Below, one piece after another: positions 1 to 64,000 of a stretch of 64,000 bases of DNA. Below the pieces are notes generated by a model that worked only from the letters and a program-made list of their open reading frames with translations, was not told the DNA's origin and did not search any database. Origin of the DNA: a virus. Numbering within the stretch: the first letter of the stretch is position 1; the number at the start of each line of letters is the position of its first letter. The stretch lies in UHGV virus genome UHGV-0038492; one strand, written 5' to 3'. The translations under genes and the position numbers were made by a program.

Positions 1-2
1 GT

Positions 3-317
3 GTAAGTTATTTCAATGCATCAACAGAGTCCATGGTACTAGGAGTATCCACACACGCAATCAGTCAAACTGAAACGGAATCTAAACGTAACAGCAAAGG
101 CGGTAAAACGGTTAACCTTAACGACCGTACGAAGCACGCTTCTGCATCGCACCTCGAATGCGGTAACGTTTATTACATTCCGAAGTCGTCCCCATTCAAA
201 TGGGGTGTCCTTAACCCGTATATGAAAACTAACCGTCAATTAGTGATGGTTCGTAATCCAAAACTTGACGAGTTAATCCAAGCAACCGAAGAAGACATTG
301 CGAAGATTGGCCGTTAA
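3..317 (+). CDS. hypothetical protein, 3' fragment (ORF open to window start)
   Basis: Frame is open from base 3 to the stop at 315-317; no RBS before the internal ATG at 33, so the gene probably starts upstream of the window. Confidence 0.4.
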   Translation, partial: VSYFNASTESMVLGVSTHAISQTETESKRNSKGGKTVNLNDRTKHASASHLECGNVYYIPKSSPFKWGVLNPYMKTNRQLVMVRNPKLDELIQATEEDIAKIGR

Positions 318-356
318 CCACGAAAGACGTATTAAGACCTATTAGGAGAATTAAGA

Positions 357-1967
357 ATGGCAAGCTACAGCGAAACTCGTGAATTTATCTTGAAAGTTTT
401 TATGGCTAAACAGGATCAGCTGTTGAACTATCTCGTCGACGCGATGAATGCGAAAGGGATAAAAGAAGATCCGTTTGTTAATGCAGCGTGTATTGTGGGT
501 AACTGGTATCTGCAAAACCGTCGTCCTAGCGACCAGACTAACGTTGCGGTTATCGAAACCTTTAAGGCAACGCTCTATAGCCGTCTGTTAGGTTTAGGTC
601 TGACCCCGTTGCAGCCGGACATTCATAGCGCGTTAGAGAAAGCGTTTGTGCTGGCGAATCAGCTTGCAGAAGAAGCTCGTCGTGCCGGGCAGGGTGGCTT
701 CGGTGTACGTACTGAACCGGTTAACTTCGGTATTCAGAATTCGCAAAATGCGCAACCAACTGCACCGATTCAGGGTTCTTCTGTACCAATGGCCAGCTAT
801 ACTCCGGCCGGTGTAACAGTGCAACCTGTACAACCCGCTCCGGTATTCGGTGGTACTCAGCAACCTCAACCTCAACCGCAAACACAGCCTGCTATTATTC
901 AGCCGACTGTTCCGCAGGAAGTGATGAACAAAAGCAAGCCTGTGGATATGAATAAGGAAACGATGGATGATATCATTCAACGTGCTAACCGTCCTCACCA
1001 TGACATTTTGCGGGTAGAAATTGTGGAAGACTATTTAGATCACGAGCTGAAAGAAAAGATTCAGCAAAACGTTGTTTCGCCGAAAGAAGCCAACACACGC
1101 GTCAAGAATTCTGTGTATGCAGAACATCGTGACTGGGGTGATAAGGTTAGTGAACTGGTTGAAGATAACGACAAACAATATTGCTCGTATGACGATGCGG
1201 GTATCATGGTGAAAGTCGAAAGCGAATATCGTCTGTATCCGATGGCACAGACTGAAACTTCTGCGGTGTATCTCCAGGAGTTTTATAGTTCGGTTCGCCA
1301 GATTATCGACGATCTCGATACCGTACGTGATATTGACGATATTGAAAAGCTGATGGAGCGTGTTTCTAATGACGTCTTCAGACTGCGTGATCTTGCACAA
1401 CGTTTGTTAATGTACTTCCTCACCAAATCTGATGAGAATGAAACGTATCGTAGCGAATGTTCAGCGTTTACTCGTCGTTTCATTGCAACATTAACTGTGC
1501 TGGTTCACAACGCCATCTCCGTGGCATCTGCTTATGGTAAAGACGTTCCGGGTACGAAATTCGTACAGTTGGAATGCTGCCTGGATGACATGACCTACTT
1601 TAAAGAGACGGTGTACGGTCGTACCATCGGTGAAAACGGCGTGAGCAAGTCTGCGGATTATTTCCGTGAAATGTTCCTGCTGATCGCGCGTTCTCTGCGT
1701 AAGCTGCACATTCGACTGACCTGCGATAATAAAGCCATTGAACTGTCTCAGGTAACGTACACGATTTCTCTGCAAGCAGATTATCAATCCGCTAACGATC
1801 GCCACATCGTGGAAATCTCATCATTTGGTAATAGCTTCGAACCGATTGTTTCAATCTACGAAGTCATTAACCAGAAAGCACCAGAAGCGTTCATTAAACT
1901 TAAGACCCCGTCTCACGTTTATTCGCTACTGAGCACAGGTGACGTTACTGCACCGGTTCGTTATTAA
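357..1967 (+). CDS. hypothetical protein with central Pro/Gln-rich linker
   Basis: 536-aa ORF; AGGAG RBS about 10 nt upstream of ATG; low-complexity linker PQPQPQTQP between two ordered halves; no catalytic motif recognised. Confidence 0.8.
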   Translation: MASYSETREFILKVFMAKQDQLLNYLVDAMNAKGIKEDPFVNAACIVGNWYLQNRRPSDQTNVAVIETFKATLYSRLLGLGLTPLQPDIHSALEKAFVLANQLAEEARRAGQGGFGVRTEPVNFGIQNSQNAQPTAPIQGSSVPMASYTPAGVTVQPVQPAPVFGGTQQPQPQPQTQPAIIQPTVPQEVMNKSKPVDMNKETMDDIIQRANRPHHDILRVEIVEDYLDHELKEKIQQNVVSPKEANTRVKNSVYAEHRDWGDKVSELVEDNDKQYCSYDDAGIMVKVESEYRLYPMAQTETSAVYLQEFYSSVRQIIDDLDTVRDIDDIEKLMERVSNDVFRLRDLAQRLLMYFLTKSDENETYRSECSAFTRRFIATLTVLVHNAISVASAYGKDVPGTKFVQLECCLDDMTYFKETVYGRTIGENGVSKSADYFREMFLLIARSLRKLHIRLTCDNKAIELSQVTYTISLQADYQSANDRHIVEISSFGNSFEPIVSIYEVINQKAPEAFIKLKTPSHVYSLLSTGDVTAPVRY

Positions 1968-2011
1968 GTTTGGATTGGGGGTGGAAACATCCCCATTTTT
2001 AAGGAGTGCGT

Positions 2012-2260
2012 ATGGCCGCTTATGTTGATTACAGTAAAGCCAAGATAGAGCTAAACGTAATTGATACCGTAGAGCGTTTAAAGCAACAACTTTCTTTGGA
2101 GTTATATCAACTTCGCGTCCGTATTCACGAGCGTGAACAACTTATTGAGAAACGTCCATTATTTATCGACGAGAAGCAGGTAAAACTTATCACTGCGGAG
2201 TTAGAAGTTATGGCCGCAGAGAAACTGTTACTCGAAGAACGTATCGCTGCTATTGGTTAA
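2012..2260 (+). CDS. small coiled-coil protein
   Basis: AAGGAG RBS 5 nt upstream of ATG at 2012 (track start 2006 is a GTG inside the RBS); heptad-like Leu/Glu-rich sequence; followed by hairpin terminator. Confidence 0.6.
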   Translation: MAAYVDYSKAKIELNVIDTVERLKQQLSLELYQLRVRIHEREQLIEKRPLFIDEKQVKLITAELEVMAAEKLLLEERIAAIG

Positions 2261-2270
2261 TCACCACACA

Positions 2271-2302
2271 AGGAGAGCCTAGGCTCTCCTCCTTTCTTTT
2301 TT
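2271..2302 (+). terminator. intrinsic terminator
   Basis: AGGAGAGCCTAGGCTCTCCT stem-loop followed by a T-run. Confidence 0.7.
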
Positions 2303-2344
2303 ATTCCCAAATTTATTATAGTACCCACTCATTAGGGAATTAAG

Positions 2345-2644
2345 ATGATTAAGTATATTGCAATCAATGTAAACTACGAACGTAACCCACGTTTTCGTTT
2401 TGAGTTACCTGAAACCAAAGCAACCATGGAGTTTAATCGTTACCTGTTAGAACATTCAAACACCAAAATCAATCACGGTAGATACTGGCTTATCTACTAT
2501 AATGCCCGTAATGAGTTACTGAAAGCCGTCAAGAAATCAGGTCAGTCAGAACTGTTAGCGAAACTGATGGCGTTTGATGGCGATCCTTTAGCAATAGGAA
2601 TTATGTTAGACCTTGCTATCAATAAAGACGAAATAGCATGGTGA
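2345..2644 (+). CDS. hypothetical protein
   Basis: 99-aa ORF with ATG and weak GGGA RBS; followed by bidirectional terminator. Confidence 0.55.
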   Translation: MIKYIAINVNYERNPRFRFELPETKATMEFNRYLLEHSNTKINHGRYWLIYYNARNELLKAVKKSGQSELLAKLMAFDGDPLAIGIMLDLAINKDEIAW

Positions 2645-2657
2645 AAAAAAGAAAGCT

Positions 2658-2704
2658 ACTCCGACCCCAGAAGGGTCGGAGTAAGCTCGAATTATTTTTT
2701 TTTT
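2658..2704. terminator. bidirectional terminator between convergent genes
   Basis: CTCCGACCC-CAGAA-GGGTCGGAG hairpin flanked by an A-run upstream and T11 downstream. Confidence 0.7.
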
Positions 2705-2709
2705 GCTAT

Positions 2710-5379
2710 TTAGAGAGTTTCATCGGTGTTGTCGTCTGTACCGGTATCCGTCTCGTCCGTGCCCTCAGTTGAAACTTCTTCTTCCGTTGTCGTATCGGTT
2801 TCCGTCGTTTCATCATCGGTCATGTCCAAGTCTTCATCACCGCCCAGATCGTCGCCACCAAAGTCGTTGCCCCCGCCGAAGTTATTGGCGTCTTCAGGAT
2901 TCAAATCAGCCGCTTTTGCTATCGTCTGAACTTTACCGGTCGCACGTTTTGCTAACTGAATCAGCGTCTTCGATGCTGCTGCAATTTCATCAGAAATCAT
3001 CTTGACGTTTTCACCACGTTTATCTTCATCGTAGATCAAATCAAACAGATCGGTTTCGATGCCCTGATTACGTAGCCAGTTGCGCGCGTAGAAGGTCTTA
3101 ACCATCGTCTTGAGGTCATCAGGTGACATTTCAATACCTTCGTTCTGAAGCATATTAGCAATGTCGTCCGTGACCACCAGATCTGCAAGTTTCTCGATAA
3201 ATTCATAGCGTTTATCGAAGAGATCAGCTTGAGATGCTGTTGCAGAAGTATCAGGCGGCGGCAAGGTGACCTTCATACCGTTTATAAACTTCGCCATATA
3301 CTCTGACGTTTGTTTTGTCATCTCTTCGCTAGTTACATTCGGATTCTGCTCACGGATATACTCAACGATAATACGGATGAGTTCTGCTTGCAGTTTCGGT
3401 GAAGCTTGCAGACTGTTTGTAACGTAGCGCGTAAGCGGGGTTGAGAGGATTTCCTGTTTCTTCACAATCTGTTGAGTAACCAACAGCGATTTAGAATAAA
3501 TCTGAGAAGCAAACTCCAGGTTCTCCGGGGTAAGTACAAGGTCAGGATCAACACACGCGATGTGACATGTACGGCGTAACAGGTTCTCGTCAATTTGTTG
3601 ATCAGGAACTTTATACTCCGGCGTGGTATCAGACACAGATACTTTGTGGCTGGCGTAGTAATCGTTACCCGTTACGTTAAAGGCAATCCCCGCGTTAGCC
3701 CCCATTGACCAGGCGTCGTTGATATCACCCCACATCGGCAGGCGACGATTGTAGGAATTAAGGATATCTGATTTAACTTGGTCAACAGTTTTTTGACCGT
3801 TTGCATCATCTGGTGACAGCTCAATGTCGTACTGCATGTGACGTGCCGAGTTCAGTACAGATGAGTTCATCGTTGCGAACAGCAGCGCCATCCTGACAGT
3901 AGAGATAATAAAGGAGCGCTCAGTAATAGAAACCCCGATACCGTCTTCGTTAAAGTCCGTTGCAAAATAGCACAAGTTATTAACCGGAATGTAAACCACC
4001 TGAGTATGACGTTTTGCGAGATGCCGCGCTAACAGAATACGACCGAATGTTTCGGTAATATTCATGCTGATTTCTGCGCCACCTAGTGCCTGACTTAATG
4101 CGCGTGCAAATTCGTTTTCAGCGATTTCACCACAACGTGTACTTAAACGGTTGGCGATTTCCGGGGTAATACGAGAAGTGTTCCCTAAGCCCAGATTAGA
4201 ACGGTTAATGATGCTGTCCGTCATCCCGTCGTTATTCAGGTAGTTCATAAAGTTCGCATCGCCGTACAGCGAGGAGCGAGCATTGATGAAGTTACCCATG
4301 TCATCTACGATGGTCAGATAACCGATAGGGTTACGAACGTCATCGCCAATTACCAGTGGCAGCGTTGACTCTGCGGGCAGTAAACGTTCGATGTATTCGA
4401 TTTTGTTATTCTCATCCATTGAGATAATAGGAATATCACCGTACGTTTGTGTTTTCGGTGTTGACTTATACGCCTCGTTTAAATCACCCAAGTTAATGAA
4501 CCCTTTTTCAGCAGCGTCACGCTGACGGTCATCGAAAGATTGATTAGGGTCGAACGGACTGCCACCGTTTGGTGTAGACGGCTTTTCATATGCGGCTTGC
4601 TCTAATTGCCCGTACAATCCCGTACGTGCGTTCTCATGCGCAATACGACGATACAAATCCGGCAGCATGGTAATGCGCGGGTTATCGGTAATCGTGATTT
4701 CCATCTGGAATTTATCCGAGAACATCGAATCGTGCTTACCGAAATCGATTTTCAATGTTTGTGGACCAGTAACGGCTCCGCGTAAACGGTTGAGAATTGA
4801 TTCTACACCAACTCGCTGCCCTTCTTTCGGCGCATTAATAGGCCCGAGGATACCAAGCTGTTGTTCGAAGAACGCCGTTTGAGAACGACGAATAGATTCA
4901 GTAGCGACCTTTGTATTCAGACCGAATAATTGGTCGAAGCCGGTATCCGAGATTATCATCACTGGACTTGCGCCTTTGGTTTTTAACGCATCGTAAATCC
5001 ACTGATATAATTTCTTAGGTAGCTGACGAATGTTATCGTGATAATCACGGGTCGGTGTCAGTAGCGCGTTACGCAGATCAATGGGGATGTCCGCGAAGTT
5101 GTCGTAAATCAACGTCGTGTTGATTAAGTCTTTTGTTGATAGCAGGCTCGAAGTTGCAATAGTAACGATTGTTTCGAGTTCAGGTAACGCATCAAAGATA
5201 CGTTCCGCATTTTTGATAGTACGAATACGTGAACTCGCAATTGCCGTGAGTTCTTGACGTGTTGGCGTAGAACCACCCTCGCTACGCGTACCGCGTTGTT
5301 GCTGAGGTGCTGGGCCCGTAGTTTTACGAAGAATTGCAGCTACGGCGGGGTCGCCCGTTAATTTACTAATATCGTCCAT
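2710..5379 (-). CDS. large hypothetical protein with strongly acidic C-terminal tail (possible virion protein)
   Basis: 889-aa ORF; last ~55 residues almost entirely D/E/T/G; no P-loop seen; a virion/portal-like role is speculation only. Confidence 0.8.
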   Translation of the reverse strand: MDDISKLTGDPAVAAILRKTTGPAPQQQRGTRSEGGSTPTRQELTAIASSRIRTIKNAERIFDALPELETIVTIATSSLLSTKDLINTTLIYDNFADIPIDLRNALLTPTRDYHDNIRQLPKKLYQWIYDALKTKGASPVMIISDTGFDQLFGLNTKVATESIRRSQTAFFEQQLGILGPINAPKEGQRVGVESILNRLRGAVTGPQTLKIDFGKHDSMFSDKFQMEITITDNPRITMLPDLYRRIAHENARTGLYGQLEQAAYEKPSTPNGGSPFDPNQSFDDRQRDAAEKGFINLGDLNEAYKSTPKTQTYGDIPIISMDENNKIEYIERLLPAESTLPLVIGDDVRNPIGYLTIVDDMGNFINARSSLYGDANFMNYLNNDGMTDSIINRSNLGLGNTSRITPEIANRLSTRCGEIAENEFARALSQALGGAEISMNITETFGRILLARHLAKRHTQVVYIPVNNLCYFATDFNEDGIGVSITERSFIISTVRMALLFATMNSSVLNSARHMQYDIELSPDDANGQKTVDQVKSDILNSYNRRLPMWGDINDAWSMGANAGIAFNVTGNDYYASHKVSVSDTTPEYKVPDQQIDENLLRRTCHIACVDPDLVLTPENLEFASQIYSKSLLVTQQIVKKQEILSTPLTRYVTNSLQASPKLQAELIRIIVEYIREQNPNVTSEEMTKQTSEYMAKFINGMKVTLPPPDTSATASQADLFDKRYEFIEKLADLVVTDDIANMLQNEGIEMSPDDLKTMVKTFYARNWLRNQGIETDLFDLIYDEDKRGENVKMISDEIAAASKTLIQLAKRATGKVQTIAKAADLNPEDANNFGGGNDFGGDDLGGDEDLDMTDDETTETDTTTEEEVSTEGTDETDTGTDDNTDETL

Positions 5380-5390
5380 TGGGGTCTCCG

Positions 5391-7574
5391 ATGCAGAGAT
5401 TTAACATATTTCGTGAACAGAACATCGCGTTGGCGAAATCACTGATTATTAAATCAGAATCAATCGCACAACAGATGAATCTGGCAATAACCGAGAACGG
5501 CGGTTTCGTTTCCGATAACCGAAGTACGTGGCGATACTACCTGCATTTAGCAGGACAACGTCACGAATGGGATAAGCCCATTTACATAACGTCGCTCGAC
5601 ACGCAAGAGCAGATAGAATTAACGACAGCCAACCTGTCCCGTCATAAAAAGACCTCAAACGTATTTCGTTCGAACGGCGAGTACATTGAGGAGCTGATCA
5701 GAACGTATCCTGACTACGCGATTTATATCCGGGGTGTGTTTAATCCGGTGGATATAAACTACGCCATCCGTGTGGCTGACTGCTCTATCCTCTATTACGA
5801 CAGTTCATTAGTGGAGTCGCAAGAGACGTCGCTGATGTCGAGATTGGAAGACAGAATAAGGGCAGCTCACGTTCGCTATATGTCAGAAGGGTGGAAAGTT
5901 CACAACGATGCGTTCGTGTTAGCATTCTACTGTATTCTGTATCCGCAGCTACCCGGCATTATCGGCTATATCCGTTCTTCTTTACAGCATACCACGGAAA
6001 CACATTCTTTTTACGTGACCGAGTTCTTAGCATCACACCAAGAACTTCACGAGTTTATGCCTTATCTGACCCAGAAACAGAAATTCATTCTGTATCGGAA
6101 TATTCGTTACTGGGAGCGTAATTCAGGGAAAGAGGAGATTTTCGACTGGCAGATTGATGCGCTACTGACAGGTTGGGGGATGCCTGCGGTCGGGTATAAT
6201 GTTGCGCAGCAGATACACGAACCGAAGGATGATGACGATTCCACGTTAACACCGTTACCGATTGGTTATCAGCAATCGCTTAACTATACGGAAAAGGATT
6301 CTGGTCGAGACCTTGACATTGTAACGACGACGGACATTATCCAGAAGGAAGTCGCGTTAGCGTACAATAACCCGGCGTACGAACCGGAGTATCAAGAAGA
6401 CTTAGATACCCGTTTAAGTTTAACGCAATACCCTAACCTAAAAACCAAACTCATTGAAGTTACAGCAGTCGATCCAGAAGCGATTGAGCGCTTCGAGTAT
6501 CTGCATAACCTCTTTAACGAATGGGTACATCTCGTCGCGAAAGGGAAATACAACATTTACCACGAGATTCTTAACCCAACAAACGGGGATACCTTAAAGC
6601 TTAGCTCAAAAGAGTTATTGGCGCTGTTCTTGTACGCGGCGTATAAAGGGTATTCTGACGTTGCGTTAGAAGAGATTCCTGTGTTCAACGTATTCGGGGT
6701 GTTAATCAAACGCTGGGTTCCATTCGATGAAATGGAACAACATTTAATCCCGAGCTGGGAAAACCGTTTCGATGCGTTGATTAACTATTATACCGATACG
6801 CACACAGAAGTCGTCGGAACGATTCTTAGTGCTGATGAACTTTACGACACGGTTAATGAAATCATTACCCAGAAACGCCGTCGTTGGCGTTATAGCCAAA
6901 ACCGTCGGAAGATTCCTGACCGCGCTGCGGGCTTGATGCTGTTTAACTACCATTATCGTGATTATCGTTGCGATTTAAAACTGAACTACCGTAACTACGA
7001 TGAGTTCTTTAAAACGTTTGGGTTAGACTATACGTTGGTTTCGGCGGAGACGTGGCAAGACATTGCTATTGATGCGTTTAACACCGCAACTAACCTGGAA
7101 ACCCGCGCAACGATTTCACAGTCTGAGATTCAGCGTGCGATGGTACGACTGATGACGAAGCTGTCATCCTACACCGTACATTTTGCTGCACGAATGGGGT
7201 CAGATTCTTACGACGTTATGGACCCGCTCTGTCCTATCTTAGGGGATATCCCTATGAGTGGGGAGGGGACAATTACAATTATTGAACCCCTCTTAGGCGT
7301 ACAGCAAGTTACGCGTCACCAGTATATGTCCACCGACACTGTGTTACCGGCAGCGCCTGTTATTAAAGAACTGTCGATGCCACAGCACATCAAACTCAGG
7401 ATGAACATTTACATGGGTATCCGAGTGAAAGTAACACAGCAGGTTGTGGTGGATATTAACGAGCCGACTACCGGGGTTGTTAAAGTGAAATCTTCGCTTG
7501 ACGATTGGACGTTAAACGAACAGGTGAAAATTAACGATCTGGACGGCTTCACGCTTGACCAGCTACCTAAGTGA
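5391..7574 (+). CDS. hypothetical protein
   Basis: 727-aa ORF from ATG 5391 (track start 5379 is a TTG); diverges from the 889-aa gene with no intergenic space; no Walker motif seen. Confidence 0.75.
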   Translation: MQRFNIFREQNIALAKSLIIKSESIAQQMNLAITENGGFVSDNRSTWRYYLHLAGQRHEWDKPIYITSLDTQEQIELTTANLSRHKKTSNVFRSNGEYIEELIRTYPDYAIYIRGVFNPVDINYAIRVADCSILYYDSSLVESQETSLMSRLEDRIRAAHVRYMSEGWKVHNDAFVLAFYCILYPQLPGIIGYIRSSLQHTTETHSFYVTEFLASHQELHEFMPYLTQKQKFILYRNIRYWERNSGKEEIFDWQIDALLTGWGMPAVGYNVAQQIHEPKDDDDSTLTPLPIGYQQSLNYTEKDSGRDLDIVTTTDIIQKEVALAYNNPAYEPEYQEDLDTRLSLTQYPNLKTKLIEVTAVDPEAIERFEYLHNLFNEWVHLVAKGKYNIYHEILNPTNGDTLKLSSKELLALFLYAAYKGYSDVALEEIPVFNVFGVLIKRWVPFDEMEQHLIPSWENRFDALINYYTDTHTEVVGTILSADELYDTVNEIITQKRRRWRYSQNRRKIPDRAAGLMLFNYHYRDYRCDLKLNYRNYDEFFKTFGLDYTLVSAETWQDIAIDAFNTATNLETRATISQSEIQRAMVRLMTKLSSYTVHFAARMGSDSYDVMDPLCPILGDIPMSGEGTITIIEPLLGVQQVTRHQYMSTDTVLPAAPVIKELSMPQHIKLRMNIYMGIRVKVTQQVVVDINEPTTGVVKVKSSLDDWTLNEQVKINDLDGFTLDQLPK

Positions 7575-7581
7575 GAAAACC

Positions 7582-8109
7582 ATGGCATATCGCGTCGACT
7601 TAACGAAAACTCCGAAACAAATTCTGGTAGATCGTATTAACTACGTTTTCGGGGTATCCTATACCACTGATAACATCGATTTTAACGATAAAGGTGTGCA
7701 ACCACTGACGAAAGACGAAGCCCGTCGTTACGGACTGGAATCGAAAGTGGCCGCTGACTTTAAAAACGGTGTTACAGGGAACCAGGAATTCATCTTAACC
7801 CGTGTTGACCTGGCAACGTTCTTAGCTGACGAACCGGTTACGGTACCGAAAGGCGAAGTAACCAGCAGCCAAGAACTGGCAGACTATATCGTTGCCCAGA
7901 CCGGTATTGATTTGACCCAAGACGACATTATGATCGAGCCTATCAGTGAGGAACTCGATTCTTATGATGTTCGCTTAGTCCCGAATCACTTATCTTTTAA
8001 AGGAACGATTCCGGTCGTATTTACTGACCCCACACCACGCACGTTGGCGTCTCTCGTGACGAAACTTGCGCTGGACGGGTTCCGCCCTGGAGAATTAATC
8101 AATGTCTAA
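7582..8109 (+). CDS. hypothetical protein, distant member of the fibre-associated small-protein family
   Basis: ATG at 7582; contains the motif ELADYIVAQTGIDLTQDDI resembling the xNLxPxDL motif of ORFs at 27860, 38024, 47326 and 48188. Confidence 0.6.
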   Translation: MAYRVDLTKTPKQILVDRINYVFGVSYTTDNIDFNDKGVQPLTKDEARRYGLESKVAADFKNGVTGNQEFILTRVDLATFLADEPVTVPKGEVTSSQELADYIVAQTGIDLTQDDIMIEPISEELDSYDVRLVPNHLSFKGTIPVVFTDPTPRTLASLVTKLALDGFRPGELINV

Positions 8110-8989
8110 TGTCAAAGTTTACGACGGTAAACTCTCGACGGTAACACTTAATGCGATGCGTCTGGCTACCGCATTAATTACCGGTGCCGATGTGCAATAC
8201 CCACAGAAGTCCACACTGAATGAGTTTTATAAACTCATGCAAACCCCAGTGCCGGACGGTAAAGCACGTCCCCATTTGCAGTACATGGCGATTGGTAACC
8301 GTGGCCATATGGTCGACACATCAGACGTTGTTGCTGATGTTGTTCCTGTAGCTAAAGAACCTATCGCGTCCGGGATGTTTTCACGCGTTCCGTTTGTCCT
8401 GCGTACTAAAGACAACGATTTGTCTGATGAACAGCGTAAGAACTACGCTTTCCGTACTCTGGAAACCATCAACAAACGTGAGTATTGGGCGTACTACTTA
8501 AAACGCATTGACATGCGTGCAGTAAAAACTACCGACTACGACATTAAGCGTGAGAACGGTGTTGAAACTGTAGAAGACTTTGTCTATACGGATACTGAAC
8601 TGAACCCGGTACCGAAAGTGTTGCCGGACTACGATTACGATGATGACGGTACCGTTGCAATTCCTGACGGCCGTTATGTGGAATCAGGTGCAGACCTGGT
8701 TATTCCGTGGACGGACTTTGACGTTCAGGAGTACATGAACGTGACCAGCATTATGCGCGGTAGCCCTCGTAGTTCGATTATCTCTGAACTGGCACTGTGC
8801 TCTGGCTTAGACCAGGTAACGTCCGGTGACTCTGCTACAGGTTCGAAGTTCAGCTACACTGAAGCTATCGGTGTACAAGCCCTGTATTACATTTCGATGT
8901 TTACTAACCTGGCGCAGACGAACGATAAACTGTCACTGACAATCCGTATCGGTCAACCTGCACCGTTCTTCTTAGGGACAGCGAATTAA
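8102..8989 (+). CDS. hypothetical protein
   Basis: 295-aa ORF, GGAGAA RBS, start overlaps upstream stop. Confidence 0.7.
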   Translation: MSNVKVYDGKLSTVTLNAMRLATALITGADVQYPQKSTLNEFYKLMQTPVPDGKARPHLQYMAIGNRGHMVDTSDVVADVVPVAKEPIASGMFSRVPFVLRTKDNDLSDEQRKNYAFRTLETINKREYWAYYLKRIDMRAVKTTDYDIKRENGVETVEDFVYTDTELNPVPKVLPDYDYDDDGTVAIPDGRYVESGADLVIPWTDFDVQEYMNVTSIMRGSPRSSIISELALCSGLDQVTSGDSATGSKFSYTEAIGVQALYYISMFTNLAQTNDKLSLTIRIGQPAPFFLGTAN

Positions 8990-9633
8990 TGTTGATTCCT
9001 GAGCCGAGACTTCCCGATAAAATGGTCAGGATCGCGGCGATAGACCCCGGTACGAGCCATCTCGGGATGGCGGTGCTGGATTGGGAATATGGCAGCGACC
9101 AAGCCGAAGTGGTGTGGGCTGATACCATGCACGTATTAGACCCAACACATCCAAGTGCGTTTGCAGAGTGTGTCGGTAAACGCGACGATCGCTTAGTAAA
9201 ACTCGAAGCGTGCTACCGTGAGTTTCTTCGGATTGCGCGTCCGACGTTTGTTGCAACAGAAACGCCGTTTATGCGGCGGGCAAAACTCTCCGCGTATGAG
9301 TCTGGTGTAGAGTTACAGCTGATGTTAAGACGGGCGTTATGGGACGTGTTTCCAGAGAAAGTGTTACACGGGTTCAATCCGATTATTGTAAAATCATTCG
9401 TCGGTGTGGAAGCGAAAGGAACGGACAAAACAGATATGTTTCGTGCCGTAACGAAGTTGTATCGCGACCACGCGTTGTTTGACATTACAACGTTGGATGA
9501 GCACAGTATCGATGCCGTGGCGGTGGGGAATATCTTTGTCAGGGTAAACCTGTTAAACTTGAATAGTCTCCTACCGCCAAAACAAAAGTCTGCTAAGACA
9601 GCAAAACGGCGGAGAAGACGTCGGAGGAAATAG
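8989..9633 (+). CDS. RuvC/RNase-H-fold protein (putative Holliday-junction resolvase) with poly-Arg C-terminal tail
   Basis: N-terminal RIAAIDPGTSHLGMAVLD resembles the first catalytic strand of RuvC-family resolvases; C-terminus KRRRRRRRK. Confidence 0.5.
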   Translation: MLIPEPRLPDKMVRIAAIDPGTSHLGMAVLDWEYGSDQAEVVWADTMHVLDPTHPSAFAECVGKRDDRLVKLEACYREFLRIARPTFVATETPFMRRAKLSAYESGVELQLMLRRALWDVFPEKVLHGFNPIIVKSFVGVEAKGTDKTDMFRAVTKLYRDHALFDITTLDEHSIDAVAVGNIFVRVNLLNLNSLLPPKQKSAKTAKRRRRRRRK

Positions 9634-9635
9634 CG

Positions 9636-10214
9636 ATGTCGCAACCAACACAAGACGTGTCAGCCGCAATTCTTGACATTCTTATCCAAGCAGGGAACAG
9701 AAAGTTAAGTAAAGAGCAGTCCGAAGAACTGTCTAAGATTCTCAAAGACAACTTCGGTGATGATGTCTCTGTAGACGTAACGCGGTCGGGTACAAAGATT
9801 CTGTCGGAGCTACGCCCAACGCTTCTTGAGAACATTGGAAAGATGGCGGAAAACTTTCAGCAGCAAGCCACAAATGCTGTAGAGAGTTTAGGTGACGAAG
9901 TAAGCAAAGAAACGATGTTGACACTGTGGCCGAAACTTGCCGGTGCACAGAAGTTCATTATTGTTCTGCTTGCACTCGCCACTGTGGTCGTGACAGGCTT
10001 CTTAGCGTACGACACGCATCAGAACTATCCAACAGACAGTATGGAAGTGTTGTTTGTATCCTTACTTCCGCTGTTCGGACTGGTAGTATTTGCAACGTGG
10101 CCGATTAAAACGTTGGCTTACAAGTCGTTGGAGATTGCTACCAAAGTTGTCGAGAAGAAACTTGAGAAATCAGGTCAGGTCGTCGCGAAGACGGAAACAA
10201 AGACAACGAAATAA
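9636..10214 (+). CDS. membrane protein (two predicted TM helices)
   Basis: GGAGG RBS; hydrophobic segments FIIVLLALATVVVTGFLAY and LFVSLLPLFGLVVFATW; followed by terminator. Confidence 0.65.
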   Translation: MSQPTQDVSAAILDILIQAGNRKLSKEQSEELSKILKDNFGDDVSVDVTRSGTKILSELRPTLLENIGKMAENFQQQATNAVESLGDEVSKETMLTLWPKLAGAQKFIIVLLALATVVVTGFLAYDTHQNYPTDSMEVLFVSLLPLFGLVVFATWPIKTLAYKSLEIATKVVEKKLEKSGQVVAKTETKTTK

Positions 10215-10220
10215 AACCAA

Positions 10221-10255
10221 CCTCTACCTTCGGGTAGAGGTTTTCTTCTTTTTAT
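10221..10255 (+). terminator. intrinsic terminator (UUCG tetraloop)
   Basis: CCTCTACC-TTCG-GGTAGAGG followed by T-rich tract. Confidence 0.75.
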
Positions 10256-10302
10256 TTTACAATTTTTGATCATACTGTGAGACTTGAACAAGGAGACTTA
10301 TC

Positions 10303-10956
10303 ATGGAACCACTACGTTTAATGACCAGAACGCTACTGATTCCTATCTGGGAATTGAAGCTTGCCCCATTGTCTGCCTCTAATGGGGAGGTCATTGATTT
10401 TATTAAAGACGAAGAATTTGTGTTGACGGCTTTCCAGGAGACGCTGCATCGTTATTATAATGCAGTGCCTTTATCTGGCGGATTAGATTGCCCTGGTGTA
10501 GAAGGGAGTACGTCTGCGTTAATCGCAGAGTATTTAGAACAGAAAGGAATCGGGGTTGGGAAAGGCCGGGTTTATGTGGACGCCGATAAACTGAGGAGTT
10601 ACCAGATTGAGCTGACGTTTCAGATAAGAAAATTACTTACCCGCTACGGTCTTTTCTCGATTAACTGTAAGGTTGATGACGTACGGATGTTAGACCACGG
10701 TTTTACCACTGTCCTCAAAACCTGTCGCGGTAAAAGATTCGTACAGTTTGCGTGGTGGGTACCAGTATTGCGTGGTGAGAGAAAAACGGTGGAGGGGTTG
10801 TACGGCTGGGCGCTATGGAGCGAAGTTCCAGTAAATAAACTCGATGCAGTTATTCCAAAGCACCGAAACGTTCCGCTTAGCAGTTTATTTACTTCCGGCG
10901 AGAACACTACGTGGGCTGAATTCGTTAATAACGTTATGTCAATTGGGGAACAATAA
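10303..10956 (+). CDS. hypothetical protein
   Basis: 217-aa ORF, AAGGAG RBS. Confidence 0.65.
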   Translation: MEPLRLMTRTLLIPIWELKLAPLSASNGEVIDFIKDEEFVLTAFQETLHRYYNAVPLSGGLDCPGVEGSTSALIAEYLEQKGIGVGKGRVYVDADKLRSYQIELTFQIRKLLTRYGLFSINCKVDDVRMLDHGFTTVLKTCRGKRFVQFAWWVPVLRGERKTVEGLYGWALWSEVPVNKLDAVIPKHRNVPLSSLFTSGENTTWAEFVNNVMSIGEQ

Positions 10957-11432
10957 TGCAGCAATTAGATATTACCGAAGACAAAATCTCCGCTAAATTT
11001 CCACAATTACGTGAATACATCAAAGACTTAAATTCGATACGCGAAACACCGGTCCGCATTACCTTAGCGGTAGAAGATGACATTACACACGGTATTGCGA
11101 TTTGGGAACCGGGCAATCTTATCTATTTGGTGGTGGCGGAAGGTTCTCGACGTTTCGGTGTGGGTTCGTTCTTATTGCAGTACGTTCAGTTGAATTCCGA
11201 TCGTCAAATGGTGACGTGTCGTGTCCACCCTTCGAACATTGACGGCCTGTGTTTCTTTTCGAAAAAAGGCTACCAGATTGACCGTTGGTATATCGCCAGC
11301 GACTCTCGTCGGTATTTTCGTATGACGAACGGTAACGTTGTTTCGTCATACGCCCCGCCGGAAGAAGGATATTTGGTGGATTTTATCGAAAACACGCCCA
11401 TCTTTCTCTCTGTTGCGGATAAAATTTATTAA
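10956..11432 (+). CDS. hypothetical protein, possible GNAT-like fold
   Basis: 158-aa ORF; segment GIAIWEPGNLIYLVVAEGSRRFGVGSFLL loosely resembles a GNAT acetyl-CoA binding core. Confidence 0.45.
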   Translation: MQQLDITEDKISAKFPQLREYIKDLNSIRETPVRITLAVEDDITHGIAIWEPGNLIYLVVAEGSRRFGVGSFLLQYVQLNSDRQMVTCRVHPSNIDGLCFFSKKGYQIDRWYIASDSRRYFRMTNGNVVSSYAPPEEGYLVDFIENTPIFLSVADKIY

Positions 11433-11448
11433 CCGTTGAGAGTCTAAA

Positions 11449-11925
11449 ATGATACGTGTCGAATATGAGACGCGGTGCTTAGAAGACAATCGAGCAAAAG
11501 CATTACGTTGTGTTGAAATCGTCCCCGAGCACGAACTGGATATCCAAGCTGGTAAGGTTCGGGGCGTTCCGGTTAAGATCGTACAACATAGCCATTGTTC
11601 GCAATATAAAGAGAAAGCTGTCCCAGTAGTACGTTCCAGTAAACGAGAAGACTTTTCAGAACTCCGTAAGTGTTTTCAACGACACTACCGTCGGAGTAAA
11701 TGGAAAGTGTTGGTATTAATGTTAGTCGACGATTTCATTAAAGACCTGGTTTGGGAAGAAGTGCTTAAAGAGCGTGGTTTTCAACCCAAACCGTTCTCGT
11801 ATCACTGGGAACGTTTCAAAAAGAAATACCACGAGTCATTGCGTTGGTCTCCGAACACCCGGAATATGATGCCACGTTTGGAATCAATGCCTTGGCTTCG
11901 TGTTTATCTCGATGAGGTAAACTGA
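11449..11925 (+). CDS. hypothetical protein
   Basis: 158-aa ORF with ATG start. Confidence 0.6.
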   Translation: MIRVEYETRCLEDNRAKALRCVEIVPEHELDIQAGKVRGVPVKIVQHSHCSQYKEKAVPVVRSSKREDFSELRKCFQRHYRRSKWKVLVLMLVDDFIKDLVWEEVLKERGFQPKPFSYHWERFKKKYHESLRWSPNTRNMMPRLESMPWLRVYLDEVN

Positions 11926-12314
11926 TGAAACGTTTTATTACTCCATTTCTAATGTTACTTTCGTTTTCTGTATTAGCTGATTTTAAACCTTACGATATCA
12001 GTCGTTACGAACCCGCTGTCCCTGGCGATAAACCGGTTGTGTTTAAAGCAGACGACCAACCCGTCACTGCGGTTCAAAACGATGAGTTTGCAGTGGTGAA
12101 TTACGGCAAAACGGACTTATGTCCTGCGGGTGGATTTTATCTGGTGAACATCAAACGTCGGACTTACCAGTTTGTTGATCCGGGTAGCTGCTCTGCAATG
12201 GTTAAGGTGACGTTAGAAACCGTACCTTACACGAATAAAAACATTAATATACAACGTTTAACCTTTTATGCGGGTGATGAAATCACAGCACGTTATCCGT
12301 TATACGGGTATTAG
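11925..12314 (+). CDS. secreted protein with N-terminal signal peptide
   Basis: MKRFITPFLMLLSFSVLADF has the n/h/c organisation of a Sec signal peptide; ATG overlaps upstream stop. Confidence 0.6.
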   Translation: MKRFITPFLMLLSFSVLADFKPYDISRYEPAVPGDKPVVFKADDQPVTAVQNDEFAVVNYGKTDLCPAGGFYLVNIKRRTYQFVDPGSCSAMVKVTLETVPYTNKNINIQRLTFYAGDEITARYPLYGY

Positions 12315-12337
12315 TGATTAGCCCCCACGGAGTTCGT

Positions 12338-12976
12338 ATGTCTTTTGTAATTGATTTCGACGTTGGCCACAGACAGAACTTACTTAATCTCGTTAGTTAT
12401 TGTAACAGTGACAGTGTACGGAAAAAGCTTTCGGCTGAAAAGGTAGACGTTACGCTCGTCGGTGCCCCAACACCGGAAGGACGCTATAAGGTAAAGTTAA
12501 CGAACCGTAACGACATAAACGATGCGGTACTGATTACCTACACAAAGCTTCAACTGAACGACTTCCTTGAGATTCCTGCCAAGTATCTGGATTGGTTTGA
12601 TTTCGAAAACGGTCAACCTAAGAACTACGATACGTGGGCAGCTTCCGCTAAAGTCGCTGTAGAGAAAATGTGCCAAGACCGAGGTATGGTGATATCTCGC
12701 GCTTGGGACACCGGTTCACAGTGTCACATTGAGTTTGACGAGTCTATCGAACGGTATGTGGTTGTCTACGAGTGCGACTCTTTTATTTATAGTGCGAGAA
12801 ACCGATTCATCTTACCTCTACACTTAGGGCAGGTGATCAACGACACGACATTAGACGGTCTTGATTACAATAACGAACTGAACAAGAAACCATTGGCGGA
12901 TTTGGACGGTGAGTTAGAAGTGTGGATGGGTCAGGCGTTGGTTGAGACAGTCGTCTTAAGCGGCCTGGAAGTATAA
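12338..12976 (+). CDS. hypothetical protein
   Basis: GGAG RBS 6 nt upstream of ATG at 12338 (track start 12314 is a GTG without RBS); terminator downstream. Confidence 0.65.
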   Translation: MSFVIDFDVGHRQNLLNLVSYCNSDSVRKKLSAEKVDVTLVGAPTPEGRYKVKLTNRNDINDAVLITYTKLQLNDFLEIPAKYLDWFDFENGQPKNYDTWAASAKVAVEKMCQDRGMVISRAWDTGSQCHIEFDESIERYVVVYECDSFIYSARNRFILPLHLGQVINDTTLDGLDYNNELNKKPLADLDGELEVWMGQALVETVVLSGLEV

Positions 12977-12986
12977 TAGTAACGGC

Positions 12987-13030
12987 GGGTAGAGAGAGCT
13001 TTCGGGCTCTCTCTACTTTTCTTTTTTTTC
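12987..13030 (+). terminator. intrinsic terminator
   Basis: GGGTAGAGAGAGC...GCTCTCTCTAC hairpin then T9. Confidence 0.75.
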
Positions 13031-13059
13031 CATTATCGACGGTCTTTATGGAGGTGACC

Positions 13060-13614
13060 ATGAAAGACTATAGAATTGCAATCATCGGGTCTCGAGAAAC
13101 ACCGGAAGACGTTATGCAGGAAATGTTAGACACGTTACGGGAAGGGTTTCGAATCTTACGAAAGAAAGGCTACACGATTACCACCCGTTCTGGCGGGTGT
13201 TATAAAGGCCCAGACCAGCTTCAGTTTATGATAGCACGTACCGAGGACGTTAAGAGCGTTTGTTATCTGCCGGATGAAAAGAAAATGTGGTTAGGGAAAA
13301 TACACCCTAAGGTAGAGTTTCGTTATATCCCACAAGACGTTCAGTACCGAGCGATAGTTGCTTCACTTCACCCAAATCCAGATAAGCTCTCACCGATTGC
13401 CTGGGCGCTACACGGCCGTAATCTGAATATCATCGCAGGTGACTGCTTAGACGAACCGGTAGACGCAGTCTATTACTTTAGCGACCACGACAAACACGGA
13501 AACGCAAAAGGTGGTACTGCGATGGGTGTAAAATACGCGAAGTCAATCGACGTTCCTTGTTACTACCATACCGTCGATCGGGATAAGTGGTTGGAAAGTC
13601 TTCGTTTATTATGA
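13060..13614 (+). CDS. SLOG/DprA-like Rossmann-fold protein (tentative)
   Basis: GGAGG RBS 5 nt upstream of ATG at 13060; IAIIGSR followed by RSGGCYKG resembles the glycine-rich strand-loop of DprA/LOG-type Rossmann domains. Confidence 0.45.
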   Translation: MKDYRIAIIGSRETPEDVMQEMLDTLREGFRILRKKGYTITTRSGGCYKGPDQLQFMIARTEDVKSVCYLPDEKKMWLGKIHPKVEFRYIPQDVQYRAIVASLHPNPDKLSPIAWALHGRNLNIIAGDCLDEPVDAVYYFSDHDKHGNAKGGTAMGVKYAKSIDVPCYYHTVDRDKWLESLRLL

Positions 13615-13737
13615 ACTTGACTTTAACCGCGTAGTTGAGTTCAGCGATTCACCGTGCGATGGGAACAGAAGTTACTGTGTATCCGTTAGCAGGGTGAACT
13701 GGGTAAAAGTAAGATCAAAGCAAACGAGTAAATTATC

Positions 13738-14871
13738 ATGTCAACGTTAGATAGCGACTTAGAAGTGCTTTGTGACGATTACGACCGACTCGTAGCGTTA
13801 GAATCCATTGGAGTAAAAGACAATTATCCGGCTATCGTTGCTATCCGTAAACGTTGGCTTTTGGATGATGTGGTTGTTGCGTCAGAGTCTGCGGCCATGA
13901 TGCACCGTGCACAGTTTTTGTCAGACACGGAACCTGATAAAGGGATAGGCAAAGCGGCGGCACGACTCACCGGACGTGCGGTTCGTGGCGTAAGTCGGGT
14001 AGCAGGACGTGCTGCCAGTGCAGGTGCAAAAGCATCGGCGAACTTCGCAGGTAAACATTCCAAACAACTTGCTTTACGTTTTGTGGATTTTGCTGAGGCT
14101 GCGGGTAAAGAAGTCATTAAGGAATTAAAAGAAGCGACGTCTAAAGCGACGACCTTAGAGCGCAAACTGCAAAAGTTAAATGCACGTCTAAATTTAATCG
14201 GTGACAAAGACACCTTAAAACCGGTTGACTGCGACACGGGAAGCTGGACGACCAAAGTTTGTTTAGAAGACAAACCTAACGTAAAAGCGTGTATTGAGTT
14301 CAGTAAGAACCTGAACGCAATGGATGCGATGGTCAACGAGTATACCGTTAAAACGCGCACCATTATCGGTAAGAGCAAGAAAGTTACTGAGAGTGGCTTG
14401 GAGAAAGTAGGTCGCTCAACGAACTGGGCGATTAAACGTAGTGCAGGGCTGTTCGGTATTATCGATCCGTTTAAAACGGTGAAAGCGTATCCGTGGCCAG
14501 GTAACGTGGTGGTCGTTGAACACGACAACGGTAAGATTGAGTGGGCGATTGCCCGTGATGGTGATTTTGGCCACTCAATCAAATCTCTGAACTTACACGA
14601 AATCGGTTCGGCTCTCGAAGCCGTTGAAAAAATTATCCGAGCTTTACGTCAGCGTGGTACGAAGCGACGTAGCGTTGGTTATACCGGTATTTACGATGAA
14701 GTTCAGCGAATGAAAAAAGAGCTGAAGTCGTTAGACGGTCGTGAGTTACGCGATGCTACCGTTCGGTATAAGAACGCACTGCGTTTAGAAGATGCGTTTA
14801 CTACCTCGTTAGTGCGTGTTGCGGAAGGCTTACTGGAATGGTGCAGGTTGTCGCTGATTGAGGTTAAATAA
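13738..14871 (+). CDS. hypothetical protein
   Basis: 377-aa ORF; Ala/Arg-rich low-complexity segment near residue 80. Confidence 0.7.
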   Translation: MSTLDSDLEVLCDDYDRLVALESIGVKDNYPAIVAIRKRWLLDDVVVASESAAMMHRAQFLSDTEPDKGIGKAAARLTGRAVRGVSRVAGRAASAGAKASANFAGKHSKQLALRFVDFAEAAGKEVIKELKEATSKATTLERKLQKLNARLNLIGDKDTLKPVDCDTGSWTTKVCLEDKPNVKACIEFSKNLNAMDAMVNEYTVKTRTIIGKSKKVTESGLEKVGRSTNWAIKRSAGLFGIIDPFKTVKAYPWPGNVVVVEHDNGKIEWAIARDGDFGHSIKSLNLHEIGSALEAVEKIIRALRQRGTKRRSVGYTGIYDEVQRMKKELKSLDGRELRDATVRYKNALRLEDAFTTSLVRVAEGLLEWCRLSLIEVK

Positions 14872-15338
14872 TGCGTATTACTATTATTCTCAAACCCGAC
14901 AGTAAATACGGAAAGTTATACGGCGACCAGGTACTCAAACTGCACAACATGTTGTTCGCAGAAGAGAAAGTGCGTATTAGTCAGTTAACTGGACGTGACA
15001 CGTTCAACCCCATCGAACGTTTAGAAGAGATTTGGCCTCAAGACTATCTCTGTGCGTGTGCGGTGGGTGACAACGAACAGCTTCTGGGATTTATGACGTT
15101 CTCATTGGGTTCTTGCTCAAAAGACACGTTTGTTTACATCGGGAATTACTATGTGATTCCTGAAGCACGTTCTCAAGGGGTAGGGCGTGCGCTTATGGAC
15201 AAAGTCCGTGAATACGGAAAGTCCAAAGGTTGTGGTTGGATGAGTCTGGATGTGTTAGACAACAACGTTAAAGCTATCTCCTTGTATGAGAAAATGGGAT
15301 TCCGTACCGAATGCAGGGAAATGATAAAGGAAATCTAA
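14871..15338 (+). CDS. GNAT-family N-acetyltransferase
   Basis: YVIPEARSQGVGRALMDKVREYGKSKG matches the GNAT motif A (Q/RxxGxG/A acetyl-CoA loop); ATG overlaps upstream stop. Confidence 0.65.
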   Translation: MRITIILKPDSKYGKLYGDQVLKLHNMLFAEEKVRISQLTGRDTFNPIERLEEIWPQDYLCACAVGDNEQLLGFMTFSLGSCSKDTFVYIGNYYVIPEARSQGVGRALMDKVREYGKSKGCGWMSLDVLDNNVKAISLYEKMGFRTECREMIKEI

Positions 15339-15339
15339 A

Positions 15340-15972
15340 ATGGCTGCAAGATTCGTACCGTTTCATGACGGGTCTAGATATACTTTTGGTGTAGAGCGTT
15401 ACGCTGTGGGTTTTCGTCCTGGTTGGAGAGTGGTACGAATCGATAAAGCGTGTTGGTGTTTACCGACCGGCATTTTTGATTACTTTACGCCTGAAGCTTT
15501 AACGCGGTTTGTTTCTCTGGGTTCTCCCACGCAACGTGCTGCGTGGGAAAAGAATATTCGTTGCCGTTATTTGGGTAAAACACGAAACGCGACGGTACGT
15601 GGTGTTTATCACGTAGGGAGTCGTTGGTTACACGTTGAGCCAACACATCCCCGTTGTGCCGTCACACCCTTTAACGGTGAATATCGCGGTCAGGTGTACA
15701 CGGGGTTACATTTTGCGTTCCCGGATAACCCTGACCTTAATTATTTTCTGGCTACCCCGAAAGACGTTACATTAGCCACGTTCTATAAATACCTTTTGTT
15801 CTATCCTGCCTACGTCGTTGCAGAATACGAACACAAAGCATTTCCTCTGCCTTACGGTAGAGACAGGAGATTAGCAGGATGTTCTATCGAGAACTTCAGC
15901 AATACACCGACGCTCTCCGAAAAGCGACCATTGATGCTCACAACAACCTCAGAGATGTCGTTAGCGTTATAG
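15340..15972 (+). CDS. hypothetical protein
   Basis: 210-aa ORF; 3' end overlaps next ORF by 94 nt in another frame. Confidence 0.6.
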   Translation: MAARFVPFHDGSRYTFGVERYAVGFRPGWRVVRIDKACWCLPTGIFDYFTPEALTRFVSLGSPTQRAAWEKNIRCRYLGKTRNATVRGVYHVGSRWLHVEPTHPRCAVTPFNGEYRGQVYTGLHFAFPDNPDLNYFLATPKDVTLATFYKYLLFYPAYVVAEYEHKAFPLPYGRDRRLAGCSIENFSNTPTLSEKRPLMLTTTSEMSLAL

Positions 15973-16250
15973 AACAGTGTTCGGATGTATTGTATGCGGA
16001 AACGATTGAAACGCCAACCCACGACGGTGTGAAATCGCTCCAGCTACACGTTTGTAGTAAACACGGCAGTCTGTCGTTAAACTTCCGTGTAGGTTTAGAT
16101 TATTACATGGTTCGTAAGAGCTATTTAAGTTGTGACGGTGACCTTTATCCGGTTGTCTGGAACAACGATTATTCTAAGTTTGTTTATCCACTTGAAGAAC
16201 ACCGACGCACGGTTTATGAATTTGTGAAAGCTGTTCTCGAGGGGTTCTAA
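15879..16250 (+). CDS. hypothetical protein
   Basis: 123-aa ORF with GGAG-type RBS; overlaps upstream ORF by 94 nt. Confidence 0.5.
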   Translation: MFYRELQQYTDALRKATIDAHNNLRDVVSVIEQCSDVLYAETIETPTHDGVKSLQLHVCSKHGSLSLNFRVGLDYYMVRKSYLSCDGDLYPVVWNNDYSKFVYPLEEHRRTVYEFVKAVLEGF

Positions 16251-16263
16251 AGAGGGTATTGTG

Positions 16264-16869
16264 ATGTCAGAGATGATTCTCGACTCATTACTGCTGATTA
16301 CGGTGGCGTATATCAACAAAACCGGTAAGCTACCAAAGCGTGGGGTGACGATTGAACGGGAGGGGTTTAAGCACCGCTACCCGTTAACGAAAGTTCTCGA
16401 TTTGGCAGCGCGGTTAGCGAAGATGCGTAGACCGACGTCAGACGCAGCACCGAAGTACGTCTTAGTGGTACTCCAACGTGCGATTTCTGAAGTCCGTCGT
16501 GCGCGTCGTCGTGCCTCGTTTCGCTTTTATCCAAACTCTACGCAGCAGGTTGTGGGGGTCTATAACGAAATGGTTGTTGATTTACGTACCGAACACTGTA
16601 ACGTTACAGGACTTGCGTATAACCGCCTCAAACGCATTCTGGACGACTCAGACGCGTTTACCACACCGCAAGAAGGTCAAGCGGCTTTAGCGCTTCTACG
16701 AGGCGCTGAGCTCGTTATTGTGGACACCGCAGTACAGGCCGCAAGAATGCAGCACTATCTTGCTAAGCAAGGATTAGTTTTACTGTGTGTTCCGTCTGCA
16801 CAGGCTGCTAATCTTACCGCACCGGAAACGTCAGAAGTGTGGAGTGGTCCGATTGTTGACCATCAATAA
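16264..16869 (+). CDS. hypothetical protein
   Basis: GAGGG RBS before ATG at 16264; terminator downstream. Confidence 0.65.
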   Translation: MSEMILDSLLLITVAYINKTGKLPKRGVTIEREGFKHRYPLTKVLDLAARLAKMRRPTSDAAPKYVLVVLQRAISEVRRARRRASFRFYPNSTQQVVGVYNEMVVDLRTEHCNVTGLAYNRLKRILDDSDAFTTPQEGQAALALLRGAELVIVDTAVQAARMQHYLAKQGLVLLCVPSAQAANLTAPETSEVWSGPIVDHQ

Positions 16870-16874
16870 AACCT

Positions 16875-16911
16875 TACCCCTACCTATCGGTAGGGGCGGG
16901 TTTCTTTTTTT
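16875..16911 (+). terminator. intrinsic terminator
   Basis: CCCCTACC-TATC-GGTAGGGG then T-run. Confidence 0.75.
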
Positions 16912-17008
16912 ATCCTAAAATTTATTACAACCAATAGCTATTATGTGAACGCCGGTATGGAATAAAGAAGTATCGGTTTAAATTTTTGTGCGTAAAGGTA
17001 AAACGATA

Positions 17009-17632
17009 ATGCTTAAGACAGTGTCTATTGATGGCCCTGACTTTTCTGGGAAATCGACGTTGTGCAAAATAGTAAAAGGTATGCTGGAATCTGCGGGGTT
17101 AAAGGTCTGCATCCGTAATCACCCTACGACGGAGACCGAAGCGGGTATCCGCGCACGCAGTTTAGTCGTTCAGTCCGCAGCAAAAGCAAAAATTGCCGAA
17201 GCGATGTGCGACGATTTCCTTCACACGTTAGACCATGTTGTTGACGATTACGATGTTGTTATTTTCGACAGGTTCTGTCCCTCTACAATCGTTTACCAGG
17301 GTGTCGACGGTAAAGACGAAGTTTTCCGACGTAAGCTAACGCGTCATTTCCACGCACCAGATTTGTACGTTTGGACGGACGTGGATTACGACGGCGCAGT
17401 AGCACGCTTTAAGAAACGGGTAGAAGAACAAGGTAAGAATTGGGACGACGAGGTTCTTACCGTTAAGTATTTAAAAGACAACCAAAGTTGGGAAGCGTTA
17501 CGTGACCACTACCGCTTTGCCCACCACATCCTCACTGAAGGCGGTTGTCTGCACCATTTATTACCCGTGAAGCAAGACGACGATTACCGTTTGAAAGCGG
17601 CTGAAATCGTTGCTTGTATTTTAGAGAATTAA
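17009..17632 (+). CDS. P-loop nucleoside-monophosphate kinase (thymidylate-kinase-like)
   Basis: N-terminal IDGPDFSGKSTL matches the xDGxDGxGKST P-loop of thymidylate/dNMP kinases; start moved to ATG 17009. Confidence 0.6.
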   Translation: MLKTVSIDGPDFSGKSTLCKIVKGMLESAGLKVCIRNHPTTETEAGIRARSLVVQSAAKAKIAEAMCDDFLHTLDHVVDDYDVVIFDRFCPSTIVYQGVDGKDEVFRRKLTRHFHAPDLYVWTDVDYDGAVARFKKRVEEQGKNWDDEVLTVKYLKDNQSWEALRDHYRFAHHILTEGGCLHHLLPVKQDDDYRLKAAEIVACILEN

Positions 17633-17640
17633 TCACATAC

Positions 17641-17674
17641 CCCTACCTTCGGGTAGGGGATTATTTAATTTTTT
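17641..17674 (+). terminator. intrinsic terminator (UUCG tetraloop)
   Basis: CCCTACC-TTCG-GGTAGGG then T-rich tract; immediately upstream of promoter-like motif. Confidence 0.65.
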
Positions 17675-17715
17675 CTCAGATATATATTACCTTAGTGAGA
17701 TTACACAGTAATCTC
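17671..17715 (+). promoter_or_regulatory. promoter-like motif TTTTCTCAGATATATATTACCTTAG followed by hairpin (copy 1)
   Basis: Near-identical 20-nt AT-rich element recurs at 39209 and 43638; hairpin GAGATTA-CACAG-TAATCTC follows; sits just after a terminator and ~55 nt before the HTH gene. Confidence 0.55.
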
Positions 17716-17750
17716 TTTACGACTTGTTCTACAGATTAGGATTAAATATC

Positions 17751-18110
17751 ATGGCTTACAATCACAACTCTATTGTTTTAGCAAAACGTAAATTCGGTCT
17801 TCATCTTTCTTACGTGATTCGTCATTTGACAGCGAAAGACATTACACAGCGTGAACTTGCCCAGCTTGCGAAAGTTTCACAGCCGGTTATTTCATCTATT
17901 AAGAACGATCATAGCGAACGCCTGAGTCTACCAATAATGATGAAGGTTGCTGATGCAATTCGTCTGAAATATCAGATTACGTTTAATTCTGTTAAAGGGC
18001 GTTGCTCAGTAACGGTTCACGTAGAGTCTGCGTTGGACTACGTTGCAAATACGTCCCTTAAACGTACAGCGAAAAATATTCGTTTTGTTACTAACAGCGC
18101 AACACACTAA
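17751..18110 (+). CDS. helix-turn-helix DNA-binding protein (XRE/Cro-like)
   Basis: ITQRELAQLAKVSQPVISSIKN is a typical HTH; gene lies about 55 nt downstream of a promoter-like motif; ATG at 17751. Confidence 0.55.
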   Translation: MAYNHNSIVLAKRKFGLHLSYVIRHLTAKDITQRELAQLAKVSQPVISSIKNDHSERLSLPIMMKVADAIRLKYQITFNSVKGRCSVTVHVESALDYVANTSLKRTAKNIRFVTNSATH

Positions 18111-18131
18111 TCAACCTAAAGGAGTATTATC

Positions 18132-18815
18132 ATGGCACCGAAAACTAAGAAAACTGAAGTTAAAGAAACTGTAGAAAAGCCGACTGATACTAAGGAAGCG
18201 GAAGTTAAGCAGACTGGGCCTAGCAAGAAGCTTGCGCTTATGCCACCCACCACAGAAATACACGGGGATAAAATCTTAAGTTACACTCCGCGCGCGAGTT
18301 TAACGATGGATATTTACCATTACCCGGTATTCGACCTGTACACGCTTGTCTGTCGACTCGACGATGAGATACTGGCAGTCGTTCCAGGTATCCACAAAGA
18401 AAAACTGCTTACGGGTTCAGTCATTAGCGAGATTTTCCTGCGCTTGATGTTTAAATCAGACGATAAGATGATCAGCCAGATTGCTAGTAAATTGACTGAC
18501 TTCTTTGTTGAGGCTTCAACGTGGTTAGGCTTTCACCCAACGGCTTATTTCATTTTCGACACCAAAATGTTGTATGCTGAAATGGGCGATAGCGTTAAGT
18601 ATCCTATCTTGCTTAATGAAGAAGTCGTTCCGTTTTCCCTTACCAGTCCTAACAAACATCTTCGCTTTCATCCTGCGTTAGAAAACCTGATTGAATACAA
18701 TCGGTTGGAAAAATATTACGCTTATCATCGCATGTTCTTTGAACTTCTGCGTGATAAATTAAGAGGCAAAGTTCCAGATTCTAGTGCAGCATTCACTAGT
18801 TCTAAGCTTTGGTAG
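18132..18815 (+). CDS. hypothetical protein with basic Lys/Glu-rich N-terminus
   Basis: AAAGGAG RBS; 227-aa ORF; terminator downstream. Confidence 0.65.
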   Translation: MAPKTKKTEVKETVEKPTDTKEAEVKQTGPSKKLALMPPTTEIHGDKILSYTPRASLTMDIYHYPVFDLYTLVCRLDDEILAVVPGIHKEKLLTGSVISEIFLRLMFKSDDKMISQIASKLTDFFVEASTWLGFHPTAYFIFDTKMLYAEMGDSVKYPILLNEEVVPFSLTSPNKHLRFHPALENLIEYNRLEKYYAYHRMFFELLRDKLRGKVPDSSAAFTSSKLW

Positions 18816-18828
18816 TTTGTAACAAACA

Positions 18829-18856
18829 GGGAGCTTCGGCTCCCTTTTTCTTTTTA
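18829..18856 (+). terminator. intrinsic terminator (UUCG tetraloop)
   Basis: GGGAGC-TTCG-GCTCCC then T-run. Confidence 0.7.
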
Positions 18857-18901
18857 CAACTTTTTCTTTTGTTGTGAGGAAAGCCGATAAGGAGTATTAA
18901 A

Positions 18902-19888
18902 ATGGTATATCGTAAAACGATAGAAAGAACCTCTTCTGATTTAACCGTAGGACGCTTAACCCGTAGAGATATTCGCAATCCTCAGCTTCAGGCATGTTTA
19001 ACGGGGCCTAACGGTGCGGTGATTCGAGAAGCACTGTGTAATACCGAGCTGAATACGTTCTCTTTACAAAAAGGAAAAACAATCCAAGGGTTTATCATCA
19101 CAAAACACATTTACGGCGACCCAACGTTACACTGCTTGTATATGCACGAAATTGTACCTGGGTGTTTGAACAAACTGAGCCTTCTATTGGTACTTGACTA
19201 TACGGGTTTTACGTACCTTAACCGAATTGCCAGAGGTGTGGAAGAAATCGCCGAGCTTAACGATTTAGGGTTTAGACATACCCACACAGCATATCGTTTA
19301 GGTACACGTAAGTTACTGGATGTCACTTTACCGACGAACGTGAAGAACGTCTCCGACGACTTCTATAAAGACTTAACCGGAGCACAACGTGAACAGCTTA
19401 TGATGTTGCTTGGCACTAGCGTCGTTGAAAACATCAATGCTGACCCTGTAACGCGTTCTCGACAAATAATGCCACAAGTTGAAACATTGGTGGAATTAGT
19501 GCGGCACGTCAATCACTACACTTACGTTTGGATGGACGGTAATGACGTTGTGGGTGTGGTGCAAGTTAAATCACGCAATCTTAGCGAGTGCGAACTAAAA
19601 GCCATTGCGGTAAGTGAAACACACCGGGGCCGTGGGATTGGGCGTGCGTTGTTGTACCGTGCTTTACAGATTGCATCGACAACAGCGGCACCATTAGAAA
19701 TAGGGTGTTACAATAACAACCCAGCATTTAGACACCTGGCCGTAGATTTGTTTAAATTCCGTCCCTACGAGTACGAATTTGTTTTAGTGCGCGACGACGA
19801 TGTCGTCAGTTGGGAGCGTCGGAAAAACCGCGTCGAGTTAGTGTTAGGCGACGAAATGTCATCGTTACAAGGCGGAATTAATGCATAA
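18902..19888 (+). CDS. protein with C-terminal GNAT acetyltransferase domain
   Basis: AAGGAG RBS; C-terminal VVGVVQVKS...AIAVSETHRGRGIGRALLYRALQIA matches the GNAT acetyl-CoA loop. Confidence 0.6.
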   Translation: MVYRKTIERTSSDLTVGRLTRRDIRNPQLQACLTGPNGAVIREALCNTELNTFSLQKGKTIQGFIITKHIYGDPTLHCLYMHEIVPGCLNKLSLLLVLDYTGFTYLNRIARGVEEIAELNDLGFRHTHTAYRLGTRKLLDVTLPTNVKNVSDDFYKDLTGAQREQLMMLLGTSVVENINADPVTRSRQIMPQVETLVELVRHVNHYTYVWMDGNDVVGVVQVKSRNLSECELKAIAVSETHRGRGIGRALLYRALQIASTTAAPLEIGCYNNNPAFRHLAVDLFKFRPYEYEFVLVRDDDVVSWERRKNRVELVLGDEMSSLQGGINA

Positions 19889-20696
19889 ACCAATTATAAA
19901 GTGGATGGGTGGCAAATCGCGGATTATCGACACCTTACTACAAGTCTTACCTGAACGTACCACTTTCGTTGAACCGTTTGTTGGCGCAGGGTCAGTGTTT
20001 TTGAACACACGTTATAAACGTTACATTCTTGCTGACTCTAACCCTGACTTAATCCAGTTGCTGAATGTAGCGAAAGACCAACCTGAAGAACTTATCTTGA
20101 AGTCGAAACCGCTATTCGAAGACGGTAACGATTGTATTAAGTATATGGAGAGACGAGAACTGTTTAATCGCGAAACGGATATGGCTCCGTTAGACCGGGC
20201 AGCAATGTTTCTGTACTTAATGCGTCACGGTTTTAACGGGATGTGTCGTTACAACGGCAGCGGGGGTTTTAACGTTCCGTTTGGTCGCTATCCTAACGGT
20301 GTGTATTACCCGTTAGAAGAGATTCGTGGTTGGGCTAAACGTTGTCAAGAACCGGAATACTTAGAAATTGTTTGTGAAGATTTCCGAACAGTTTTAGAGC
20401 GTACGCCGGAAGACAGTGTGATTTACGCAGACCCACCGTATATACCGCTCTCAGAGACCGCTAAACACGCGCAATACCATCGGAAGGAGTTTTCCCAGGC
20501 CGACCATCGGGAACTCGCCAGAGCGCTGTTTAAGCAGGTTGAGAAGGGGAATAGCGTTGTGTTGTCCAATGCGGATACGTTACTAACGCGTGAGATTTAT
20601 TACGGGTTCGAATGGCGTTCTGTGGAAGTTGGCCGATACATGGGTGCGTCAGGTGCTGCTCGTAAAACGGTAACGGAATTGTTAGGAGTGCTCTAA
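19881..20696 (+). CDS. DNA N6-adenine methyltransferase (Dam/D12 class)
   Basis: N-terminal KWMGGK (SAM-binding motif I of Dam/T4 Dam) and catalytic DPPY in VIYADPPYIPL. Confidence 0.8.
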   Translation: MHKPIIKWMGGKSRIIDTLLQVLPERTTFVEPFVGAGSVFLNTRYKRYILADSNPDLIQLLNVAKDQPEELILKSKPLFEDGNDCIKYMERRELFNRETDMAPLDRAAMFLYLMRHGFNGMCRYNGSGGFNVPFGRYPNGVYYPLEEIRGWAKRCQEPEYLEIVCEDFRTVLERTPEDSVIYADPPYIPLSETAKHAQYHRKEFSQADHRELARALFKQVEKGNSVVLSNADTLLTREIYYGFEWRSVEVGRYMGASGAARKTVTELLGVL

Positions 20697-21469
20697 TGCG
20701 TATAGTGGATATCCACGATTATCGTAATGACCATTTAGCGATTGGTGTAGAAGGTAAGATGGTTTCGTTAACCCGTGTACGCAAAGGGTTAATGGAAAAG
20801 GAGATCATTCGGGAGTCCGAAGACCCTACCTTTATCATCCTTTCGAACACTAATCAGTTACAGGGCATCTTTTCAGGGCGTGCTGACGGTAAGATTTTCT
20901 ATATGTCCGCAATCGTTGTGTTTGCGAAGAAGAACATCAACTTTGCCCAACTCAAACGTTTGTTAAACGTGAAGATGTTTGATGTCACCTACCCTGCTAA
21001 TGACCTAAAACGTCGTGATCAGTTAATGGCGTTTTTGGGTATGCAGCCAACGTCAATCGATTATGACCTTACGATTACTGAAAAGCCGGAAGTACGTACT
21101 GACTTACCTGACGTGGTCGACGTTGAATCCCTAACGTTAGAAGAGACGTTTACGATTCCTAAGGTTGTTAATGTCAACCTGGACACGCACTGTTTAGGGT
21201 TGTTAGCCGTAGGTGCAGCAGAAGGGTTGTGTTGTCGTAAAGACGGTAAGGTTGAAGGAATCTTAGTCTATTCGAAAATCAACGAAAAGACGTTTGCCAC
21301 CGAAGGCTTTTTCTATAACGACTGTACTTACGGAAACGCACTACTAACCACGTATTTCCGTATTGCTTATCTGAAAGGCGCAACTGTACGCCTCACGTTT
21401 CCATACACAGCTCCACCGTCTATGGGTGGAGTTGAGGTAGAACCATTAACCGGCCACTTTATCTTTTAA
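20696..21469 (+). CDS. hypothetical protein
   Basis: 257-aa ORF, ATG overlaps upstream stop. Confidence 0.65.
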   Translation: MRIVDIHDYRNDHLAIGVEGKMVSLTRVRKGLMEKEIIRESEDPTFIILSNTNQLQGIFSGRADGKIFYMSAIVVFAKKNINFAQLKRLLNVKMFDVTYPANDLKRRDQLMAFLGMQPTSIDYDLTITEKPEVRTDLPDVVDVESLTLEETFTIPKVVNVNLDTHCLGLLAVGAAEGLCCRKDGKVEGILVYSKINEKTFATEGFFYNDCTYGNALLTTYFRIAYLKGATVRLTFPYTAPPSMGGVEVEPLTGHFIF

Positions 21470-21478
21470 GGATGATGA

Positions 21479-21706
21479 ATGGAAATCAAACGTATTGTAA
21501 CCAAAAACAAACAGATTGTTTACGTCGCAGGTGATAACGAATTCTCGGCGGTAATCAACAGCGAAAATGTGCTCGTTATCGGTTATCCGGGTAAAGTTAT
21601 TACGCGCAGTCACCAACGTGTGATTGACAAACTTATCGCAAAAGCGAAAGCGCGTGACGGTGTTGGTTCAGTACAAACCCACACGGGGTTAACGCTGGCC
21701 CTCTAG
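21479..21706 (+). CDS. small hypothetical protein
   Basis: 75-aa ORF with AAGGA RBS. Confidence 0.5.
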   Translation: MEIKRIVTKNKQIVYVAGDNEFSAVINSENVLVIGYPGKVITRSHQRVIDKLIAKAKARDGVGSVQTHTGLTLAL

Positions 21707-21745
21707 TCAGCAGGTAATATGACCTCTTAACTGGAGACTTTAATA

Positions 21746-22252
21746 ATGAGTGAGACTCTGGATTTTAATCAGCTCGAACAACACGATTTCGACCTCGGTG
21801 TTCGTGATATCGATGCTGATCATGAAACACGTTGTAAAGAGCTGTTTAACCGTTACGGTCAGCTCATCACCGGTGCCTCTGATGACACCGAATTCAGTTT
21901 AGATGAGTTTGAAAAAGTTCTGTCGTGTTTTATCACTGACTGTCTGGCGAAGAAAGCGTTGCTGGTCGAACTGAACTTAGACTCCGTCGAACCTACTGAT
22001 GCCCATGCGGTGTTGAAAGAATCCATTATCCCAACTGATGAGATTATGGACACTGTCGCAGGTATTCGCGGTACGTTTGAAACTGCCGTAGAAGAATACA
22101 CGGAACAGCTTCGTGAATCAGGACTGACGTTGTGTGCGCCAGCAGGTGAGCCTTTACCGTCCGACGAAGAAACTGAAGAAGCGCGTAGTCGCTTAGCGCG
22201 TTATGTTATTACGTCTATCTTGGTAGATGATCGCGAAGAGAATCTGCTATAA
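21746..22252 (+). CDS. acidic hypothetical protein
   Basis: 168-aa ORF, strongly acidic; terminator downstream. Confidence 0.6.
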   Translation: MSETLDFNQLEQHDFDLGVRDIDADHETRCKELFNRYGQLITGASDDTEFSLDEFEKVLSCFITDCLAKKALLVELNLDSVEPTDAHAVLKESIIPTDEIMDTVAGIRGTFETAVEEYTEQLRESGLTLCAPAGEPLPSDEETEEARSRLARYVITSILVDDREENLL

Positions 22253-22256
22253 GCTG

Positions 22257-22294
22257 CCCCTCTCTCCGTTTGGAGAGAGGGTGTATTTATTTTT
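22257..22294 (+). terminator. intrinsic terminator
   Basis: CCCCTCTCTCCG-TTT-GGAGAGAGGG then T-rich tract; near-identical to the hairpin at 23304. Confidence 0.7.
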
Positions 22295-22350
22295 ACGCGT
22301 ATAGCCGTAGTTATGCACAAGTAAACAAAATTAATTGAGGAAACAATCTG

Positions 22351-22668
22351 ATGTGGTTAAGTGCTATTCACCGTGATTTGCCAAAACGTGAAGTGTCGTT
22401 TACTGTTGAGGACGCACCGATTGAGGTAGGCGTCGCGAAATTCGAAAGAATCGAAGAAGGGCAGTTTGTTGTAATGGATGACAACGACAACGAATTTATG
22501 TTGTTCCATCCGGAAGTTGACACGTCTGAAATTTGTGACGGTGTTCTTTTGTTGTCTTGGCAAAACCCTGAAACCAAAGAATGGATGTGGTGTGTTGCTA
22601 AACCGACAAATGAAGCCGAAACTGCATACGTGTTTGGGGAAATTTATGTCGAGCCAGAACCGCACTAA
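22351..22668 (+). CDS. hypothetical protein
   Basis: GAGG RBS; 105-aa ORF. Confidence 0.55.
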   Translation: MWLSAIHRDLPKREVSFTVEDAPIEVGVAKFERIEEGQFVVMDDNDNEFMLFHPEVDTSEICDGVLLLSWQNPETKEWMWCVAKPTNEAETAYVFGEIYVEPEPH

Positions 22669-22957
22669 TACTGATGAGTCCAATATACAGCGCTTGCAAC
22701 GGGCACTAACTGCGCCTCTAGGCGGCGAGATTCACGATCGTTGGGTAATTGCGAGGGTGGTAGAGATTGATTATTCTCAGGGACAGTTAATGTTAAATAA
22801 CTGCTCGACGAACGTGCCTTTCACGTTACCGCGCGATATATTCCGTCTTACGCCCAACGTTGATGAAATACTGACAATTGACAGGAAACTTCTATCGATA
22901 GAACTTCAGCATTTCCCCCTGCCTGGTAAGTCGGTTAACATTGCTTTGTCCAGTTAA
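22646..22957 (+). CDS. hypothetical protein
   Basis: ATG at 22646 overlapping the end of the upstream gene; track start 22478 would overlap most of the upstream ORF. Confidence 0.5.
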   Translation: MSSQNRTNTDESNIQRLQRALTAPLGGEIHDRWVIARVVEIDYSQGQLMLNNCSTNVPFTLPRDIFRLTPNVDEILTIDRKLLSIELQHFPLPGKSVNIALSS

Positions 22958-22966
22958 CGGTCTAAA

Positions 22967-23003
22967 AAATTTAAGATATATTTCATCTATGTGAGAATTC
23001 TCA
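22967..23003 (+). promoter_or_regulatory. variant of the promoter-like motif (TTTAAGATATATTTCATCTATG) with palindrome GTGAGAATTCTCAC
   Basis: Shares AGATATAT and the downstream GTGAGA...CTCAC hairpin and CTCACTTAACTAAA leader with the copy at 43638. Confidence 0.4.
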
Positions 23004-23027
23004 CTTAACTAAATGGAGTAATCTAAA

Positions 23028-23297
23028 ATGGCTAAGATTTACATTGTTGAAAAACGTTCAGGTAATGTTATTTCTTATCACGAAGAAGGTAAACCTGAAA
23101 AAGTTAAAACACTCAAGCTTGAAGGTTTTGATGTGAAAAGCCTGCGTAAAGGCGTGAAGATTACTTTCAAAGGTTTGATTCGTGCAGGTAACTTACACAT
23201 CATCAAAACAGATGGAACGATGGTTGCGTTAGCACCGGCTACCGCTGCGAAAACGACAGCCGGTCGTGGTTGCTACGGCAGCAGTCGTAAGTTTTAA
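23028..23297 (+). CDS. small basic hypothetical protein
   Basis: 89-aa ORF about 25 nt after a promoter-like motif variant and hairpin; terminator downstream. Confidence 0.55.
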   Translation: MAKIYIVEKRSGNVISYHEEGKPEKVKTLKLEGFDVKSLRKGVKITFKGLIRAGNLHIIKTDGTMVALAPATAAKTTAGRGCYGSSRKF

Positions 23298-23303
23298 GCA
23301 GTG

Positions 23304-23342
23304 CCCCTCTCTCCGCTAGGAGAGAGGGTACTTTTATTTTTC
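23304..23342 (+). terminator. intrinsic terminator
   Basis: CCCCTCTCTCCG-CTA-GGAGAGAGGG then T-run. Confidence 0.7.
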
Positions 23343-23355
23343 TTCGAGGTGTGTG

Positions 23356-23844
23356 ATGACAACGGTATTAGTAACAAAGGATTACATTTTAGCCGATCGG
23401 TTGGTTGATTACGGCGGTACAGTTAAAGAGCTTCCTAAATTACACAAATACAAAAACAAATTCGTTGTTTACACTGGGGAACGTGTATTGGACTCTGATC
23501 TCTGGAAAACGATGATAATGTCCGCAGCAGAAAAATATTTAATTGAAGAAAAGCGAACTAAGGTTGAAGGGATATTTAAAGATCTTATCGAAAAAGAACG
23601 ACTTTTCGATCAGGTTATTATTTTTACAGCTAAGGAAACGTTTTGGCTAGGGTTGGTAGCAGATAAATTTGAAGCCCACACATTGAATAAAAACACGGTT
23701 TGGACAACGGGTTCAGGTCAAGGTTTTGCTCGAGCAGCATGGGCATCAGGCATAGCCGAAAAGAATATCGTCCCCTTAGTAGGTTCGATCGATACAGCGA
23801 CATCACAGTCTTACGACTTGTTTTACAGGAAGCATTTACGATGA
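23356..23844 (+). CDS. hypothetical protein
   Basis: 162-aa ORF; ATG at 23356. Confidence 0.6.
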   Translation: MTTVLVTKDYILADRLVDYGGTVKELPKLHKYKNKFVVYTGERVLDSDLWKTMIMSAAEKYLIEEKRTKVEGIFKDLIEKERLFDQVIIFTAKETFWLGLVADKFEAHTLNKNTVWTTGSGQGFARAAWASGIAEKNIVPLVGSIDTATSQSYDLFYRKHLR

Positions 23845-24362
23845 AAATAAATGCGGTTTTAATTGGCGAAGAAATATTCGTGAATACAAAAACACAATAC
23901 TTGTGCTACGAAGGCATTACTGTAATAGATGACTATTACGGTAAGTACGGTTGGTGGATTCCGTCACCTAACTCTTTGCGATTAGAAGAAGCAATAACTG
24001 CCGAAGAAAACAAACTGGATGATGAATGGACTTATATCAGCTCCGTAATTGACGTTAGCGGACGAATTAAAGACGTCTTCTGGGCTAAAGGTATAGGGTG
24101 GCGTGTTACGCTACATCAAGCCACACCGGTAAGATTGTTGTACGACCACACTGACACTTCGGAGTTAGCGTTTACCATTGAGACGCTCTCAGTGCGTAAA
24201 GATTTAGATAACGTAGGTAAAGGGAAGTGGTCGATTGAACGTATAGAGGAAATTCTCAGTCACTTTAAAGCCAACAACCAATTTAAACGTTGGTGTACGC
24301 TACCTGAGTTAGTAGAAGAGTTGAAAAAGCGGGATTGCAAGCCGCTACCTTTTAATCCGTAA
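23841..24362 (+). CDS. hypothetical protein
   Basis: ATGA start/stop overlap with upstream gene; 173 aa. Confidence 0.6.
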   Translation: MKINAVLIGEEIFVNTKTQYLCYEGITVIDDYYGKYGWWIPSPNSLRLEEAITAEENKLDDEWTYISSVIDVSGRIKDVFWAKGIGWRVTLHQATPVRLLYDHTDTSELAFTIETLSVRKDLDNVGKGKWSIERIEEILSHFKANNQFKRWCTLPELVEELKKRDCKPLPFNP

Positions 24363-24406
24363 CTTTTTACGAATGCAGCTATTTTAATGATTAGGAGAAT
24401 ATAGAG

Positions 24407-24802
24407 ATGACAGCAATACTAGGTGTAATGGCAAGAAAAGCCGACATCATTGAAACGTTTATTGAGCAATACAACAACTCGCCGTATACGCGTTTTAGAT
24501 TACATAAACCGAAGAATAGTACAGAATGGGTTCGCTGGTTCAGGATTTGGGATAAAACAATAAGTAAAATTGATCCGTTATTTAGAATAACGGTTGAACC
24601 TGCTTATTGGATTGTAATGGAAATTTCGCTATTACGTATTATCGAAAAACGTCCGATTGACACTATGACGATGTTTGGGAAAGATACGTATAAAATGTTG
24701 ACCAATGGTTTTGTGGGTAATGGGGAACACACGTTGTATCAGGCGATGCTGGAAATGTGTTTGTTCGATTTAGTTACTTACGAATTGGGGATTTCAAAAT
24801 GA
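24407..24802 (+). CDS. hypothetical protein
   Basis: GGAGAA RBS; 131 aa. Confidence 0.6.
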   Translation: MTAILGVMARKADIIETFIEQYNNSPYTRFRLHKPKNSTEWVRWFRIWDKTISKIDPLFRITVEPAYWIVMEISLLRIIEKRPIDTMTMFGKDTYKMLTNGFVGNGEHTLYQAMLEMCLFDLVTYELGISK

Positions 24803-25263
24803 ATTGCTTCGAATCTAAAGAAATTGTTGAGTTGTTTAAGCAACGTGAGAAAACAACATTCCGTGACCTGTACGATTCCGATTACCGTCCTCTGTTTGCG
24901 GTATTGTTGAAACTGGATAAAGAACCCGAAATCGCACTAGCAGAAGTTCAGCATCATCACATCAGTTTCGTGTTAACTGAAAACAAGGAACGTTGGGTAG
25001 ATGACATACTGGGTCGTATTGCGCTTTTGGAAACGCCGCATCGCTGGGAAGTGGTTATTCAGAAATCGTTGTTCCCGCGTGAAGACATTTTCAACAATTA
25101 TCGTCCGAAACAGTATTACAACCACGACGGGTCACCAAAACGTGCTTTTCTGGCACCCCAGCATTTCGTAACCTACGTAACGTTGCGTTACAAAGACACC
25201 GTGGTACCGTTTGACACCTACCTGGAAATGCGTGAGATAATTTTAGGGAAGAATCCAACATGA
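24799..25263 (+). CDS. hypothetical protein
   Basis: ATGA overlap coupling with upstream gene; 154 aa. Confidence 0.6.
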   Translation: MNCFESKEIVELFKQREKTTFRDLYDSDYRPLFAVLLKLDKEPEIALAEVQHHHISFVLTENKERWVDDILGRIALLETPHRWEVVIQKSLFPREDIFNNYRPKQYYNHDGSPKRAFLAPQHFVTYVTLRYKDTVVPFDTYLEMREIILGKNPT

Positions 25264-25742
25264 TTCAATTTTCTGTTGACGCAGAAAGACTGGCGTCGTT
25301 TAAAGAACGTGCTCAGTCTGCAACTAAAAACGGCTATATCGAGAAAGGTGTTCGTGATACCTGTAAACTAATTAACGACCATCCGCACCTGGCGACAATG
25401 TGGAGCTGTGAAGGTCACGGTATGTATTCTAAGTCACCTGGAAATCTGCATATCGTTTTTGCAACAGACGCTATTGGAAGTCAGATTCCAATGCAGGTTA
25501 TGTCCGAACTTGCAAAATCGGATTTACCTAATTTTTGGAATCTTAGTTTGTGTCGTCTTTATATACCAGATTCATACACGGATTTGGTATATCTTGAACC
25601 TGACTATGGGCTAAACACCGACGACACGTCTTACTGGGCTTGGAAAATCGGATACATGTGCTTGATTAATCGGCCAGCATTAATTGAGACACGTCAAGCT
25701 CTTTACAAAGCATTTCACACAGTATTAGTTGAGAATAAATAA
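25260..25742 (+). CDS. hypothetical protein
   Basis: ATGA overlap; 160 aa. Confidence 0.6.
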   Translation: MIQFSVDAERLASFKERAQSATKNGYIEKGVRDTCKLINDHPHLATMWSCEGHGMYSKSPGNLHIVFATDAIGSQIPMQVMSELAKSDLPNFWNLSLCRLYIPDSYTDLVYLEPDYGLNTDDTSYWAWKIGYMCLINRPALIETRQALYKAFHTVLVENK

Positions 25743-26434
25743 TGGCTACCAAACAAAAGAAACCTCGTAACAAAAAGTATAACCCGAAAGCGGCTGCTAA
25801 CCGTACTGCGCACACCATTGCTGAAAATGCGCTAAACCGTATTACTTTCGTCGGTAGCTCTATTCGTCCTATTGGTCCGTACGCAGGCCGTGGTTTCCAG
25901 TTCACAACGTCACCGCGTATGCGCATGGCAGCGACTGATATGTTAATCGGTGGTTTGTTTGACGAACCACGTAACTGGAAACTCTGGGTTGCGCATCTGT
26001 ACGAAACGGATAATGGTGTACAAGCAGAAACCGTCGTGGCAACGCTTGACGACTACACGTTAAGTGACTTCTGTCAACACGGCGACAAAATCATCAAGTC
26101 GTTACGTGAGACAGAAGAAAACTACTTCGGTTACGCTTTCGTTGCTGCACCTAACGAACGCTATGATTTCGACCAGGGAGAAGAACGCTTACTGGAAAAC
26201 TTCATGCATTCTGGACTGTTAGACAAATCCTTACACTTACCTGAAGAAGAACTGATGGTTTCGCGTAAGGATATGGTAACGTTGCTGTTAGCCGACCGTG
26301 GTCGTTTTGATATCACCGAGCCACATGTACGTAAGGTACAGAAACTCGTGGATAAGGTAGACGAAACTGACCTGGACACTAATGAAGTCGCAACGCGTAT
26401 TCAAAGTGTAGTAAACCAGATTGAGGATTACTAA
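25742..26434 (+). CDS. hypothetical protein
   Basis: 230-aa ORF, basic N-terminus, acidic C-terminal half. Confidence 0.65.
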   Translation: MATKQKKPRNKKYNPKAAANRTAHTIAENALNRITFVGSSIRPIGPYAGRGFQFTTSPRMRMAATDMLIGGLFDEPRNWKLWVAHLYETDNGVQAETVVATLDDYTLSDFCQHGDKIIKSLRETEENYFGYAFVAAPNERYDFDQGEERLLENFMHSGLLDKSLHLPEEELMVSRKDMVTLLLADRGRFDITEPHVRKVQKLVDKVDETDLDTNEVATRIQSVVNQIEDY

Positions 26435-26436
26435 AC

Positions 26437-26967
26437 GTGATAGCACGACTTGTGGGTTGGTTTAAGCAACGTCGTGCAAAGGCGGTCGAATGGCCGCCTA
26501 TTACGCATGACGAGAAAGTGGCTCTTTTTTTGGGGTATAACAAAGACTTGGGGAGATTAGGCGAGTTAATGCACTTAACGGAACGCCAGGTTTTTGCTAA
26601 GATTTCGAGCAGCGAGTTGCGTAAAGAAGTAATTCCCCACCTATCCTTTTTAGGGCAGGTTTATGCAAAGACGACAGAGGAATTTTTATCAACCCAAGGT
26701 AGCGAACGGCCACATATTCGGTTTTCCGTCGTAGGTGAACCTGATACGGTAGGTGAAATCGATTTTAAGATGCTGTATCGCAGAATAAAAGATGATGGGT
26801 TTATACATGTTAAACGATTATCAGAAACTTCTGTGGTGATTTATCATCGCACTGATCAGGATTTGTTAGGGTGTGTTATAAAGCTATCAAATTTACATAG
26901 TTTTTACGTTGATTTACTTACGGACTTTTATCCAGAACCTTGGTGCTTTATAGATGAAAATAAATGA
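26437..26967 (+). CDS. hypothetical protein
   Basis: 176-aa ORF with GTG start. Confidence 0.55.
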   Translation: MIARLVGWFKQRRAKAVEWPPITHDEKVALFLGYNKDLGRLGELMHLTERQVFAKISSSELRKEVIPHLSFLGQVYAKTTEEFLSTQGSERPHIRFSVVGEPDTVGEIDFKMLYRRIKDDGFIHVKRLSETSVVIYHRTDQDLLGCVIKLSNLHSFYVDLLTDFYPEPWCFIDENK

Positions 26968-27166
26968 CGGATATATCATTTCAGCAATCGTTTCAACTGC
27001 GTTGATTGTAGCGATGTTGATGTTCTACGTTAAGACGTCTGACGAATCACGTAGAGACTCCCTTTATCGTGAATGTATGTCAGGCACTACTGTAGATAGC
27101 CCACGTTACGCTGAATTAGTAATGGCGTGTACGGAATACGCTAATCGAATGGGAGGAGGGAAATGA
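26954..27166 (+). CDS. small membrane protein (single N-terminal TM helix)
   Basis: 70 aa; IISAIVSTALIVAMLMFYV hydrophobic helix; paralogous to next ORF. Confidence 0.5.
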   Translation: MKINDGYIISAIVSTALIVAMLMFYVKTSDESRRDSLYRECMSGTTVDSPRYAELVMACTEYANRMGGGK

Positions 27167-27360
27167 AAATTTGGTTGCCGATTGTAGTTTTTATCGTTAT
27201 TGCAGGGGCTTTAGCGAATGCCGAGTACGACTCTCGTACTTTAGAAACGAAACGTGAATTGTACCAGGACTGTATAAAGGATTATACACCGGGCACAGAA
27301 CTTCATGCGCAAGCTGTAAAAAGCTGTGCGCTGATGGCTGAATCGCAGACTCGTTCCTAA
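27163..27360 (+). CDS. small membrane protein, tandem paralog
   Basis: 65 aa; WLPIVVFIVIAGALA helix; shares RxxLYxxC...C pattern with the previous ORF. Confidence 0.5.
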   Translation: MKIWLPIVVFIVIAGALANAEYDSRTLETKRELYQDCIKDYTPGTELHAQAVKSCALMAESQTRS

Positions 27361-27734
27361 TGCGTATCTGGACGCTACAACTCGCTAAGTGGCGGTTAGC
27401 TAAGCAGAAAGGATTTCACGCAGTGGATATCACTGTGAAGTCAGGGCGGAAGGAACTCGCCCCCGACTGGGATTTCCTAATGGCGTATAAAAACTCTGCC
27501 CAAGACGCCGCCGCTGAGCGTGAATACACGATAAAGTATTTGTACAAGCTCGAACGACTGTTAGATGCCGATGCCGAAACGTTGGTCTCGTTGCTTAGAC
27601 ACGAAGATTTGGTTTTGATGTGTTATTGTCCCGCAGGTAAGTTTTGTCATCGTCACCTACTGGCGAGCAAACTTCAAGAAGTAGGAATGATGTTCGGTAT
27701 CGATGTTGAGTTGTGTGGCGAATTAACCGAATGA
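27360..27734 (+). CDS. hypothetical protein with Cys/His cluster
   Basis: 124 aa; CYCPAGKFCHRH could be a metal-binding site; terminator downstream. Confidence 0.55.
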   Translation: MRIWTLQLAKWRLAKQKGFHAVDITVKSGRKELAPDWDFLMAYKNSAQDAAAEREYTIKYLYKLERLLDADAETLVSLLRHEDLVLMCYCPAGKFCHRHLLASKLQEVGMMFGIDVELCGELTE

Positions 27735-27796
27735 AAAACTTTATCAAAACCTTCCGAAAATCACCAATCGTTCTTGATTTTTAAGTACAGAATAGT

Positions 27797-27843
27797 CTCC
27801 TACCGCCCGATTCTATGGGCGGTAGGTGTTTTATTTTTTTTTC
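27797..27843 (+). terminator. intrinsic terminator
   Basis: CTACCGCCC...GGGCGGTAG hairpin then T10. Confidence 0.75.
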
Positions 27844-27859
27844 GATCTTGGAGGGTTAA

Positions 27860-28423
27860 GTGGCCACATCTTACGTACCTGATTTGAGTCTGACCTCAGC
27901 AGAGCTAGTGGTCGCTTTAATCAATCATGATAACGGGTTACAGCTTACACTAAACGAAATCCGTATTAGCGGAACTGTAACAAACCCATCCCCAACAACT
28001 TCGCGACGTAACACTATCACCGAAATCAGTAAAATCAGAAAACCAGATGGTGCGTCTGTTGTGGTTTACTACGACAGACTTGACGCCGATGAGGTATTAA
28101 CGTCCGAACCTATTTTGATTTCGTTAGACGGTACCGAAGCGAACATTCGTGATGTGCTTAGTGTTGTAAATGAATACTGCGGTACGAATTTACAACCTGA
28201 GGACTTACGTGCCTCAGATATTACTTCAGGTAATGATCCTATTGCTATTAACGTTGCTGACGATTCTCCTGCCTGGATGAATGCGTTTATGGTGACGTTG
28301 TTTGATAAAACCGAACGTGCGTTAGCGAACGAAGAAGATGAAATCTTCTGCATCGGTGACGATAGCGTTCTTACATTCGAGGTTACAGATGGCGACAGCA
28401 CTGAAGAAGACGAGACTCCATGA
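27860..28423 (+). CDS. fibre-associated small protein, family member 1
   Basis: GTG start after GGAGGG; homologous to ORF 38024 (PDLSLTS..., ...NLQPEDL); directly precedes a fibre gene. Confidence 0.65.
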   Translation: MATSYVPDLSLTSAELVVALINHDNGLQLTLNEIRISGTVTNPSPTTSRRNTITEISKIRKPDGASVVVYYDRLDADEVLTSEPILISLDGTEANIRDVLSVVNEYCGTNLQPEDLRASDITSGNDPIAINVADDSPAWMNAFMVTLFDKTERALANEEDEIFCIGDDSVLTFEVTDGDSTEEDETP

Positions 28424-28850
28424 GCTCGAAAGCTACGCAGGCACACCCCAAGGCGGGGTACTGCTGTATAGCAAAGACAATAAAGAATATAAAATTGATG
28501 TTGATAAGTTAGCCCCGGTTGCGACAGTCACCACGGTTAACGGTTCGAATAATGCCGCCACGTTGGATTTCAATACCAGCACTGACATTATTCTGGTGTT
28601 AAACGATCCTAACACTACAGTGACGTTCGCAGCCCTTACCAACGTTGCAGAAAATACCCGTTTCGAAGTAATGCTAACGATTAAGCAAGGAACAGGGGCG
28701 AATAAAGTAACCTGGCCTGAAAACGTTAAATGGCCTCACGGTGCACAACCGGTTTTATCCTACGCGGCAAATGCGGAAGACACTCTGTCGCTTTATACCC
28801 TTGATGGGGGTGCCACCTGGAAAGGTTCTCTTCTTGCAGCGGGTTACTAA
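28389..28850 (+). CDS. short tail-fibre-like protein with conserved N-terminal anchor motif
   Basis: Internal ATG at 28389 with GAGG RBS gives MATALKKTRLHELESYAGTPQGGVLLYSKD, homologous to the N-termini of ORFs 31938 and 38539. Confidence 0.6.
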   Translation: MATALKKTRLHELESYAGTPQGGVLLYSKDNKEYKIDVDKLAPVATVTTVNGSNNAATLDFNTSTDIILVLNDPNTTVTFAALTNVAENTRFEVMLTIKQGTGANKVTWPENVKWPHGAQPVLSYAANAEDTLSLYTLDGGATWKGSLLAAGY

Positions 28851-31800
28851 ATGAGAAAACATTTTCAGCGTCACGCGATTAGCTACGCGTTATCGTTAGC
28901 TTACGGACACCAATCCTTCGTTACCCGGAATACGGGAACGACTCACGACGCGCACAACGAACACTATATTCAAAACGAAGAAGGTGTTCTGTCGAATAAC
29001 CGTCATTTCATTGCTGACACTATGGCGGAATACCAACCGAACGGGGATGCGACGACCGAGGGTCAGTCGTTACACGTTATTGGTTACTGCCACATGTATA
29101 TCGCGACGAAAGACGAAAGATGGTTAGATGCGGCGAAACGTGCCTGGGATGCGTACAACACGTACTTCTACGTCGGACAACCTATTCCGACCACACCCCA
29201 GCGTCGTATTTGTAACTGGTTGGTAAACGGGAAAGAACCGGTATTAGCACATTATCCAATACATCCTACAGAACCTACCCAAGGTGGGTATAAAAGCGTT
29301 CCTGTAAGGTTTACAAACGGACAGTGTAAAATACCGCATGGTGCACCGTTCTGGGGAGAGTATTTGGATACCTTTACGTTTGCGCATCGTGGTCACCCTG
29401 CCTGGGAAGCCATTAACGCAGACGTACAGATTATCAAGGAAGACAAAGAAGGGTCAATTAATTGGGAAGATGTTTTAACTCACGTTATTACCAATCCTGA
29501 TAAACCCTACGAGGCCAAAGCGTGGGTTGATTGGCCTACGTTATTAAACAACGCTACAGGGTACACCCCGCTTTGGGGTGGGAGCGCAACAAAAGCCCCT
29601 AAACACGACGTTGACTGGATAATTGCCTGGACAGGTAACAAAATCCAGGACAGTGAGATTATTGAAACAGGATTAGCAGATGCTGATAAAGGTACCGTAC
29701 AGTTAAAAGACACGCAGTTAAACGGTGTCTATTTGATTAACTACGCGGTAAAACTGCCTGTCGAACACGGTGGTTACGAGTTTAAACGTAACGAACCGTG
29801 GCACAACCGTCCAGTTCACACGCCGTTCTTAGGATCGAAAAACCAATACGGTAACGCCGCTGATGCTGAACTGTGGTTTATTGACGCCTGTTATTTGCTG
29901 TGGCGAATCACGGGTGAAGAGAAATACAAACAAGCATTAGACTGTACTTTCTACACAGCACACGAGTACACGTATATTGATGCGGTAGATAAATTCTTCC
30001 GTCGTTCTACCGCTGCGGAAACACCGTTTACGGACGGCATTTCGTACGACTTCAATTACCCGGACACCGTAAGTGCTACATACGGCCGTGATGAGAATGG
30101 GGATATTACCATCCATGTGCCTGAAGCGGCACAACACTTTATGGAGCAGAAAGCGGTTCGATTCAGGATTAACAAAGACTCCAAACTACGTGTCACGTAC
30201 GGCGGGGTTTGTAAGAACGGCGATCCTGTCTACTGTAAAGCAATGGTAAACATTAACCCTGTGAAAGCTGATACCGAGGAAGTAAACTGGTACGGTTTAA
30301 CTTTACCTCGGTCTACGGTAAATACCGTTAAGCAGTACGATGTTGACTTAGGCCAACTTGCCCGTATTAGCACCCCAGAAGGGGAAGATTACCTGATAGC
30401 TGATGACCGTGCGTGTTCGGACTATGGTGGTTGTACGTGGGAAGAACGTTTTGAGGACAGCATTTACGACGGTCGCGCGGGTACCGTTATAGAAGCTGAA
30501 TTTCCTGATGACGGTGCCGGGTTTATTATCGGGTTCTGGTTAACCGCTGAAGAGAAGGTAAAACCGGTTTCTATTGTCTACCGTGCGGACGCAGATTTTA
30601 ACCTGCGTTTAGCTGACAGCGATAAGTGGCGTTGGTGGTGGATGTTACCCAACACAAACAACGAATGGCGTCAGGTAACGTTAAATCCGGATGATGCCAC
30701 ACTTTCCAGTTATCAGCCGGACCACACAGACGACGACCCTAAACCGGCAGCGCCGAATTTCGATAAGGTGGATCAGGTCACGATTCTCCCTGACTCTACG
30801 GTTGACCATGCGCACTTTGCTTACTATTGTGTTAACGATGTTCCACCGCTCTTTAATAAAGACGACGGTTATATTCTCACCTTCCGTATTGGGTTACGCG
30901 GCGGTGGAGAGTTTGATGCGAAGGTCGGCGACTGTACGATCAAAGATTACCGTTTGGATTCGTTAGCGTATTGTCCGGGTACGATACCGTTCTCGAACAA
31001 CTATTCAGAAGGTTCAGAACAGTTAGGTGCTTGGCACGGGATGCCTTATCCGGGTTATCAGTATCCGTTTATGTACACTATCCACAAAGACGACCGGTAT
31101 AAGCTGTGGTTAGATAACCAGATTCAATTCATGTACGATTCGCAGTTGGCTTACCAACGGCAGCTCGGTGAATTAGGGCCTGGTTGTGCAGCTTATATTT
31201 GGAACCGTTGGGACAACTACACCTACGGAGAAGCGGATACCTGGACAACGTTCCATTGGAGCGACGACCATCCGTGGCCAGGGTATCAACCTCGTGCGTT
31301 TCATGCTGCGTGTCGTTGCTGGTACGAACTGAAACTAAGAGGTAAAGAGGTTCCTGAAGCGTTAACAAGCTATATTGAAAACTGGGTGAATTGGCTAGGT
31401 GGGTTTGTGGATCGGTTTAACGGACACACCCCTAACGAGTTTCCTACAGCACCGAATAAACCCGTTTGGGTGGAAGATGACTTCAACGCACATATGTGTG
31501 CGTTGTGGTTAGCAGGCTGTTGTTGGGCATTACTCGCTGGTGCAACGAATCCGAACTACGATAAGGTAGTTAATGCGGCAATTAAGGAGTTAGGTGAAGG
31601 GTTTACGATTACCTCAATTCCGAATAAGCCGATTAACGGGGCGTGGTCTCCAGCCGCTCGAGAGTCTTCCGATAACGGTATGGCTTTTGGGTTCTACAGT
31701 GGGGAAGCGTTCCGTGCGTTAGGTCTCTACGTTACTTACAAAACTTACGGAGCCAACGCTAATATTTATCGTGACTTAGCGATTACTGACCACAGTCAAG

Positions 31801-31856
31801 CGGTTTTAGACGTTACGTTAACGATAGAAGACGATGCATTAAAACCAGAGCAATAA
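28851..31856 (+). CDS. large tail-associated protein, possible glycan hydrolase/depolymerase
   Basis: 1001-aa ORF between two fibre genes; Trp/Tyr/Asp-rich composition typical of carbohydrate-active enzymes; no motif-level proof. Confidence 0.7.
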   Translation: MRKHFQRHAISYALSLAYGHQSFVTRNTGTTHDAHNEHYIQNEEGVLSNNRHFIADTMAEYQPNGDATTEGQSLHVIGYCHMYIATKDERWLDAAKRAWDAYNTYFYVGQPIPTTPQRRICNWLVNGKEPVLAHYPIHPTEPTQGGYKSVPVRFTNGQCKIPHGAPFWGEYLDTFTFAHRGHPAWEAINADVQIIKEDKEGSINWEDVLTHVITNPDKPYEAKAWVDWPTLLNNATGYTPLWGGSATKAPKHDVDWIIAWTGNKIQDSEIIETGLADADKGTVQLKDTQLNGVYLINYAVKLPVEHGGYEFKRNEPWHNRPVHTPFLGSKNQYGNAADAELWFIDACYLLWRITGEEKYKQALDCTFYTAHEYTYIDAVDKFFRRSTAAETPFTDGISYDFNYPDTVSATYGRDENGDITIHVPEAAQHFMEQKAVRFRINKDSKLRVTYGGVCKNGDPVYCKAMVNINPVKADTEEVNWYGLTLPRSTVNTVKQYDVDLGQLARISTPEGEDYLIADDRACSDYGGCTWEERFEDSIYDGRAGTVIEAEFPDDGAGFIIGFWLTAEEKVKPVSIVYRADADFNLRLADSDKWRWWWMLPNTNNEWRQVTLNPDDATLSSYQPDHTDDDPKPAAPNFDKVDQVTILPDSTVDHAHFAYYCVNDVPPLFNKDDGYILTFRIGLRGGGEFDAKVGDCTIKDYRLDSLAYCPGTIPFSNNYSEGSEQLGAWHGMPYPGYQYPFMYTIHKDDRYKLWLDNQIQFMYDSQLAYQRQLGELGPGCAAYIWNRWDNYTYGEADTWTTFHWSDDHPWPGYQPRAFHAACRCWYELKLRGKEVPEALTSYIENWVNWLGGFVDRFNGHTPNEFPTAPNKPVWVEDDFNAHMCALWLAGCCWALLAGATNPNYDKVVNAAIKELGEGFTITSIPNKPINGAWSPAARESSDNGMAFGFYSGEAFRALGLYVTYKTYGANANIYRDLAITDHSQAVLDVTLTIEDDALKPEQ

Positions 31857-31880
31857 TAACCCGCTTATAAAAAAAATATT

Positions 31881-31905
31881 GGGGGGGGGGTAAGCTACTC
31901 CCCCC
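31881..31905 (+). other. G10...C6 homopolymer hairpin upstream of the long fibre gene
   Basis: GGGGGGGGGG TAAGCTACT CCCCCC about 35 nt before ATG 31938. Confidence 0.6.
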
Positions 31906-31937
31906 GATCTTTAGCTCCCGATAGAGAACTTAATATC

Positions 31938-34900
31938 ATGGCAAAAGCGGTAAAGAAAATACGATTACATAATCTTAGACCATATACCGGTGATATCGGT
32001 GAAGGCGTTTTACTTTTCTCCAAGGATGAGAAAGATTATAAGTTACCAGTCCGTGAGATCATTGCGGATATTGACACCGTACGTAATGCGGTGGCTGAAG
32101 CACAGACAGCAGCAACACAATCACAAGAAGCTGCAACTCAGGCTACACAAGCAAAGAATTTAGCAGAAACAGCAAAACAACAAACTGACACCGTTGCAGC
32201 TACGGTTGCTCAACAAGCGCAAACTGTAACCGAAAAAGCAACTGAAGTCGGTACAAAACACACTGAAGTGTTAGCCGCGAAAACTGCGGTAGACGAAGTA
32301 TCAGTGTCGGTGAATGAGAAGGCTCAAGCTGTCGCCGCAAGCGAACAATCGGTGACGGCTGCTGCGGCTGATGTAACTAAGAAAGCAGAAACGGTTGCGC
32401 AACAGGCCGGACAAGTTCAACAGACGGCTACCAGCGTCGCAAATACTGCGGCATCAGTTGAGGCCAGTAAAGGTGCAGTGGAGAAAATTGCTGCGCAGGT
32501 CACGAAAGATAAAGAAACGTCGGAGGGCGCGGCTACCCGCTCAGAAGCGGCCGCACAACGTGCTGAGAAAATCGCCGCCCAAGGCTTAGTTGACGCTAGT
32601 ACGATCGGTAAAGGCATCGTTAAACTTAACGATACCCTGACTAGTGAATCCGTGACGGAGGCTGCCACGCCGTCCACGGTTAAACAGCTGAACGACGAAT
32701 TACAGTTAAAAGCCAATAAACATTCGCCGAATTTTACGGGTAAACCGACATCCCCAAAACCGCCGAAGGACTCGAATGACACGAGCATCTCCACAACGTC
32801 CTGGGTGCGTGACGCGATTGCTGAATTGGTTGGTTCCTCACCCGAGACGTTAAATACCTTAGCGGAATTAGCAGAGGCGTTAGGTAATGACCCTAACTTC
32901 GCAACAACGATCACTGAGGAGCTTGCGCAGAAGCAACCTATCAGCCCATTACTCACCGCAATCGCTGCGGTTACAAGTGCAGCAAACAAACTCCTGTATT
33001 TCACGGGCTCTAATAAAGTCGAGTTAACCGATTTTACAGAAACTGCCAGATCCTTGTTAGCGAAAGGGTCAACTGCGGATATTATTAACTTCCTGGGTTT
33101 GAAACCCACCGTTGATAAAGCAAACGGCGCACTACAGAAAAACTCTAACGGTGCTGATATCCCAAATAAAGAAACTTTTGCTCGCAACATCGGCCTATCT
33201 CCTGATACCTATCTGCGTTTCCGTGGCAAAATGCCTGTAGATGCTGATATTAACACATTTGCTCCAGATGCTAATTACACAGGAACGTGGTCTAAGTCGA
33301 CATCAACCAATGCGTCGATGGCAAAACACTTCCCAGAAGACGGTGCAGTCGGTTATCTGGAAGTGTATAAAGCGGGCAACTACAGTGGCGCGCAACGTTT
33401 TACCTGTCGTAATGGTAACGTGTACAACCGTATGTTGTCAGCCGCGTGGAACGGAACTAATGGCCCGTGGTCGCCGTGGAGAATGGTAACTACCGGTGTA
33501 CGCCCGTTATCTACATCGATTGATCTGAACTCTTTAGGCGGTGCCGAACACATGGGTAACTGGCGTAACTCGTCCAGTTCGTTAGCGGTGTTTGACAGAC
33601 ATTATCCTGAAGAGGGCGGTGGCGCTCAAGGTGTTCTGGAAGTCATGGAAGGTGGTCTTTACGGACGGTTGCAGCGATACACTACGCGTCGTGGCACAAT
33701 GTATGTCCGTGGTTTGACTGCAACATGGGATTCATCAAACCCACAATGGGAAGATTGGATTCAGGTTGGTTATCAGACTGACGGTGCTTTCTTTAAAGCC
33801 AATTTTAACGATCTCGTTAAACCGGGTCGTTTCAGTGTCACTGGTCAGGCAACTAACGGCCCACTTACCGGTTCTTCTGGCGAAACCATATTAGGCGTTT
33901 GTGAAGTTACCTTACGCTTAGACGGTACAGGGGTCGAACAGAATTATACCACATACGGCACGGGTGCAGAAACTAAAGGTCGTAAATTCCAACGTATCCG
34001 TACGGGTAACATTTGGAGCGATTGGCGTGAGGTTTTCACATCCTATTCGCTTCCGTTGGCCTTAGGTATCGGTGGGGTTGCTGCCAAGGTCGATCCGTTA
34101 GACTGGCAAACCTTCGACTTCGTTCCTGGCCAGATGATAAGCACACCGTTGAATACCATGAAAAACATTCCTGCGGGAATGGATTGGGGTGTTATTGACG
34201 GTAACTTGGTCACTATTCTTGTAGGGGCGTCGGAGGACACCGGTACTGGTCGGAGTATGTTGGTCTGGCGTGGTACAGTGTCTACTGCTAACTATCGCTT
34301 CTTTGCAGTACGTATCGCCGGTGAGAAGGGTAGCCGTACGATTACGCCACGACAGATGCCTGTGTTAAATGCAGCACACACTTGGGCCGAGAAACAAACG
34401 TTCTCTAAAGGCTTAGCGGGTGAATTGACAGGTAATGCGTCAACGGCAACGAAACTGAAAACAGCCCGTTTAATCGGTGGTGTAAGTTTCGACGGCACTA
34501 GCGACATTCCACTCCCTGGTGTTAACCAGCAAGGTAATCAAAACACCACTGGGAACGCGGGAACCGCAACCAAATTACAAACGGCTCGAAACATCAACGG
34601 TGTGAAATTCGATGGCTCTAGAGACATCAATATCAACACCTTGGTAGGACGTGGACGTGTTACTGCACTGACGGGATCAAACAAAGGTACGCCTGGTATT
34701 CAGATGTACGAAGTTTACAATAACGGTTATCCGACCGCTTATGGTAACTTATTGCATTTGGGTGGTGCTACTGCGCTAGGCGAAGGCGAGTTGTTAATCG
34801 GATGGTCGGGGACGAGTGGTGCGCACGCGCCAGTTTATATTCGTAGCCGACGTGATACGGCTGACGCGCCGTGGTCAGATTGGGCACAAGTTTATACTGC

Positions 34901-36497
34901 CCGTGACAGCATTCCTGGCGTAAATGCCACAGGTAATCAAGATACTACCGGCAATGCCGCTACCGCGACGAAACTGAAAACCGCTCGCAGAATTGGAGGC
35001 GTTACCTTTGACGGTACTGGGGATATCAATTTACCGGGGGTTAACCAAGCCGGTAACCAGAATACGTCAGGTAATGCTGCGACAGCGACTAAACTTCAGA
35101 CTGCGCGAAATATAGGCGGTGTGGCTTTTGATGGTACTAAAGACATCAGTTTACCTGGTGTAAACCAGACGGGTAATCAGTCGACTACCGGAAACGCAGC
35201 CACGGCCACAAAGTTGCAGACAGCTCGTACCATTAACGGTATCCCATTTGACGGCACTAGAAATATATCGTTAGGGCCTGCCGATATAGGTTGCCCGGCA
35301 TCACCTAGTGGTTGGTTAGAAACTGGCGCTGATGGCGCTGCAATAACTACAGCACAGCTAGTGACGTTATTGAAAAATAACGGCGCGTTTACCACAAGAT
35401 CGTGGGTTGCTCGCTGCGCATGGGCTTATGCCGCTAGTGCAAGTATACCTCATAGCGAGACGGGTTGTGGTGTTATTCCATTAGCTGGGGCTGTTATAGA
35501 AGTGATTAGTAACGGCAACAGCACAAACAACTACACGATCCGTATAACGACCGCCACAACGACGAGCGTCTCCGGCGCACTCACTAATGCGGAGTTTATC
35601 TACGTATTTAACGGCGATACTTACTCACCAGGTTGGCGTCGCGTGTACAATACGAGAAACAAGCCAACTGCTGCGGATGTTGGGGCGTTGCCATTATCTG
35701 GCGGTCAGTTGAATGGCGCGTTGGGTATTGGAACCACTAATGCTTTAGGTGGGAACTCCATAGTTTTAGGGGATAATGACACCGGCCTTAAGCAGAACGG
35801 GGATGGCGTTCTAGATGTTTACGCCAATAATGCTCATGTTTTACGCTTTACGAGTGGGGCTGTTCAAAGCAATAAACCTCTCAACGTTACCGGAGATATA
35901 AGAACCAATACTTGGGTTTATGCAAATAGATATTCTATTAACAGCAACTCAGGTTCTTGGATTAGCATGAGAGACCATAACGTTATTTTTGGTCTTAATC
36001 CGGTAGGAACTAGTTCTGCTCAGGCATTGTTAAGACAAGACCATGCTGATAGGAAATTTTTTGTTGGTGGTTTAGGTAACTATCAATTCGGCTTTTACAT
36101 GATAAACAACTCACGTACTGATAATGGCACCGATGCTAATGCTTATTTGCAAAACGACGGTACTTGGGTTTGTGGTGGGAACGGTAACTTTAACGACGTT
36201 TATATACGATCTGACGCCCGGCTGAAAAGTAATTTCTCTCCAATAACTAATGCATTGGAGAAGGTAAAGGAATTGTCAGGTTTAATATACGACAAAAAGG
36301 AGAACTTTAAATCCACTAATGTTCATCGTGAGGCTGGTGTTGTAGCGCAGACCTTACAAAAAGTGTTACCTGAAGCAGTTTCTACTTATAAAGACGCTAA
36401 TGGTGAGGACGTTTTGACGGTCTCTAACTCTGCACAAATAGCTCTACTTATTGAAGCAATAAAGGAGTTGGCGGAGATAATTGAGACCAAGTTATAA
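31938..36497 (+). CDS. long tail fibre protein with C-terminal intramolecular chaperone (peptidase S74-like) domain
   Basis: 1519 aa; conserved N-terminal anchor; Ala/Gln/Thr-rich helical stretch; four knob-like repeats ending W-x-x-W; five copies of the TGNAATATKLQTAR...FDG fibre repeat; C-terminal SDARLKSN motif of endosialidase/T5-fibre-type self-cleaving chaperones. Confidence 0.9.
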   Translation: MAKAVKKIRLHNLRPYTGDIGEGVLLFSKDEKDYKLPVREIIADIDTVRNAVAEAQTAATQSQEAATQATQAKNLAETAKQQTDTVAATVAQQAQTVTEKATEVGTKHTEVLAAKTAVDEVSVSVNEKAQAVAASEQSVTAAAADVTKKAETVAQQAGQVQQTATSVANTAASVEASKGAVEKIAAQVTKDKETSEGAATRSEAAAQRAEKIAAQGLVDASTIGKGIVKLNDTLTSESVTEAATPSTVKQLNDELQLKANKHSPNFTGKPTSPKPPKDSNDTSISTTSWVRDAIAELVGSSPETLNTLAELAEALGNDPNFATTITEELAQKQPISPLLTAIAAVTSAANKLLYFTGSNKVELTDFTETARSLLAKGSTADIINFLGLKPTVDKANGALQKNSNGADIPNKETFARNIGLSPDTYLRFRGKMPVDADINTFAPDANYTGTWSKSTSTNASMAKHFPEDGAVGYLEVYKAGNYSGAQRFTCRNGNVYNRMLSAAWNGTNGPWSPWRMVTTGVRPLSTSIDLNSLGGAEHMGNWRNSSSSLAVFDRHYPEEGGGAQGVLEVMEGGLYGRLQRYTTRRGTMYVRGLTATWDSSNPQWEDWIQVGYQTDGAFFKANFNDLVKPGRFSVTGQATNGPLTGSSGETILGVCEVTLRLDGTGVEQNYTTYGTGAETKGRKFQRIRTGNIWSDWREVFTSYSLPLALGIGGVAAKVDPLDWQTFDFVPGQMISTPLNTMKNIPAGMDWGVIDGNLVTILVGASEDTGTGRSMLVWRGTVSTANYRFFAVRIAGEKGSRTITPRQMPVLNAAHTWAEKQTFSKGLAGELTGNASTATKLKTARLIGGVSFDGTSDIPLPGVNQQGNQNTTGNAGTATKLQTARNINGVKFDGSRDININTLVGRGRVTALTGSNKGTPGIQMYEVYNNGYPTAYGNLLHLGGATALGEGELLIGWSGTSGAHAPVYIRSRRDTADAPWSDWAQVYTARDSIPGVNATGNQDTTGNAATATKLKTARRIGGVTFDGTGDINLPGVNQAGNQNTSGNAATATKLQTARNIGGVAFDGTKDISLPGVNQTGNQSTTGNAATATKLQTARTINGIPFDGTRNISLGPADIGCPASPSGWLETGADGAAITTAQLVTLLKNNGAFTTRSWVARCAWAYAASASIPHSETGCGVIPLAGAVIEVISNGNSTNNYTIRITTATTTSVSGALTNAEFIYVFNGDTYSPGWRRVYNTRNKPTAADVGALPLSGGQLNGALGIGTTNALGGNSIVLGDNDTGLKQNGDGVLDVYANNAHVLRFTSGAVQSNKPLNVTGDIRTNTWVYANRYSINSNSGSWISMRDHNVIFGLNPVGTSSAQALLRQDHADRKFFVGGLGNYQFGFYMINNSRTDNGTDANAYLQNDGTWVCGGNGNFNDVYIRSDARLKSNFSPITNALEKVKELSGLIYDKKENFKSTNVHREAGVVAQTLQKVLPEAVSTYKDANGEDVLTVSNSAQIALLIEAIKELAEIIETKL
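34428..35272 (+). repeat. in-frame tandem tail-fibre repeats (about 38 aa each), five copies interrupted by one knob-like domain
   Basis: Protein-level repeats GNQNTTGNAGTATKLQTARNINGVKFDGSRDI and variants; nucleotide copies are diverged. Confidence 0.8.
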
Positions 36498-36501
36498 TTA
36501 T

Positions 36502-36524
36502 CAGTGAGGGGTTCCCCCTCACTG
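36502..36524 (+). terminator. hairpin after the long fibre gene (no T-run)
   Basis: CAGTGAGGGG-TT-CCCCTCACTG perfect palindrome directly after the stop codon. Confidence 0.4.
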
Positions 36525-36544
36525 ACTCACAAGTACGTTATAAG

Positions 36545-37336
36545 GTGGTTATTTTGTCTGTATCAGCGACTCCCGGATGGATTGGTTCTTCAGCAAAAGC
36601 TGAAGCTGGTAATGGTTGGATGTCTGGCGCGATGCACACACTCGGTGTGCCAGTTCCAGGCTGGATGTCGCAATTGGCGGGAAAATCAAAAGAGGCTCAG
36701 TATTCGATCGGGGCTAATCACAATTACAATAAAGATACGCTTATTAACTATTTACGTTCCATAGGCTCTACTGCTGTCGTTGTGACCATTACAGGGGATT
36801 TAGTGTCTTATAGTAGCGGGGTTCCTTGTTTAGAGTTCCCTAGCAATCTTCCAAATTCGTATATTACCCTCATCATCAATCCTGGGGTTACAGTATACGG
36901 CAGAGGAGGCAACGGCGGTTCTAACTCACCAGGCGGTGCAGGTGGAACCGCAATACAGAACGGAATAGGAAACAGACTGCGTATAACCAACCGTGGCGCT
37001 ATTGCCGGAGGCGGTGGCGGCGGTGGCGGCGGTAACAGGGGTAGACTAATATTTGGTGGTGGCGGTGGTCGCCCATTCGGTGCTGGTGGGTCTTCCTCTC
37101 ATATGAGTTCCGGTGCGGCTGCTGGTACTATTTCCGCTCCTGGTAGAGGATCTGTTGGTGAGGGGTCTCTTAGTGCATATACAGGCGGTTCGGGTGGTAA
37201 TGTCGGTGCTGGTGGAGGAAGATGTAATACTCATGGTAACGGTACAGAATATAACGGCGGAGCAGCTGGTGCAGCTGTTACTGGTAATGCGCCAAGATGG
37301 GACGCAGTAGGTGCAATATACGGTTCACGTGTTTAA
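36545..37336 (+). CDS. glycine-rich fibre-associated protein
   Basis: 263 aa; run of nine Gly encoded by (GGN)9 and overall Gly/Ala/Ser-rich C-terminal part; N-terminus homologous to next ORF; start may be GTG 36545 or TTG 36554. Confidence 0.65.
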   Translation: MVILSVSATPGWIGSSAKAEAGNGWMSGAMHTLGVPVPGWMSQLAGKSKEAQYSIGANHNYNKDTLINYLRSIGSTAVVVTITGDLVSYSSGVPCLEFPSNLPNSYITLIINPGVTVYGRGGNGGSNSPGGAGGTAIQNGIGNRLRITNRGAIAGGGGGGGGGNRGRLIFGGGGGRPFGAGGSSSHMSSGAAAGTISAPGRGSVGEGSLSAYTGGSGGNVGAGGGRCNTHGNGTEYNGGAAGAAVTGNAPRWDAVGAIYGSRV

Positions 37337-37352
37337 TTAAAAAGGAGGGTAG

Positions 37353-37865
37353 ATGGGGGTAGCGTCAGGATGGGTCGGATCTTCAGCTAAGAATGAAACT
37401 GGCCAACAATGGATGAGCGCTGCGGGTAGTAAATTAGGATTGGGTAGACCTTTTATGATGAGCCAAATGGTAGGCAAGTCCGTAGGTTGCAAAATAGCAA
37501 CAGCTTATTATAAAACGTCAAATACTGATAAAGTAGAGAACTGGGGTGCTGTCGGAGCCGATTGGCCGTTGGTAGATAAGAACAAAGGAACGCTTTCTGG
37601 TGCCTCGAACTGTGGCTTAGGACGTTTAGTGGGGATCGTACTTACGCAAGCTCACTACATTTCTGGTGTTCCACCCACTGCGGCTTTATACATCGCAGGA
37701 GGAAGGGCAAGTAATATTACAGTAACAGTTGGTGGTGTTTCGCAAGCATTTACTTACGATAGTGTTATTAACGGTTTTCACTATTATTGGCAAGGAACGC
37801 CTAGTTCGGCCTTTATAGCGGCAATGAAGAAGACGGGTGTTACACAAGATTTGAAAGTTAGCTAA
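37353..37865 (+). CDS. paralog of the Gly-rich protein N-terminal domain
   Basis: AAAGGAGGG RBS; MGVASGWVGSSAKNETGQQWMSAAG aligns with SVSATPGWIGSSAKAEAGNGWMSGA of the upstream ORF. Confidence 0.65.
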   Translation: MGVASGWVGSSAKNETGQQWMSAAGSKLGLGRPFMMSQMVGKSVGCKIATAYYKTSNTDKVENWGAVGADWPLVDKNKGTLSGASNCGLGRLVGIVLTQAHYISGVPPTAALYIAGGRASNITVTVGGVSQAFTYDSVINGFHYYWQGTPSSAFIAAMKKTGVTQDLKVS

Positions 37866-38023
37866 CTAATTGGGGTAAAACGATAACTAAAACTAGTAAA
37901 ATAAGAGTTCGTGAATTCGTAATTCAATAATTTTTTATAGAAAGATTGATTTATTAGAATCGGAGGGGTGCGATGTTTTTAGCCAACATTTTACGTCTCC
38001 CCAATCATAGGAGGTAACCATAC

Positions 38024-38536
38024 GTGGAACAATTCACGCCAGATTTGTCGTTAACTTCACTTAACATGGTTATTTCACTGGTTAACCATGACCTCCAGCT
38101 TGACTTGCAAGAGAACGAGGTTGAAGTCAGCGACGTAAAGACCAGTAACGAAATGGATCGTGACACCACTGCTGTTGTAAAGATAAAACGTCCCGGTAAC
38201 AGAACGTTACAAATCTATTACAACCGTTTAACCGCAGAACGTTGGTTAAACCAGCAACCTATTCTGGTGCAAGTAACTGGAGAGGGGTTTAACACACACG
38301 ATTTAATCGATGCGATTAACGCAGCCTGTGGTAGTAACCTGCAACCCGAAGATCTTCAGGACGATTCATTTACAGTAGGAAAAGACGCTGTAACGTTACA
38401 GGTATCACCTAACTCCCTAAGTTATAAAGGCCAATTCTCTGTTTTGGTTTTTGGTAACGGCGAAGAGGCCGCAGTAACAAAAGATGACAACCTAATCGTT
38501 ACCGCAGATAATCGCGTCTTAACCTTTGGAGGTTAA
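38024..38536 (+). CDS. fibre-associated small protein, family member 2
   Basis: GTG start after AGGAGG; homologous to ORF 27860; precedes a fibre gene. Confidence 0.65.
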   Translation: MEQFTPDLSLTSLNMVISLVNHDLQLDLQENEVEVSDVKTSNEMDRDTTAVVKIKRPGNRTLQIYYNRLTAERWLNQQPILVQVTGEGFNTHDLIDAINAACGSNLQPEDLQDDSFTVGKDAVTLQVSPNSLSYKGQFSVLVFGNGEEAAVTKDDNLIVTADNRVLTFGG

Positions 38537-38538
38537 CA

Positions 38539-39159
38539 GTGGCTGAACTGGTAGGAAAGGTACGCATTCACGAGCTACCGTCACTTTCAGAAGACATTAC
38601 TGGTGTGGTGGTGTTAGCGTCTAAGGAACAAACCGAATACCAACTCCCGATTGAGAATTTAGGGGGTGGTGAGGTTACAGTGAGTCCGTCAGCGAATAAC
38701 ATCCTTAAGTCTAACAGCGATGGACTGTTTGTTGATGGCGCACATCCTATTGTACCGAAAATGGATGCAAAAACCTTATCGGGAAATATGGTGGTAGAAA
38801 AAACGCTGACAGGTGGTGCGGTAATCTGCAAAACAACGGTTGACGTTAATAATAGGCTGGGGATTTCGCAATTATCTGGGGTGTCAATTTATAGCCAGTG
38901 CCTGCTGGAAAATAAATTGGTTTACCTGGCAGAAGACGGCAGTATTATTGATGCGTACTTCTACATTAGTAATACAAAGAACACGGCCAGTACAATAACC
39001 CACACCATTCGGGTTGTCTTAGCGAAAGTACCTTCTAAAGTTGTCGATATCACCGATTTATCTGAAACTGAGGTGCAGTATCAGGATGCTAATTTGCCTG
39101 TTAAGATCGTTATTAAGCATCTTACAGGGACAACACTTTCCCAGAACGGAATGAAATAA
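38539..39159 (+). CDS. short tail-fibre-like protein with conserved N-terminal anchor motif
   Basis: GTG start after GGAGG; N-terminus MAELVGKVRIHELPSLSEDITGVVVLASKEQTEYQL homologous to ORFs 28389 and 31938; terminator downstream. Confidence 0.65.
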   Translation: MAELVGKVRIHELPSLSEDITGVVVLASKEQTEYQLPIENLGGGEVTVSPSANNILKSNSDGLFVDGAHPIVPKMDAKTLSGNMVVEKTLTGGAVICKTTVDVNNRLGISQLSGVSIYSQCLLENKLVYLAEDGSIIDAYFYISNTKNTASTITHTIRVVLAKVPSKVVDITDLSETEVQYQDANLPVKIVIKHLTGTTLSQNGMK

Positions 39160-39163
39160 GTTA

Positions 39164-39210
39164 TAGGTAGTAGGGGCTAAGCCCCTACTACCTTTCTTTT
39201 TTTTTATTTT
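39164..39210 (+). terminator. intrinsic terminator
   Basis: GTAGTAGGGGC-TAA-GCCCCTACTAC then T-run; ends the fibre module. Confidence 0.75.
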
Positions 39211-39258
39211 TTCTCAGATATATATTACCTAGAGGAGAGCGAAATTTACATTCGCTCT
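39209..39258 (+). promoter_or_regulatory. promoter-like motif TTTTCTCAGATATATATTACCTAG followed by hairpin (copy 2)
   Basis: Identical core to copy 1; hairpin AGAGCGAA...TTCGCTCT; sits after a terminator and ~50 nt before ORF 39286. Confidence 0.55.
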
Positions 39259-39285
39259 ATTAGTTATAGCCGAAAGGAGGATTAG

Positions 39286-40137
39286 ATGTATCACCCGTAT
39301 TATCTCCCGCACATTCTAGCAAATAGGGACCCTGATTACTACTACGAACAAACAAAAGGATCTTTTAATCGGCTCTACATTCGCGAATTTAATACCGATG
39401 AAATGACGGACGACCAGTATCTGGAGTATCTAAAAGACCTTTACGGTTTTTCAAAATCGAATAAAGGTGACTTTGGACGTTCCGCAGTCATTAGGGTTGG
39501 TGAATATCGACATTTGGCTAAGCCTGTTACGTATCCTATTGTTACACGCGCCTATACATCGGATAGGCAATATATTGCTGAACTAAAATTTCCTTTACGG
39601 ATAGACGGGCCCCAAATTAGCGCTATAGAAGTAGAGATTCAACCAATTGCTGAAGACTATATTGAAGACTACTTCAAGAAAGCTAAAGACGTACTCGAGG
39701 AGGGTTTAAGCTACTCTGAAGAAGGAACGATTTGTCTTCTCTCGTTACTCTCGAAGACTTATGTCACAGCAAATTTCCGTATCTCCGATTCCAGTAACTA
39801 CAATACACTTACCCCCTCTAAAACAAAACCTGTTTATTGGGACGATCGGTTAGTCGACAGACAACGCTGGCTTACTATCTTAGATAAAGTAAAATTCGAA
39901 CCCCCTAAACACACCGAAGACGATTTTATTTTATTGCACAACTTTGAACCAATTTATATTCCGACGCATTTTGATCAAGCCTTACGTCATCGGTTGAAGT
40001 ATGTGTTGGAATTACGGTACGGAAAGATAAACGGACTAACCTGTTCCGGTGAATTGGGTGAAGAAGAACGCGAGAAGATAAAAATCGTGTTTGATAAGTT
40101 GGTTGAAGATTACATTAAGAAGGAAGGACAAATATGA
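39286..40137 (+). CDS. hypothetical protein (first gene after promoter-like motif)
   Basis: AAAGGAGG RBS; 283 aa. Confidence 0.65.
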   Translation: MYHPYYLPHILANRDPDYYYEQTKGSFNRLYIREFNTDEMTDDQYLEYLKDLYGFSKSNKGDFGRSAVIRVGEYRHLAKPVTYPIVTRAYTSDRQYIAELKFPLRIDGPQISAIEVEIQPIAEDYIEDYFKKAKDVLEEGLSYSEEGTICLLSLLSKTYVTANFRISDSSNYNTLTPSKTKPVYWDDRLVDRQRWLTILDKVKFEPPKHTEDDFILLHNFEPIYIPTHFDQALRHRLKYVLELRYGKINGLTCSGELGEEEREKIKIVFDKLVEDYIKKEGQI

Positions 40138-40577
40138 AACCAAATACTACTAATGGCATTATGCTACTTTGTGATTCTGAAACGTTAGCAAACCGTATTC
40201 GTGGTTTGATGGAAGTACGTTGGAAGCAAAAGGTTCGCGTGGACTATGCTGCACCGTTTGTTCACGTTACTTGGTTACCAGAAGCTAACGATTTCAAAGA
40301 AAATATCACCACGAAAAGAATTAAAAATTGGTTAATGGCAATCATTAACAAACAGATTACCGTTATCAATTTCCAGTTGTTCGGTAGTAAAGAAGAACAT
40401 GAAACCTTAAAACGCTGTTTAAGGGGATTGGATCTTGCCTTTTCTGTTCGTGGAAACTGTTACACAGCGTTCTTCATCGGTTCTCTTGAGTTATTTCAGG
40501 GAACATTAAACATTCAACTAAAAGAAGATTACGGGATTGTAAATAAGATTGATTTCGAATTCCCAGCAATGATTTAA
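40134..40577 (+). CDS. hypothetical protein
   Basis: ATGA overlap; 147 aa. Confidence 0.6.
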   Translation: MKPNTTNGIMLLCDSETLANRIRGLMEVRWKQKVRVDYAAPFVHVTWLPEANDFKENITTKRIKNWLMAIINKQITVINFQLFGSKEEHETLKRCLRGLDLAFSVRGNCYTAFFIGSLELFQGTLNIQLKEDYGIVNKIDFEFPAMI

Positions 40578-40588
40578 GGAGTAGTAAC

Positions 40589-41431
40589 ATGTTTCAGTTC
40601 GAACTAACCGAAGAAGAAAAGGTTATCAACAAGTTTAAAATTTCCCCTATCCCTACTGAAGAACAAATTAAGGAAATCGCTGAGCTACAAAACACGTACA
40701 CGTTTTACTATAAAGTTAAATCAGAAGCGTTTAACATTTTCTGGGTAGAAGGCGAGGTCGATTTCCCTAACAAGCTCATTAGTGCGGTTATGGATATTTT
40801 AGTACGGCCTGTTGAGACGCCTAAAGATCCAGAAATTCCGGATCAAATGACTTGTAGGCTAAAAGACAAGCCAACTGCGAAAGACGTCGCTTACTTCACA
40901 GACGAGATTCTACTTACCCCAAAACAAGCAGGCAAAGTTGAACCAATAATAGACCTTTTTTTCAGTGACGAATTCACTTATGTGGCTGAAGACAACAAGC
41001 TAAAAGTGAGCTATGAGAGTGCTTGTTGTCACTCTCTTTTAAAAGATCTATTGGAAGACATAGAGGATGAAAGAATTCTGCTATTTACCGTTGAAAATAT
41101 TACCGAACTCGATGCTGATGTATTTATCCACGACGTGGATGATGAAATTGGACGTTTTGTAATGGCAATTTGTCAACAAAAATATCTTGAAGGTAACTTG
41201 CATCTCTTGGTCAAAAACGAACCACGGGTTCTTAAAGTTTTGAAGTCCCATGTACGGAAAATTAAGAGAAATAATGAATTATATAAACGTGTTTTCGAGA
41301 AATACGAAAAGGAAGTCAGACAACGTTTTTCACGCCATTGTTCCGGCTGGTTCGAAAATCACGGTGTGGAACTCGCCCAGCTGTTTGATCAGTTTTATAA
41401 TGAGATGAGGAAGATTCAAGATCTTAAATAA
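40589..41431 (+). CDS. hypothetical protein
   Basis: AAGGAG RBS; 280 aa. Confidence 0.65.
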   Translation: MFQFELTEEEKVINKFKISPIPTEEQIKEIAELQNTYTFYYKVKSEAFNIFWVEGEVDFPNKLISAVMDILVRPVETPKDPEIPDQMTCRLKDKPTAKDVAYFTDEILLTPKQAGKVEPIIDLFFSDEFTYVAEDNKLKVSYESACCHSLLKDLLEDIEDERILLFTVENITELDADVFIHDVDDEIGRFVMAICQQKYLEGNLHLLVKNEPRVLKVLKSHVRKIKRNNELYKRVFEKYEKEVRQRFSRHCSGWFENHGVELAQLFDQFYNEMRKIQDLK

Positions 41432-41465
41432 AGGGTTGAAACCCACTTTCGATAATTATTAAACA

Positions 41466-41487
41466 GGGGAATTTACCCCCCCCCTCC
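41466..41487 (+). other. GGGGA...C9 homopolymer hairpin
   Basis: GGGGAATTTACCCCCCCCC about 30 nt before ATG 41518. Confidence 0.5.
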
Positions 41488-41517
41488 ACATAGAGTAAAT
41501 CCCTAAAGGAGCATTAA

Positions 41518-42033
41518 ATGTCTGTAACAATCAACATGAATCTTTATACCAAACGTGAACGTCAAATCTTGGCTAATCAGCCAGGCGTTACTACTATCGA
41601 CGGTAAACCTATCGACCCATTAAAAGTCGTTGTCGCACACAACTGTTTCGAGAAAGACTGGGACATCATGTATTTCCGTTGCCGTTCTGTCGCAAACGCA
41701 CTTACCCAGCTCTCGAATTATCATCCTGGTCCAGTATTAAAAGACTGGGTTTGGTTAGTCCCTAAAACACCTTCAGCGATTGAGTATCCGTCGGGTATGG
41801 TCTATATTCGTCCTGTCGCTTATCCAGAACGTTTAAAAGAATATCTGGAGGTTATCTGGGACCGACCTCGTAAAGAGCTGGTGACGATTATCCGTTTACT
41901 TCAAATGTGCGATATCCCCAATGTTTCGAATCTGAAACTTACGTCTCGCGATGTTAACCAGGCTTACTGGGAACTGGAGTGGACTGAAATGAAATTCGAA
42001 AACACTAACCGCATTTTCTTGCACCGGGGGTAA
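41518..42033 (+). CDS. hypothetical protein
   Basis: AAAGGAG RBS; 171 aa. Confidence 0.65.
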   Translation: MSVTINMNLYTKRERQILANQPGVTTIDGKPIDPLKVVVAHNCFEKDWDIMYFRCRSVANALTQLSNYHPGPVLKDWVWLVPKTPSAIEYPSGMVYIRPVAYPERLKEYLEVIWDRPRKELVTIIRLLQMCDIPNVSNLKLTSRDVNQAYWELEWTEMKFENTNRIFLHRG

Positions 42034-42035
42034 AA

Positions 42036-42317
42036 ATGTTAGATTGGTTGTTGGGCTTAATTAACTCACGTCAACAGGAGCTTTATAAAGAAAACACGCG
42101 GTTACGGCAGCAGCTTAGTAACAATCGTCAAACCAAACGACAATTAATTCGGATGGTAAAACAACAGGCGCGCTGTATACGCGATATCGATTATCAGTAT
42201 CACCGTCTGAATACCTTAGACCCAACAACAAAAGCTTTAGGTAGTACGATTGGACACGCACGTAAAGTCAGTCACGATGCGTTAGTTCGAATCGATACAG
42301 TCGAAGAGAAACTGTGA
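42036..42317 (+). CDS. small coiled-coil protein
   Basis: 93 aa, Gln/Arg-rich helical; hairpin downstream. Confidence 0.55.
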   Translation: MLDWLLGLINSRQQELYKENTRLRQQLSNNRQTKRQLIRMVKQQARCIRDIDYQYHRLNTLDPTTKALGSTIGHARKVSHDALVRIDTVEEKL

Positions 42318-42321
42318 TTAG

Positions 42322-42348
42322 CTCTCCCTCGGGATTACCGAGGGAGAT
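42322..42348 (+). terminator. hairpin (no T-run)
   Basis: CTCTCCCTCGG-GATTA-CCGAGGGAGA. Confidence 0.35.
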
Positions 42349-42360
42349 AAGGCGATTTAC

Positions 42361-42750
42361 ATGATGCGTTTATCTTACATTAAAAGACGTTTGTTACTAA
42401 AAGCTCAACTGTATGCTAACGGGAAAGTTAAAAACTGGCTATGCGGTGAAAGGGTACAACGTATCGTTAGTGAGGGCGACTGGTATACAGAAATCGTGGT
42501 TTCACCAAACGGTGAGCTTATAAACGTTACTATTCGTGACGTTTTAGTTAAGATTGGCAGGGCAGGTGGCCTGCTGTTTGAATCGGAAACTACAAAAGTC
42601 GTTGCTAAACAATTGAAAGAAGGTCGGGTTATATTCAATGTCACCGCCCAGAAATATTACGACCATTTATTCGAATGTCAACGAGCTTTGGACAGAATGA
42701 CCCGTGAGATGCGAAGAATGCACATCACGGAGATCACTATAGGGGTTTAA
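42361..42750 (+). CDS. hypothetical protein
   Basis: 129-aa ORF. Confidence 0.6.
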   Translation: MMRLSYIKRRLLLKAQLYANGKVKNWLCGERVQRIVSEGDWYTEIVVSPNGELINVTIRDVLVKIGRAGGLLFESETTKVVAKQLKEGRVIFNVTAQKYYDHLFECQRALDRMTREMRRMHITEITIGV

Positions 42751-43061
42751 TGATGGAAAGTAAAATCACGAACACAACGACACCTGAGAACATTGTCAAC
42801 TACATTCTCAGTGGCGGGTTATTAGAAGACAACAAAGAAACGTGCGATAAACTCGTTTCTCAACTACTGCCGATTCGTTCAGAATACTGCGAAGTCGTTA
42901 TCCTGGGTTCTGAGTATTGCGTACGTTCCTACTGTCGTCGTTTCGAAGCCTTACGTGTTCCACGTACGTTAGGTGGCGTGATACTCTTAGTCTCTAACTT
43001 TCACAATGCACACGTTCGTGTTGCAACCTGGATTGCTAACGGTGGTGACAATGGTTTTTAA
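42750..43061 (+). CDS. hypothetical protein
   Basis: 103 aa; ATG overlaps upstream stop. Confidence 0.55.
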   Translation: MMESKITNTTTPENIVNYILSGGLLEDNKETCDKLVSQLLPIRSEYCEVVILGSEYCVRSYCRRFEALRVPRTLGGVILLVSNFHNAHVRVATWIANGGDNGF

Positions 43062-43359
43062 ATTGTTAGGTTTCGGAAAATGCAAAGAGTGCGCAAAGCA
43101 CGAAGAATATATCAAGTTATTAGAAGAAACGGTTGAAACGCAAAAAGAACTTATCTCTGAATACCGCGCGAAAACCGGTTCAGTGGAATATCTGACCATC
43201 CTTGTTTGTGCTATTGCTGAATTGGGTTGTGAGGGAAAATTACCTAAAGAAGAGATATTAAAATTATTAAAAGAAAAAACAGAGTTCTACCGTAAAGAAA
43301 TTGATGATTATAAACGTGAAGTTATAAGAGCGAATTGGGAGGTTATTAATGAAGCGTGA
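43051..43359 (+). CDS. hypothetical protein
   Basis: ATG at 43051 overlapping upstream gene end; 102 aa. Confidence 0.55.
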   Translation: MVFKLLGFGKCKECAKHEEYIKLLEETVETQKELISEYRAKTGSVEYLTILVCAIAELGCEGKLPKEEILKLLKEKTEFYRKEIDDYKREVIRANWEVINEA

Positions 43360-43630
43360 AACAGTTGTATTTCGTAGCAACGGTGATGTGGTTTTGTATC
43401 GTGGTAAGAAACGTATTCGTACGTTAGAATACCGAGAAGCAAAACGTTTTGTTGAAGAGTGTGCATGGTTAATGCATTACGAAGGGAACTATCGAGCTAT
43501 CTTAGAAGCACCGCGTTTAGAACGTGCGGTTGCACAGATGGCAATAGGTAATCCTAAGAACTGTTACCTGGCACGTAAGCCAAAATACCTACAGCGGCTT
43601 TCGTTAGGCAGCTTTATTGCTGGATTTTAA
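43349..43630 (+). CDS. hypothetical protein
   Basis: 93 aa; overlaps upstream gene end. Confidence 0.55.
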   Translation: MKRETVVFRSNGDVVLYRGKKRIRTLEYREAKRFVEECAWLMHYEGNYRAILEAPRLERAVAQMAIGNPKNCYLARKPKYLQRLSLGSFIAGF

Positions 43631-43637
43631 TAAAAAT

Positions 43638-43682
43638 AATTTCAGATATATATTACCTAGGTGAGAGTTCAGCTACTCTCAC
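43638..43682 (+). promoter_or_regulatory. promoter-like motif ATTTCAGATATATATTACCTAG followed by hairpin (copy 3)
   Basis: Identical 18-nt core; hairpin GTGAGAG...CTCTCAC; ~50 nt before ORF 43712. Confidence 0.55.
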
Positions 43683-43711
43683 TTAACTAAACCATTTTAG
43701 GAGCATATACC

Positions 43712-44206
43712 ATGAACTTCACTAGACTTGATTACACTAACGAATTAGTTGACAAAGAAAAATACAAATTCACCGTTGATTTGGGTTACGGATTACTGGA
43801 CGTAGAAAAAGATGTTCTGCACAAAGAATTCCGTGAGCAGTTCGGTGCTTTGTTCTGCGCAGGTTTCCGCAGAAACACTATTGATATCGGCTATAGCGCA
43901 ACAGCGTATACCGACGAAGAAATGTTTAAGCTGGTAACACAGATTGTCGGAACGCGTGGAGCCAAACGACTCAACTATTCCAATGAGCTTGTTTCGAAAG
44001 AACATTACAAGTTCACCGTTAGACTACCTGTTCACCTCACAGAAGAAGATAAGAACATCCTCTATAAAGCTCTTCAAACCGAATTCGGTAAAACGCTCAA
44101 AGTAGGGTTCCGTAGTCGTAGTATCGACATCGGGATTAGTGTAGACGTATGCAGTGACGATGACCTTTACGAACTAGTTTCGGAAGTTATCGGAAAACAT
44201 CTTTAA
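43712..44206 (+). CDS. hypothetical protein built from two tandem ~78-aa repeats
   Basis: Two halves align (YTNELVDKEKYKFTVDLGYGLL...FRRNTIDIGYS versus YSNELVSKEHYKFTVRLPVHL...FRSRSIDIGIS); preceded by promoter-like motif. Confidence 0.65.
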   Translation: MNFTRLDYTNELVDKEKYKFTVDLGYGLLDVEKDVLHKEFREQFGALFCAGFRRNTIDIGYSATAYTDEEMFKLVTQIVGTRGAKRLNYSNELVSKEHYKFTVRLPVHLTEEDKNILYKALQTEFGKTLKVGFRSRSIDIGISVDVCSDDDLYELVSEVIGKHL

Positions 44207-44250
44207 CGTAAATTAACACTTCGACTTGTAAATCTAAAAGGAAAAATAAA

Positions 44251-45042
44251 ATGGCTACTTTAACTATTGCTAATACTCTTACTCCTCGTAAAATGAAACG
44301 TCTTACGACTTTTATCTCTCGCTGCACACCTAGCGTCAAATTGGAAACGACCTCTGACAAAATCACGTTTTGGACTTATAGTGACGTAGAACTTGAAACT
44401 GTGAAAGGGTTTGTTAATGGGCTAGTTGAAAATACCGCATCATCGCTCGTTATTAGCTTCACTAGCGAAAATAGCGAGATGAACGAAGCAACAATTTCGG
44501 ATGCAATCTATTACGCGACTGGCAATAATTTTGATACCGCCGACAGACTTAATCTTTCTAATAACCTTTGTAAAATCGACGACAAGACTTACATCCTATA
44601 TTTTAATAGTCCGTTCCCACAAATCGGAGGTTTTAAACATTATCTTTCAATGAAACCTATCTTGGGTATAGAAGTTTTCTCTACGGATCTTGAAGACAAT
44701 GTACAGCTAAACCGTATTCGTTATCGCGGTAAACGTCCAACCGAAACAGATTCTGAATACGGTGCTTGTGCTGAATATATTCTGGTTCATAAAGATCGCT
44801 TCGCTTACTACAACCAAGACGATATTGAACGTCTTGTAGAAGCCGTCAATTTATACACTCGTGATTTTGCATTCCGATTGGTTTATAACACTTATCCGAA
44901 TGGTGTAACGGCTTTCTATATCCCTCCCTACCTTTTCGACAAGGTTTATTGTATTCTGTCTAAAGAACTGGAAAAAATTAAACCGGTTTTCGTGGGCGAA
45001 GACGCTATGGCTTATATCAGGAGTGGTGCTAATGTCCTCTAA
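44251..45042 (+). CDS. hypothetical protein
   Basis: 263-aa ORF. Confidence 0.65.
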   Translation: MATLTIANTLTPRKMKRLTTFISRCTPSVKLETTSDKITFWTYSDVELETVKGFVNGLVENTASSLVISFTSENSEMNEATISDAIYYATGNNFDTADRLNLSNNLCKIDDKTYILYFNSPFPQIGGFKHYLSMKPILGIEVFSTDLEDNVQLNRIRYRGKRPTETDSEYGACAEYILVHKDRFAYYNQDDIERLVEAVNLYTRDFAFRLVYNTYPNGVTAFYIPPYLFDKVYCILSKELEKIKPVFVGEDAMAYIRSGANVL

Positions 45043-45463
45043 ACTTAAAGATGAATTGCGTGATTACATTCGTAAATACCCAGCCAGTATTCCGGTACTG
45101 GCTTCACTCTCTTTATCGGGTATGGACCTTAATACCTTAACGGTAGAAAAATTCCACGAAGTGGTAAAATCGTCGTATCAAATTGTTACCGATATGTCAG
45201 TGCGGAAACGTGCTGACTACCCAGACGGTGATTTCGGTACAGAGATGTTCACAGACTACGCAGTTGCGTATCTGATGGGACGTCACTTTATCGATAAGCT
45301 CAATACAGCTGTAGAAGGAGAAACCGTTACGGAAATTGTCAATGCTTGGCAACAACGTATTGTGAGTGACGCTTACTGTCGTCAAGCCTTAAAGAAAATG
45401 TCGGCGGTAGCATTAACCAACGACCAACGTGCTTTAGAGTTCCTTAAGCACAATTACGAATAA
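45032..45463 (+). CDS. hypothetical protein, paralog A
   Basis: GGAG RBS; paralogous to ORF 46727 (shared N-terminal L-K-D-x-(L/I)-R-(D/N)-Y-I-R-K/N motif). Confidence 0.6.
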   Translation: MSSKLKDELRDYIRKYPASIPVLASLSLSGMDLNTLTVEKFHEVVKSSYQIVTDMSVRKRADYPDGDFGTEMFTDYAVAYLMGRHFIDKLNTAVEGETVTEIVNAWQQRIVSDAYCRQALKKMSAVALTNDQRALEFLKHNYE

Positions 45464-45484
45464 TTTACCAAAAGGAAAAGTACC

Positions 45485-46657
45485 ATGTTTAATATTGAGA
45501 TTACACCGCTCGTTAAAACTGAAATCCGTCCGGTTCCTGAAGCACAGTTACTCGATCAACTTTATCGTATATTCCTGGATAAAGGTGTGCATTTCCGTGT
45601 AGAACAGGTCAATGACGAAAGCATCGTGTTCTACTGGACTCACAGCAACGATTATCTTTGCGATACTATCGCGAAAGAAATTGGTGAGTTGCTCAACCCA
45701 GCAGCCACGAACGCCAAGGTAGAAACGACCGAGACTGAACAACCGAAAGTCGAAGAACAGCAGTGGCCTGAAACCAGCGCCGACAACCCGCTCGTCTATC
45801 GGTATGGTGCCGAAACGAATGAGAAAATTAAAGAAACATTAGAGGCTCTCTATCCTGATTATTTAACCATCAGTCAACAATGCGACGTGTTAGTTATCTG
45901 GATGAATGATTTCGAACCCAAGCTCATTAAAGCTATTCGCATCACCGTTGCACTGATCGTCAAAGACGCCGTTCGCCTTATTTCGTTTGAAGGTATCGGT
46001 CGACGTGACGCGGATGATTTCATGCGTGATGTCGTTCACGAACACAAGGAGAAAATTCTTCGGTCTAATTATGTTGGTGACACTCTAATTGTGCTTGTTG
46101 ATAATGATCCCGTTATTATTAATCAGCTGAACATCCGTATGCGTAAGTTAACAAAGAAAATTTTTCTTAAAGGGGAGCAATCGCTTGAAGAGTCCAAAGT
46201 GTCTAAAGTCTTTACTTACACTGGTCCAGATGCCAAAGCGATTAACGATACTTTGGCAGCTTTCTATTCTAGCAAAGTAGAGACTAAACTCGAGGGCGAA
46301 GAACTCACCATTAAATGGAAATGGTGGGACATTGCTCTTGAAGAAGAAATTCATAGTCTTATTAAAGAGATTGTTGACAATCGTCTACGTCTTCTAACAA
46401 TCACTACTATCGGTGGAGAAGATGCCGATGCGTTTATAAGCGGGGTTCTTCGCGCGTATCCTGAGAAAGTCCGTCAATGGACTTACAATGACGATACACT
46501 TATCATCCTGCTCAACTATGAACCTGGCCTTATTGGGAAATTGAAGGATCGTCTACGCGATCTGTGGTACAAACGATTTCTTAAGGATGGGTCGAAAGAG
46601 CTCATTAAACGATTGTTTTCTGATTGCAACTGTCCTATATGTCAGAAGCATCGCTAA
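45485..46657 (+). CDS. hypothetical protein
   Basis: 390-aa ORF; C-terminal CNCPICQKH. Confidence 0.65.
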   Translation: MFNIEITPLVKTEIRPVPEAQLLDQLYRIFLDKGVHFRVEQVNDESIVFYWTHSNDYLCDTIAKEIGELLNPAATNAKVETTETEQPKVEEQQWPETSADNPLVYRYGAETNEKIKETLEALYPDYLTISQQCDVLVIWMNDFEPKLIKAIRITVALIVKDAVRLISFEGIGRRDADDFMRDVVHEHKEKILRSNYVGDTLIVLVDNDPVIINQLNIRMRKLTKKIFLKGEQSLEESKVSKVFTYTGPDAKAINDTLAAFYSSKVETKLEGEELTIKWKWWDIALEEEIHSLIKEIVDNRLRLLTITTIGGEDADAFISGVLRAYPEKVRQWTYNDDTLIILLNYEPGLIGKLKDRLRDLWYKRFLKDGSKELIKRLFSDCNCPICQKHR

Positions 46658-46674
46658 TTAACTAAATTCGTACA

Positions 46675-46710
46675 AGGGGTGGTTTACCACCCCTCTATTA
46701 TTGTATTTAC
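46675..46710 (+). terminator. intrinsic terminator (weak T tract)
   Basis: AGGGGTGG-TTTA-CCACCCCT. Confidence 0.5.
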
Positions 46711-46726
46711 CTAAAGGAGTATTAAA

Positions 46727-47158
46727 ATGTTTTTCGTATTAAAAGATGATATTCGTAACTACATTCGTAACAATCCGATTGCTCTAGGCGTTTTAGCAGG
46801 TTTCTGTCGTCCAAATACTGACTTCGATTTAGTTAAGTTAGAAGAATATCAAGAAATTGTGAATACTACCTACCTGCACATCTGTAGCTGGGGTAAACGT
46901 CCTCGTGAAGAGTACCCTGTGGGTGAGTTAGGTGACACCATGCACCGTGACCAGAATCTGATGCACGAATTCGTTGAATACACACTGGAAAATCTTAACT
47001 ATCCGCTCCTGGTCGACACTGTACCAGAAATGGTTGACGAATGGTTAAAACGTGTTTATAGCGATCCTACCGCCAACAAGTTACTGAGCCAGATGTCACA
47101 AACTTCTCGTGACATCGACACTCGTACGCTGATGTACTTAGCACATAATGTTCGCTAA
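46727..47158 (+). CDS. hypothetical protein, paralog B
   Basis: AAAGGAG RBS; paralog of ORF 45032; terminator downstream. Confidence 0.6.
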   Translation: MFFVLKDDIRNYIRNNPIALGVLAGFCRPNTDFDLVKLEEYQEIVNTTYLHICSWGKRPREEYPVGELGDTMHRDQNLMHEFVEYTLENLNYPLLVDTVPEMVDEWLKRVYSDPTANKLLSQMSQTSRDIDTRTLMYLAHNVR

Positions 47159-47165
47159 CCTCTTT

Positions 47166-47220
47166 CCGCTATAGGCTTCGGTCTATAGCGGAATTAATTT
47201 TCTTCCCCTTTTCTTTTTTT
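47166..47220 (+). terminator. intrinsic terminator
   Basis: CCGCTATAG...CTATAGCGG hairpin then T-rich tract. Confidence 0.6.
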
Positions 47221-47325
47221 GTTATTTTGACACCACTTTACTTACACCCTACCCGACTATTCCTATGCTGGCTGAGGGATGTAAAACGACCTCTTAAACC
47301 TTTTTACTTACTGTGAGTTAACGCG

Positions 47326-48174
47326 ATGTCTCTTACGTCAAAACAGAAACTGCTAAAACTCATCAACACTGAAAACAATATTATTCCACCGTTGACTTTC
47401 AGTGATGTTGAAATCGGGGAACCTACCGGTACTGGGGTTGATACCCAGGTGGTTCTGACCTCTAAACTTAAAGGCGATGAGTCTACTACTTTAACAGTGA
47501 CTTACCACCGTCGTAACTTACCTGACTACCTAACCGGTGAGTTGGTATTCGGTAACGACAGTGTGGTAACCGCATCAGATTTGCTTAATGCGATTAACGC
47601 AAAATACAACCTAAATATTTTACCCTCGGATATCGTTGACGCAAAAGTTGAAGGCGAAACCCATCAGCTTACCGCTAACGAGAAATCTTACGAGTGGTGC
47701 GGTGTAGTAACGCTTACGCTGCGCGATCCTATTGACCTGACTGAACTGTTACCGGTTACTCAATTAGAGAATCTGGTAGAGTATCCGTCCACGAAGAAAG
47801 GTAACGCGGCGGTTTATTCTCACCCGATTGATTTCACCGCAGAAAAAGATTACCTTGACCCGATTACTATCAACGACGCTGTAGACTTGGTAGAATTAGC
47901 TACTAAACTGGATAGCGTCGTTGACGAGAAATGGGTAAGCGTACCTAAGAACGCGGCTAACAACCTGTACGGAGCGAAGATTATTTACGATGGTCCAACC
48001 GCAGGTTACGAAGGCGCAAATACGAAGTTCACTCGTGTGTTGGTGCTAACACTCAGCCCGCTGTGTTCTAACCTGACCGGTAACCTGTTAATTCACTTTA
48101 ACGGGACCGATCGTCCGAAGTCGAAGATTGAATTAGCACAGACTAATCCGGTCTTACCGGGATTCTTAGATTAA
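47326..48174 (+). CDS. hypothetical protein, fibre-associated small-protein family (extended)
   Basis: 282 aa; contains SDLLNAINAKYNLNILPSDI matching the family motif. Confidence 0.65.
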   Translation: MSLTSKQKLLKLINTENNIIPPLTFSDVEIGEPTGTGVDTQVVLTSKLKGDESTTLTVTYHRRNLPDYLTGELVFGNDSVVTASDLLNAINAKYNLNILPSDIVDAKVEGETHQLTANEKSYEWCGVVTLTLRDPIDLTELLPVTQLENLVEYPSTKKGNAAVYSHPIDFTAEKDYLDPITINDAVDLVELATKLDSVVDEKWVSVPKNAANNLYGAKIIYDGPTAGYEGANTKFTRVLVLTLSPLCSNLTGNLLIHFNGTDRPKSKIELAQTNPVLPGFLD

Positions 48175-48187
48175 GAGGATTACAGTA

Positions 48188-48667
48188 ATGGCCAATCAAG
48201 AAACTATCTTCGACCTTATTAAAAAGGCTAACCCGGACGCTGAGTTCGACACCACCAAAGTCACACTGGGTGAACCGGTTGTGACCACCGGTACTTACAA
48301 TACCGAAATTACGGTTGCGTCGATTAAGAATCTCGGTTATGTTAATAAGCAAACGTTCCAGTATAACCGCATTGACGCAGGTTTGTATTTCCTGAACGTA
48401 TTACCGAAATTGTTGGTAGAATCTGCAACGACTACCGCTGACTTACTGCCCGTCATTAACGAGCAGTACAGCCTAACCCTTACAGAAGACGACGTGTGGG
48501 TAGAACAGGTTGGTGAGTTACCGTTAGACGGTAGCGCAATCGAACACGGTATTTTCTTCCGTCCTGAGTGTCTGACCTGGGTTGGTGGTTTTACAGTGCG
48601 TGTTGCGCGTAAACCGGCTGACGCCACACCGCCAAAGACGGCGTCTCGCGCTAAAAAGAAAAAATAA
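48188..48667 (+). CDS. hypothetical protein, same family
   Basis: 159 aa; ADLLPVINEQYSLTLTEDDV motif; Lys-rich C-terminus; terminator downstream. Confidence 0.6.
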   Translation: MANQETIFDLIKKANPDAEFDTTKVTLGEPVVTTGTYNTEITVASIKNLGYVNKQTFQYNRIDAGLYFLNVLPKLLVESATTTADLLPVINEQYSLTLTEDDVWVEQVGELPLDGSAIEHGIFFRPECLTWVGGFTVRVARKPADATPPKTASRAKKKK

Positions 48668-48671
48668 TCAC

Positions 48672-48706
48672 AGGGTGGGGTAATCCCCACCCTCTTTTCT
48701 TTTTTG
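48672..48706 (+). terminator. intrinsic terminator
   Basis: AGGGTGGGG-TAAT-CCCCACCCT then T-run. Confidence 0.75.
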
Positions 48707-48729
48707 TGTAAAATAGGAGTTAAACGAAA

Positions 48730-49320
48730 ATGGCCGAACGTTGGACTAAAGAAGGTATTATTGAATCCAAAACCGATTTGGAAGGTGGGTACGTCAACGA
48801 CCCTGACGACAAAGGTGGAGAAACCTGTCACGGGGTAACACTGACAACTGCACGCGAATACGGGTACAAAGGAAGAATGAAAGATCTGACCCGTGCGCAA
48901 GCGTTTGACATTTACGATCGTGGTTGGTGGAAGAAACTTAAACTCGATGAGATTTTCGCTATCTCGCCGATACTCGCCGACCGGATGTTTGATTTTGCTA
49001 TTAACTCTGGCCGTGTTAACTGTGTGAAGTCATTACAACGTATTCTCAACGTTTTAAATAACGAAGGGAAACTTTACGCAGATATTGACACCGACGGTGG
49101 TATGGGACCTAAAACACTAGGTGCTCTGAATGCTTATCTAAATTACCGTAAAGGCGAGGGATTAGGCATCTTAATCTTTGCGTTAATCTCACACCAGGTA
49201 ACCTACTACACGGAAATCTCCGAAAAGCGTAAGAAGAATGAAAAATTCGCTTACGGCTGGTACGGACGTGTGTACAGGGAAATGCCGGATTATGTAGTGA
49301 AGGCGGGGTTAGTAAAATGA
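48730..49320 (+). CDS. endolysin-like peptidoglycan hydrolase (GH108-type N-acetylmuramidase)
   Basis: N-terminal EGGYVNDPDDKGGETCHGVT matches the conserved GH108 signature (EGGYxNDPxDxGGxTxxG). Confidence 0.7.
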   Translation: MAERWTKEGIIESKTDLEGGYVNDPDDKGGETCHGVTLTTAREYGYKGRMKDLTRAQAFDIYDRGWWKKLKLDEIFAISPILADRMFDFAINSGRVNCVKSLQRILNVLNNEGKLYADIDTDGGMGPKTLGALNAYLNYRKGEGLGILIFALISHQVTYYTEISEKRKKNEKFAYGWYGRVYREMPDYVVKAGLVK

Positions 49321-49421
49321 ATTGGTTTGCTAAACTCTTAGCGTTATTGTGGAAAGCGTTAACGTCTGGTCGAAAACGTAAAGACGAAAAACGTGGGCAA
49401 GAATTCTTCTGGTTTTTGTAA
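49317..49421 (+). CDS. 34-aa amphipathic peptide (possible lysis accessory)
   Basis: ATGA overlap with endolysin stop; MNWFAKLLALLWKALTSGRKRKDEKRGQEFFWFL; too short for the ORF track. Confidence 0.3.
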   Translation: MNWFAKLLALLWKALTSGRKRKDEKRGQEFFWFL

Positions 49422-49436
49422 GGAAAGGTGTGGGTA

Positions 49437-50102
49437 ATGGAAAAGCTTCAATATAAACGTTTAGATGATAAGTGGTTTGTATTAACGGAGGATTACCATT
49501 ATCCGTTTACGTTACGTGAGATTTATCACGACCACGTACACTTAGACCGTGCGGTTTATTTAACCGGTGTATTACCTGACACGCAACTGTGGTTAACCGC
49601 TCCGAAAGGGTTCGTAACGGACTTAGCGTCGATACCCGAACACTTACAGGGAATTTTCCATCCTGACGGGCCTTGGGCACCGGCTGCGTGTATTCACGAC
49701 TTGTTATACCAGAAATGCAGTACGGAACGTAGCTACCCTATGACGCCCGGTGGAAACGTTTCTCGCATTATCGATAAAGAGTTCGCTGACTTAACGTTTC
49801 TGCGTATTATGCAGTCGTTAGAAATCTCACCGTATATCTGCCAAACGTTTTATAAAGCCGTTGTAGGATTCGGTTGGGATGCTTACGTAGACCCTAACGC
49901 GAAACCGTCTTATACCACTAACGACTACCGTACGTTAGATTACAATCGAAACTATTTGTTCGTTCGCGAGTTTAAGGAGCCTGCTATTCCTGACCACGAA
50001 CGAGTTGATATCACCACAGGTTGTCCCGTTAATGTCAAATACCTGAACATTAAACGGGCTTTTCTGTCTGGGAGGGAAGATGTTTCATCCAAATCCGAGT
50101 AA
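49437..50102 (+). CDS. hypothetical protein (DUF1353-like, tentative)
   Basis: AAGGAAAGG RBS before ATG 49437; segment GFVTDLASIP resembles DUF1353-type phage proteins. Confidence 0.55.
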   Translation: MEKLQYKRLDDKWFVLTEDYHYPFTLREIYHDHVHLDRAVYLTGVLPDTQLWLTAPKGFVTDLASIPEHLQGIFHPDGPWAPAACIHDLLYQKCSTERSYPMTPGGNVSRIIDKEFADLTFLRIMQSLEISPYICQTFYKAVVGFGWDAYVDPNAKPSYTTNDYRTLDYNRNYLFVREFKEPAIPDHERVDITTGCPVNVKYLNIKRAFLSGREDVSSKSE

Positions 50103-50595
50103 CTTTAAAATCAAAGAGTTAGTACCGCAATCGTACATCACCAAATACGGTGATTCTGCAATTCGGTTTATGAACCCGCTGTTAATGATTTCGCTACAGC
50201 AGATTCGTAACCGTTTCGGCAGAATGGTAATTAACTCGTCTGCTGCGCAACAACGTGGTTTAAGAACCTTAGACTTTTTCATCAACCAAGAAAAGCCTAA
50301 GGGTGGTAACTATAAACAACGTGCTTTACAACTCTATTCCGATTCAGGAAGTCAGCACAAGTTCGGTAACGCGTTCGACGCAACATTGTTAGATTCAACG
50401 GTAAAACAAGTCCACGATTACATCGCCGCCAATCCTGATGAGTTTCCGTTTATTCACTTTATTGAATGCGACATCAGTTGGTTACATATCGATGTTCGTA
50501 ACCAACCGAATATCACGTTCTGGTCACCGAATCGGGGTACTGTGAAAGTCGCGAAACAAAGCCCTATCGATTGGAGCGCCTTAGTTAAAATCTAA
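50080..50595 (+). CDS. peptidase M15-like (LAS-type zinc peptidoglycan peptidase)
   Basis: SQHKFGNAFD fits the SxHxxGxAxD zinc-binding motif and a later WLHID provides the second His. Confidence 0.5.
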   Translation: MFHPNPSNFKIKELVPQSYITKYGDSAIRFMNPLLMISLQQIRNRFGRMVINSSAAQQRGLRTLDFFINQEKPKGGNYKQRALQLYSDSGSQHKFGNAFDATLLDSTVKQVHDYIAANPDEFPFIHFIECDISWLHIDVRNQPNITFWSPNRGTVKVAKQSPIDWSALVKI

Positions 50596-50679
50596 GCGCA
50601 TATTCCTTAACTTAGGGTGATTGTACCTTATTTTGTATAAACCGTCTTAGAACGCGTTCTAGCGCGCTCTACGGACAAA

Positions 50680-50718
50680 ATAAACCTACCCTCCTGCTTA
50701 GCAGGAGGGTATTTATTA
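50680..50718. terminator. bidirectional terminator between convergent genes
   Basis: ACCCTCCTGC-TTA-GCAGGAGGGT flanked by A-rich and T-rich tracts. Confidence 0.7.
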
Positions 50719-51195
50719 TTCTACCGGGTGCAGCATAGTGCCGGTATCTGGAATGCTGCCTTCGTGACATCTGAAGAACGTTACACCTTTACCTTCACCT
50801 GTTTTGTAGTTGATGGTAGAATACGCAAACGTTGGGGTTTTCGACAGTAACCCGTTTACACGGTAATAGCGCTCACCGGTAACAACGTTTAAGTTACCGT
50901 CCACTTTACCTAACAGGTCTTTATAAAGTTGCGGAGATTCAATTTTACCTTCGTCCCATGTAGCGACCCAATTCGCTCCTGTATCCATGACTAACACCGA
51001 AAGGGGCATCAGTTTTAGGCTAGACGGTACCGGTTTAAAATCAGCGAATTCTTGAGAAGCACCTGTACAGGTGTAAATGACCATATCGTGTTGGTCAACA
51101 GGTACGGTGGAGAACTGACCTTCTGCGTTCGGCTGAATAGCACAACTTGCCAATGTCATTACAAAAGCAACGACCACGAGAATGCGTTTTAGCAT
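50716..51195 (-). CDS. lipoprotein (signal peptide with lipobox LASC)
   Basis: AAGGATGAG RBS before ATG at 51195; MLKRILVVVAFVMTLASC; lone minus-strand gene between two plus-strand blocks with terminators on both sides. Confidence 0.65.
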   Translation of the reverse strand: MLKRILVVVAFVMTLASCAIQPNAEGQFSTVPVDQHDMVIYTCTGASQEFADFKPVPSSLKLMPLSVLVMDTGANWVATWDEGKIESPQLYKDLLGKVDGNLNVVTGERYYRVNGLLSKTPTFAYSTINYKTGEGKGVTFFRCHEGSIPDTGTMLHPVE

Positions 51196-51334
51196 AATCT
51201 CATCCTTATTAAAATTAAGAAAAATTAATTTTTTCAGGTTAGCGCTTACTGCCAACCGTCATATCTATATTTTAGGAAATGTCTAAAATAACATTCTTAT
51301 GCAATCCACCCCTGCCACTTACGAGGTAAAAACG

Positions 51335-51871
51335 ATGGCTAAAGCCTTCAAACAGCAGCTCATCGAAGCTGTAATTGCTAAAAACTCAGAAACCGCTTCT
51401 AATCTGACGGTTGCTGATGTTGATTTTGGCGCTGTTGCTGAGTTCAGCGGAGACGCTGGCCGCAACACTAAAATTACCCTGACCGCCAAGGCAGAAAGCC
51501 AGAACTTCAAAGGCGAGAAAGAATTCCACTACATTCGTCTGGCTTCTCAAGACCTGATCGGTGCTAAAGCTTACGAACAAGCCGGTAGCCTCGATCTGGA
51601 AAACTCTGCCATTGTAACCAAACTGAACGAAGAAATGGTTACTAAAGGTTATGTCGATGACGAGTTTGCAGAGAGCGAACTGTCCATTGAGAAATCCGAA
51701 GGCGACAGCGGTGCTAAAGTTTACACTGTCAAAGTAAGCGAAGGTCACATCAAATTCCTGGCTGGTACCATTGCCACCTTCACTTATTCCAACCCAGCTC
51801 CTGAGAAGGTAGCACTGAGCGGTCTGGAAGGTGAACTTGATGGCTTCACTGCGCCGGGTGTCGGTGGCTAA
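51335..51871 (+). CDS. hypothetical protein, paralog 1 (C-terminal GELDGFTA motif)
   Basis: GAGGT RBS before ATG 51335; host-like high-expression codon choice; paralogous to ORF 51943. Confidence 0.65.
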   Translation: MAKAFKQQLIEAVIAKNSETASNLTVADVDFGAVAEFSGDAGRNTKITLTAKAESQNFKGEKEFHYIRLASQDLIGAKAYEQAGSLDLENSAIVTKLNEEMVTKGYVDDEFAESELSIEKSEGDSGAKVYTVKVSEGHIKFLAGTIATFTYSNPAPEKVALSGLEGELDGFTAPGVGG

Positions 51872-51883
51872 GTAAGTTAAATC

Positions 51884-51904
51884 GGGGGGGGGGTGACCTC
51901 CCCC
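51884..51904 (+). other. G10...C5 homopolymer hairpin between the GELDGFTA paralogs
   Basis: ATCGGGGGGGGGG TGACCT CCCCCGAT about 40 nt before ATG 51943. Confidence 0.6.
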
Positions 51905-51942
51905 GATATTTCTTTAACTCGTATTATTAAGGACCTAAGATA

Positions 51943-52473
51943 ATGGCCGCTACTAACCAGATGATGTTGGTCGCGCTTTATAATGCTGCTAACACTGAGC
52001 TACCGCATCAGATTACAGATAAAGAAGTGTCCTTTGGTTTGCCTGCTGCGCTGGAAGGCGAAGGTAAGAATACCAAAGTTACCATGACCGCACTACCGGG
52101 TTCTGAGAATTTCAAAGGCGAAATCGAACTGCATTACGATCGTCTGGAGCCAGGTGTTGTAGGACGGATTGAACTAACTGACGATCTGTCTCGCTGGGTT
52201 CAAGAAAATGAACTCCGTGCTTGGTTACAGTATTACATCAACAAAGTAAAACCTGACGACGCTATCGCACCAGGCGACGTTGTGTACAACACCGAAGACC
52301 AGAAAGACGAACATGAAAACGTCACTCTGCGTACCGTGACGTGCACCGTTACTGAAAAGAACCTCCGTTATAAACCAGGTGTAATGGCAACTTTCGTAAT
52401 TACACCGAAGGTTGTCGATAATCGTATTGACCTGGCCACCACCAACGGTGAGTTGGACGGCTTTACTGCTTAA
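51943..52473 (+). CDS. hypothetical protein, paralog 2 (C-terminal GELDGFTA motif)
   Basis: AAGGA RBS; shares TK(I/V)T(L/M)TA...ENFKGE and the C-terminal motif with ORF 51335. Confidence 0.65.
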   Translation: MAATNQMMLVALYNAANTELPHQITDKEVSFGLPAALEGEGKNTKVTMTALPGSENFKGEIELHYDRLEPGVVGRIELTDDLSRWVQENELRAWLQYYINKVKPDDAIAPGDVVYNTEDQKDEHENVTLRTVTCTVTEKNLRYKPGVMATFVITPKVVDNRIDLATTNGELDGFTA

Positions 52474-52510
52474 TCGCTAAGTCAACTACTATAACAAAAA
52501 ATAATAAGTT

Positions 52511-52546
52511 TACCTACCTCCGTAAAGGAGGTAGGTATTTTTTTTT
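52511..52546. terminator. bidirectional terminator between convergent genes
   Basis: TACCTACCTCC-GTAAA-GGAGGTAGGTA flanked by an A-run and T9. Confidence 0.75.
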
Positions 52547-52554
52547 GCCGCTAA

Positions 52555-53226
52555 TTACAGCCCTTGCTCTAATGCAAACGCTTTAATTGAATCGTAATCA
52601 CGGGCTTCGGCCCAAGCTCTGACTTCTTTTTTCTGTTCCGTCATTGCCTGATGCAGTTGCTGGTCGCGTTGCACAATAGCACCCAGCAGTGTTTTGCACT
52701 GCTCTAACGTAAACGGTTCGATACGGGTGTTGTTGGCCGTTAACCAATACGCTGGCGCGGTTTCTGACTGAATATAACGACTCAGTGCTACCTGTGACTT
52801 CTCATCTGCCTGGAAAGTGAAATCACCCACTTGAATCTCGGCATACCGCGCATCCTGATAACGGAATTCCAATGCGCTTAGGATTTTCTGAACATCGGTA
52901 AAGATATACCGCACAGTGGAGCGTAAACCCGTACGAATCTCTTCCAGGTCAATTCCCAACGTGTCGTTAACAAAGTCTTTCGCTTTCTGTAACGTAAATC
53001 GTGCTTCGATTTCAGACATGTCGTAGTTACGCATTTGTTCCAATGCTTCACGATCGGACATCCCATCAATCAATTTATAGTGCAGTAACGCACAAAAACC
53101 CGTACGACCATGATCTTCGCTACCGATTTTTTCCATATAGTTACCATGGCGGTCAATCGGTAAATCGTGCTCAAAATAACGACGACGGATTTCTTCTTTC
53201 GTTAAGCCTTCACCAGTAGCAGACAT
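52555..53226 (-). CDS. hypothetical protein, last gene of the fibre/radical-SAM operon
   Basis: 223-aa ORF overlapping the upstream gene by 25 nt; terminator downstream. Confidence 0.6.
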   Translation of the reverse strand: MSATGEGLTKEEIRRRYFEHDLPIDRHGNYMEKIGSEDHGRTGFCALLHYKLIDGMSDREALEQMRNYDMSEIEARFTLQKAKDFVNDTLGIDLEEIRTGLRSTVRYIFTDVQKILSALEFRYQDARYAEIQVGDFTFQADEKSQVALSRYIQSETAPAYWLTANNTRIEPFTLEQCKTLLGAIVQRDQQLHQAMTEQKKEVRAWAEARDYDSIKAFALEQGL

Positions 53227-53774
53227 TCATCGTCTCCTTTAATCAATCCTAATTCGATTAACAGTTCAAAATCGATATGACGGAATCTTGTATCAAAATC
53301 CGATTCCCAATCGATGCGGATACCCTGGCACTCTTCTGATGTTAGCTCGGGAAAAATTACGGTATTAAATTTCTCACGCTCATCGTAAAACCCATCAATC
53401 GGTGAGTTCGGGTTACGCGTTGCGAAAATAGTAATACCAGGGAAAGATAATGCTAACACAGTGATAGATTCTGCGCTGGGCTCACTTAAAGAGCGGCGTA
53501 GAAACGCAATTTTGTGGCGTGGGAAGTCCAATACGCGTTCTTCAAACCCTGGATTACGTTTTTCGATTTCCGCTACCGACAGGTCAGTAAGTTCGGTGCA
53601 ATACATTGGGATGATTACAGTCACGCCGTGGCGAATCAGTAAACGTTTTACGTCATCGGTAAAATCTTCGCCGTTAATCATCACGTAACAACCGAACAGC
53701 TTACTGTTTTCCAGAAACTTATCCAGAAGTCGAATTCTACGCTTCGTAATATTGTTGATCAGAATTGGTTTCAT
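53202..53774 (-). CDS. hypothetical protein co-operonic with radical-SAM enzymes
   Basis: 190-aa ORF overlapping both neighbours. Confidence 0.6.
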   Translation of the reverse strand: MKPILINNITKRRIRLLDKFLENSKLFGCYVMINGEDFTDDVKRLLIRHGVTVIIPMYCTELTDLSVAEIEKRNPGFEERVLDFPRHKIAFLRRSLSEPSAESITVLALSFPGITIFATRNPNSPIDGFYDEREKFNTVIFPELTSEECQGIRIDWESDFDTRFRHIDFELLIELGLIKGDDECLLLVKA

Positions 53775-55059
53775 CTTTGGCTTCTCTTAATAATTTTTCC
53801 TTTTGGGCGCGTTCACGAACACAGCGTGGGCAATAACACATACTCGTGTCGTGGAACGCTTTTGCTGACGTCGTACCCATCTTCTGTTTCCAGTATTCCG
53901 CCACCATCAGTTTCGCTGTCGTCCACCCGCACTGACGTCGCTCAGCGTGATACGCTTTACGGTCTTCCAGTGTCCCTTCACCGTTTTCGTAAGAAGCCGC
54001 AGCGCAGCTACCACAAGCGTGTTTCATCGGACAACCTAAGCACGTCTCTGGATAGTTGGTATATTGTGTTTGAATCTCTTCTAACAATTTACCGTTGTCC
54101 AGGCTGACGAATTCCCGACCTACCAACTCAAATACCGCAGAACGTGATGTTACGGTTGACATAAAGCGATTGCAACCGAAGATCTTACGGTCAAAACCTA
54201 AACACGTCATGTGTGTTAATGTCCCACAGAACGGACGTAAACGTTCTGGGTTCAACCGCACCGTGTCATTATAAAGTAATTGATCACGCCAGTTCGGTTC
54301 CCAAATCGTATCGAAATCCAACCCTTCTGGGATGATGTGCGATAAGATATTACGTGGGTTGGTGTGTAATCCTTTCTCGACCCAATAATCAATCACATCC
54401 ATCATCTGCAATGCAATTGAAGTAGCCATCCCACGTGGCATAATGTCTTCGAAGGTTACGTTGCCGGAGATAGTTCCGCCACCAGTAATATCAATTAATG
54501 ACTTCATTCCGGCAGCATAGTACGGTAACGTTTCTAACGTAAAGGTCGCCTTTACGCCAAGCTCTGCAATGCCAACCTCTTTTAAGTAGTTATAGCCTCG
54601 TACTGCGGCTTCGTAAGAACCCTGGCGCGTCGTTGTAAAGATACGATAACGGTCATGGGACTCAGGTAAGCCGTCAATTGAAACCCCAACCGAAAGTTTG
54701 TCTTTCCAACGCTCTACGATCTCACGGTTCAACGGGCGATCTAACAACGTCCCGTTTGTGGAAATACTAAACATAAACGGCCGATTATGTTCTTTACACA
54801 ACTGCTCGGCGGTTTCAAATGCAGCCAGCAGCAACTTAGGCTGCATGAACGGTTCACCACCGATAATGTCAATAATAACTTCAACATTCGGTTCGTTTTT
54901 ATCGCGTTCAAAACAGGCGTGCAAGAAATCAACAATATCTGCCGCTTTGTTGTTACGCGGGTACTTACGTTCGTAACAATATTCGCAGTCCAGGTTACAC
55001 GAAAGGTTCGTTACAATCTGATACGTTAGCTGCTTAGGGAATTCATTTACCTGACTCAT
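53737..55059 (-). CDS. radical SAM enzyme with C-terminal SPASM-like Cys cluster (anSME/peptide-maturase-like)
   Basis: N-terminal CNLDCEYC (CxxxCxxC), GGEPFM SAM-binding motif, and C-terminal cysteines (CLGCPMKHACGSC...CYCPRC) typical of auxiliary Fe-S clusters. Confidence 0.75.
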   Translation of the reverse strand: MSQVNEFPKQLTYQIVTNLSCNLDCEYCYERKYPRNNKAADIVDFLHACFERDKNEPNVEVIIDIIGGEPFMQPKLLLAAFETAEQLCKEHNRPFMFSISTNGTLLDRPLNREIVERWKDKLSVGVSIDGLPESHDRYRIFTTTRQGSYEAAVRGYNYLKEVGIAELGVKATFTLETLPYYAAGMKSLIDITGGGTISGNVTFEDIMPRGMATSIALQMMDVIDYWVEKGLHTNPRNILSHIIPEGLDFDTIWEPNWRDQLLYNDTVRLNPERLRPFCGTLTHMTCLGFDRKIFGCNRFMSTVTSRSAVFELVGREFVSLDNGKLLEEIQTQYTNYPETCLGCPMKHACGSCAAASYENGEGTLEDRKAYHAERRQCGWTTAKLMVAEYWKQKMGTTSAKAFHDTSMCYCPRCVRERAQKEKLLREAKDETNSDQQYYEA

Positions 55060-55966
55060 TTGCCGCCCCTCTATTACGACCTGCCATCACTACGCGACGA
55101 ATATATTCGTACGCCTCTACACCGATAGAGAAGGCCAGTTGGTTACACCCGGATTCCAGTACGTTAGGTGCGTTCTGGAGCTGGTGCTCACCACCGTCTG
55201 CATTAATCCAGAGACTTTCGCTGCAAACGTTACACCCTTCTTCAAACACTTTACTTACCGTAAAACCACATTCACGACTGTTTACTACATTCAGTCGTTC
55301 AATGTTGTCCTGAACCCGATAGTAGCCGTAAATAAAGTTCATGACGTGGTCAGGTGATAAAGGCTTTGGCATTTTCGCATCTAAGAGTAACGTCATTGCT
55401 CGGAAACCGTAATGGTAAATCGCGCTGTGCAGCTGAATAATATCTTCATGCCAACGTTTATCCCCCAAACGGTCCCGTGTCAAGACACCCCAAGTCTGGA
55501 CATTATCCAGCTCGTAGATCGTTTCCAGTGCTTCGTAACAGCCTTCGTCAATAAAGCGCATAAATGGACGCTCAGACGACTTAAACCCATCGATGCTAAC
55601 GTAGACATTGTCAAACTGTTTTAGCAACGGGAGATGCGATTTACGCATCTTTAAGCCATTGGTATACAACTGGTGTTTGAGTTCTGGACGAATCACTTTT
55701 AATTCGTCAACAAACGCCTCAATTTTACGGGTTGCCAATAGTGGCTCACCACCCGTCCACTGAATTTCGGTAATGGTTGGATTAGCTTCCAGCGCTTCCA
55801 AAATTCGCTCACGTTGAAACTCTCGCGGAGAATCTTCACGATTCATGTAATAGGCTCCACCGCAGAAGCTACAATCCAGGTTACACTTGGACGTAGCGAC
55901 TACGGACAATACGGTGGGTTTATCGTATAAACGATTCGATAACCTTGGTTCTGCATTGGTTGTCAT
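55043..55966 (-). CDS. radical SAM enzyme, paralog of the 440-aa enzyme
   Basis: CNLDCSFC and GGEPLL motifs; C-terminal Cys pairs (CGFTVSKVFEEGCNVC...GC); overlaps downstream gene by 17 nt. Confidence 0.75.
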   Translation of the reverse strand: MTTNAEPRLSNRLYDKPTVLSVVATSKCNLDCSFCGGAYYMNREDSPREFQRERILEALEANPTITEIQWTGGEPLLATRKIEAFVDELKVIRPELKHQLYTNGLKMRKSHLPLLKQFDNVYVSIDGFKSSERPFMRFIDEGCYEALETIYELDNVQTWGVLTRDRLGDKRWHEDIIQLHSAIYHYGFRAMTLLLDAKMPKPLSPDHVMNFIYGYYRVQDNIERLNVVNSRECGFTVSKVFEEGCNVCSESLWINADGGEHQLQNAPNVLESGCNQLAFSIGVEAYEYIRRVVMAGRNRGAANESGK

Positions 55967-55987
55967 TGCAGGTGACTCCGGTCGTTT

Positions 55988-56887
55988 TTAAATATAATCA
56001 ATGGCGAACAAAGGATCGTCGTCTACGTTAGCACCAGGGGTTAACAAGAATGGAGAGTTATACGCTTCCAAAATACGGTTAAGGTCTTTATAACGGACAT
56101 TTAAACGTTCTAAATCCGCTAACGTTACGTTACGGTCCAACACCGCCGACACTGCTGCTTTCTCTTCGTCAGTTAACGTGACTTTCGTCATTAAGAAACT
56201 AACGAGTTTTGCCAGATCCGCTTCTGTTGACGGATGCTCGCCGATACGCGTTTGAATCAAATGCTGCATCCATGGTTTACGGATGCGTTTTGTGATCTCA
56301 TGTTCATCCGTTAGGGCAACCCACACGGAACGTTCACGATCCCACACGAACTTATAGCTATACGCCATTAAATCCGCTAAACAATTAATCCCTAAGGCTT
56401 CGTACCCTTCAATTTCAATATACGATTCCGTATCGAAATAGTTCTTCGTTTCTGGTGTTACCAGGGTAAAGAAATACGGGAACGAGCCCAAGTAATCTGG
56501 TGACCACCAACGACGGGCAACCGGTTTTGCACCCATTTCTTCAAACGGGGTAAAGAACAATTCCATATCCACGGAGTTATTCAAAATCCCATCACTAAAG
56601 AAATATTTACCTGCAACCAATTTACCACGCAACTCAGAGTCACCGGTAAATACCACTACACTTTCTGCCGTCAGATCACGAATCTTAAACGTATTTTCTA
56701 CACGATAGTTTTTACGATCGGTAAAGAAACGTCCGCGCACTTTAGGCCATTCGCCTGGCAATTGCGTCAGCAGACGAACTTCATCTGCTAAGTGTGCACG
56801 TACGGAATCAGGGGAAGAAATGTGAAGTGGATGATTGAAAATCGTTTTGTACGCTAAATGTAAATCATTCTTCATTGATTGCTCCAA
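55988..56887 (-). CDS. hypothetical protein between Cys-rich proteins and radical-SAM enzymes
   Basis: 299-aa ORF; no motif recognised. Confidence 0.6.
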   Translation of the reverse strand: MEQSMKNDLHLAYKTIFNHPLHISSPDSVRAHLADEVRLLTQLPGEWPKVRGRFFTDRKNYRVENTFKIRDLTAESVVVFTGDSELRGKLVAGKYFFSDGILNNSVDMELFFTPFEEMGAKPVARRWWSPDYLGSFPYFFTLVTPETKNYFDTESYIEIEGYEALGINCLADLMAYSYKFVWDRERSVWVALTDEHEITKRIRKPWMQHLIQTRIGEHPSTEADLAKLVSFLMTKVTLTDEEKAAVSAVLDRNVTLADLERLNVRYKDLNRILEAYNSPFLLTPGANVDDDPLFAIDYI

Positions 56888-56910
56888 CTATTTTACGGTC
56901 AAACGGACGT

Positions 56911-57120
56911 TCAGGGTATAGAACCCACCCCGCCATTGTCTGCCGGTAACTTGAAACTCAGCAGTAAACCCATTCGATTTACTCGGTTGCTGGTTAATCG
57001 CCATACTACCGCCGGAATTCTTAAAACCTCTAAAGAGATAGAAGCAGAAGTCGCATTACCGATTGAGTCTATCTTAAAACTAGCCGCATCTGTAAAATTG
57101 ACAGTAATACCATCACCCAT
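56911..57120 (-). CDS. possible small ORF filling the gap in the operon
   Basis: 69-aa ORF spaced about 22 nt from both neighbours in a tightly packed operon; weak RBS. Confidence 0.3.
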   Translation of the reverse strand: MGDGITVNFTDAASFKIDSIGNATSASISLEVLRIPAVVWRLTSNRVNRMGLLLSFKLPADNGGVGSIP

Positions 57121-57142
57121 CGCAACTCGGGGAAAGGCTTAC

Positions 57143-57349
57143 TTACCGCCCCCCTGCTCCCTTACTACAGCTACCGCTGCACGACCAGCTACATCCACCG
57201 TTACAGTTGTAGTGGCTTAAAGGTAAACCGGCAAGGTTATTGGTTGAAGACACGGTACCCTGGTTTGCAATATAGTTGTTTGCGTTAGCGGTCGTAATAT
57301 ACCCTTCCGCTGTTACTAAACGATCACGAAGGTTCTTAAGGCTAATCAC
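57143..57349 (-). CDS. Cys-rich protein, short copy 3
   Basis: GTG start 6 nt after GGGAGG (which is also the last two codons of the upstream gene); leader ISLKNLRDRL... then NCNGGCSWSCSGSCSKGAGGR. Confidence 0.55.
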   Translation of the reverse strand: MISLKNLRDRLVTAEGYITTANANNYIANQGTVSSTNNLAGLPLSHYNCNGGCSWSCSGSCSKGAGGR

Positions 57350-57351
57350 AA

Positions 57352-57750
57352 TTACCTCCCAGAACACCCACCGGAACAAGAACCTGAACAGCCTGAAGAA
57401 CAGTTCCCTGTACACGCGTTAGAACAGCTCCCCGTGCAACTTCCTGAACACCCACCGGAGCAGGTATTCGAACATCCGCTACAGCCCGCGCTACAACCTG
57501 ATACGCAGTTTGCAGAACACGAGGAACCACAACCACCGGATGCGTTTCCTGTGCAGCCACCAGAACAACTCGAACACGTCCAGCTACAACTACCTCCGCA
57601 GTCGTAGTGATTGCGGGCCTGTCCTCCGAATAAGTCTGCGTTGTTTGTCGCTTTCCCGCGAATATAGTTTTGTACTGCACCCGTATTCTTCAATGCAGTG
57701 CTGTCAATGTTATTTAACCGCGCTTGTAGCGCAGGTAATCCAATTGCCAT
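57352..57750 (-). CDS. Cys/Gly/Ser-rich protein, copy 2
   Basis: 132 aa; ~50-aa N-terminal leader-like region ending DCGG, then about 80 residues with 20 Cys in a C-x2-3 periodicity. Confidence 0.7.
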   Translation of the reverse strand: MAIGLPALQARLNNIDSTALKNTGAVQNYIRGKATNNADLFGGQARNHYDCGGSCSWTCSSCSGGCTGNASGGCGSSCSANCVSGCSAGCSGCSNTCSGGCSGSCTGSCSNACTGNCSSGCSGSCSGGCSGR

Positions 57751-57760
57751 TTTTCACCTC

Positions 57761-58156
57761 TTAGGTTGGGCCAGAACAGCCGCCAGAGCAGGCACCAGAA
57801 CAACCCGTAGAACAACGGCCTGAGCAAGCACCCCCACAGGTTCCGCTACAACCTGAACACCCACCTGAACACGTTGAGCTACATCCAGTACATTGGTTAC
57901 CGCACGCAGAGGAGCAGCTGCCTACACACACAGACGTACAAGTACCCGAACAGCTCGTACAACCATGCGTACAGCCGTTTGAGCACGTCCAGCTACAACT
58001 ACCTCCGCAGTCTAACCGGTTTGGCGTCCAACCCGAAAATGTGTCGGCTGCATTATGTGCTTTCGACGCAACTTGCGGATCAACACGTGGGCCAGTTGCC
58101 ATTTGGTTCTCTACGTTGGTGATTCGGTCACGTACGTTTTTAACACTGATCGCCAT
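57761..58156 (-). CDS. Cys/Gly/Ser-rich protein, copy 1
   Basis: AAGGA RBS before ATG 58156; leader MAISVKNVRDRITNV...LDCGG then 21 Cys in about 80 residues. Confidence 0.7.
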   Translation of the reverse strand: MAISVKNVRDRITNVENQMATGPRVDPQVASKAHNAADTFSGWTPNRLDCGGSCSWTCSNGCTHGCTSCSGTCTSVCVGSCSSACGNQCTGCSSTCSGGCSGCSGTCGGACSGRCSTGCSGACSGGCSGPT

Positions 58157-58223
58157 CACGTATCCTTAAAATAAAAAAGAATGGAGGACTACGTCCATAA
58201 ACATAGTTCCTCCTGTAATTAAA

Positions 58224-59429
58224 TTATTTCGTACCCGCTTCCGCCTGTACGTCATCACGAGACGTCAGGTTAGCGTTAACGTGTACTGCGGCCTGAACCA
58301 CGCCACCGTATTTCTTGTGGAGATAACCGGTGTGTGGGTTATCTGCCGCAATGTGGTTTTGTAGGTTTTGGTTCGCTTGACTGATTGCGTTCGTGTTATT
58401 GTTAACCTGCTGTTTAAGCGCATCCAGGCTTTGTTGTACCTGATTGATTTTCTGATCGGTTTCTTGACCCTGTTGCTCTAACGCGTCAACACGCTGAATA
58501 ACCTGATTCAGTTTTGTGTTTAAATCGTTGATGTTCTTTTGCAGCTGTAACACTAACGAGTTCAGGTTCGCTAACGCTAAGGCCATTTTCTGGTAGTTTT
58601 GAGCAACCACGTTAAGTTGGTCGTTCCACGCTTCCAGAGAGTTGACAACAGCGTCAATACGTTTACCTAAAGCTTCGTCCGCTTTCTTCAGTGCATTGAT
58701 TTCCGTAATCGTTGCATCGATAGCAGACTGAACGTCACGAATAAGCGCACGGATTTCAGTTTCTCTTAACCCGTTAACCTGGTGAATATCAAGATGGTGA
58801 ACGTTACCCGTTGCGTTGATGTGTGCATTTAAAGCATCTAAGAAGTCATTTTTCAGACTTTCTAAAATCGCTTTAATGTTCTCTAACTGTACCGCGTCAC
58901 CAGAACTGATCGCATCTTTAATCCCCGCCAATACGGTGATGATATATTCAAAACCGTAGATGTCACCCACGTCTTTATACGTCGGTGCAGACGGGAATGT
59001 ATCCGGTACGTTACGTAAGTCTTTAAACGCAATCGTACGGTTATCGAGGTTTAACTCAGCAATCGCCTGTTCGATAGCCACGATGTTCGCAGACTGTGGA
59101 CCACCAACGACCTGCGCAGATACCGTAATATCTGTTGGAATCGCTGTGTTAGTGACCACCACCGCCATAACAATCTCGCGGTTTTTAGTCAGCTTTTCAT
59201 AAGTCGGGTGTGCAAAAATCAACTCATAATCGGTACCACGTTCGTAGGTTGCTTCCGGTCGGTTAGCAACGCGTAAACGGAACGTGTCCGCAAAGAACGG
59301 ACCATCAGGAAAAGCAAAAGCACGGTTTACTTTACCTGTACCTAACGTAATCTGACGCTCCACAGCGTTAGACGTTAGCGAGCCCGTTAAATCTAAAGGA
59401 TATTGATAAACAATGGAGGCCATGGCCAC
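58224..59429 (-). CDS. tail fibre protein with long coiled-coil
   Basis: 401 aa; central heptad-rich Asn/Gln/Leu region typical of fibre shafts. Confidence 0.7.
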   Translation of the reverse strand: MAMASIVYQYPLDLTGSLTSNAVERQITLGTGKVNRAFAFPDGPFFADTFRLRVANRPEATYERGTDYELIFAHPTYEKLTKNREIVMAVVVTNTAIPTDITVSAQVVGGPQSANIVAIEQAIAELNLDNRTIAFKDLRNVPDTFPSAPTYKDVGDIYGFEYIITVLAGIKDAISSGDAVQLENIKAILESLKNDFLDALNAHINATGNVHHLDIHQVNGLRETEIRALIRDVQSAIDATITEINALKKADEALGKRIDAVVNSLEAWNDQLNVVAQNYQKMALALANLNSLVLQLQKNINDLNTKLNQVIQRVDALEQQGQETDQKINQVQQSLDALKQQVNNNTNAISQANQNLQNHIAADNPHTGYLHKKYGGVVQAAVHVNANLTSRDDVQAEAGTK

Positions 59430-59463
59430 TCTCCTTTATTCGAGACGTCCTTGTCCCGAGTCA

Positions 59464-62400
59464 TTAAGATGTAAACATAAGATTGAACTGGAGTTTGTCG
59501 ATATCGCGAGTTTCTGCTGGATTCACACCATCGTACGCGGTCGCTACGTAAACCGTTAGCGTGCCGTTAGCGTAAGACGATTTCACCGGTGGGTTAGTTC
59601 CAGTCTGACCATCTCGCACAATGAGTGTAGGTTCACTTGGGAGATTATCAAACTGACCCTTGACCGCTTTATACACCAAACCAGATTGCGCAGACAGTTC
59701 AGTGTCCGTAAAGACAAAGAACGGTGTGTCGATATCAGCCTGTTTAATCGTGGTACCGGTCTCGACGTCAATCAACTGTACCGCCCCAAACTTCGTACGA
59801 TAACTTTCATACTCGTTCTTCGGAATAACGAACGTGACGTGAACGCGAACCTCCTCGGCAGGTTTAAACCCAGCGTGCTCTTTTTCCAGGTACTGGTTGG
59901 CGGTTAACGTGACGTCCTGCTCTTTCATCGTACCACCGGCCTGGTTTAATGCATAGCGAGCTTCAACAATACCGGTTGGCGCAGCAAGTCGCAGTTTCAG
60001 AGCACGATTTGCCGTTCCTGGATTACCTGGCACCTGAACGCGCAAACTCAATGCTAAGTAAACATTCGTTCCGGTAGTCGGTTTCGTATACGCACCAATC
60101 CATTTCATGTTCGCAGACGCTGCCTGCGTGTTCTCAGAAGCAGTGGCTGTCGCAATGTTAGCAGCTACCGCTTTCTGCCAGAATTGGTCAGCGCAGTTCT
60201 CATACGCTACCCTGGCCACGCTCTTATAACCCGAATACGTTTCCTGAATTGGTAACTTAGGACGCGTCGTAATACCAGACAATGAACCCCATTTTTGACC
60301 GTCAACATACCCTTCGCCCTTCGACGCAGACGCCGTAGGCGCTTTAACGGGTTTGTTAACCAGTGTTAATAGAGGACCCGTCTTTCTGTCAAACGCTGCT
60401 GCAACATCATGTTGGTCGATAATTGCTGCGTGGTCTTCCAGTTCTTTCACACGACCCAAACGTTTTACTTTGTCGATGTTGATACCAGTAATACGGCTGG
60501 AATCGGTGGTTACTGACCCGACGAACAGTCTTGTTGAAGTGTCAGCTAACTGCTCCAAACCGATACGGTATTGCGCAGTAGAACCTGACACCTCAGCGTG
60601 CACGTAGAACGTCTGGTTAGCGTGGTTAGACGGGAATTCGCTGCTTAAATCCACAGACCACGTTGGGAGTGTGTAACTGCTGCTACCGAAGTCTAACTTG
60701 ACTTCTTCTGTCAAATACAGAATCCAGCCTTCTGCTGTCTCCACACCGGCAATAATAACAGCCTGACCTCCGGTTGAGAACCTCGTGTCGTTAACGAACT
60801 CTGCGGCTGTATACGCGTTACCTGAACAGAAAACACGGTCAGCTTTAGAGTAAATCAACGCCATCTTGTCCCAATTACCCGCACCCATATAGCACCCAGA
60901 TTCTGGGTTATGTGCAGGGGCCATCTGTCGTAACTGTGACTTACCAGGAACGCGAGACCAACCTGAACCTGGGTCGTAGGTATACTTCGCGGCGTAACCT
61001 AGTGCATTTAAGTCCCCGATATTTCGGATAGTTAACGTATAAGGTAGCCAAATACCGAAGTTTACACCGTCGGCAGAAGCAAAAATTGGCTGACCGACAC
61101 GTCGTGTTTTATTACCCGCTTCTTCCCTCAGAGACTGATAACTTAAACCATAATCGAGGTCTAAGAACCAGTCCACCAACTTAAAGGTGGCTGAGTTGAA
61201 ACGTAAGTAGCCGTTCTCTTTAGATGGACTCACCATGAAGTAATAGATGTCAAGAATTCGACGTCCGTTACTTGAGGTTTTCATGCACGAAACTTGCAAC
61301 AAGTCAAATTCGCACACGGTGTTGATACCCAACATCCAAAGAGCAAACAGTGCATTACCGGTTTGATGTGCAGCACTGATGCGCTCATTCGCGTAACCAT
61401 TTGCTTGACCAGATGGCGCACCGTCAACGATCATCCGAATCATTTTCTGACGATCGGCTTCTTCTAGCGTTAAGCGTTCGGAAGACAATGCGAAATTACC
61501 GTAGATGTTACGATACGGGAACGTTTCTGCTTTGGTCAAATACCAACCGTTTAGCTGCCCGTGACGCTCCTCAGGAGTCATGCACGCAGCCATACAGCTA
61601 AGCTGCTCGTAGAGCGTTGGATCGACTTCACGACGGTTGTTGTTCGGACCGTATCCGCTATAACCCGGAACATCGTAAGGTTTGTTCGGATCAACTTCTA
61701 CTTCGATGGTGTAACGGTTACGTGGGTTAGACAACCACACTTTATTCGAACCGCCTATTCCGACAGGATGGGAAAGACCGATGGTGTAAATAGAACCGCG
61801 ACCTTTATCCCAGGTAAACGTTCCTTCGCCCGAGGTGTTGTTTGGGTTATCGTAACGCAGATAATCGAAAAGCTCTTTGCCTTGTGTACCCTTAATAGAA
61901 ACATTAGGCATTTGGTCCGCATCGTTAATCTGCCAGCAGGAAAGCATCATTCCTGTACCGTTAGGTTTTGCATACGTCGCGAAACAACGGTTGTTTGCCT
62001 GACCACCACCCCACTTACGACTGGTTTCTACAGTTGAACCATCCGCGAACGAGAGTGCAGTAGCATCAGCCTTGATGGGGAAGCGTTCGCGGCCTTCTAA
62101 CGTAACCTTGCCCGTCAACGTATCGATTGTAAAACTTGTTGCCCATTGACGAAAGTTAATTTGTGAGCTGTCGGCCGCTGCAAACCACACAGTAGGCATA
62201 TGGTTCACACGAATCACGCTTTCGCGTACCGCACACGCGTGGTTACATTCTGGCCCGTGAACAAAGTTGTGGCCAATTGTCCATTTAGCCCGTGCTTCCG
62301 GCGTCAAATACGTAAAGAATTGACCCGTCTGCGACTCTTCGGTTTTCTGGCCAATACGTAGGCAGAGGTTATCTCCGAATTGTCCCATTTCACCGGTTAG

Positions 62401-64000
62401 TGTTACACGTTCAAATTCTAACGTAGTGTTAGTAGACAAATCGTCTTTACGTAAGCGCCATGCTGCAACAGCGTAAGCAGAGTTATTTACCGTGGAGCGG
62501 AGAAGATAAACATAGTCCTCAACCAACACAACGTCATCGGCTTCTGGCCACGGATTCCAGGTTTGTTCTGTAGTACCGCTGGGGTTACCGTTACGGTACA
62601 TAGGCATCGTGACACGACATACCACCGTGTGTTTAGTGTGGTCCATCGAACCATTAAACAGCACCAAATAACGATTATTGTCAGAACCCAGGCAAATAAT
62701 CGCTTCCTGACCACCGATCAATATCGCTTTTAGGGTCACTCCAGGATATTTACTCATCCCGGCAGGGTGATATTTCACTGAGGTCTGCTGCGGATTTACA
62801 AACGCGTTTGAGGTGTTAATGTCCGCGTAGCCGTAATAAATGGCTTCTGTACCCGGCACGCCATTAGAACCGTTACGTAGCGAATAAACCTTACCCTGCT
62901 GATACCCAACAACCCCTTTCTGGTAAGACTGGTTTTTGGTATAGCCCGCGTAGTTACCTAACGCTGGGATAGGTAAGAAGTTCTTATTACCGAACTTCGC
63001 ACCGCCTACCGTCCATGCCGGTAAGATGGTATTCAGTTTATCAGAGACTTTCTTAATCTCTTTTGCGAACAACCACCCTTGACGTGACGTGACAGCTTTA
63101 TCATTAGTGGTGTCAATTGCATCCCACAGCTGTAAGACACCGTCAACCGTTGCACTACCAATTGGGACGTTATCCAAGTCAGCAGTGGTGTGGGTGTGCG
63201 TTTTCAAACTCTTGTTTTTCAACACGTTCGTTAACGCTTTTGTCACAGGCTTAGCACTCGGTATGGTGTTATCCATCTTATCGATACCGAAATCGGTTTT
63301 CGTTAAGGTTAACACCATCTTGTCGCCCGTCTTAACAAACCCTTTACCGTTAACGGTATAGTCATCGTCAACGTACAGGTCCAAACGGTCTTTTAGTTCG
63401 GTTACGGCTTTCTGGGAGATGGCAGTACCTAACGCCGCAGACGTAGAGATGTTCGTAATCGAGAACAACCCATAAACTGATTCGGACGCTGTGGGAATAT
63501 TCGCGTTTAACGTGACCGGGTTAGTCTGTTTTGCAGTACCGTACGGTTTTACGGTGTCTGACGCTTTGAAATACGCGTTTGCTTCAAGCAACGTTACTGA
63601 CGTCAGATACATGTTCACCATTTCTGGCGTGACCAGGTACACGGAGTTATAAACCGGTGCTAATACATCCTGTTCTGACCCCGAGTGAACCCAAAGCGTA
63701 TTCAGACCCGCACTAAACTCCACCGCTAAACCTGATTCGTTATTGTCCTGGTCTGCTTTAATCACTAACGGTTGCGGTGAGGTAATTAACCACTTATCAC
63801 CACGAATACTGATGATGTGACCACCTGACGTTTTAAACGTTAATTCATTACCGTTCGTGGTACCCCATCGACCGTAAACAGTACCGAGGGCTTCACCCAT
63901 TAACTGATCAACGTCGGATTGCTCGATACCCGCTGAACCCATCAGCGTAGCCAATTCGTCAATCGTCAACCCAAATGCTTTTGTGGCGTCAACAGCGCGT
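59464..64000 (-). CDS. very large tail fibre/receptor-binding protein, 5' end outside window
   Basis: More than 1500 codons open to the window edge (track start at 63969 is a TTG and the frame stays open); Thr/Ser/Gly/Asn-rich beta-type composition. Confidence 0.8.
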   Translation of the reverse strand, partial: RAVDATKAFGLTIDELATLMGSAGIEQSDVDQLMGEALGTVYGRWGTTNGNELTFKTSGGHIISIRGDKWLITSPQPLVIKADQDNNESGLAVEFSAGLNTLWVHSGSEQDVLAPVYNSVYLVTPEMVNMYLTSVTLLEANAYFKASDTVKPYGTAKQTNPVTLNANIPTASESVYGLFSITNISTSAALGTAISQKAVTELKDRLDLYVDDDYTVNGKGFVKTGDKMVLTLTKTDFGIDKMDNTIPSAKPVTKALTNVLKNKSLKTHTHTTADLDNVPIGSATVDGVLQLWDAIDTTNDKAVTSRQGWLFAKEIKKVSDKLNTILPAWTVGGAKFGNKNFLPIPALGNYAGYTKNQSYQKGVVGYQQGKVYSLRNGSNGVPGTEAIYYGYADINTSNAFVNPQQTSVKYHPAGMSKYPGVTLKAILIGGQEAIICLGSDNNRYLVLFNGSMDHTKHTVVCRVTMPMYRNGNPSGTTEQTWNPWPEADDVVLVEDYVYLLRSTVNNSAYAVAAWRLRKDDLSTNTTLEFERVTLTGEMGQFGDNLCLRIGQKTEESQTGQFFTYLTPEARAKWTIGHNFVHGPECNHACAVRESVIRVNHMPTVWFAAADSSQINFRQWATSFTIDTLTGKVTLEGRERFPIKADATALSFADGSTVETSRKWGGGQANNRCFATYAKPNGTGMMLSCWQINDADQMPNVSIKGTQGKELFDYLRYDNPNNTSGEGTFTWDKGRGSIYTIGLSHPVGIGGSNKVWLSNPRNRYTIEVEVDPNKPYDVPGYSGYGPNNNRREVDPTLYEQLSCMAACMTPEERHGQLNGWYLTKAETFPYRNIYGNFALSSERLTLEEADRQKMIRMIVDGAPSGQANGYANERISAAHQTGNALFALWMLGINTVCEFDLLQVSCMKTSSNGRRILDIYYFMVSPSKENGYLRFNSATFKLVDWFLDLDYGLSYQSLREEAGNKTRRVGQPIFASADGVNFGIWLPYTLTIRNIGDLNALGYAAKYTYDPGSGWSRVPGKSQLRQMAPAHNPESGCYMGAGNWDKMALIYSKADRVFCSGNAYTAAEFVNDTRFSTGGQAVIIAGVETAEGWILYLTEEVKLDFGSSSYTLPTWSVDLSSEFPSNHANQTFYVHAEVSGSTAQYRIGLEQLADTSTRLFVGSVTTDSSRITGINIDKVKRLGRVKELEDHAAIIDQHDVAAAFDRKTGPLLTLVNKPVKAPTASASKGEGYVDGQKWGSLSGITTRPKLPIQETYSGYKSVARVAYENCADQFWQKAVAANIATATASENTQAASANMKWIGAYTKPTTGTNVYLALSLRVQVPGNPGTANRALKLRLAAPTGIVEARYALNQAGGTMKEQDVTLTANQYLEKEHAGFKPAEEVRVHVTFVIPKNEYESYRTKFGAVQLIDVETGTTIKQADIDTPFFVFTDTELSAQSGLVYKAVKGQFDNLPSEPTLIVRDGQTGTNPPVKSSYANGTLTVYVATAYDGVNPAETRDIDKLQFNLMFTS

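Follow-up and report, generated by a model that had tools for sequence, protein, structure and literature searches.

DUF7941 paralogs in the virus genome UHGV-0038492 and the pairing of two gp122-like members with tail-fibre genes

The window analysed here is a stretch of 64,000 nucleotides from the virus genome UHGV-0038492. Seven of its ORFs exceed the gathering score of Pfam DUF7941 (PF25613; cut-off 27 bits) and, counting a probable diverged member, the window holds 7-8 members of this family. These genes and their relevant neighbours are as follows.

5379-7574, plus strand: baseplate wedge protein, homolog of phiKZ gp128 and SPN3US gp82, 731 aa (PDB 9xqs_C PHIKZ128, E 2.3e-81)
7582-8109, plus strand: DUF7941 member, SPN3US gp83 ortholog, 175 aa (PF25613, 52.7 bits; PHROG 2935, E 1.4e-50)
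8102-8989, plus strand: DUF7208 protein, phiKZ gp139 homolog (Pfam DUF7208, E 9.6e-101; PDB 9xpg_A PHIKZ139, E 2.9e-34)
12314-12976, plus strand: probable diverged DUF7941 member (tentative), 220 aa, with a C-terminal TLDGLDY tail (broad family HMM, E 4.7e-5)
27860-28423, plus strand: DUF7941, gp122-like copy A, 187 aa (Pfam, 74.2 bits; synteny with SPN3US gp122-gp123-gp124)
28389-28850, plus strand: short tail fibre, SPN3US gp123-like, 153 aa (PHROG 9017 tail fiber, E 5.6e-39; fibN alignment and HMM)
28851-31856, plus strand: 1001-aa tail protein, SPN3US gp124 homolog (PHROG 2871 tail protein, 1455 bits)
31938-36497, plus strand: long tail fibre, 1519 aa (fibN HMM, E 5e-23; Pfam Peptidase_S74 and Phage_fiber_2; many tail-fibre PHROGs)
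36545-37865, plus strand: two gp38-type adhesin genes just 5' of copy B (Pfam; PHROGs 2056/1121)
38024-38536, plus strand: DUF7941, gp122-like copy B, 170 aa (Pfam, 60.3 bits; AF2 fold match to phiKZ gp127)
38539-39159, plus strand: short fibre with fibN N-terminus, 206 aa (fibN HMM, E 5e-23; C-terminal part PHROG 33169)
47326-48174, plus strand: full-length DUF7941, Goslar gp22-like, 282 aa (Pfam, 176 bits over residues 2-259)
48188-48667, plus strand: DUF7941 N-terminal domain with a basic tail, …ASRAKKKK (Pfam, 98.9 bits)
51335-51871, plus strand: DUF7941 member, Goslar gp23-like, 178 aa (Pfam, 32.3 bits; PHROG 4862, E 8e-42)
51943-52473, plus strand: DUF7941 member, paralog of 51335, 176 aa (Pfam, 37.3 bits; PHROG 4862, E 6e-34)

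A sequence-only reading of this DNA had grouped ORFs 7582, 27860, 38024, 47326 and 48188 as one family, and this grouping was found to be real. All five lie above the Pfam DUF7941 gathering score (E 5.5e-14 to 1.4e-51) and also match the related PHROGs 2935/1037; the three proposed as distant members (7582, 47326 and 48188) are thus true homologs, while the two proposed as clear paralogs, 27860 and 38024, share 36% identity over 170 aa (E 4e-39). The aspartate of the NLxPxD motif on which the grouping was based is invariant in all seven members, as is the arginine of YxR. Members absent from that reading are 51335, 51943 and, probably, 12314, where the HMM match takes in the tail, with LDGL at residue 180 out of 220, as well as the N-terminal half, Pfam gave no match and hhalign gave E 0.003 at a probability of only 11%. 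The 401-aa ORF at 58224-59429 (minus strand), which was thought to echo the family motif, is unrelated; it gave no match in an unfiltered HMM search at E<=10 and no DUF7941 match in Pfam, and its N-terminus resembles those of the Goslar gp25 and gp29 fibres. The small-protein family is already known and is the chimallivirus-specific DUF7941 family, equivalent to SPN3US paralog family B. PhiKZ gp126, gp127 and gp143 and Goslar gp22 and gp23 belong to it, and the profile match to phiKZ gp127 (PDB 9xqd_0) has an E of 8e-9.

The AF2 model of 38024 (pLDDT 76) has a single fold match in the PDB, the N-terminal domain of phiKZ gp127 (E 1.6e-8, TM 0.60-0.67). A search of BFVD returned 78 matches at E<=1e-3; among the 50 matches listed, all the named ones are from jumbo phages and include a Serratia phage Moabite 'tail fiber protein' and a Goslar 'tail protein'. 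Most short representatives of the family end in a tail with the consensus [ST]LAxx[IV]xxxxL[DN]G[FL]x[YP]. For a two-domain protein modelled with AF2, pLDDT was 80-97 in the inter-domain linker, which contains LDGF, and 42-66 in the terminal tail. The wedge protein carries the same tail of about 20 residues at its C-terminus (the last ~22 residues, …TLNEQVKINDLDGFTLDQLPK, nt ~7507-7571), and the wedge tail and the tail of the downstream DUF7941 protein vary in concert across lineages. In the two structure papers and in full-text literature searches, no earlier description of the wedge tail or of this co-variation was found. The tails of the gp122-like proteins (VLT[FY]G) are without the canonical LDGF plug, and part of their conservation may stem from the ribosome-binding site (RBS) of the fibre gene, which overlaps them. 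As an example, 38024 ends in …NRVLTFGG and its final codons hold the Shine-Dalgarno sequence of the next gene, while 27860 ends in the variant …IGDDSVLTFEV followed by an acidic extension.

ORF 7582 starts at an ATG after GAGA, in agreement with PGAP, and consists of the N-terminal domain followed by an LDGF tail (…LASLVTKLALDGFRPGELINV). It is 62.6% identical to SPN3US gp83 and is the positional equivalent of phiKZ gp127/gp126. The order of wedge, DUF7941 and gp139-like genes is shared by the window, Goslar (gp35-gp31) and a metagenomic contig (L029), with gp128-127-126 as the phiKZ counterpart. Further downstream, 47326 is made up of an N-terminal domain, a linker and a C-terminal domain ending in …VLPGFLD. 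It aligns with Goslar gp22, linker included (28% identity, E 2e-10), and with phiKZ gp127 (E 2.5e-5). A GH108 endolysin gene (49320 at its end, 48730 at its start; Pfam) lies directly 3' of 48188. For 51335, the ATG at this position is preceded by a better RBS than that at 51299; the protein matches Goslar gp23 over its full length (27% identity, E 1e-8) and its tail reads …GELDGFTAPGVGG, while that of 51943 reads …NGELDGFTA.

Both gp122-like ORFs directly precede a fibre gene, as had been proposed. The first fibre has its true start at 28389 (MATALKK...), which gives a 35-nt overlap with 27860, and the second starts at 38539; PGAP gives the same fibre starts in a 98%-identical record. These fibres share an N-terminal module, fibN (MAxxVKKxRLHxLxxY…VLLxSKDxKEYK). 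In each case the Shine-Dalgarno sequence of the fibre gene sits within the last codons of the upstream DUF7941 ORF, an arrangement of translational coupling. The long fibre 31938 also bears fibN, followed by T-even-like fibre repeats and, at the C-terminus, an intramolecular chaperone of the Peptidase_S74 type; it has no DUF7941 gene directly upstream. Of the gp38-type genes after it, 36545-37336 encodes GP38 and Gp38_N domains and 37353-37865 Gp38_N only; they are 77-85% identical in DNA to gp38 genes of T4-like phages. The 28851-31856 gene is 72% identical in DNA to its pEa_SNUABM_29 counterpart.

Pairing with fibres had been ascribed to the whole family, but it applies to two of the five ORFs listed, as 7582 is flanked by the homologs of phiKZ gp128 and gp139, and 47326 and 48188 precede the endolysin. 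Conservation beside fibres in relatives was observed for the gp122-like genes, which are directly followed by fibN in each of the 11 related loci with a readable downstream gene. Klebsiella phage Eowyn carries four small DUF7941 genes interspersed among four fibN fibres or tailspikes. The pairing is clade-specific because Goslar has DUF7941 proteins but is without fibN in its first 50 kb. GTG starts behind a strong RBS were confirmed for 27860 (GGAGGG), 38024 (AGGAGG) and 38539 (GGAGG), GTG being the sole possible start for 27860 and 38539, but they are specific to the lineage and do not mark the family; ATG is used in SPN3US and pEa_SNUABM_29, and for the 38539-type fibre in close relatives.

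Taken as a whole, we consider it fairly probable that the members of this paralog family form baseplate-attached chains in which the gp122-like proteins serve as low-copy fibre adaptors. Each DUF7941 protein comprises an alpha/beta N-terminal domain of ~145 residues (the 'socket') and a 'plug', which is a short tail or a linker. Published studies of Goslar and phiKZ point to protomers joined head to tail, each docking its linker on the N-terminal domain of its neighbour, in chains that are attached to the outer baseplate. Family membership, fold, gene order, translational coupling, domain fusions and the tail motif with its occurrence on the wedge are observed, whereas the contacts between particular plugs and sockets and the retention of the gp122-like proteins in virions are inferred. 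ORF 7582, encoded between the wedge and the gp139-like protein, would be the baseplate-proximal member; 47326, 51335 and 51943 would be counterparts of Goslar gp22 and gp23, the chain-forming types that occur in abundance, and 48188, with its basic tail, would consist of the socket only. The gp122-like 27860 and 38024 would be retained in the virion as low-copy adaptors, each produced in concert with the fibre encoded 3' of it, and probably tie the fibN-bearing fibres to the DUF7941/baseplate network.

That the motif is a chance resemblance or an artefact of ORF calling, with no true family behind it, has in its favour the low pairwise identity among the distant members (13-24%) and nothing else. 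We give it practically no weight: it is already refuted by the curated Pfam thresholds passed by all seven members, the 2396 representative clusters matching the family profile at E<=1e-3 and the confident fold match, and orthologs of the members are conserved on sequence comparison. It is also unlikely, in our view, that the family makes up a free 'fibre cloud' or head decoration independent of the fibres, with the adjacency reflecting late structural gene clustering. The gp122-like/fibN adjacency in all the readable loci speaks against this, as it has outlasted duplication of the cassette here and recurs in another genus, Eowynvirus; so does the fibre RBS embedded in the upstream ORF. In other proteins, DUF7941 is followed by a Laminin_G_3, BNR, beta-propeller, Ig, SPRY or GP38 adhesin domain, and the fusion partners in other phages are described as lectin, sialidase-like, propeller or Gp38 adhesin, of receptor-binding or depolymerase type. 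These adhesin and lectin fusions show that host-binding parts are indeed carried by the module. The cloud or head reading nevertheless fits the filaments formed by Goslar gp22 alone and the fact that most members (7582, 47326, 48188, 51335 and 51943) do not adjoin fibres. SPN3US family B, whose members including gp83 were seen by virion mass spectrometry, was moreover assigned to the head because it was found in tailless-mutant particles (PMC5694885), which is at odds with a position at the baseplate unless free filaments co-purify.

The family had been suggested to comprise fibre chaperones or adaptor subunits. The adaptor half fits the virion domain, the fusions and the fibre coupling, and the two gp122-like proteins probably act as adaptors; a chaperone role is unlikely. 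A structural adaptor is the best reading because the 38024 model matches only the outer-baseplate gp127 domain and the domain is elsewhere fused to adhesin-type modules. The alternative is a non-structural assembly factor that folds, trimerises or loads the adjacent fibre on the baseplate and then leaves. Tight translational coupling and the conserved pairing with the fibre gene would suit it, but we hold it to be quite improbable, as all characterised relatives of the domain (phiKZ gp127, SPN3US family B, and likewise Goslar gp22/gp23 and eight others) are virion proteins. Covalent fusion to receptor-binding domains and tandem arrays (many proteins carry 2-3 DUF7941 domains) are unexpected for a chaperone, and in one relative (L008) the gp122-like ORF is fused in frame to an upstream ORF of ~480 aa. 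No similarity to fibre-chaperone families was detected in the Pfam search. Fibre chaperones are usually encoded downstream of the fibre, whereas the gp122-like gene lies upstream, and the long fibre has its own S74 chaperone domain followed by gp38-type genes. The sole point favouring the chaperone half is that SPN3US gp122, the ortholog of 27860 and 38024, was undetected in wild-type virions and turned up solely in a preparation from a mutant, while gp123 and gp124 beside it were detected as non-head virion proteins (PMC5694885). Since gp123 gave only 7 spectra, an equally rare 19-kDa partner could fall below detection.

In phiKZ, gp139 dimers make up a band with the wedge gp128 at its start and gp127 at its far end (PMC13250141). 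The gp127 N-terminal domain (PDB 9xqd), located in the outer peripheral 'star lobe' of the baseplate, has the same Pfam family and fold as the window ORFs. As in the window, where the wedge gene is followed by 7582 and 48188 by the GH108 endolysin, phiKZ gp128 is followed by gp127/gp126 and gp143 by the gp144 endolysin. PhiKZ differs in having three reported DUF7941 members, against 8-9 in this phage, a wedge tail without the LDGF motif, and gp131 paralogs as its fibres. SPN3US family B comprises gp83, gp138-154, gp160/161 and gp237, with gp122 as a candidate. The gp122, gp123 and gp124 genes have their counterparts, with the order kept, at 27860, 28389 and 28851, although identity between the gp122-like copies and gp122 is only 31-35%. 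SPN3US has ~20 members with the long tandem array gp138-154, where only 47326 and 48188 are found here; in this phage, the gp122-like/fibre cassette is duplicated, with the T-even-like long fibre and the two gp38-type adhesins inserted between the copies.

For Goslar, a preprint (10.64898/2026.04.21.720040) reports AF3 models of head-to-tail DUF7941, filaments of gp22 seen by EM, copy numbers in the thousands for each virion and DUF7941 fused to glycoside hydrolase, LRR and carbohydrate-binding domains, and proposes a 'DUF7941 fibre cloud'. Goslar shares with the window the wedge-DUF7941-gp139-like and the DUF7941/endolysin synteny, and its gp22 and gp23 align with 47326 and 51335, linker and tail included. 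Its wedge is without the LDGF tail, and its host-binding domains are fused to DUF7941 (gp86, gp92 and gp161), whereas the fibres of this phage are separate fibN genes adjoining a small DUF7941 gene. Small structural links of a fibre to the baseplate or to a fibre segment, encoded beside fibre genes, are found in T4 as gp9 (the long-fibre socket) and the gp35/gp36 hinge connectors. The gp122-like adaptors may be likened to these by analogy, no sequence or fold similarity between T4-type fibre adaptors and DUF7941 having been detected; unlike them, DUF7941 polymerises and occurs as many paralogs.

The small proteins that the sequence-only reading had grouped on a shared motif belong to one family, DUF7941 (Pfam PF25613), which corresponds to paralog family B of Salmonella phage SPN3US. 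All five ORFs of that grouping, named here by their start positions, scored above the Pfam gathering threshold of 27 bits that we used as the membership cut-off (E 5.5e-14 to 1.4e-51), including 7582, 47326 and 48188, which had been put forward as the more distant members. They also match PHROGs 2935, 1037 and 3589, which are interrelated and annotated as 'virion structural protein'. ORFs 27860 and 38024, described earlier as paralogs, are 36% identical over their entire length (E 4e-39) and are called gp122-like here after SPN3US gp122. The D of the NLxPxD motif that had drawn attention to the family was observed to be invariant across members, as was the R of a YxR motif. Two additional members and one probable, tentatively assigned diverged member were also found in the window:

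7582: member, 52.7 bits against PF25613
27860-28423: gp122-like member (copy A), 74.2 bits
38024-38536: gp122-like member (copy B), 60.3 bits
47326: member, 176 bits
48188: member, 98.9 bits
51335(51299)-51871: additional member, 32.3 bits; PHROG 4862
51943-52473: additional member, 37.3 bits; PHROG 4862
12314-12976: probable diverged member, tentative; our own broad HMM, E 4.7e-5, covering the N-terminal half and the tail

The longest ORF ending at 51871 begins at 51299, and the ATG at 51335 has a better RBS (GAGG) and fits the 178-aa database orthologs. ORF 12314-12976 has no Pfam match and its hhalign probability was only 11%. The nearest relative, NZ_CP173450.1, carries a single additional member (189719-190282) in its complete genome. 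The family is already known: besides its Pfam entry, SPN3US work described it in 2017, and a structural role followed in 2026. Since it was already in Pfam, the main value of these assignments is the correct annotation of seven to eight genes, here in an uncharacterised ~222-kb enterobacterial jumbo phage. The 401-aa ORF at 58224-59429 (minus strand), which had been linked to the family by a weak N-terminal echo, matched no family profile, Pfam DUF7941 included, and its kinship is rejected. This coiled-coil protein has an N-terminus (YPLDLTGSLTSN…GPFF) that resembles those of the Goslar fibres gp25 and gp29 and is a second fibre N-terminal module of this phage, distinct from the fibN module described below.

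The window comes from a jumbo phage of the phiKZ-like (chimallivirus) kind, related to SPN3US, and covers part of its structural/late region; it encodes homologs of phiKZ gp128 and gp139. The related phages are Seoulvirus-like, 220-250 kb in size. No close relative was found among deposited phage genomes, where the best DNA match, to Erwinia phage pEa_SNUABM_29, covers one gene at 72%. Near-identical circular 'plasmid' records of ~222 kb (NZ_CP173450.1 and NZ_CP134650.1) are part of complete genomes, at 98% identity in E. coli 98232 and 97% in Enterobacter ludwigii. Assemblies of Salmonella, Shigella and E. coli include contigs of ~223 kb, and together these records suggest a jumbo phage carried in bacterial isolates. 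Contigs of this size are also present in IMG/VR. In another part of the window, two adjacent radical SAM proteins (53737-55059 and 55043-55966, minus strand) lie near two 131-aa Cys/Gly/Ser-rich proteins with no Pfam match (57352-57750 and 57761-58159, minus strand), and these genes adjoin the fibre-like genes 58224-59429 and 59464-63969. Possibly the stretch 53737-58159 is a cassette for modifying peptides or proteins within a structural region.

One member, 38024, was modelled with AF2 (pLDDT 76). Its model matched the N-terminal domain of phiKZ gp127 in the PDB (9xqd_0, E 1.6e-8, probability 1.00, TM 0.60-0.67), and no second PDB fold was found for it at E<=1e-3. This phiKZ domain is located in the outer peripheral baseplate (PMC13250141). 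The same model gave 78 matches among predicted viral structures, and the named matches among the 50 listed are all from jumbo phages, some of them annotated as tail fibre or tail protein. A profile of seven window members retrieved 2396 cluster representatives at E<=1e-3. The best 147 of these comprise 64 short single-domain proteins as well as many with two to three tandem domains, or with long C-terminal regions behind one to two N-terminal domains. Such regions in the eight long proteins scanned contain Laminin_G_3 lectin, BNR, beta-propeller, Ig, SPRY or GP38 adhesin domains. Furthermore, the gp122-like ORF of a close relative, L008 (IMGVR_UViG_3300029126_000001, 4576-6507), is fused in frame to a ~480-aa ORF 5' of it, with CAG in place of the GTG start and no stop between the two; either the fusion is genuine or a sequencing error has produced it. 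The ~480-aa partner appears glycosidase-like by eye, and no Pfam domain was found in it.

The gene neighbourhoods divide the family. A position directly upstream of a fibre, which had been proposed for the members in general, was observed only for 27860 and 38024. ORF 7582 sits between two genes with phiKZ counterparts, the first of which we refer to as the wedge:

5379-7574: homolog of the phiKZ wedge protein gp128 (PDB 9xqs_C, E 2.3e-81)
8102-8989: homolog of phiKZ gp139 (E 2.9e-34); Pfam DUF7208

In the phiKZ virion atlas, gp139 dimers form a band from the wedge protein gp128 to gp127, which is itself a DUF7941 protein (PMC13250141). The order of wedge, DUF7941 (one to three copies) and gp139-like gene was also observed in Goslar (gp35 to gp31) and in an unrelated metagenomic contig (L029). 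phiKZ differs in that gp128, gp127 and gp126 are together while gp139 is located elsewhere in the genome. ORFs 47326 and 48188 are upstream of a GH108 endolysin gene, which resembles the arrangement in phiKZ, where gp143 is followed by gp144, and in Goslar, where gp22 and gp23 flank gp24. ORF 47326 aligns to Goslar gp22 (E 2e-10) and 51335 to Goslar gp23 (E 1e-8); the two Goslar proteins are estimated at ~580 and ~2140 copies per virion (10.64898/2026.04.21.720040).

For the gp122-like genes the pairing with fibres extends beyond the window. All 11 related loci with a readable downstream gene (SPN3US, pEa_SNUABM_29 and IMG/VR loci) have a gene of the 27860/38024 type directly before a fibN gene. 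The fibN module comprises ~43 residues (MAxxVKKxRLHxLxxY…VLLxSKDxKEYKLP) at the N-terminus of the fibres 28389, 31938 and 38539 and of SPN3US gp123. In Klebsiella phage Eowyn, which belongs to a different genus, four small DUF7941 genes alternate with four fibN fibre/tailspike genes. The complete genome of the nearest relative holds no further fibN gene. The Shine-Dalgarno sequence of the 38539 fibre lies inside the final codons of the DUF7941 ORF (…TTT GGA GGT TAA ca GTG) and 27860 overlaps the 28389 fibre gene by 35 nt, arrangements which imply coupled expression. The fibN of the long fibre was found to be closer to that of 28389 (22/41) than to that of 38539 (16/41), and these distances are consistent with two specificities of a socket, the DUF7941 N-terminal domain, for its plug, a short tail or linker. 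No informative match came from PDB sequence searches with the 1001-aa tail protein, the 1501-aa protein or the short fibres. The coupling of gp122-like proteins to fibN fibres is a testable candidate for fibre attachment in chimalliviruses, which the phiKZ and Goslar maps leave partly unresolved.

Immediately 5' of the gp122-like RBS there is a T-run (ttttattttttttt; 27830-27860) that SPN3US, pEa_SNUABM_29 and the relatives also conserve. Its possible role is that of a terminator or promoter element marking where the fibre cassette begins. The region 31938-37865 encodes a 1519-aa long fibre in which the fibN N-terminus typical of this phage is joined to T-even-like fibre repeats and, at the C-terminus, a Peptidase_S74 chaperone. 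Two genes for gp38-type adhesins come next, and their DNA shares 77-85% identity with gp38 of RB49/JSE/Phi1-like T4 phages. It appears that a chimallivirus has recently acquired a T-even adhesin module here. As had been noticed, 27860, 38024 and the fibre 38539 start with GTG after a strong RBS (GGAGGG, AGGAGG and GGAGG respectively), and GTG is the sole available start for 27860 and 38539. These GTG starts are common to the closest relatives only, with ATG in SPN3US and pEa_SNUABM_29, and the 38539-type fibre starts with ATG in most close relatives. The use of GTG is therefore a local feature and not a family trait.

Fibre chaperones and adaptor subunits had both been suggested as functions. 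The best-supported reading places the members in the outer baseplate and fibre network as structural modules and makes 27860 and 38024 fibre-specific adaptors. The chaperone types considered were T4 gp38/gp57A, Tfa/Caudo_TAP and the intramolecular Peptidase_S74. Against Pfam and PHROGs the five ORFs matched no chaperone family but only DUF7941 or 'virion structural protein', and the S74 and GP38 domains reside in other genes (31938 and 36545/37353 respectively). A fibre chaperone gene is usually located immediately downstream of its fibre, whereas 27860, 38024 and their equivalents are upstream of the fibre at every locus examined. A chaperone role for these two proteins is unlikely, and it keeps some probability because SPN3US gp122 was undetected in wild-type virions (PMC5694885). 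That protein was found in 47(am1) particles, which makes the evidence ambiguous, and its non-detection is weak evidence of absence since gp123, which like gp124 is a low-abundance non-head virion protein, itself gave only 7 spectra (PMC5694885). The family seen from the sequence is real and its link to fibres was over-generalised.

The short DUF7941 proteins have, family-wide, a conserved C-terminal tail of ~20 residues, [ST]LAxx[IV]xxxxL[DN]G[FL]x[YP], which is the counterpart of the Goslar gp22 linker and of the Goslar gp23 tail. The Goslar preprint, which names the DUF7941 family and describes ten members, predicted head-to-tail oligomers in which the linker of one protomer docks on the next N-terminal domain, and purified gp22 forms filaments (10.64898/2026.04.21.720040). 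Tails of the L[DN]G[FL] type were observed in 7582, 51335, 51943, 12314 and, as LENLVEY, in 47326, which ends in LPGF. The variant VLTF[GE] is seen in 27860 and 38024, and the tail of 48188 is basic. In the window there are five occurrences of L[DN]G[FL] against 1.4 +/- 1.1 expected, each near a C-terminus. A natural DUF7941 protein with two domains was modelled with AF2 (pLDDT 92); its LDGF inter-domain linker has a pLDDT of 80-97 whereas the tail past the last domain has 42-66, and this predicted contrast is what would be expected if the peptide gains order on contact with an adjacent domain.

The part of this analysis most worth testing is the tail of the wedge. The 5379-7574 protein has an LDGF tail at residues ~710-731, with the motif at residue 721 of 731, and ends in …INDLDGFTLDQLPK. 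This tail resembles that of the DUF7941 gene just 3' and co-varies with it across lineages:

Table. C-terminal tails of the wedge and of the DUF7941 protein encoded downstream of it
Window: wedge …LNEQVKINDLDGFTLDQLPK; DUF7941 (7582) …LASLVTKLALDGFRPGELINV
SPN3US: wedge …RDMDGFRLDQLPK; DUF7941 …RALDGFRPGEFLNG
ChrisDB: wedge …YALDGFRPDEFFS; DUF7941 …RSLDGFNIGEFF
Phobos: wedge …LEERVVVRNNGPYNTP; DUF7941 …LVERVLITDVGAYPTA
CR5: wedge …LVERVVIRDNGPYTAP; DUF7941 …LVERVLITDVGPYPTA

Seoulvirus-, Erskinevirus- and Machinavirus-like phages have LDGF in both tails, and in Derbicusvirus a wedge NGPY is paired with a DUF7941 VG[AP]Y. A wedge with only 28% identity also ends in …VLDGFS. In the 61 full-length wedge homologs examined, the tail behaves as a discrete appendage: the clade nearest the window and some distant clades have it, whereas others lack it and stop just before it. 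It is absent from the phiKZ and Goslar wedges. Gene conversion was considered as the source of the likeness, which reaches 10/16 in protein; the tail DNA is only 52% identical in both Phobos and CR5, and for the window the figure is 41%, so a recent conversion is not the cause.

With the tail that links DUF7941 protomers also placed at the extreme C-terminus of the wedge, the wedge would anchor the first protomer (7582); alternatively, the gp139-like protein would be the docking site of both tails. The fibN module could likewise plug into gp122-like sockets, which would turn the fibre modules, among them a T-even fibre acquired horizontally, into exchangeable cartridges. fibN was observed to carry L[EDP][SG][YFL] at a comparable position, with KLDGFTG in one relative, and its profile matched none of the collected DUF7941 proteins at E<=1 (hmmsearch). 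The idea of fibN as a linker mimic therefore rests on a short motif and the one KLDGFTG relative, and is speculative. A general 'plug-and-socket' code that organises the outer baseplate of these phages is a tentative proposal which we consider somewhat improbable.

A full-text literature search for the name DUF7941 found only the Goslar preprint and one unrelated paper. Under its earlier name, SPN3US paralog family B was described as gp83, gp138-154, gp160/161 and gp237 with gp122 as a candidate; it was found in virions and was assigned to the head because it is present in a tailless mutant (Ali et al. 2017, PMC5694885). Members of Goslar and phiKZ were also detected or modelled in virions (10.64898/2026.04.21.720040; PMC13250141). 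The Goslar preprint fits a gp126-gp127 dimer of phiKZ into baseplate density that had been unexplained, and reports fusions of DUF7941 to carbohydrate-binding, hydrolase and LRR domains (10.64898/2026.04.21.720040). The wedge tail peptide, as read from its sequence, suggests an anchoring site for the proposed DUF7941 filaments, and it may help to reconcile the 'head' assignment in SPN3US with the 'baseplate' assignment in phiKZ and Goslar.

Follow-up and report, generated by a model that had tools for sequence, protein, structure and literature searches.

[quoted passage not shown]

Genomic Organization of the Locus

[quoted passage not shown] Fourth in a series of five tightly coupled genes (positions 5379 to 10214), it belongs to an operon that otherwise consists of virion-protein genes. 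The elements of this region are the following:

5379..8989, + strand, three upstream genes, homologs of SPN3US gp82, gp83, and gp84 (PHROGs 3222, 2935, and 3315)
8989..9633, + strand, coding sequence of the RuvC-like Holliday junction resolvase, 214 aa (open reading frame listing, PHROG 159, tblastn)
9623..9627, + strand, GGAGG Shine-Dalgarno sequence of the downstream gene, inside arginine codons 212-213 (sequence reading)
9636..10214, + strand, downstream gene, whose 192-aa product has two hydrophobic stretches that likely span the membrane (match to PHROG 8722, function unknown, E 1.5e-73)
10219..10242, no strand assigned, hairpin with a 10-bp stem and flanking T-runs on both strands (terminator scan)

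In the open reading frame listing, the three upstream genes overlap or abut each other and the RuvC-like gene, which indicates a late structural operon. The TAA stop codon of the preceding gene shares bases with the ATG of the RuvC-like gene (TAATG). At the other end, the stop codon (9631-9633) is separated from the next ATG (9636) by a gap of 2 nt, and the gene for the 192-aa protein, the last one of the operon, appears to be translationally coupled to the RuvC-like gene. The hairpin at 10219-10242 looks like an intrinsic terminator that closes the operon. Sigma-70 promoters around the operon are found at background level (13 sites versus 12.8 expected), as would be expected for a phage with its own RNA polymerases. 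An opposite-strand open reading frame (9213..9653, 146 aa) and other small overlapping frames were taken to be non-coding, as shadows of the conserved gene on the + strand.

The GGAGG motif lies 8 nt from the ATG of the downstream gene. Its position within the codons of the basic tail, as proposed in the initial annotation of this locus, holds on inspection, and the overlap is retained in relatives. The string CGG AGG AAR, which includes GGAGG, also occurs in SPN3US, phiEaH2, and Wellington, bringing the count to four out of seven genomes at the DNA level. Phages CR5, Caitlin, and pVp-JHP1101 have Shine-Dalgarno-like purine runs. Across the seven genomes compared, the start of the following gene lies between -4 and +5 nt relative to the RuvC stop codon, so the Shine-Dalgarno sequence must fall within the last RuvC codons. 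The locus is thus a clean example of one DNA stretch that doubles as a protein tail and as the ribosome binding site of the next gene.

The 214-aa product matches the PHROG 159 profile (‘RuvC-like Holliday junction resolvase’; E 9.1e-39, 134 bits) over its full length, with residues 1-210 aligned on profile positions 76-287 of 330. The Pfam scan gave no match of the protein to the RuvC profile PF02075, even at E<=10; this profile was matched by five out of 40 homologs, with a best E-value of 1.8e-7. The score against the NCBIfam RuvC model NF000711 is 15.7 bits and remains below the cutoff of 163. Being below both the Pfam and NCBIfam thresholds, the protein belongs to a divergent phage branch of the superfamily and is not a canonical bacterial RuvC; its substrate could therefore differ. 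Since these two scans gave no usable match, the protein was identified from PHROGs, the fold prediction, and residue conservation. Several phage records already carry a RuvC-like annotation for orthologs.

Fold and Catalytic Residues

The AlphaFold2 model of the protein (pLDDT 87.9, pTM 0.85) has an RNase H-like alpha/beta fold with RuvC topology. The top 11 Foldseek matches are all bacterial RuvC (best E-value 4e-10), and bona fide bacterial RuvC enzymes, aligned over their full length, far outrank the other structural matches. The fold searches also recovered the poxvirus A22-type resolvase, chloroplast MOC1, and mitochondrial Ydc2/Cce1, all of which have the RuvC fold and act independently of RuvAB. 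The RuvC/RNase-H likeness first noticed at the N-terminus (IAAIDPGTSHLGMAVLD, residues 15-31) is hence backed by PHROG 159, by the fold prediction that had been suggested as a check, and by the conserved catalytic residues. The latter are located in three motifs:

9043..9045, + strand, codon of D19, the first catalytic Asp, in strand beta-1 (motif IDPG, invariant in 40 homologs)
9259..9270, + strand, codons of E91-T92-P93-F94, the catalytic Glu (beta-4) and the aromatic residue three positions on (all invariant)
9496..9513, + strand, codons of D170-E171-H172-S173-I174-D175, where the last helix begins, including catalytic residues three (H172) and four (D175)

In an alignment of 40 homologs with 39-94% identity, residues D19, E91, F94, D170, E171, H172, and D175 are invariant, as are T92 and P93. 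Residues R65, R68, G139, V140, T145, and K147 are invariant as well and specific to the family. The DPG motif that includes D19 lines up with the one conserved at the N-terminus of the Thermus thermophilus and Deinococcus radiodurans RuvC proteins. In the profile alignment, the ETPF motif corresponds to the EEQF motif of T. thermophilus RuvC. F94 is aligned with Phe73 of that enzyme, a highlighted conserved aromatic position (F73 in T. thermophilus RuvC, F69 in E. coli RuvC) (PMC3864405). DEHSID is matched in the alignment by the NHAAD motif of D. radiodurans RuvC, an enzyme in which substitution of Asp7, Glu67, His139, or Asp142 abolishes activity (PMC9228767).

The four metal-binding catalytic positions (Asp, Glu, His/Asp, Asp) are occupied by D19, E91, H172, and D175. 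Four acidic catalytic residues had been anticipated for this protein; Asp19, Glu91, and Asp175 are present as such, while the third position is taken by His172. The resulting set Asp-Glu-His-Asp is like that of the Thermus and Deinococcus enzymes, and D170 and E171 adjoin H172. No catalytic Asp or Glu, the loss of which would have spoken against a RuvC-like enzyme, is missing from the alignment. Membership of the RuvC resolvase superfamily (RNase H-like fold, RuvC branch) is strongly supported, and the gene, from an SPN3US-like, phiKZ-related jumbo phage, codes for a junction-cutting enzyme of the RuvC type, of an ordinary kind that has been annotated in phages before. Bacterial RuvC proteins (PF02075; E. 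coli, T. thermophilus, P. aeruginosa, D. radiodurans) share about 20% identity with it. Compared to these proteins, it has an extra N-terminal segment of 13 residues, an insertion after beta-3, a net-acidic core, and a C-terminal linker followed by the polybasic tail.

Composition of the Polybasic Tail

The C-terminal part of the protein comprises the following elements:

9556..9579, + strand, conserved linker NLNSLLPP, residues 190-197, after the last helix (homolog alignment, pLDDT, DSSP)
9580..9630, + strand, disordered polybasic tail K198-K214, KQKSAKTAKRRRRRRRK (low pLDDT, K/R composition)
9607-9627, + strand, run of seven arginines (R7) within the tail (sequence reading)

Direct translation of 8989..9633 confirms the terminal KRRRRRRRK given in the initial annotation. 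It corresponds to residues 206-214, encoded by AAA CGG CGG AGA AGA CGT CGG AGG AAA and followed by TAG. DSSP assigns neither helix nor strand after residue 188. In the linker, L191 is nearly invariant and L194 invariant among homologs. The mean pLDDT is about 80 for residues 191-200, and the values for the last two blocks of the protein are 58 and 51.

Among the approximately 19,700 residues of the 75 long open reading frames of the window, about 2.6e-5 R7 runs are expected by chance, and the tail is the sole case of a K/R run of at least five residues; the arginine run is thus not due to chance. It is also the longest uninterrupted arginine run among the close homologs, except for a 96%-identical protein (P0001) with a run of eight. 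The tail extension has a net charge between +8 and +15 across the tail-bearing proteins. In the present protein, a tail of +12 shifts the whole from net acidic (about -4, the charge of the core) to net basic (about +8). There is no strong sign that the tail makes up for a core of lower basicity, and we do not build on this idea: the median core charge differs by only two units (-5 in tail-bearing and -3 in tail-less proteins), and the comparison is phylogenetically non-independent.

Six out of seven arginines of the R7 run are encoded by CGG, AGA, or AGG, compared to 21% in the window overall (p about 5e-4). A role of these rare codons as a tail-specific stalling device was ruled out, as non-preferred codons of this kind are also common in the body of the gene (8 out of 14 arginines). 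No phage tRNA genes were found within the 64-kb window.

Distribution of the Gene and the Tail

Matches were found by tblastn in 182 phage records. The proteins of SPN3US-type phages have 81-82% identity and share both the basic tail and the embedded GGAGG. The family counts 1149 cluster representatives at E<1e-3 and is conserved across phiKZ-like jumbo phages. Orthologs include SPN3US gene 85, phiKZ ORF140, PhiPA3 gp159, EL gp108, and 201phi2-1 gp225 (record notes; PMC5105663, Table S1). Synteny is conserved too, with the gene located downstream of a phiKZ gp139-like virion protein gene in SPN3US, PhiPA3, Noxifer, RSL2, pVp-JHP1101, Aphrodite1, phiEaH2, Wellington, Caitlin, and CR5. Conservation and synteny together characterize it as a conserved gene of the phiKZ group. 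Homologs from Pseudomonas phages have 27-38% identity and occupy this same place. Scrambled proteins of phage SPFM (P0056-P0060) and truncated sequences (P0002, P0021, P0043, P0045, and P0052) were left out of the alignments as annotation or assembly artefacts.

All full-length close homologs, to identities as low as about 40%, carry a basic tail. Its basic character is kept, despite differing codons and sequences, to about 35% identity and also in separate gains. In a tree built without the tail, 62 out of 69 tail-bearing proteins group together in a single pure clade, and about five further gains are found elsewhere on the tree. Within this 62-member clade, the last 15 residues are composed of 68% K/R, 1.2% D/E, and 11% G. 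A comparison of C-termini shows no basic tail in the homologs of PhiPA3, EL, RSL2, Noxifer, Moabite, LPKP23, and Aphrodite1, which end about 15-25 residues past the DEHxxD motif; the tail is thus dispensable for the core activity. The C-terminal 25 residues (linker NLNSLLPP and tail) are a lineage-specific addition. The tail is real, marks the branch of SPN3US, Erwinia, and Cronobacter phages, and seems to have arisen more than once.

Discussion

We propose that the protein is probably a structure-specific endonuclease of the RuvC superfamily that debranches replicated DNA before packaging, with a tail that adds non-specific DNA affinity. By homology, a homodimer would bind four-way junctions and probably other branched DNA. 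Asp19, Glu91, His172, and Asp175 would hold divalent metal ions, and each subunit would nick one strand near the crossover. Such nicking would remove branches from replicated or recombined phage DNA and make it packageable. Expression would presumably occur late, at the start of packaging, in line with the place of the gene among virion-protein genes. The disordered polycationic tail most likely serves as a non-specific electrostatic DNA tether, raising DNA affinity and broadening the range of branched substrates, while its last two or three codons double as Shine-Dalgarno sequence for the membrane-protein gene downstream. Nucleic-acid affinity and virion packaging had originally been suggested as possible roles of the tail, and the former remains the best reading.

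A precedent is offered by the RuvC of phage bIL67, in which added positive surface charge widens binding to forks and other branches, interpreted by its authors as clearance of branches that would block packaging (PMC3864405). The extra charge of bIL67 RuvC (PDB 4ktw) is found on the structured helix alpha-D and on loops lining the DNA cleft, whereas the present protein (12-14% identity) has an acidic core and carries its charge on the disordered C-terminal tail. In contrast to bacteria, jumbo phages have a RuvC-like resolvase without a RuvB partner (PMC7824862). Searches of the literature found no biochemical or genetic data on any member of this phage subfamily, and no experimental work on the SPN3US or phiKZ ortholog was found in the literature on jumbo phages and Chimalliviridae. 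A core-genome paper (PMC10299810) and a phage transposon-mutagenesis preprint do not mention the RuvC-like protein under the names sought.

The absent RuvAB partner (PMC7824862) could also be read as a sign that the protein, despite its RuvC fold, mainly does something other than resolve Holliday junctions, acting for example on host forks or the host chromosome, or on other phage DNA structures. Its position below the Pfam and NCBIfam thresholds, its N-terminal extension, and its family-specific invariant residues would suit such a role, and bIL67 RuvC cuts replication forks as well (PMC3864405). We nevertheless consider this unlikely, given the full-length structural match to bona fide bacterial RuvC and the invariant F94 at the conserved aromatic position; broad branch cleavage, moreover, fits within the preferred explanation. 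There is similarly little probability that the tail is functionless in the protein and a mere by-product of the purine-rich ribosome binding and translational coupling region of the downstream gene. The obligatory position of the Shine-Dalgarno sequence in all seven genomes, the DNA-level conservation of CGG AGG AAR in four of them, and the codon bias of the R7 run point in this direction. A Shine-Dalgarno sequence, however, requires two codons and not 10-17, and purine-rich coding would be no less prone to give Glu and Gly than Lys and Arg. The K/R-rich tails are nearly devoid of D/E (about 1% of the last 15 residues), indicating that the charge itself is selected, beyond the embedded ribosome binding site. 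The basic character, in addition, survives codon changes and separate gains, and rare arginine codons typify the whole gene rather than the tail alone.

That the tail acts as a packaging or hitch-hiking signal, taking the nuclease into the capsid together with the DNA, is the least probable of the readings and has very little chance of being correct. A polycation would stick to DNA during packaging, and the gene sits among virion-protein genes, but published virion data for the orthologs argue against it. The SPN3US virion mass-spectrometry list (Table S4; 83 proteins; GeLC-MS) concerns the ortholog and not the present phage. It includes gp81-gp84 and continues with gp91, and gp85, although 81% identical and having its own basic tail (ending in KRKGRRRRK), is missing from all four samples and was thus not detected in purified virions. 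PhiPA3 and Noxifer give a similar picture, as the neighbours are annotated as virion proteins and the RuvC-like gene is not. Likewise, ORF139 of phiKZ is flagged as a virion protein and ORF140 is not (PMC5105663, Table S1). A virion-packaging role, to be checked by proteomics according to the initial annotation, is consequently disfavoured.

The tail could instead be a localization device of nucleus-forming phages, helping the enzyme to get into the phage nucleus or to remain there, for instance by attraction to the acidic chimallin shell or by retention on nuclear DNA in an NLS-like manner. Its apparent repeated gain in the family would fit a selectable advantage in either localization or affinity. 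The layout PPKxKKPK...KRRRRRRK, which we take to resemble a bipartite NLS, counts in favor of this device. Asesino, the closest relative at the nucleotide level, is a nucleus-forming phage (PMC11724907), and the chimallin shell is described as negatively charged (PMC13282480). Still, we regard such a device as doubtful. Nuclear import of the phiKZ type reportedly proceeds via surface patches recognized by Imp1/PicA and not via terminal signals (PMC13282480), and homologs from other nucleus-forming phages (PhiPA3, EL, and others) are tail-less. A general import tag can be rejected, as no other long open reading frame of the 64-kb window has a comparable K/R terminus. The DprA-like protein of the window has none either, though its RAY homolog is nuclear (PMC10299810). 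A more specific version, in which the tail and the NLNSLLPP linker direct the resolvase to the acidic chimallin shell, or to DNA where capsids dock, or retain it there, is equally speculative and improbable. If true, it would represent a linear NLS-like localization element in a bacterial virus.

The window, which came without prior annotation, holds the resolvase that was to be expected, and its active site is intact; what is new here is a small, undescribed embellishment, the tail, on a known kind of enzyme. Should this tail, probably a DNA-affinity element, change the location of the enzyme or the range of its substrates, it would reveal how a RuvAB-less resolvase finds branches in the phage nucleus, and it would give an easy handle on the debranching of DNA ahead of headful packaging in SPN3US, a genetically tractable phage.

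A divergent RuvC in an SPN3US-like jumbo phage

The 214-aa RuvC-like protein analyzed here (the resolvase) is encoded as follows:

8989-9633, + strand, resolvase CDS (214 aa, ORF listing)

Its ATG start shares bases with the TAA stop of the upstream gene (TAATG). The initial annotation had called the protein RuvC-like from its N-terminus (IAAIDPGTSHLGMAVLD, residues 15-31), which is borne out by a profile match, the predicted fold and the conserved catalytic residues. A Pfam scan of the resolvase gave no useful match, with PF02075 being reached by only five out of 40 homologs, and the NCBIfam RuvC model scored 15.7 bits versus a cutoff of 163. The full-length protein matches phrog_159 ‘RuvC-like Holliday junction resolvase’ (PHROGs, E 9e-39), and searching the PDB by sequence alone found T. 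thermophilus RuvC (E ~4e-3). The AlphaFold2 model, with 40 homologs as input, is confident (pLDDT 87.9, pTM 0.85), and all 11 best Foldseek matches in the PDB are bacterial RuvC (best E 4e-10).

Seven residues (D19, E91, F94, D170, E171, H172, and D175) are invariant across a 40-sequence alignment of homologs 39-94% identical to the query. In profile and pairwise alignments, the DPG motif with D19 coincides with its N-terminal counterpart in RuvC, ETPF (E91, F94) lines up with EEQF of T. thermophilus RuvC, and DEHSID (H172, D175) with NHAAD of D. radiodurans RuvC. The active site of the latter comprises Asp7, Glu67, His139, and Asp142, and substitution of any one of them abolishes activity (PMC9228767). 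The conserved aromatic position is a Phe three residues past the catalytic Glu (F69 in E. coli, F73 in T. thermophilus) (PMC3864405). No catalytic residue is thus missing on alignment, but the four acidic residues initially expected are three, the third catalytic residue being a His, as in Thermus and Deinococcus RuvC. Judged from its sequence, the resolvase is a divergent branch of RuvC. Family-specific additions compared to bacterial RuvC occur at residues 1-13, 49-68, and 137-147 (8989-9027, 9133-9192, and 9397-9429): an N-terminal segment modelled with confidence (MLIPEPRLPDKMV), an insertion carrying invariant R65 and R68, and a loop (GVEAKGTDK) in which G139, V140, T145, and K147 are invariant.

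The window derives from an SPN3US-like phage, one of the phiKZ-related jumbo phages. Using tblastn, the resolvase was found in 182 phage records. The versions from Salmonella phage SPN3US and relatives are 80-82% identical, those from jumbo phages of Erwinia and Cronobacter 65-78%, and those from jumbo phages of Pseudomonas, Vibrio, Klebsiella, Serratia, and Ralstonia 24-38%. Despite proteins about 81% identical to SPN3US, the region 7500-11500 has no close nucleotide relative in a collection of 50,697 phage records, the sole match being Erwinia phage Asesino (74% identity, 42% of the 4-kb query). Within the SPN3US-like group, it probably represents a species or genus of its own. Orthologs are SPN3US gene 85, phiKZ ORF140, PhiPA3 gp159, 201phi2-1 gp225, and EL gp108 (record notes; Table S1, PMC5105663), and several records (including SPLA5c, SPFM2, Kwan, Wellington, Moabite, and Noxifer) already carry a RuvC-like resolvase annotation. 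Since an exhaustive profile search moreover yielded 1149 cluster representatives at E<1e-3, the enzyme kind is known and the copy in the window is a further member. In two surveyed jumbo-phage groups, nearly all phages encode a RuvC-like resolvase but no RuvB to partner it (PMC7824862).

We found several incongruences among the collected homologs. Those of the SPFM series (P0056-P0060; Salmonella phages SPFM1, 7, 8, 9, and 20; records LR5359xx) resemble mosaics in which pieces of the resolvase are permuted, for example with the C-terminal motif first and the N-terminal motif last, which suggests that these records contain artefacts of assembly or annotation. P0002 (188 aa), P0021 (phiEaH2 G173_gp009, 191 aa), EL gp108, and Aphrodite1 gp144 start at an internal Met (query M27) and represent start-codon mis-calls, because beta-1 and the catalytic Asp19 are lost. 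P0002 originates from a Salmonella Agona assembly and is 99% identical; a genome assembly of Salmonella enterica serovar Agona holds a near-identical phage contig.

The polybasic tail and the overlapping ribosome-binding site

The C-terminus ends with KRRRRRRRK, as initially annotated (codons AAA CGG CGG AGA AGA CGT CGG AGG AAA TAG). The Arg run is not due to chance, because about 2.6e-5 R7 runs are expected across all 75 long ORFs (using the window's own amino-acid frequencies) and no other K/R run of at least five occurs in the window. The last helix of the model stops at residue 188. The mean pLDDT is ~80 over residues 191-200, and the pLDDT of 51-58 for the final 14 residues indicates predicted disorder.

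All full-length close homologs have a K/R-rich end of variable sequence (KGRRRRK, RRRRRTRG, RFKRFRRKKK, KRRRRRRRKGK), and a basic tail is also present in the homolog of Vibrio phage pVp-JHP1101 (35% identity). The homologs of PhiPA3, EL, Moabite, RSL2, LPKP23, Noxifer, and Aphrodite1 have none and end shortly past the DEHxxD helix. In a neighbour-joining tree of 205 family members, computed with the tail removed, 62 out of 69 tail-bearing proteins form one pure clade including the query. The root state is inferred to be tail-less, with about five further gains by parsimony, an approximate number given the short sequences and the neighbour-joining method. Within this clade, the segment past the last helix counts 20-36 residues with a net charge of +8 to +15, and the last 15 residues consist of 68% K+R, 11% G, and 1.2% D+E. 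The query has a core (residues 1-189) of net charge -4 and a tail of +12.

The tail codons also contain the ribosome-binding site of the next gene, as initially proposed:

9623-9627, + strand, GGAGG inside resolvase codons 212-213, 8 nt before the ATG (9636) of the next ORF

DNA sequences of seven genomes were compared, and in all of them the start of the downstream gene lies -4 to +5 nt from the RuvC stop; its Shine-Dalgarno sequence must therefore sit in the last RuvC codons. The window shares CGG AGG AAR, which contains GGAGG, with SPN3US, phiEaH2, and Wellington, and different purine-rich SD-like strings occur in CR5, Caitlin, and pVp-JHP1101, so the dual use of these codons is real and conserved. 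The tail is nevertheless probably no mere by-product of this site, which accounts for two or three codons only: purine-rich coding would be expected to produce Glu and Gly at the same rate as Lys and Arg, yet acidic residues are near-absent. As the basic character is also kept where the codons differ and where a tail was gained separately, selection acts on positive charge. The rarer Arg codons (CGG, AGA, AGG) make up six out of seven in the tail versus 21% window-wide (p ~5e-4), but are not tail-specific, since they also account for 8 out of 14 in the rest of the gene. Over the whole window (1-64000), ARAGORN detected neither tRNA nor tmRNA genes.

Genomic neighbourhood

5379-10214, + strand, operon of overlapping or abutting genes (homologs of SPN3US gp82, gp83, and gp84, resolvase, 192-aa protein)
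7555-8109 and 48188-48667, + strand, paralogous pair of small virion structural proteins (both matching PHROGs 2935 and 1037)
9636-10214, + strand, 192-aa protein (PHROG 8722, function not known), apparently translationally coupled to the resolvase
10219-10242, hairpin with a perfect 10-bp stem (AACCTCTACC ... GGTAGAGGTT) and T-runs on both strands
10956-11432, + strand, acetyltransferase-like gene (PHROG 7861)
13048-13614, + strand, DprA-like recombination mediator
14871-15338, + strand, acetyltransferase-like gene (GNAT-like by eye)

The gene order of the operon is kept across relatives, and the hairpin looks like a bidirectional intrinsic terminator ending it. Both acetyltransferase-like genes and the DprA-like gene lie directly downstream and are arranged as in SPN3US. 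The N-terminal half of the 192-aa protein is soluble, and two of its segments are hydrophobic (~residues 106-126 and 137-160); PhiPA3 gp160, encoded at the same position, carries the annotation Rz-like spanin. A large family of paralogous head proteins has been reported for SPN3US.

Possible roles of the tail

The initial annotation offered virion packaging or nucleic-acid affinity as roles of the tail. GeLC-MS of purified SPN3US particles identified 83 proteins (published data), including gp81-gp84, encoded directly upstream, without the resolvase ortholog gp85, which has its own basic tail. In phiKZ, ORF139 is flagged structural and ORF140 is not (Table S1, PMC5105663). Packaging of the resolvase is thus disfavoured, based on an 81%-identical ortholog from another phage. 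A general import tag for the phage nucleus is excluded: import does not use terminal signals but surface features read by Imp1/PicA (review, PMC13282480), the other long ORFs of the window lack a comparable basic terminus, and the DprA-like protein, whose RAY homolog is nuclear (PMC10299810), has no basic terminus. A protein-specific localisation or retention in the phage nucleus seems rather improbable. Elsewhere in the window, notably K/R-rich termini are found in only two proteins, namely the virion structural paralog at 48188-48667, with a short basic tail (SRAKKKK), and the following protein:

25742-26434, + strand, 230-aa protein (PHROG 6965, function not known) with basic N-terminus MATKQKKPRNKKYNP

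DNA affinity is a plausible role of the tail by analogy with bIL67 RuvC, in which added positive charge widens binding to forks and simple branches (PMC3864405). By homology, the resolvase would form a homodimer and nick junctions, and probably other branches, by metal-ion catalysis at D19, E91, H172, and D175. Phage junction-resolving enzymes classically clear branches that would block packaging (PMC3864405), and the location of the resolvase within a structural operon fits such a role and may reflect the timing of its action. We found no description of this tail in the searchable literature. The tail is a lineage-specific addition to a known, already annotated enzyme kind, and would most likely serve as a disordered polycation that tethers an otherwise acidic enzyme, lacking RuvAB delivery, non-specifically to DNA.

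What the first reader, a model, noticed from the sequence alone, without database searches (positions are those of the whole stretch)
13060..13614. Possible DprA/SLOG-family Rossmann protein in the early region
IAIIGSR followed about 30 residues later by RSGGCYKG resembles the nucleotide-binding signature of DprA and LOG-type SLOG domains, which in phages have been linked to DNA processing or nucleotide-derived signalling. The call is tentative.
Basis: inference. Interest (0 to 1): 0.35.

Follow-up and report, generated by a model that had tools for sequence, protein, structure and literature searches.

The report
Phage stand-alone DprA-like SLOG protein
This jumbo-phage gene encodes a small nucleotide-binding protein with the same fold as the bacterial DNA-uptake protein DprA; it is an ordinary member of a widespread, already-annotated phage family whose real job has never been tested.

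Summary
Window 13060-13614 (+) is a real 184-aa gene with a GGAGGT ribosome site, and it carries IAIIGSR and RSGGCYKG 31 residues apart. The window comes from an unsequenced relative of the nucleus-forming jumbo phages SPN3US and Asesino. The gene is the syntenic ortholog of SPN3US gp92 (58-61% identity), which RefSeq already calls "DprA-like DNA recombination-mediator protein" (PHROG 768, E=2.7e-42).

It is not a canonical DprA. It has no accessory domains and does not reach the Pfam threshold. It has family-specific conserved His104, His118 and Arg43. Relatives are repeatedly fused to NADAR, Macro and DUF4326 (ADP-ribose-processing domains), never to recombination domains.

The most likely role is a counter-defence or DNA-protection accessory that binds or processes an ADP-ribose/AMP-type nucleotide or modified ssDNA. 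A recombination-mediator role is the main rival.

The "early region" label is unsupported. The finding is a new member of a known, experimentally uncharacterised family, of modest interest.

The parts
13060..13614 (+). Coding sequence of the 184-aa stand-alone SLOG (DprA-like) protein, stop codon included. It is the ortholog of SPN3US gp92 (SPN3US_0092 / ACQ60_gp174).
   Evidence: ORF and sequence; PHROG 768 E=2.7e-42; 58-61% identical syntenic orthologs in SPN3US/Asesino-like phages; the same 184-aa gene call on a public contig; AF2 pLDDT 96.6.
13050..13056 (+). Shine-Dalgarno sequence GGAGGTG, 3 nt upstream of the ATG at 13060. It argues against the in-frame ATG at 13048 as the start.
   Evidence: Sequence; ortholog N-termini.
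12987..13029 (+). Intrinsic-terminator-like hairpin (14 bp stem, GGGTAGAGAGAGC/GCTCTCTCTACTT) plus T-run. It closes the upstream five-gene block and leaves only about 30 nt before the RBS.
   Evidence: Terminator scan; sequence.
13087..13095 (+). G10-S11-R12, the loop after strand 1. This is DprA motif 1 (G-S/T/A-R), whose Arg gates the base pocket in H. pylori DprA.
   Evidence: Invariant or near-invariant in 88 sequences; motif definition in PMC3950713; aligned to DprA GSR by HMMER and hhalign.
13186..13215 (+). R43-S44-G45-G46-C47-Y48-K49-G50-P51-D52, the loop and helix start after strand 2. It is equivalent to DprA 'SGxAxGxD'. R43 is specific to this phage family.
   Evidence: G45, G50 and D52 invariant; R43 in 70 of 88; aligned to DprA SGLAxGID.
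13369..13374 (+). H104-P105. This is the position of the DprA 'Y-P' pocket residue (HpDprA Tyr108 by my reading of the alignment), replaced by a near-invariant His in this family.
   Evidence: H in 83 of 88, P in 80 of 88; E. coli Smf has Y-P at the aligned place.
13408..13422 (+). L117-H118-G119-R120-N121. This is DprA motif 2 (F/L/Y-x-x-R-N/D), with a family-specific near-invariant His118.
   Evidence: R120 and N121 invariant; L in 79 of 88, H in 84 of 88; motif definition; aligned to Smf F-P-R-R-N.
13510..13518 (+). G151-G152-T153 at the N-terminus of the last long helix. This is the SLOG 'GGT' element (DprA has S-G-S here). There is no Glu three residues on, so it is not the LOG PGGxGTxxE motif.
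   Evidence: Invariant in 88 of 88; LOG motif as quoted in PMC3950713.

Best explanation
Shown: 13060-13614 is a genuine phage gene for a one-domain SLOG-superfamily Rossmannoid protein of the DprA-like clade (PHROG 768), the ortholog of SPN3US gp92. It keeps the pocket that in DprA holds one flipped-out nucleotide of ssDNA (GSR loop, SGG-x-G-x-D, L-x-x-R-N, GGT). It has none of DprA's accessory domains. Inferred: it is not a classical RecA loader. It is more likely an accessory counter-defence or DNA-protection factor that uses this pocket, reinforced by family-specific Arg43, His104 and His118, to bind and possibly hydrolyse a phosphorylated ribosyl-base ligand. That ligand could be an ADP-ribose/AMP-type nucleotide made by host immunity, or an ADP-ribosylated base on phage ssDNA. 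In related proteins the same domain is covalently joined to enzymes that strip ADP-ribose (NADAR, Macro) or to DUF4326. In this phage it would act alone or beside separately encoded partners. Confidence is split: identity and fold about 0.95; the ADP-ribose/nucleotide-linked counter-defence role about 0.45.

For: ADP-ribose link: of 22 multi-domain homologs scanned, 4 carry NADAR (P0104, P0111, P0081, P0171), 3 carry DUF4326 (P0082, P0096, P0115) and 1 carries Macro (P0104). One more NADAR fusion is P0319. These fusion proteins keep the family motifs YAGIGSR / RSGGA.GAD / HP / LH.RN / GGT.

Gene neighbourhoods: NAMPT-Macro-x-SLOG in Pseudomonas phage VCM. NAD-dependent ligase adjacent in T5-like PM135. 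A separate DUF4326 gene 4 kb away in an N4-like element.

Literature: Iyer et al. 2022 predicted that viral SLOG domains process ADP-ribose derivatives, citing the same fusions (PMC9503650). Phage NADAR (AdfN) and Macro (AdfM, present in the close relative Asesino) remove DarT ADP-ribose from DNA (PMC13309987). A phage 'Smf/DprA' protein, ORF83, is reported as an experimentally found anti-Avs3 factor with RN and T pocket residues and DUF4326-fused homologs (bioRxiv 10.1101/2025.06.06.658234).

No homolog scanned is fused to a recombination domain, and no neighbourhood inspected links the gene to uvsX, uvsY or ssb.
Against: There is no biochemical evidence for any member of this family. The nearest relatives by both sequence and structure are ssDNA-binding DprA proteins, not enzymes. 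The canonical LOG catalytic Glu is absent, and there is no acidic residue at T+2 or T+3 (M155, G156). The jumbo-phage clade lacks the basic residues at positions 115 and 116 that most of the family has. The window's own neighbourhood (GNAT acetyltransferases, internal head protein) has no NAD/ADP-ribose genes, and single-sequence phmmer found no NADAR, Macro or DUF4326 in the 64 kb. Domain fusions occur in a minority of the family: most members are stand-alone, and only 1 of the 120 best profile hits has a NADAR domain. Whether ORF83 belongs to this family could not be tested.
Confidence: 0.5

Rival explanations
1. It is a minimal DprA: an ssDNA-binding recombination mediator or ssDNA protector. 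It would coat or grip phage single-stranded DNA inside the phage nucleus and help the phage UvsX/RecA-like recombinase. This is the current RefSeq/PHROG name.
Against: The protein has no SAM or winged-helix accessory domain. The equivalent of HpDprA Lys137, a phosphate clamp whose mutation costs about 230-fold in binding, is Ala114. The chain ends about 33 residues after the GGT element, against about 41 from HpDprA Gly164 to Phe205, so the DprA dimer interface is probably incomplete (my inference). No fusion or neighbourhood inspected links the family to recombination genes, whereas many link it to ADP-ribose/NAD enzymes. The one chimallivirus 'DprA' shown to enter the phage nucleus (RAY gp153) is not detectably related to this family or to DprA (hhalign about 2%).
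Confidence: 0.3
2. It is an inhibitor of Avs-type (STAND NTPase) immunity, equivalent to the phage 'ORF83' Smf/DprA-like protein reported to block type III Avs.
For: The EVADES preprint describes ORF83 as Smf/DprA-annotated and SLOG-fold. Its predicted pocket residues are R89, N90 and T112, and its homologs are fused to DUF4326. This family has the same RN...GGT pattern and the same fusion partner.
Against: The R-to-T spacing is 23 in ORF83, against 33 here and about 30 in other family members checked. ORF83's best PDB match is LOG, whereas here it is DprA. ORF83's D114 has no acidic equivalent here.
Confidence: 0.1
3. It is a LOG-type phosphoribohydrolase or a YpsA-like host-physiology modulator. 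As the former it would cleave nucleoside monophosphates to free bases and so remodel nucleotide pools. As the latter it would block host cell division as Bacillus YpsA does.
Confidence: 0.07

Closest known systems
PHROG 768 / SPN3US gp92 (SPN3US_0092, RefSeq ACQ60_gp174 'DprA-like DNA recombination-mediator protein') and its Asesino, phiEaH2 and Erwinia/Salmonella jumbo-phage orthologs
   Same: Full-length 58-61% identity, the same length class and the same position in a conserved gene order: acetyltransferase, three hypotheticals, this gene, internal head protein, acetyltransferase.
   Different: The small gene that follows in SPN3US (gp93) is missing here. The orthologs carry a 14-15 residue insertion after helix 2. 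SPN3US has Ser where this protein has Arg43.
Bacterial DprA/Smf Rossmann-fold domain (Pfam PF02481; PDB 3maj, 4ljk/4ljr, 3uqz)
   Different: The Pfam match is below threshold (none for this protein itself). There are no SAM or DML1/winged-helix domains. The C-terminus is shorter. The Lys137 equivalent is lost. His replaces the pocket Tyr, there is an extra invariant His118, and GGT replaces SGS. Fusion partners are ADP-ribose enzymes, not recombination proteins.
ShosA, the DprA-like antitoxin of the ShosTA defence system (PDB 8zva)
   Different: ShosA is 308 residues with extra domains, is host-encoded and is paired with a PRTase toxin. No such partner lies next to this gene.
Viral SLOG domains as surveyed by Iyer, Burroughs, Anantharaman and Aravind 2022 (predicted ADP-ribose-derivative processors)
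   Same: Stand-alone in large phages, enriched in jumbo phages, and fused in some relatives to Macro, NADAR and DUF4326. I reproduced these fusions independently.
LOG cytokinin-riboside 5'-monophosphate phosphoribohydrolases (PF03641)
   Different: It lacks PGGxGTxxE and the catalytic Glu, and there is no Pfam hit.
Phage anti-Avs3 protein ORF83 (Gao et al. 2022, as described in the EVADES preprint)
   Same: Annotated Smf/DprA, SLOG fold, R-N and T pocket residues, and DUF4326-fused homologs.
   Different: Homology is untested. The motif spacing differs, the best PDB neighbour is LOG rather than DprA, and an acidic residue after the Thr is absent here.

Membership tests
SLOG superfamily (SMF/DprA-LOG Rossmannoid domains) | Three-layer alpha/beta sandwich with a parallel five-stranded sheet that matches solved SLOG structures. 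| tested here: met
SLOG superfamily (SMF/DprA-LOG Rossmannoid domains) | Conserved Gly-rich or polar loops after strand 1 and strand 2, and a G-G-T/S element at the start of a late helix. | tested here: met
   G10-S11-R12, S44-G45-G46...G50-x-D52 and G151-G152-T153 are invariant or near-invariant in 88 sequences.
PHROG 768 (phage 'DprA-like DNA recombination-mediator protein') | Significant full-length match to the family profile. | tested here: met
   E=2.7e-42, 145.5 bits, residues 1-173 against profile positions 1-169 of 191.
DprA/Smf (Pfam PF02481 DNA_processg_A) | Score above the Pfam gathering threshold (29.6 bits). | tested here: not met
   PF02481 was not among the two matches reported for this protein at E<=10. 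40 of 88 relatives match only at sub-threshold level (best E 3.3e-8; fused members 19-21 bits).
DprA/Smf (Pfam PF02481 DNA_processg_A) | Motif 1 'G-S/T/A-R' in the loop after the first core strand (Wang et al. 2014). | tested here: met
   G10-S11-R12. It is aligned to DprA GSR by HMMER and hhalign.
DprA/Smf (Pfam PF02481 DNA_processg_A) | Motif 2 'F/L/Y-x-x-R-N/D' in the pocket helix (Wang et al. 2014). | tested here: met
   L117-H118-G119-R120-N121. R and N are invariant in the family and aligned to Smf R211-N212.
DprA/Smf (Pfam PF02481 DNA_processg_A) | Profile-profile homology to bona fide DprA over the whole Rossmann domain. | tested here: inconclusive
   hhalign gives 71.7% probability, E 3.5e-5, over 145 columns against a shallow enterobacterial DprA alignment, and 49.8% against a single sequence. 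The family profile hits PDB DprA chains at E about 1e-4, but only over the first 55 residues.
DprA/Smf (Pfam PF02481 DNA_processg_A) | Function: homodimer that binds ssDNA and loads RecA. Usual accessory SAM and/or DML1 domains. | not testable with these tools
   The accessory domains are visibly absent (184 aa, a single domain). Binding, dimerisation and RecA/UvsX interaction need experiments or multimer modelling.
LOG (PF03641, phosphoribohydrolases) | Signature P-G-G-x-G-T-x-x-E with a catalytic Glu. | tested here: not met
   The sequence is K150-G-G-T-A-M-G-V-K. There is no second Gly-x-Gly spacing and no Glu. There is no Pfam LOG hit.
YAcAr / DUF2493 (PF10686) and YpsA SLOG families | Score above the Pfam gathering threshold. 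| tested here: not met
   YAcAr scores 14.3 bits against a cut-off of 28.2 (E 0.037). Only 1 of 88 relatives hits YAcAr and none hits YpsA. YpsA is a good structural match only.
Anti-Avs3 ORF83 family | Sequence homology to ORF83 and inhibition of type III Avs. | not testable with these tools
   The ORF83 sequence and the primary paper were not available. Only the described residues could be compared.
Known anti-phage defence proteins (PADLOC-DB) | Match to any defence-system model. | tested here: not met
   0 families at E<=10.

The most novel reading that the evidence does not exclude
The family may be a new kind of phage enzyme that combines DprA's base-flipping ssDNA pocket with the SLOG superfamily's N-glycosidase chemistry. 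Such an enzyme would cut the base-N-ribose-5'-phosphate bond of ADP-ribosylated DNA bases (DarT-type damage), or of nucleotide immune signals. The family-specific His104, His118 and Arg43 would serve as catalytic or phosphate-binding residues. That would make it a third, structurally unrelated class of anti-DarT or anti-signal hydrolase alongside Macro (AdfM) and NADAR (AdfN), and would explain why the domain is so often fused to those enzymes.
Probability: 0.15. Interest if true: 0.65.

Novelty: new member of a known kind. Interest (0 to 1): 0.3.

Why it matters
For this window, the result is a solid annotation: the gene is the gp92-type DprA-like SLOG protein of an unsequenced SPN3US/Asesino-like nucleus-forming jumbo phage.

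More broadly, PHROG 768 occurs in at least 427 sequenced phage records (T4-like, rV5/phi92-like, T5-like, PAK_P/Otagovirus, N4-like and jumbo phages). Annotation pipelines propagate the name 'DNA recombination-mediator' for it, but no experiment supports that name. The domain-fusion evidence points instead to ADP-ribose/NAD-centred counter-defence.

Resolving this would correct a widely propagated annotation. It could also add a new enzyme or binder class to the phage anti-DarT, anti-Thoeris or anti-Avs repertoire. It is not surprising enough on present evidence to rank high.

Tried and rejected
1. Near-identical DNA in GenBank phages: megablast of 12000-15000 found nothing. The phage is known only from public read-archive assemblies.
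2. Direct sequence match to solved structures: nothing significant with the single sequence. A match appeared only with the family profile.
3. NCBIfam and PADLOC: no hits.
4. Transferring the nuclear localisation of Erwinia phage RAY 'DprA' gp153 to this protein: rejected, because gp153 is not detectably related to this family or to DprA (hhalign about 2%).
6. Virion membership of SPN3US gp92: not mentioned in the main texts or in the supplements I could search. The only trace is a passenger SNP, P106L, at a non-conserved position. This remains unresolved.
8. Search for NADAR, Macro, DUF4326 or a second SLOG gene in the window with single-sequence phmmer: none found, at low sensitivity.
9. Rfam and tRNA scans around the gene and in the window: nothing.
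10. The afdb50 fold library was unavailable, so BFVD was used instead.
11. A broad DprA alignment for profile comparison: the search returned only enterobacterial DprA (at least 68% identity), so the profile was shallow.

Full report
**1. Observation.** The + strand ORF ending at 13614 translates from the ATG at 13060 to a 184-aa protein beginning MKDYRIAIIGSRETPEDV. The ORF finder's earlier in-frame ATG (13048) is unlikely to be the start. A GGAGGTG ribosome-binding site occupies 13050-13056. Orthologs begin MK(K/T)(I)YKIA. A public contig carrying the identical protein has the same 184-aa gene call.

**2. Where the window comes from.** Megablast finds no close DNA relative among 50,697 phage records. 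The protein is 58-61% identical over its full length to proteins of the jumbo phages Asesino, phiEaH2 and SPN3US and their relatives. Gene order matches SPN3US: acetyltransferase, three hypotheticals, this gene, internal head protein, acetyltransferase. The neighbour at 13738-14871 is a phiKZ inner-body/internal-head-type protein. Asesino is a nucleus-forming chimallivirus. The window is therefore from an undeposited relative of that lineage, seen so far only in read-archive assemblies. The SPN3US ortholog is gp92 (SPN3US_0092). RefSeq already labels it 'DprA-like DNA recombination-mediator protein', a name that comes from PHROG 768. This protein matches PHROG 768 at E=2.7e-42.

**3. Fold.** On its own the protein hits nothing significant in Pfam (YAcAr E 0.037), NCBIfam, PADLOC or PDB sequences. 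An exhaustive HMMER search found 446 cluster representatives. From an 88-sequence alignment of these (A1), AlphaFold2 gave a very confident model (pLDDT 96.6, pTM 0.92).
- Foldseek gives YpsA, Moco carrier and LOG.

**4. Which SLOG family.** Sequence evidence points to DprA.
- The A1 profile finds DprA chains 3maj, 4ljk/4ljr, 5mll and 3uqz at E about 1e-4, while LOG scores 0.94.
- 40 of 88 members touch Pfam DNA_processg_A, always below its threshold. 9 touch LDcluster4, 1 touches YAcAr, and none touches YpsA or LOG.
- PF02481 is also the only recurrent Pfam label among the 120 best profile hits.
- hhalign against E. coli Smf gives 49.8%, and against a shallow enterobacterial DprA alignment gives 71.7% over 145 columns.
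- Wang et al. (PMC3950713) proposed two motifs that identify ssDNA-binding DprA domains: G-S/T/A-R and F/L/Y-x-x-R-N/D. They distinguished these from the LOG signature PGGxGTxxE. This protein has G10-S11-R12 and L117-H118-G119-R120-N121, both essentially invariant in the family, and it lacks the LOG signature.
- So it works like, and is most related to, the DprA Rossmann domain. Because it fails the Pfam threshold, I file it as a DprA-like SLOG family (PHROG 768), not as DprA proper.

**5. How it differs from DprA.**
- It is a single domain with no SAM or winged-helix module.
- By the hhalign register, HpDprA Lys137 corresponds to Ala114. Lys137 is a phosphate clamp whose mutation costs about 230-fold in ssDNA affinity.
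- The pocket Tyr is replaced by near-invariant His104. A second near-invariant His (118) sits inside motif 2. Arg43 precedes the SGG loop. DprA's S-G-S is G-G-T.
- The chain ends about 33 residues after GGT. This is shorter than the stretch that carries the DprA dimer contacts in H. pylori (my inference).
- The T4-like members (Phi1) retain Tyr and Phe at the two His positions, so the family spans DprA-like and derived pockets.
- The protein is mildly basic (pI 8.26; family median 8.4).

**6. Functional clues from relatives.** I scanned 22 multi-domain homologs.
- Four carry NADAR, three carry DUF4326, one carries Macro and one carries a second SLOG (YAcAr). None carries a recombination or ssDNA-binding module. 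One more NADAR fusion appeared in the profile search.
- The fused proteins keep the family's diagnostic residues.
- Neighbourhoods in other phages are heterogeneous, but several are NAD/ADP-ribose- or ligase-flavoured. Otagoviruses have NAMPT-Macro-x-SLOG. A T5-like phage has it next to NAD-dependent ligase. phiM7 has it near an RNA ligase. One phage contig has an ATP-dependent ligase three genes downstream. An N4-like element has a separate DUF4326 gene 4 kb away.
- Vequintavirinae conserve PhoH-SLOG. RB49-like Phi1 places it among head genes.
- None of the inspected contexts joins it to uvsX, uvsY or ssb.

**7. Literature.** Two computational readings exist, both from the same group.
- The 2021 jumbo-phage survey calls the jumbo-phage protein DprA/Smf, a possible extra ssDNA-binding protein.
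- The 2022 NAD/ADP-ribose survey predicts that viral SLOG domains sense or cleave ADP-ribose derivatives, citing Macro, NADAR and DUF4326 fusions. It stresses that they are experimentally uncharacterised.
- Since then, phage NADAR (AdfN) and Macro (AdfM; T4 Tk.4, phiKZ gp104, Asesino gp217) have been shown to remove DarT-installed ADP-ribose from DNA. This makes a DprA-type ssDNA module fused to these enzymes mechanistically sensible.
- A preprint reports that a phage Smf/DprA-annotated SLOG protein, ORF83, is an experimentally identified inhibitor of type III Avs. Its predicted pocket residues are R, N and T, and its homologs are fused to DUF4326. I could not obtain its sequence to test membership.
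- I found no experimental work on PHROG 768 itself.

**8. Mechanism.** What is shown: the gene, the fold, the DprA-type pocket motifs, the family-specific residues and the fusion partners. What is inferred: the pocket binds one phosphorylated nucleotide unit. The recurrent covalent association with ADP-ribose hydrolases, together with the loss of DprA accessory features, makes a counter-defence or DNA-protection role centred on ADP-ribose/AMP-type ligands or ADP-ribosylated ssDNA somewhat more likely (about 0.45) than a recombination-mediator role (about 0.3). LOG- or YpsA-like roles are minor (about 0.07).
- The most novel reading not excluded is that the family is itself an N-glycosidase that removes ADP-ribose from DNA bases or destroys nucleotide signals (probability about 0.15).

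**9. 'Early region'.** This label is not supported.
- The gene sits among virion and internal-head genes.
- It follows a strong intrinsic terminator at 12987-13029.
- It has no copy of the 15-mer AGATATATATTACCT. That 15-mer occurs exactly three times in the window, always intergenic and followed by a short hairpin, and its core resembles the phiKZ early-promoter core as I recall it.
- In some other phages the family does lie in early-type small-ORF regions. Timing here is unknown.

**10. Verdict.** This is a new member of a known, already-annotated but experimentally uncharacterised phage family. Interest is modest (0.3). The value lies in flagging that the propagated 'recombination mediator' name is untested and is probably not the whole story.

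Noticed in passing
window 17678-17692, 39216-39230, 43644-43658 (+); 3-mismatch variant at 22974-22988: There are three exact copies of the 15-mer AGATATATATTACCT. All are intergenic and just after T-rich terminator tails. Each is followed within a few bases by a short inverted repeat (GAGATTAC..GTAATCTC; AGAGCGAA..TTCGCTCT; GTGAGAG..CTCTCAC). The core TATATTAC resembles the phiKZ early (virion RNA polymerase) promoter as I recall it, so these are candidate early promoters with a 5' stem-loop. None lies upstream of the DprA-like gene.
   Followed up: partly
window 13615-13737: The small gene that follows the ortholog in SPN3US (gp93, 273 nt) has no counterpart here. Instead there is a 123-nt ORF-free spacer before the internal head protein gene. 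Its predicted RNA fold is modestly better than shuffles (z -2.55), and it has no Rfam match.
   Followed up: partly
proteins P0112, P0127, P0140, P0142, P0157, P0159 (public metagenome proteins, not in the window): These proteins are 4,100-4,960 aa long, K/E/N-rich, and carry a copy of this SLOG domain (variant L-M-A-R-N) at or near the C-terminus. The two scanned against Pfam (P0112, P0157) have no hit over more than 4,000 residues. They may be phage polyvalent or injected proteins.
   Followed up: partly
window about 31880-31910, about 41475-41500, about 51885-51910: Intergenic hairpins are built on long G-runs and C-runs (e.g. GGGGGGGGGGTAAGCTACTCCCCCC) without the usual T tail. They recur between + strand genes.
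   Followed up: no
window 10956-11432 and 14871-15338: Two GNAT-type acetyltransferase genes of different PHROG families (7861 and 3810) bracket the block containing the DprA-like gene. The same layout is conserved in SPN3US.
   Followed up: no
L010:7630-8511 (Erwinia phage RAY gp153): The chimallivirus protein published as 'DprA' and shown to localise to the phage nucleus is not detectably related by profile comparison to this family or to enterobacterial DprA (hhalign about 2%). It is only a remote structural SLOG match (BFVD E 4e-5). Chimalliviruses may therefore carry two unrelated 'DprA-like' proteins.
   Followed up: partly
L013 (Pseudomonas phage VCM) 686-4058; L007 (phiPsa374) 1094-4561: Otagoviruses have a compact module: nicotinamide phosphoribosyltransferase, small ORF, Macro-domain protein, small ORF, then the SLOG protein. 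It looks like an NAD/ADP-ribose counter-defence cassette.
   Followed up: no
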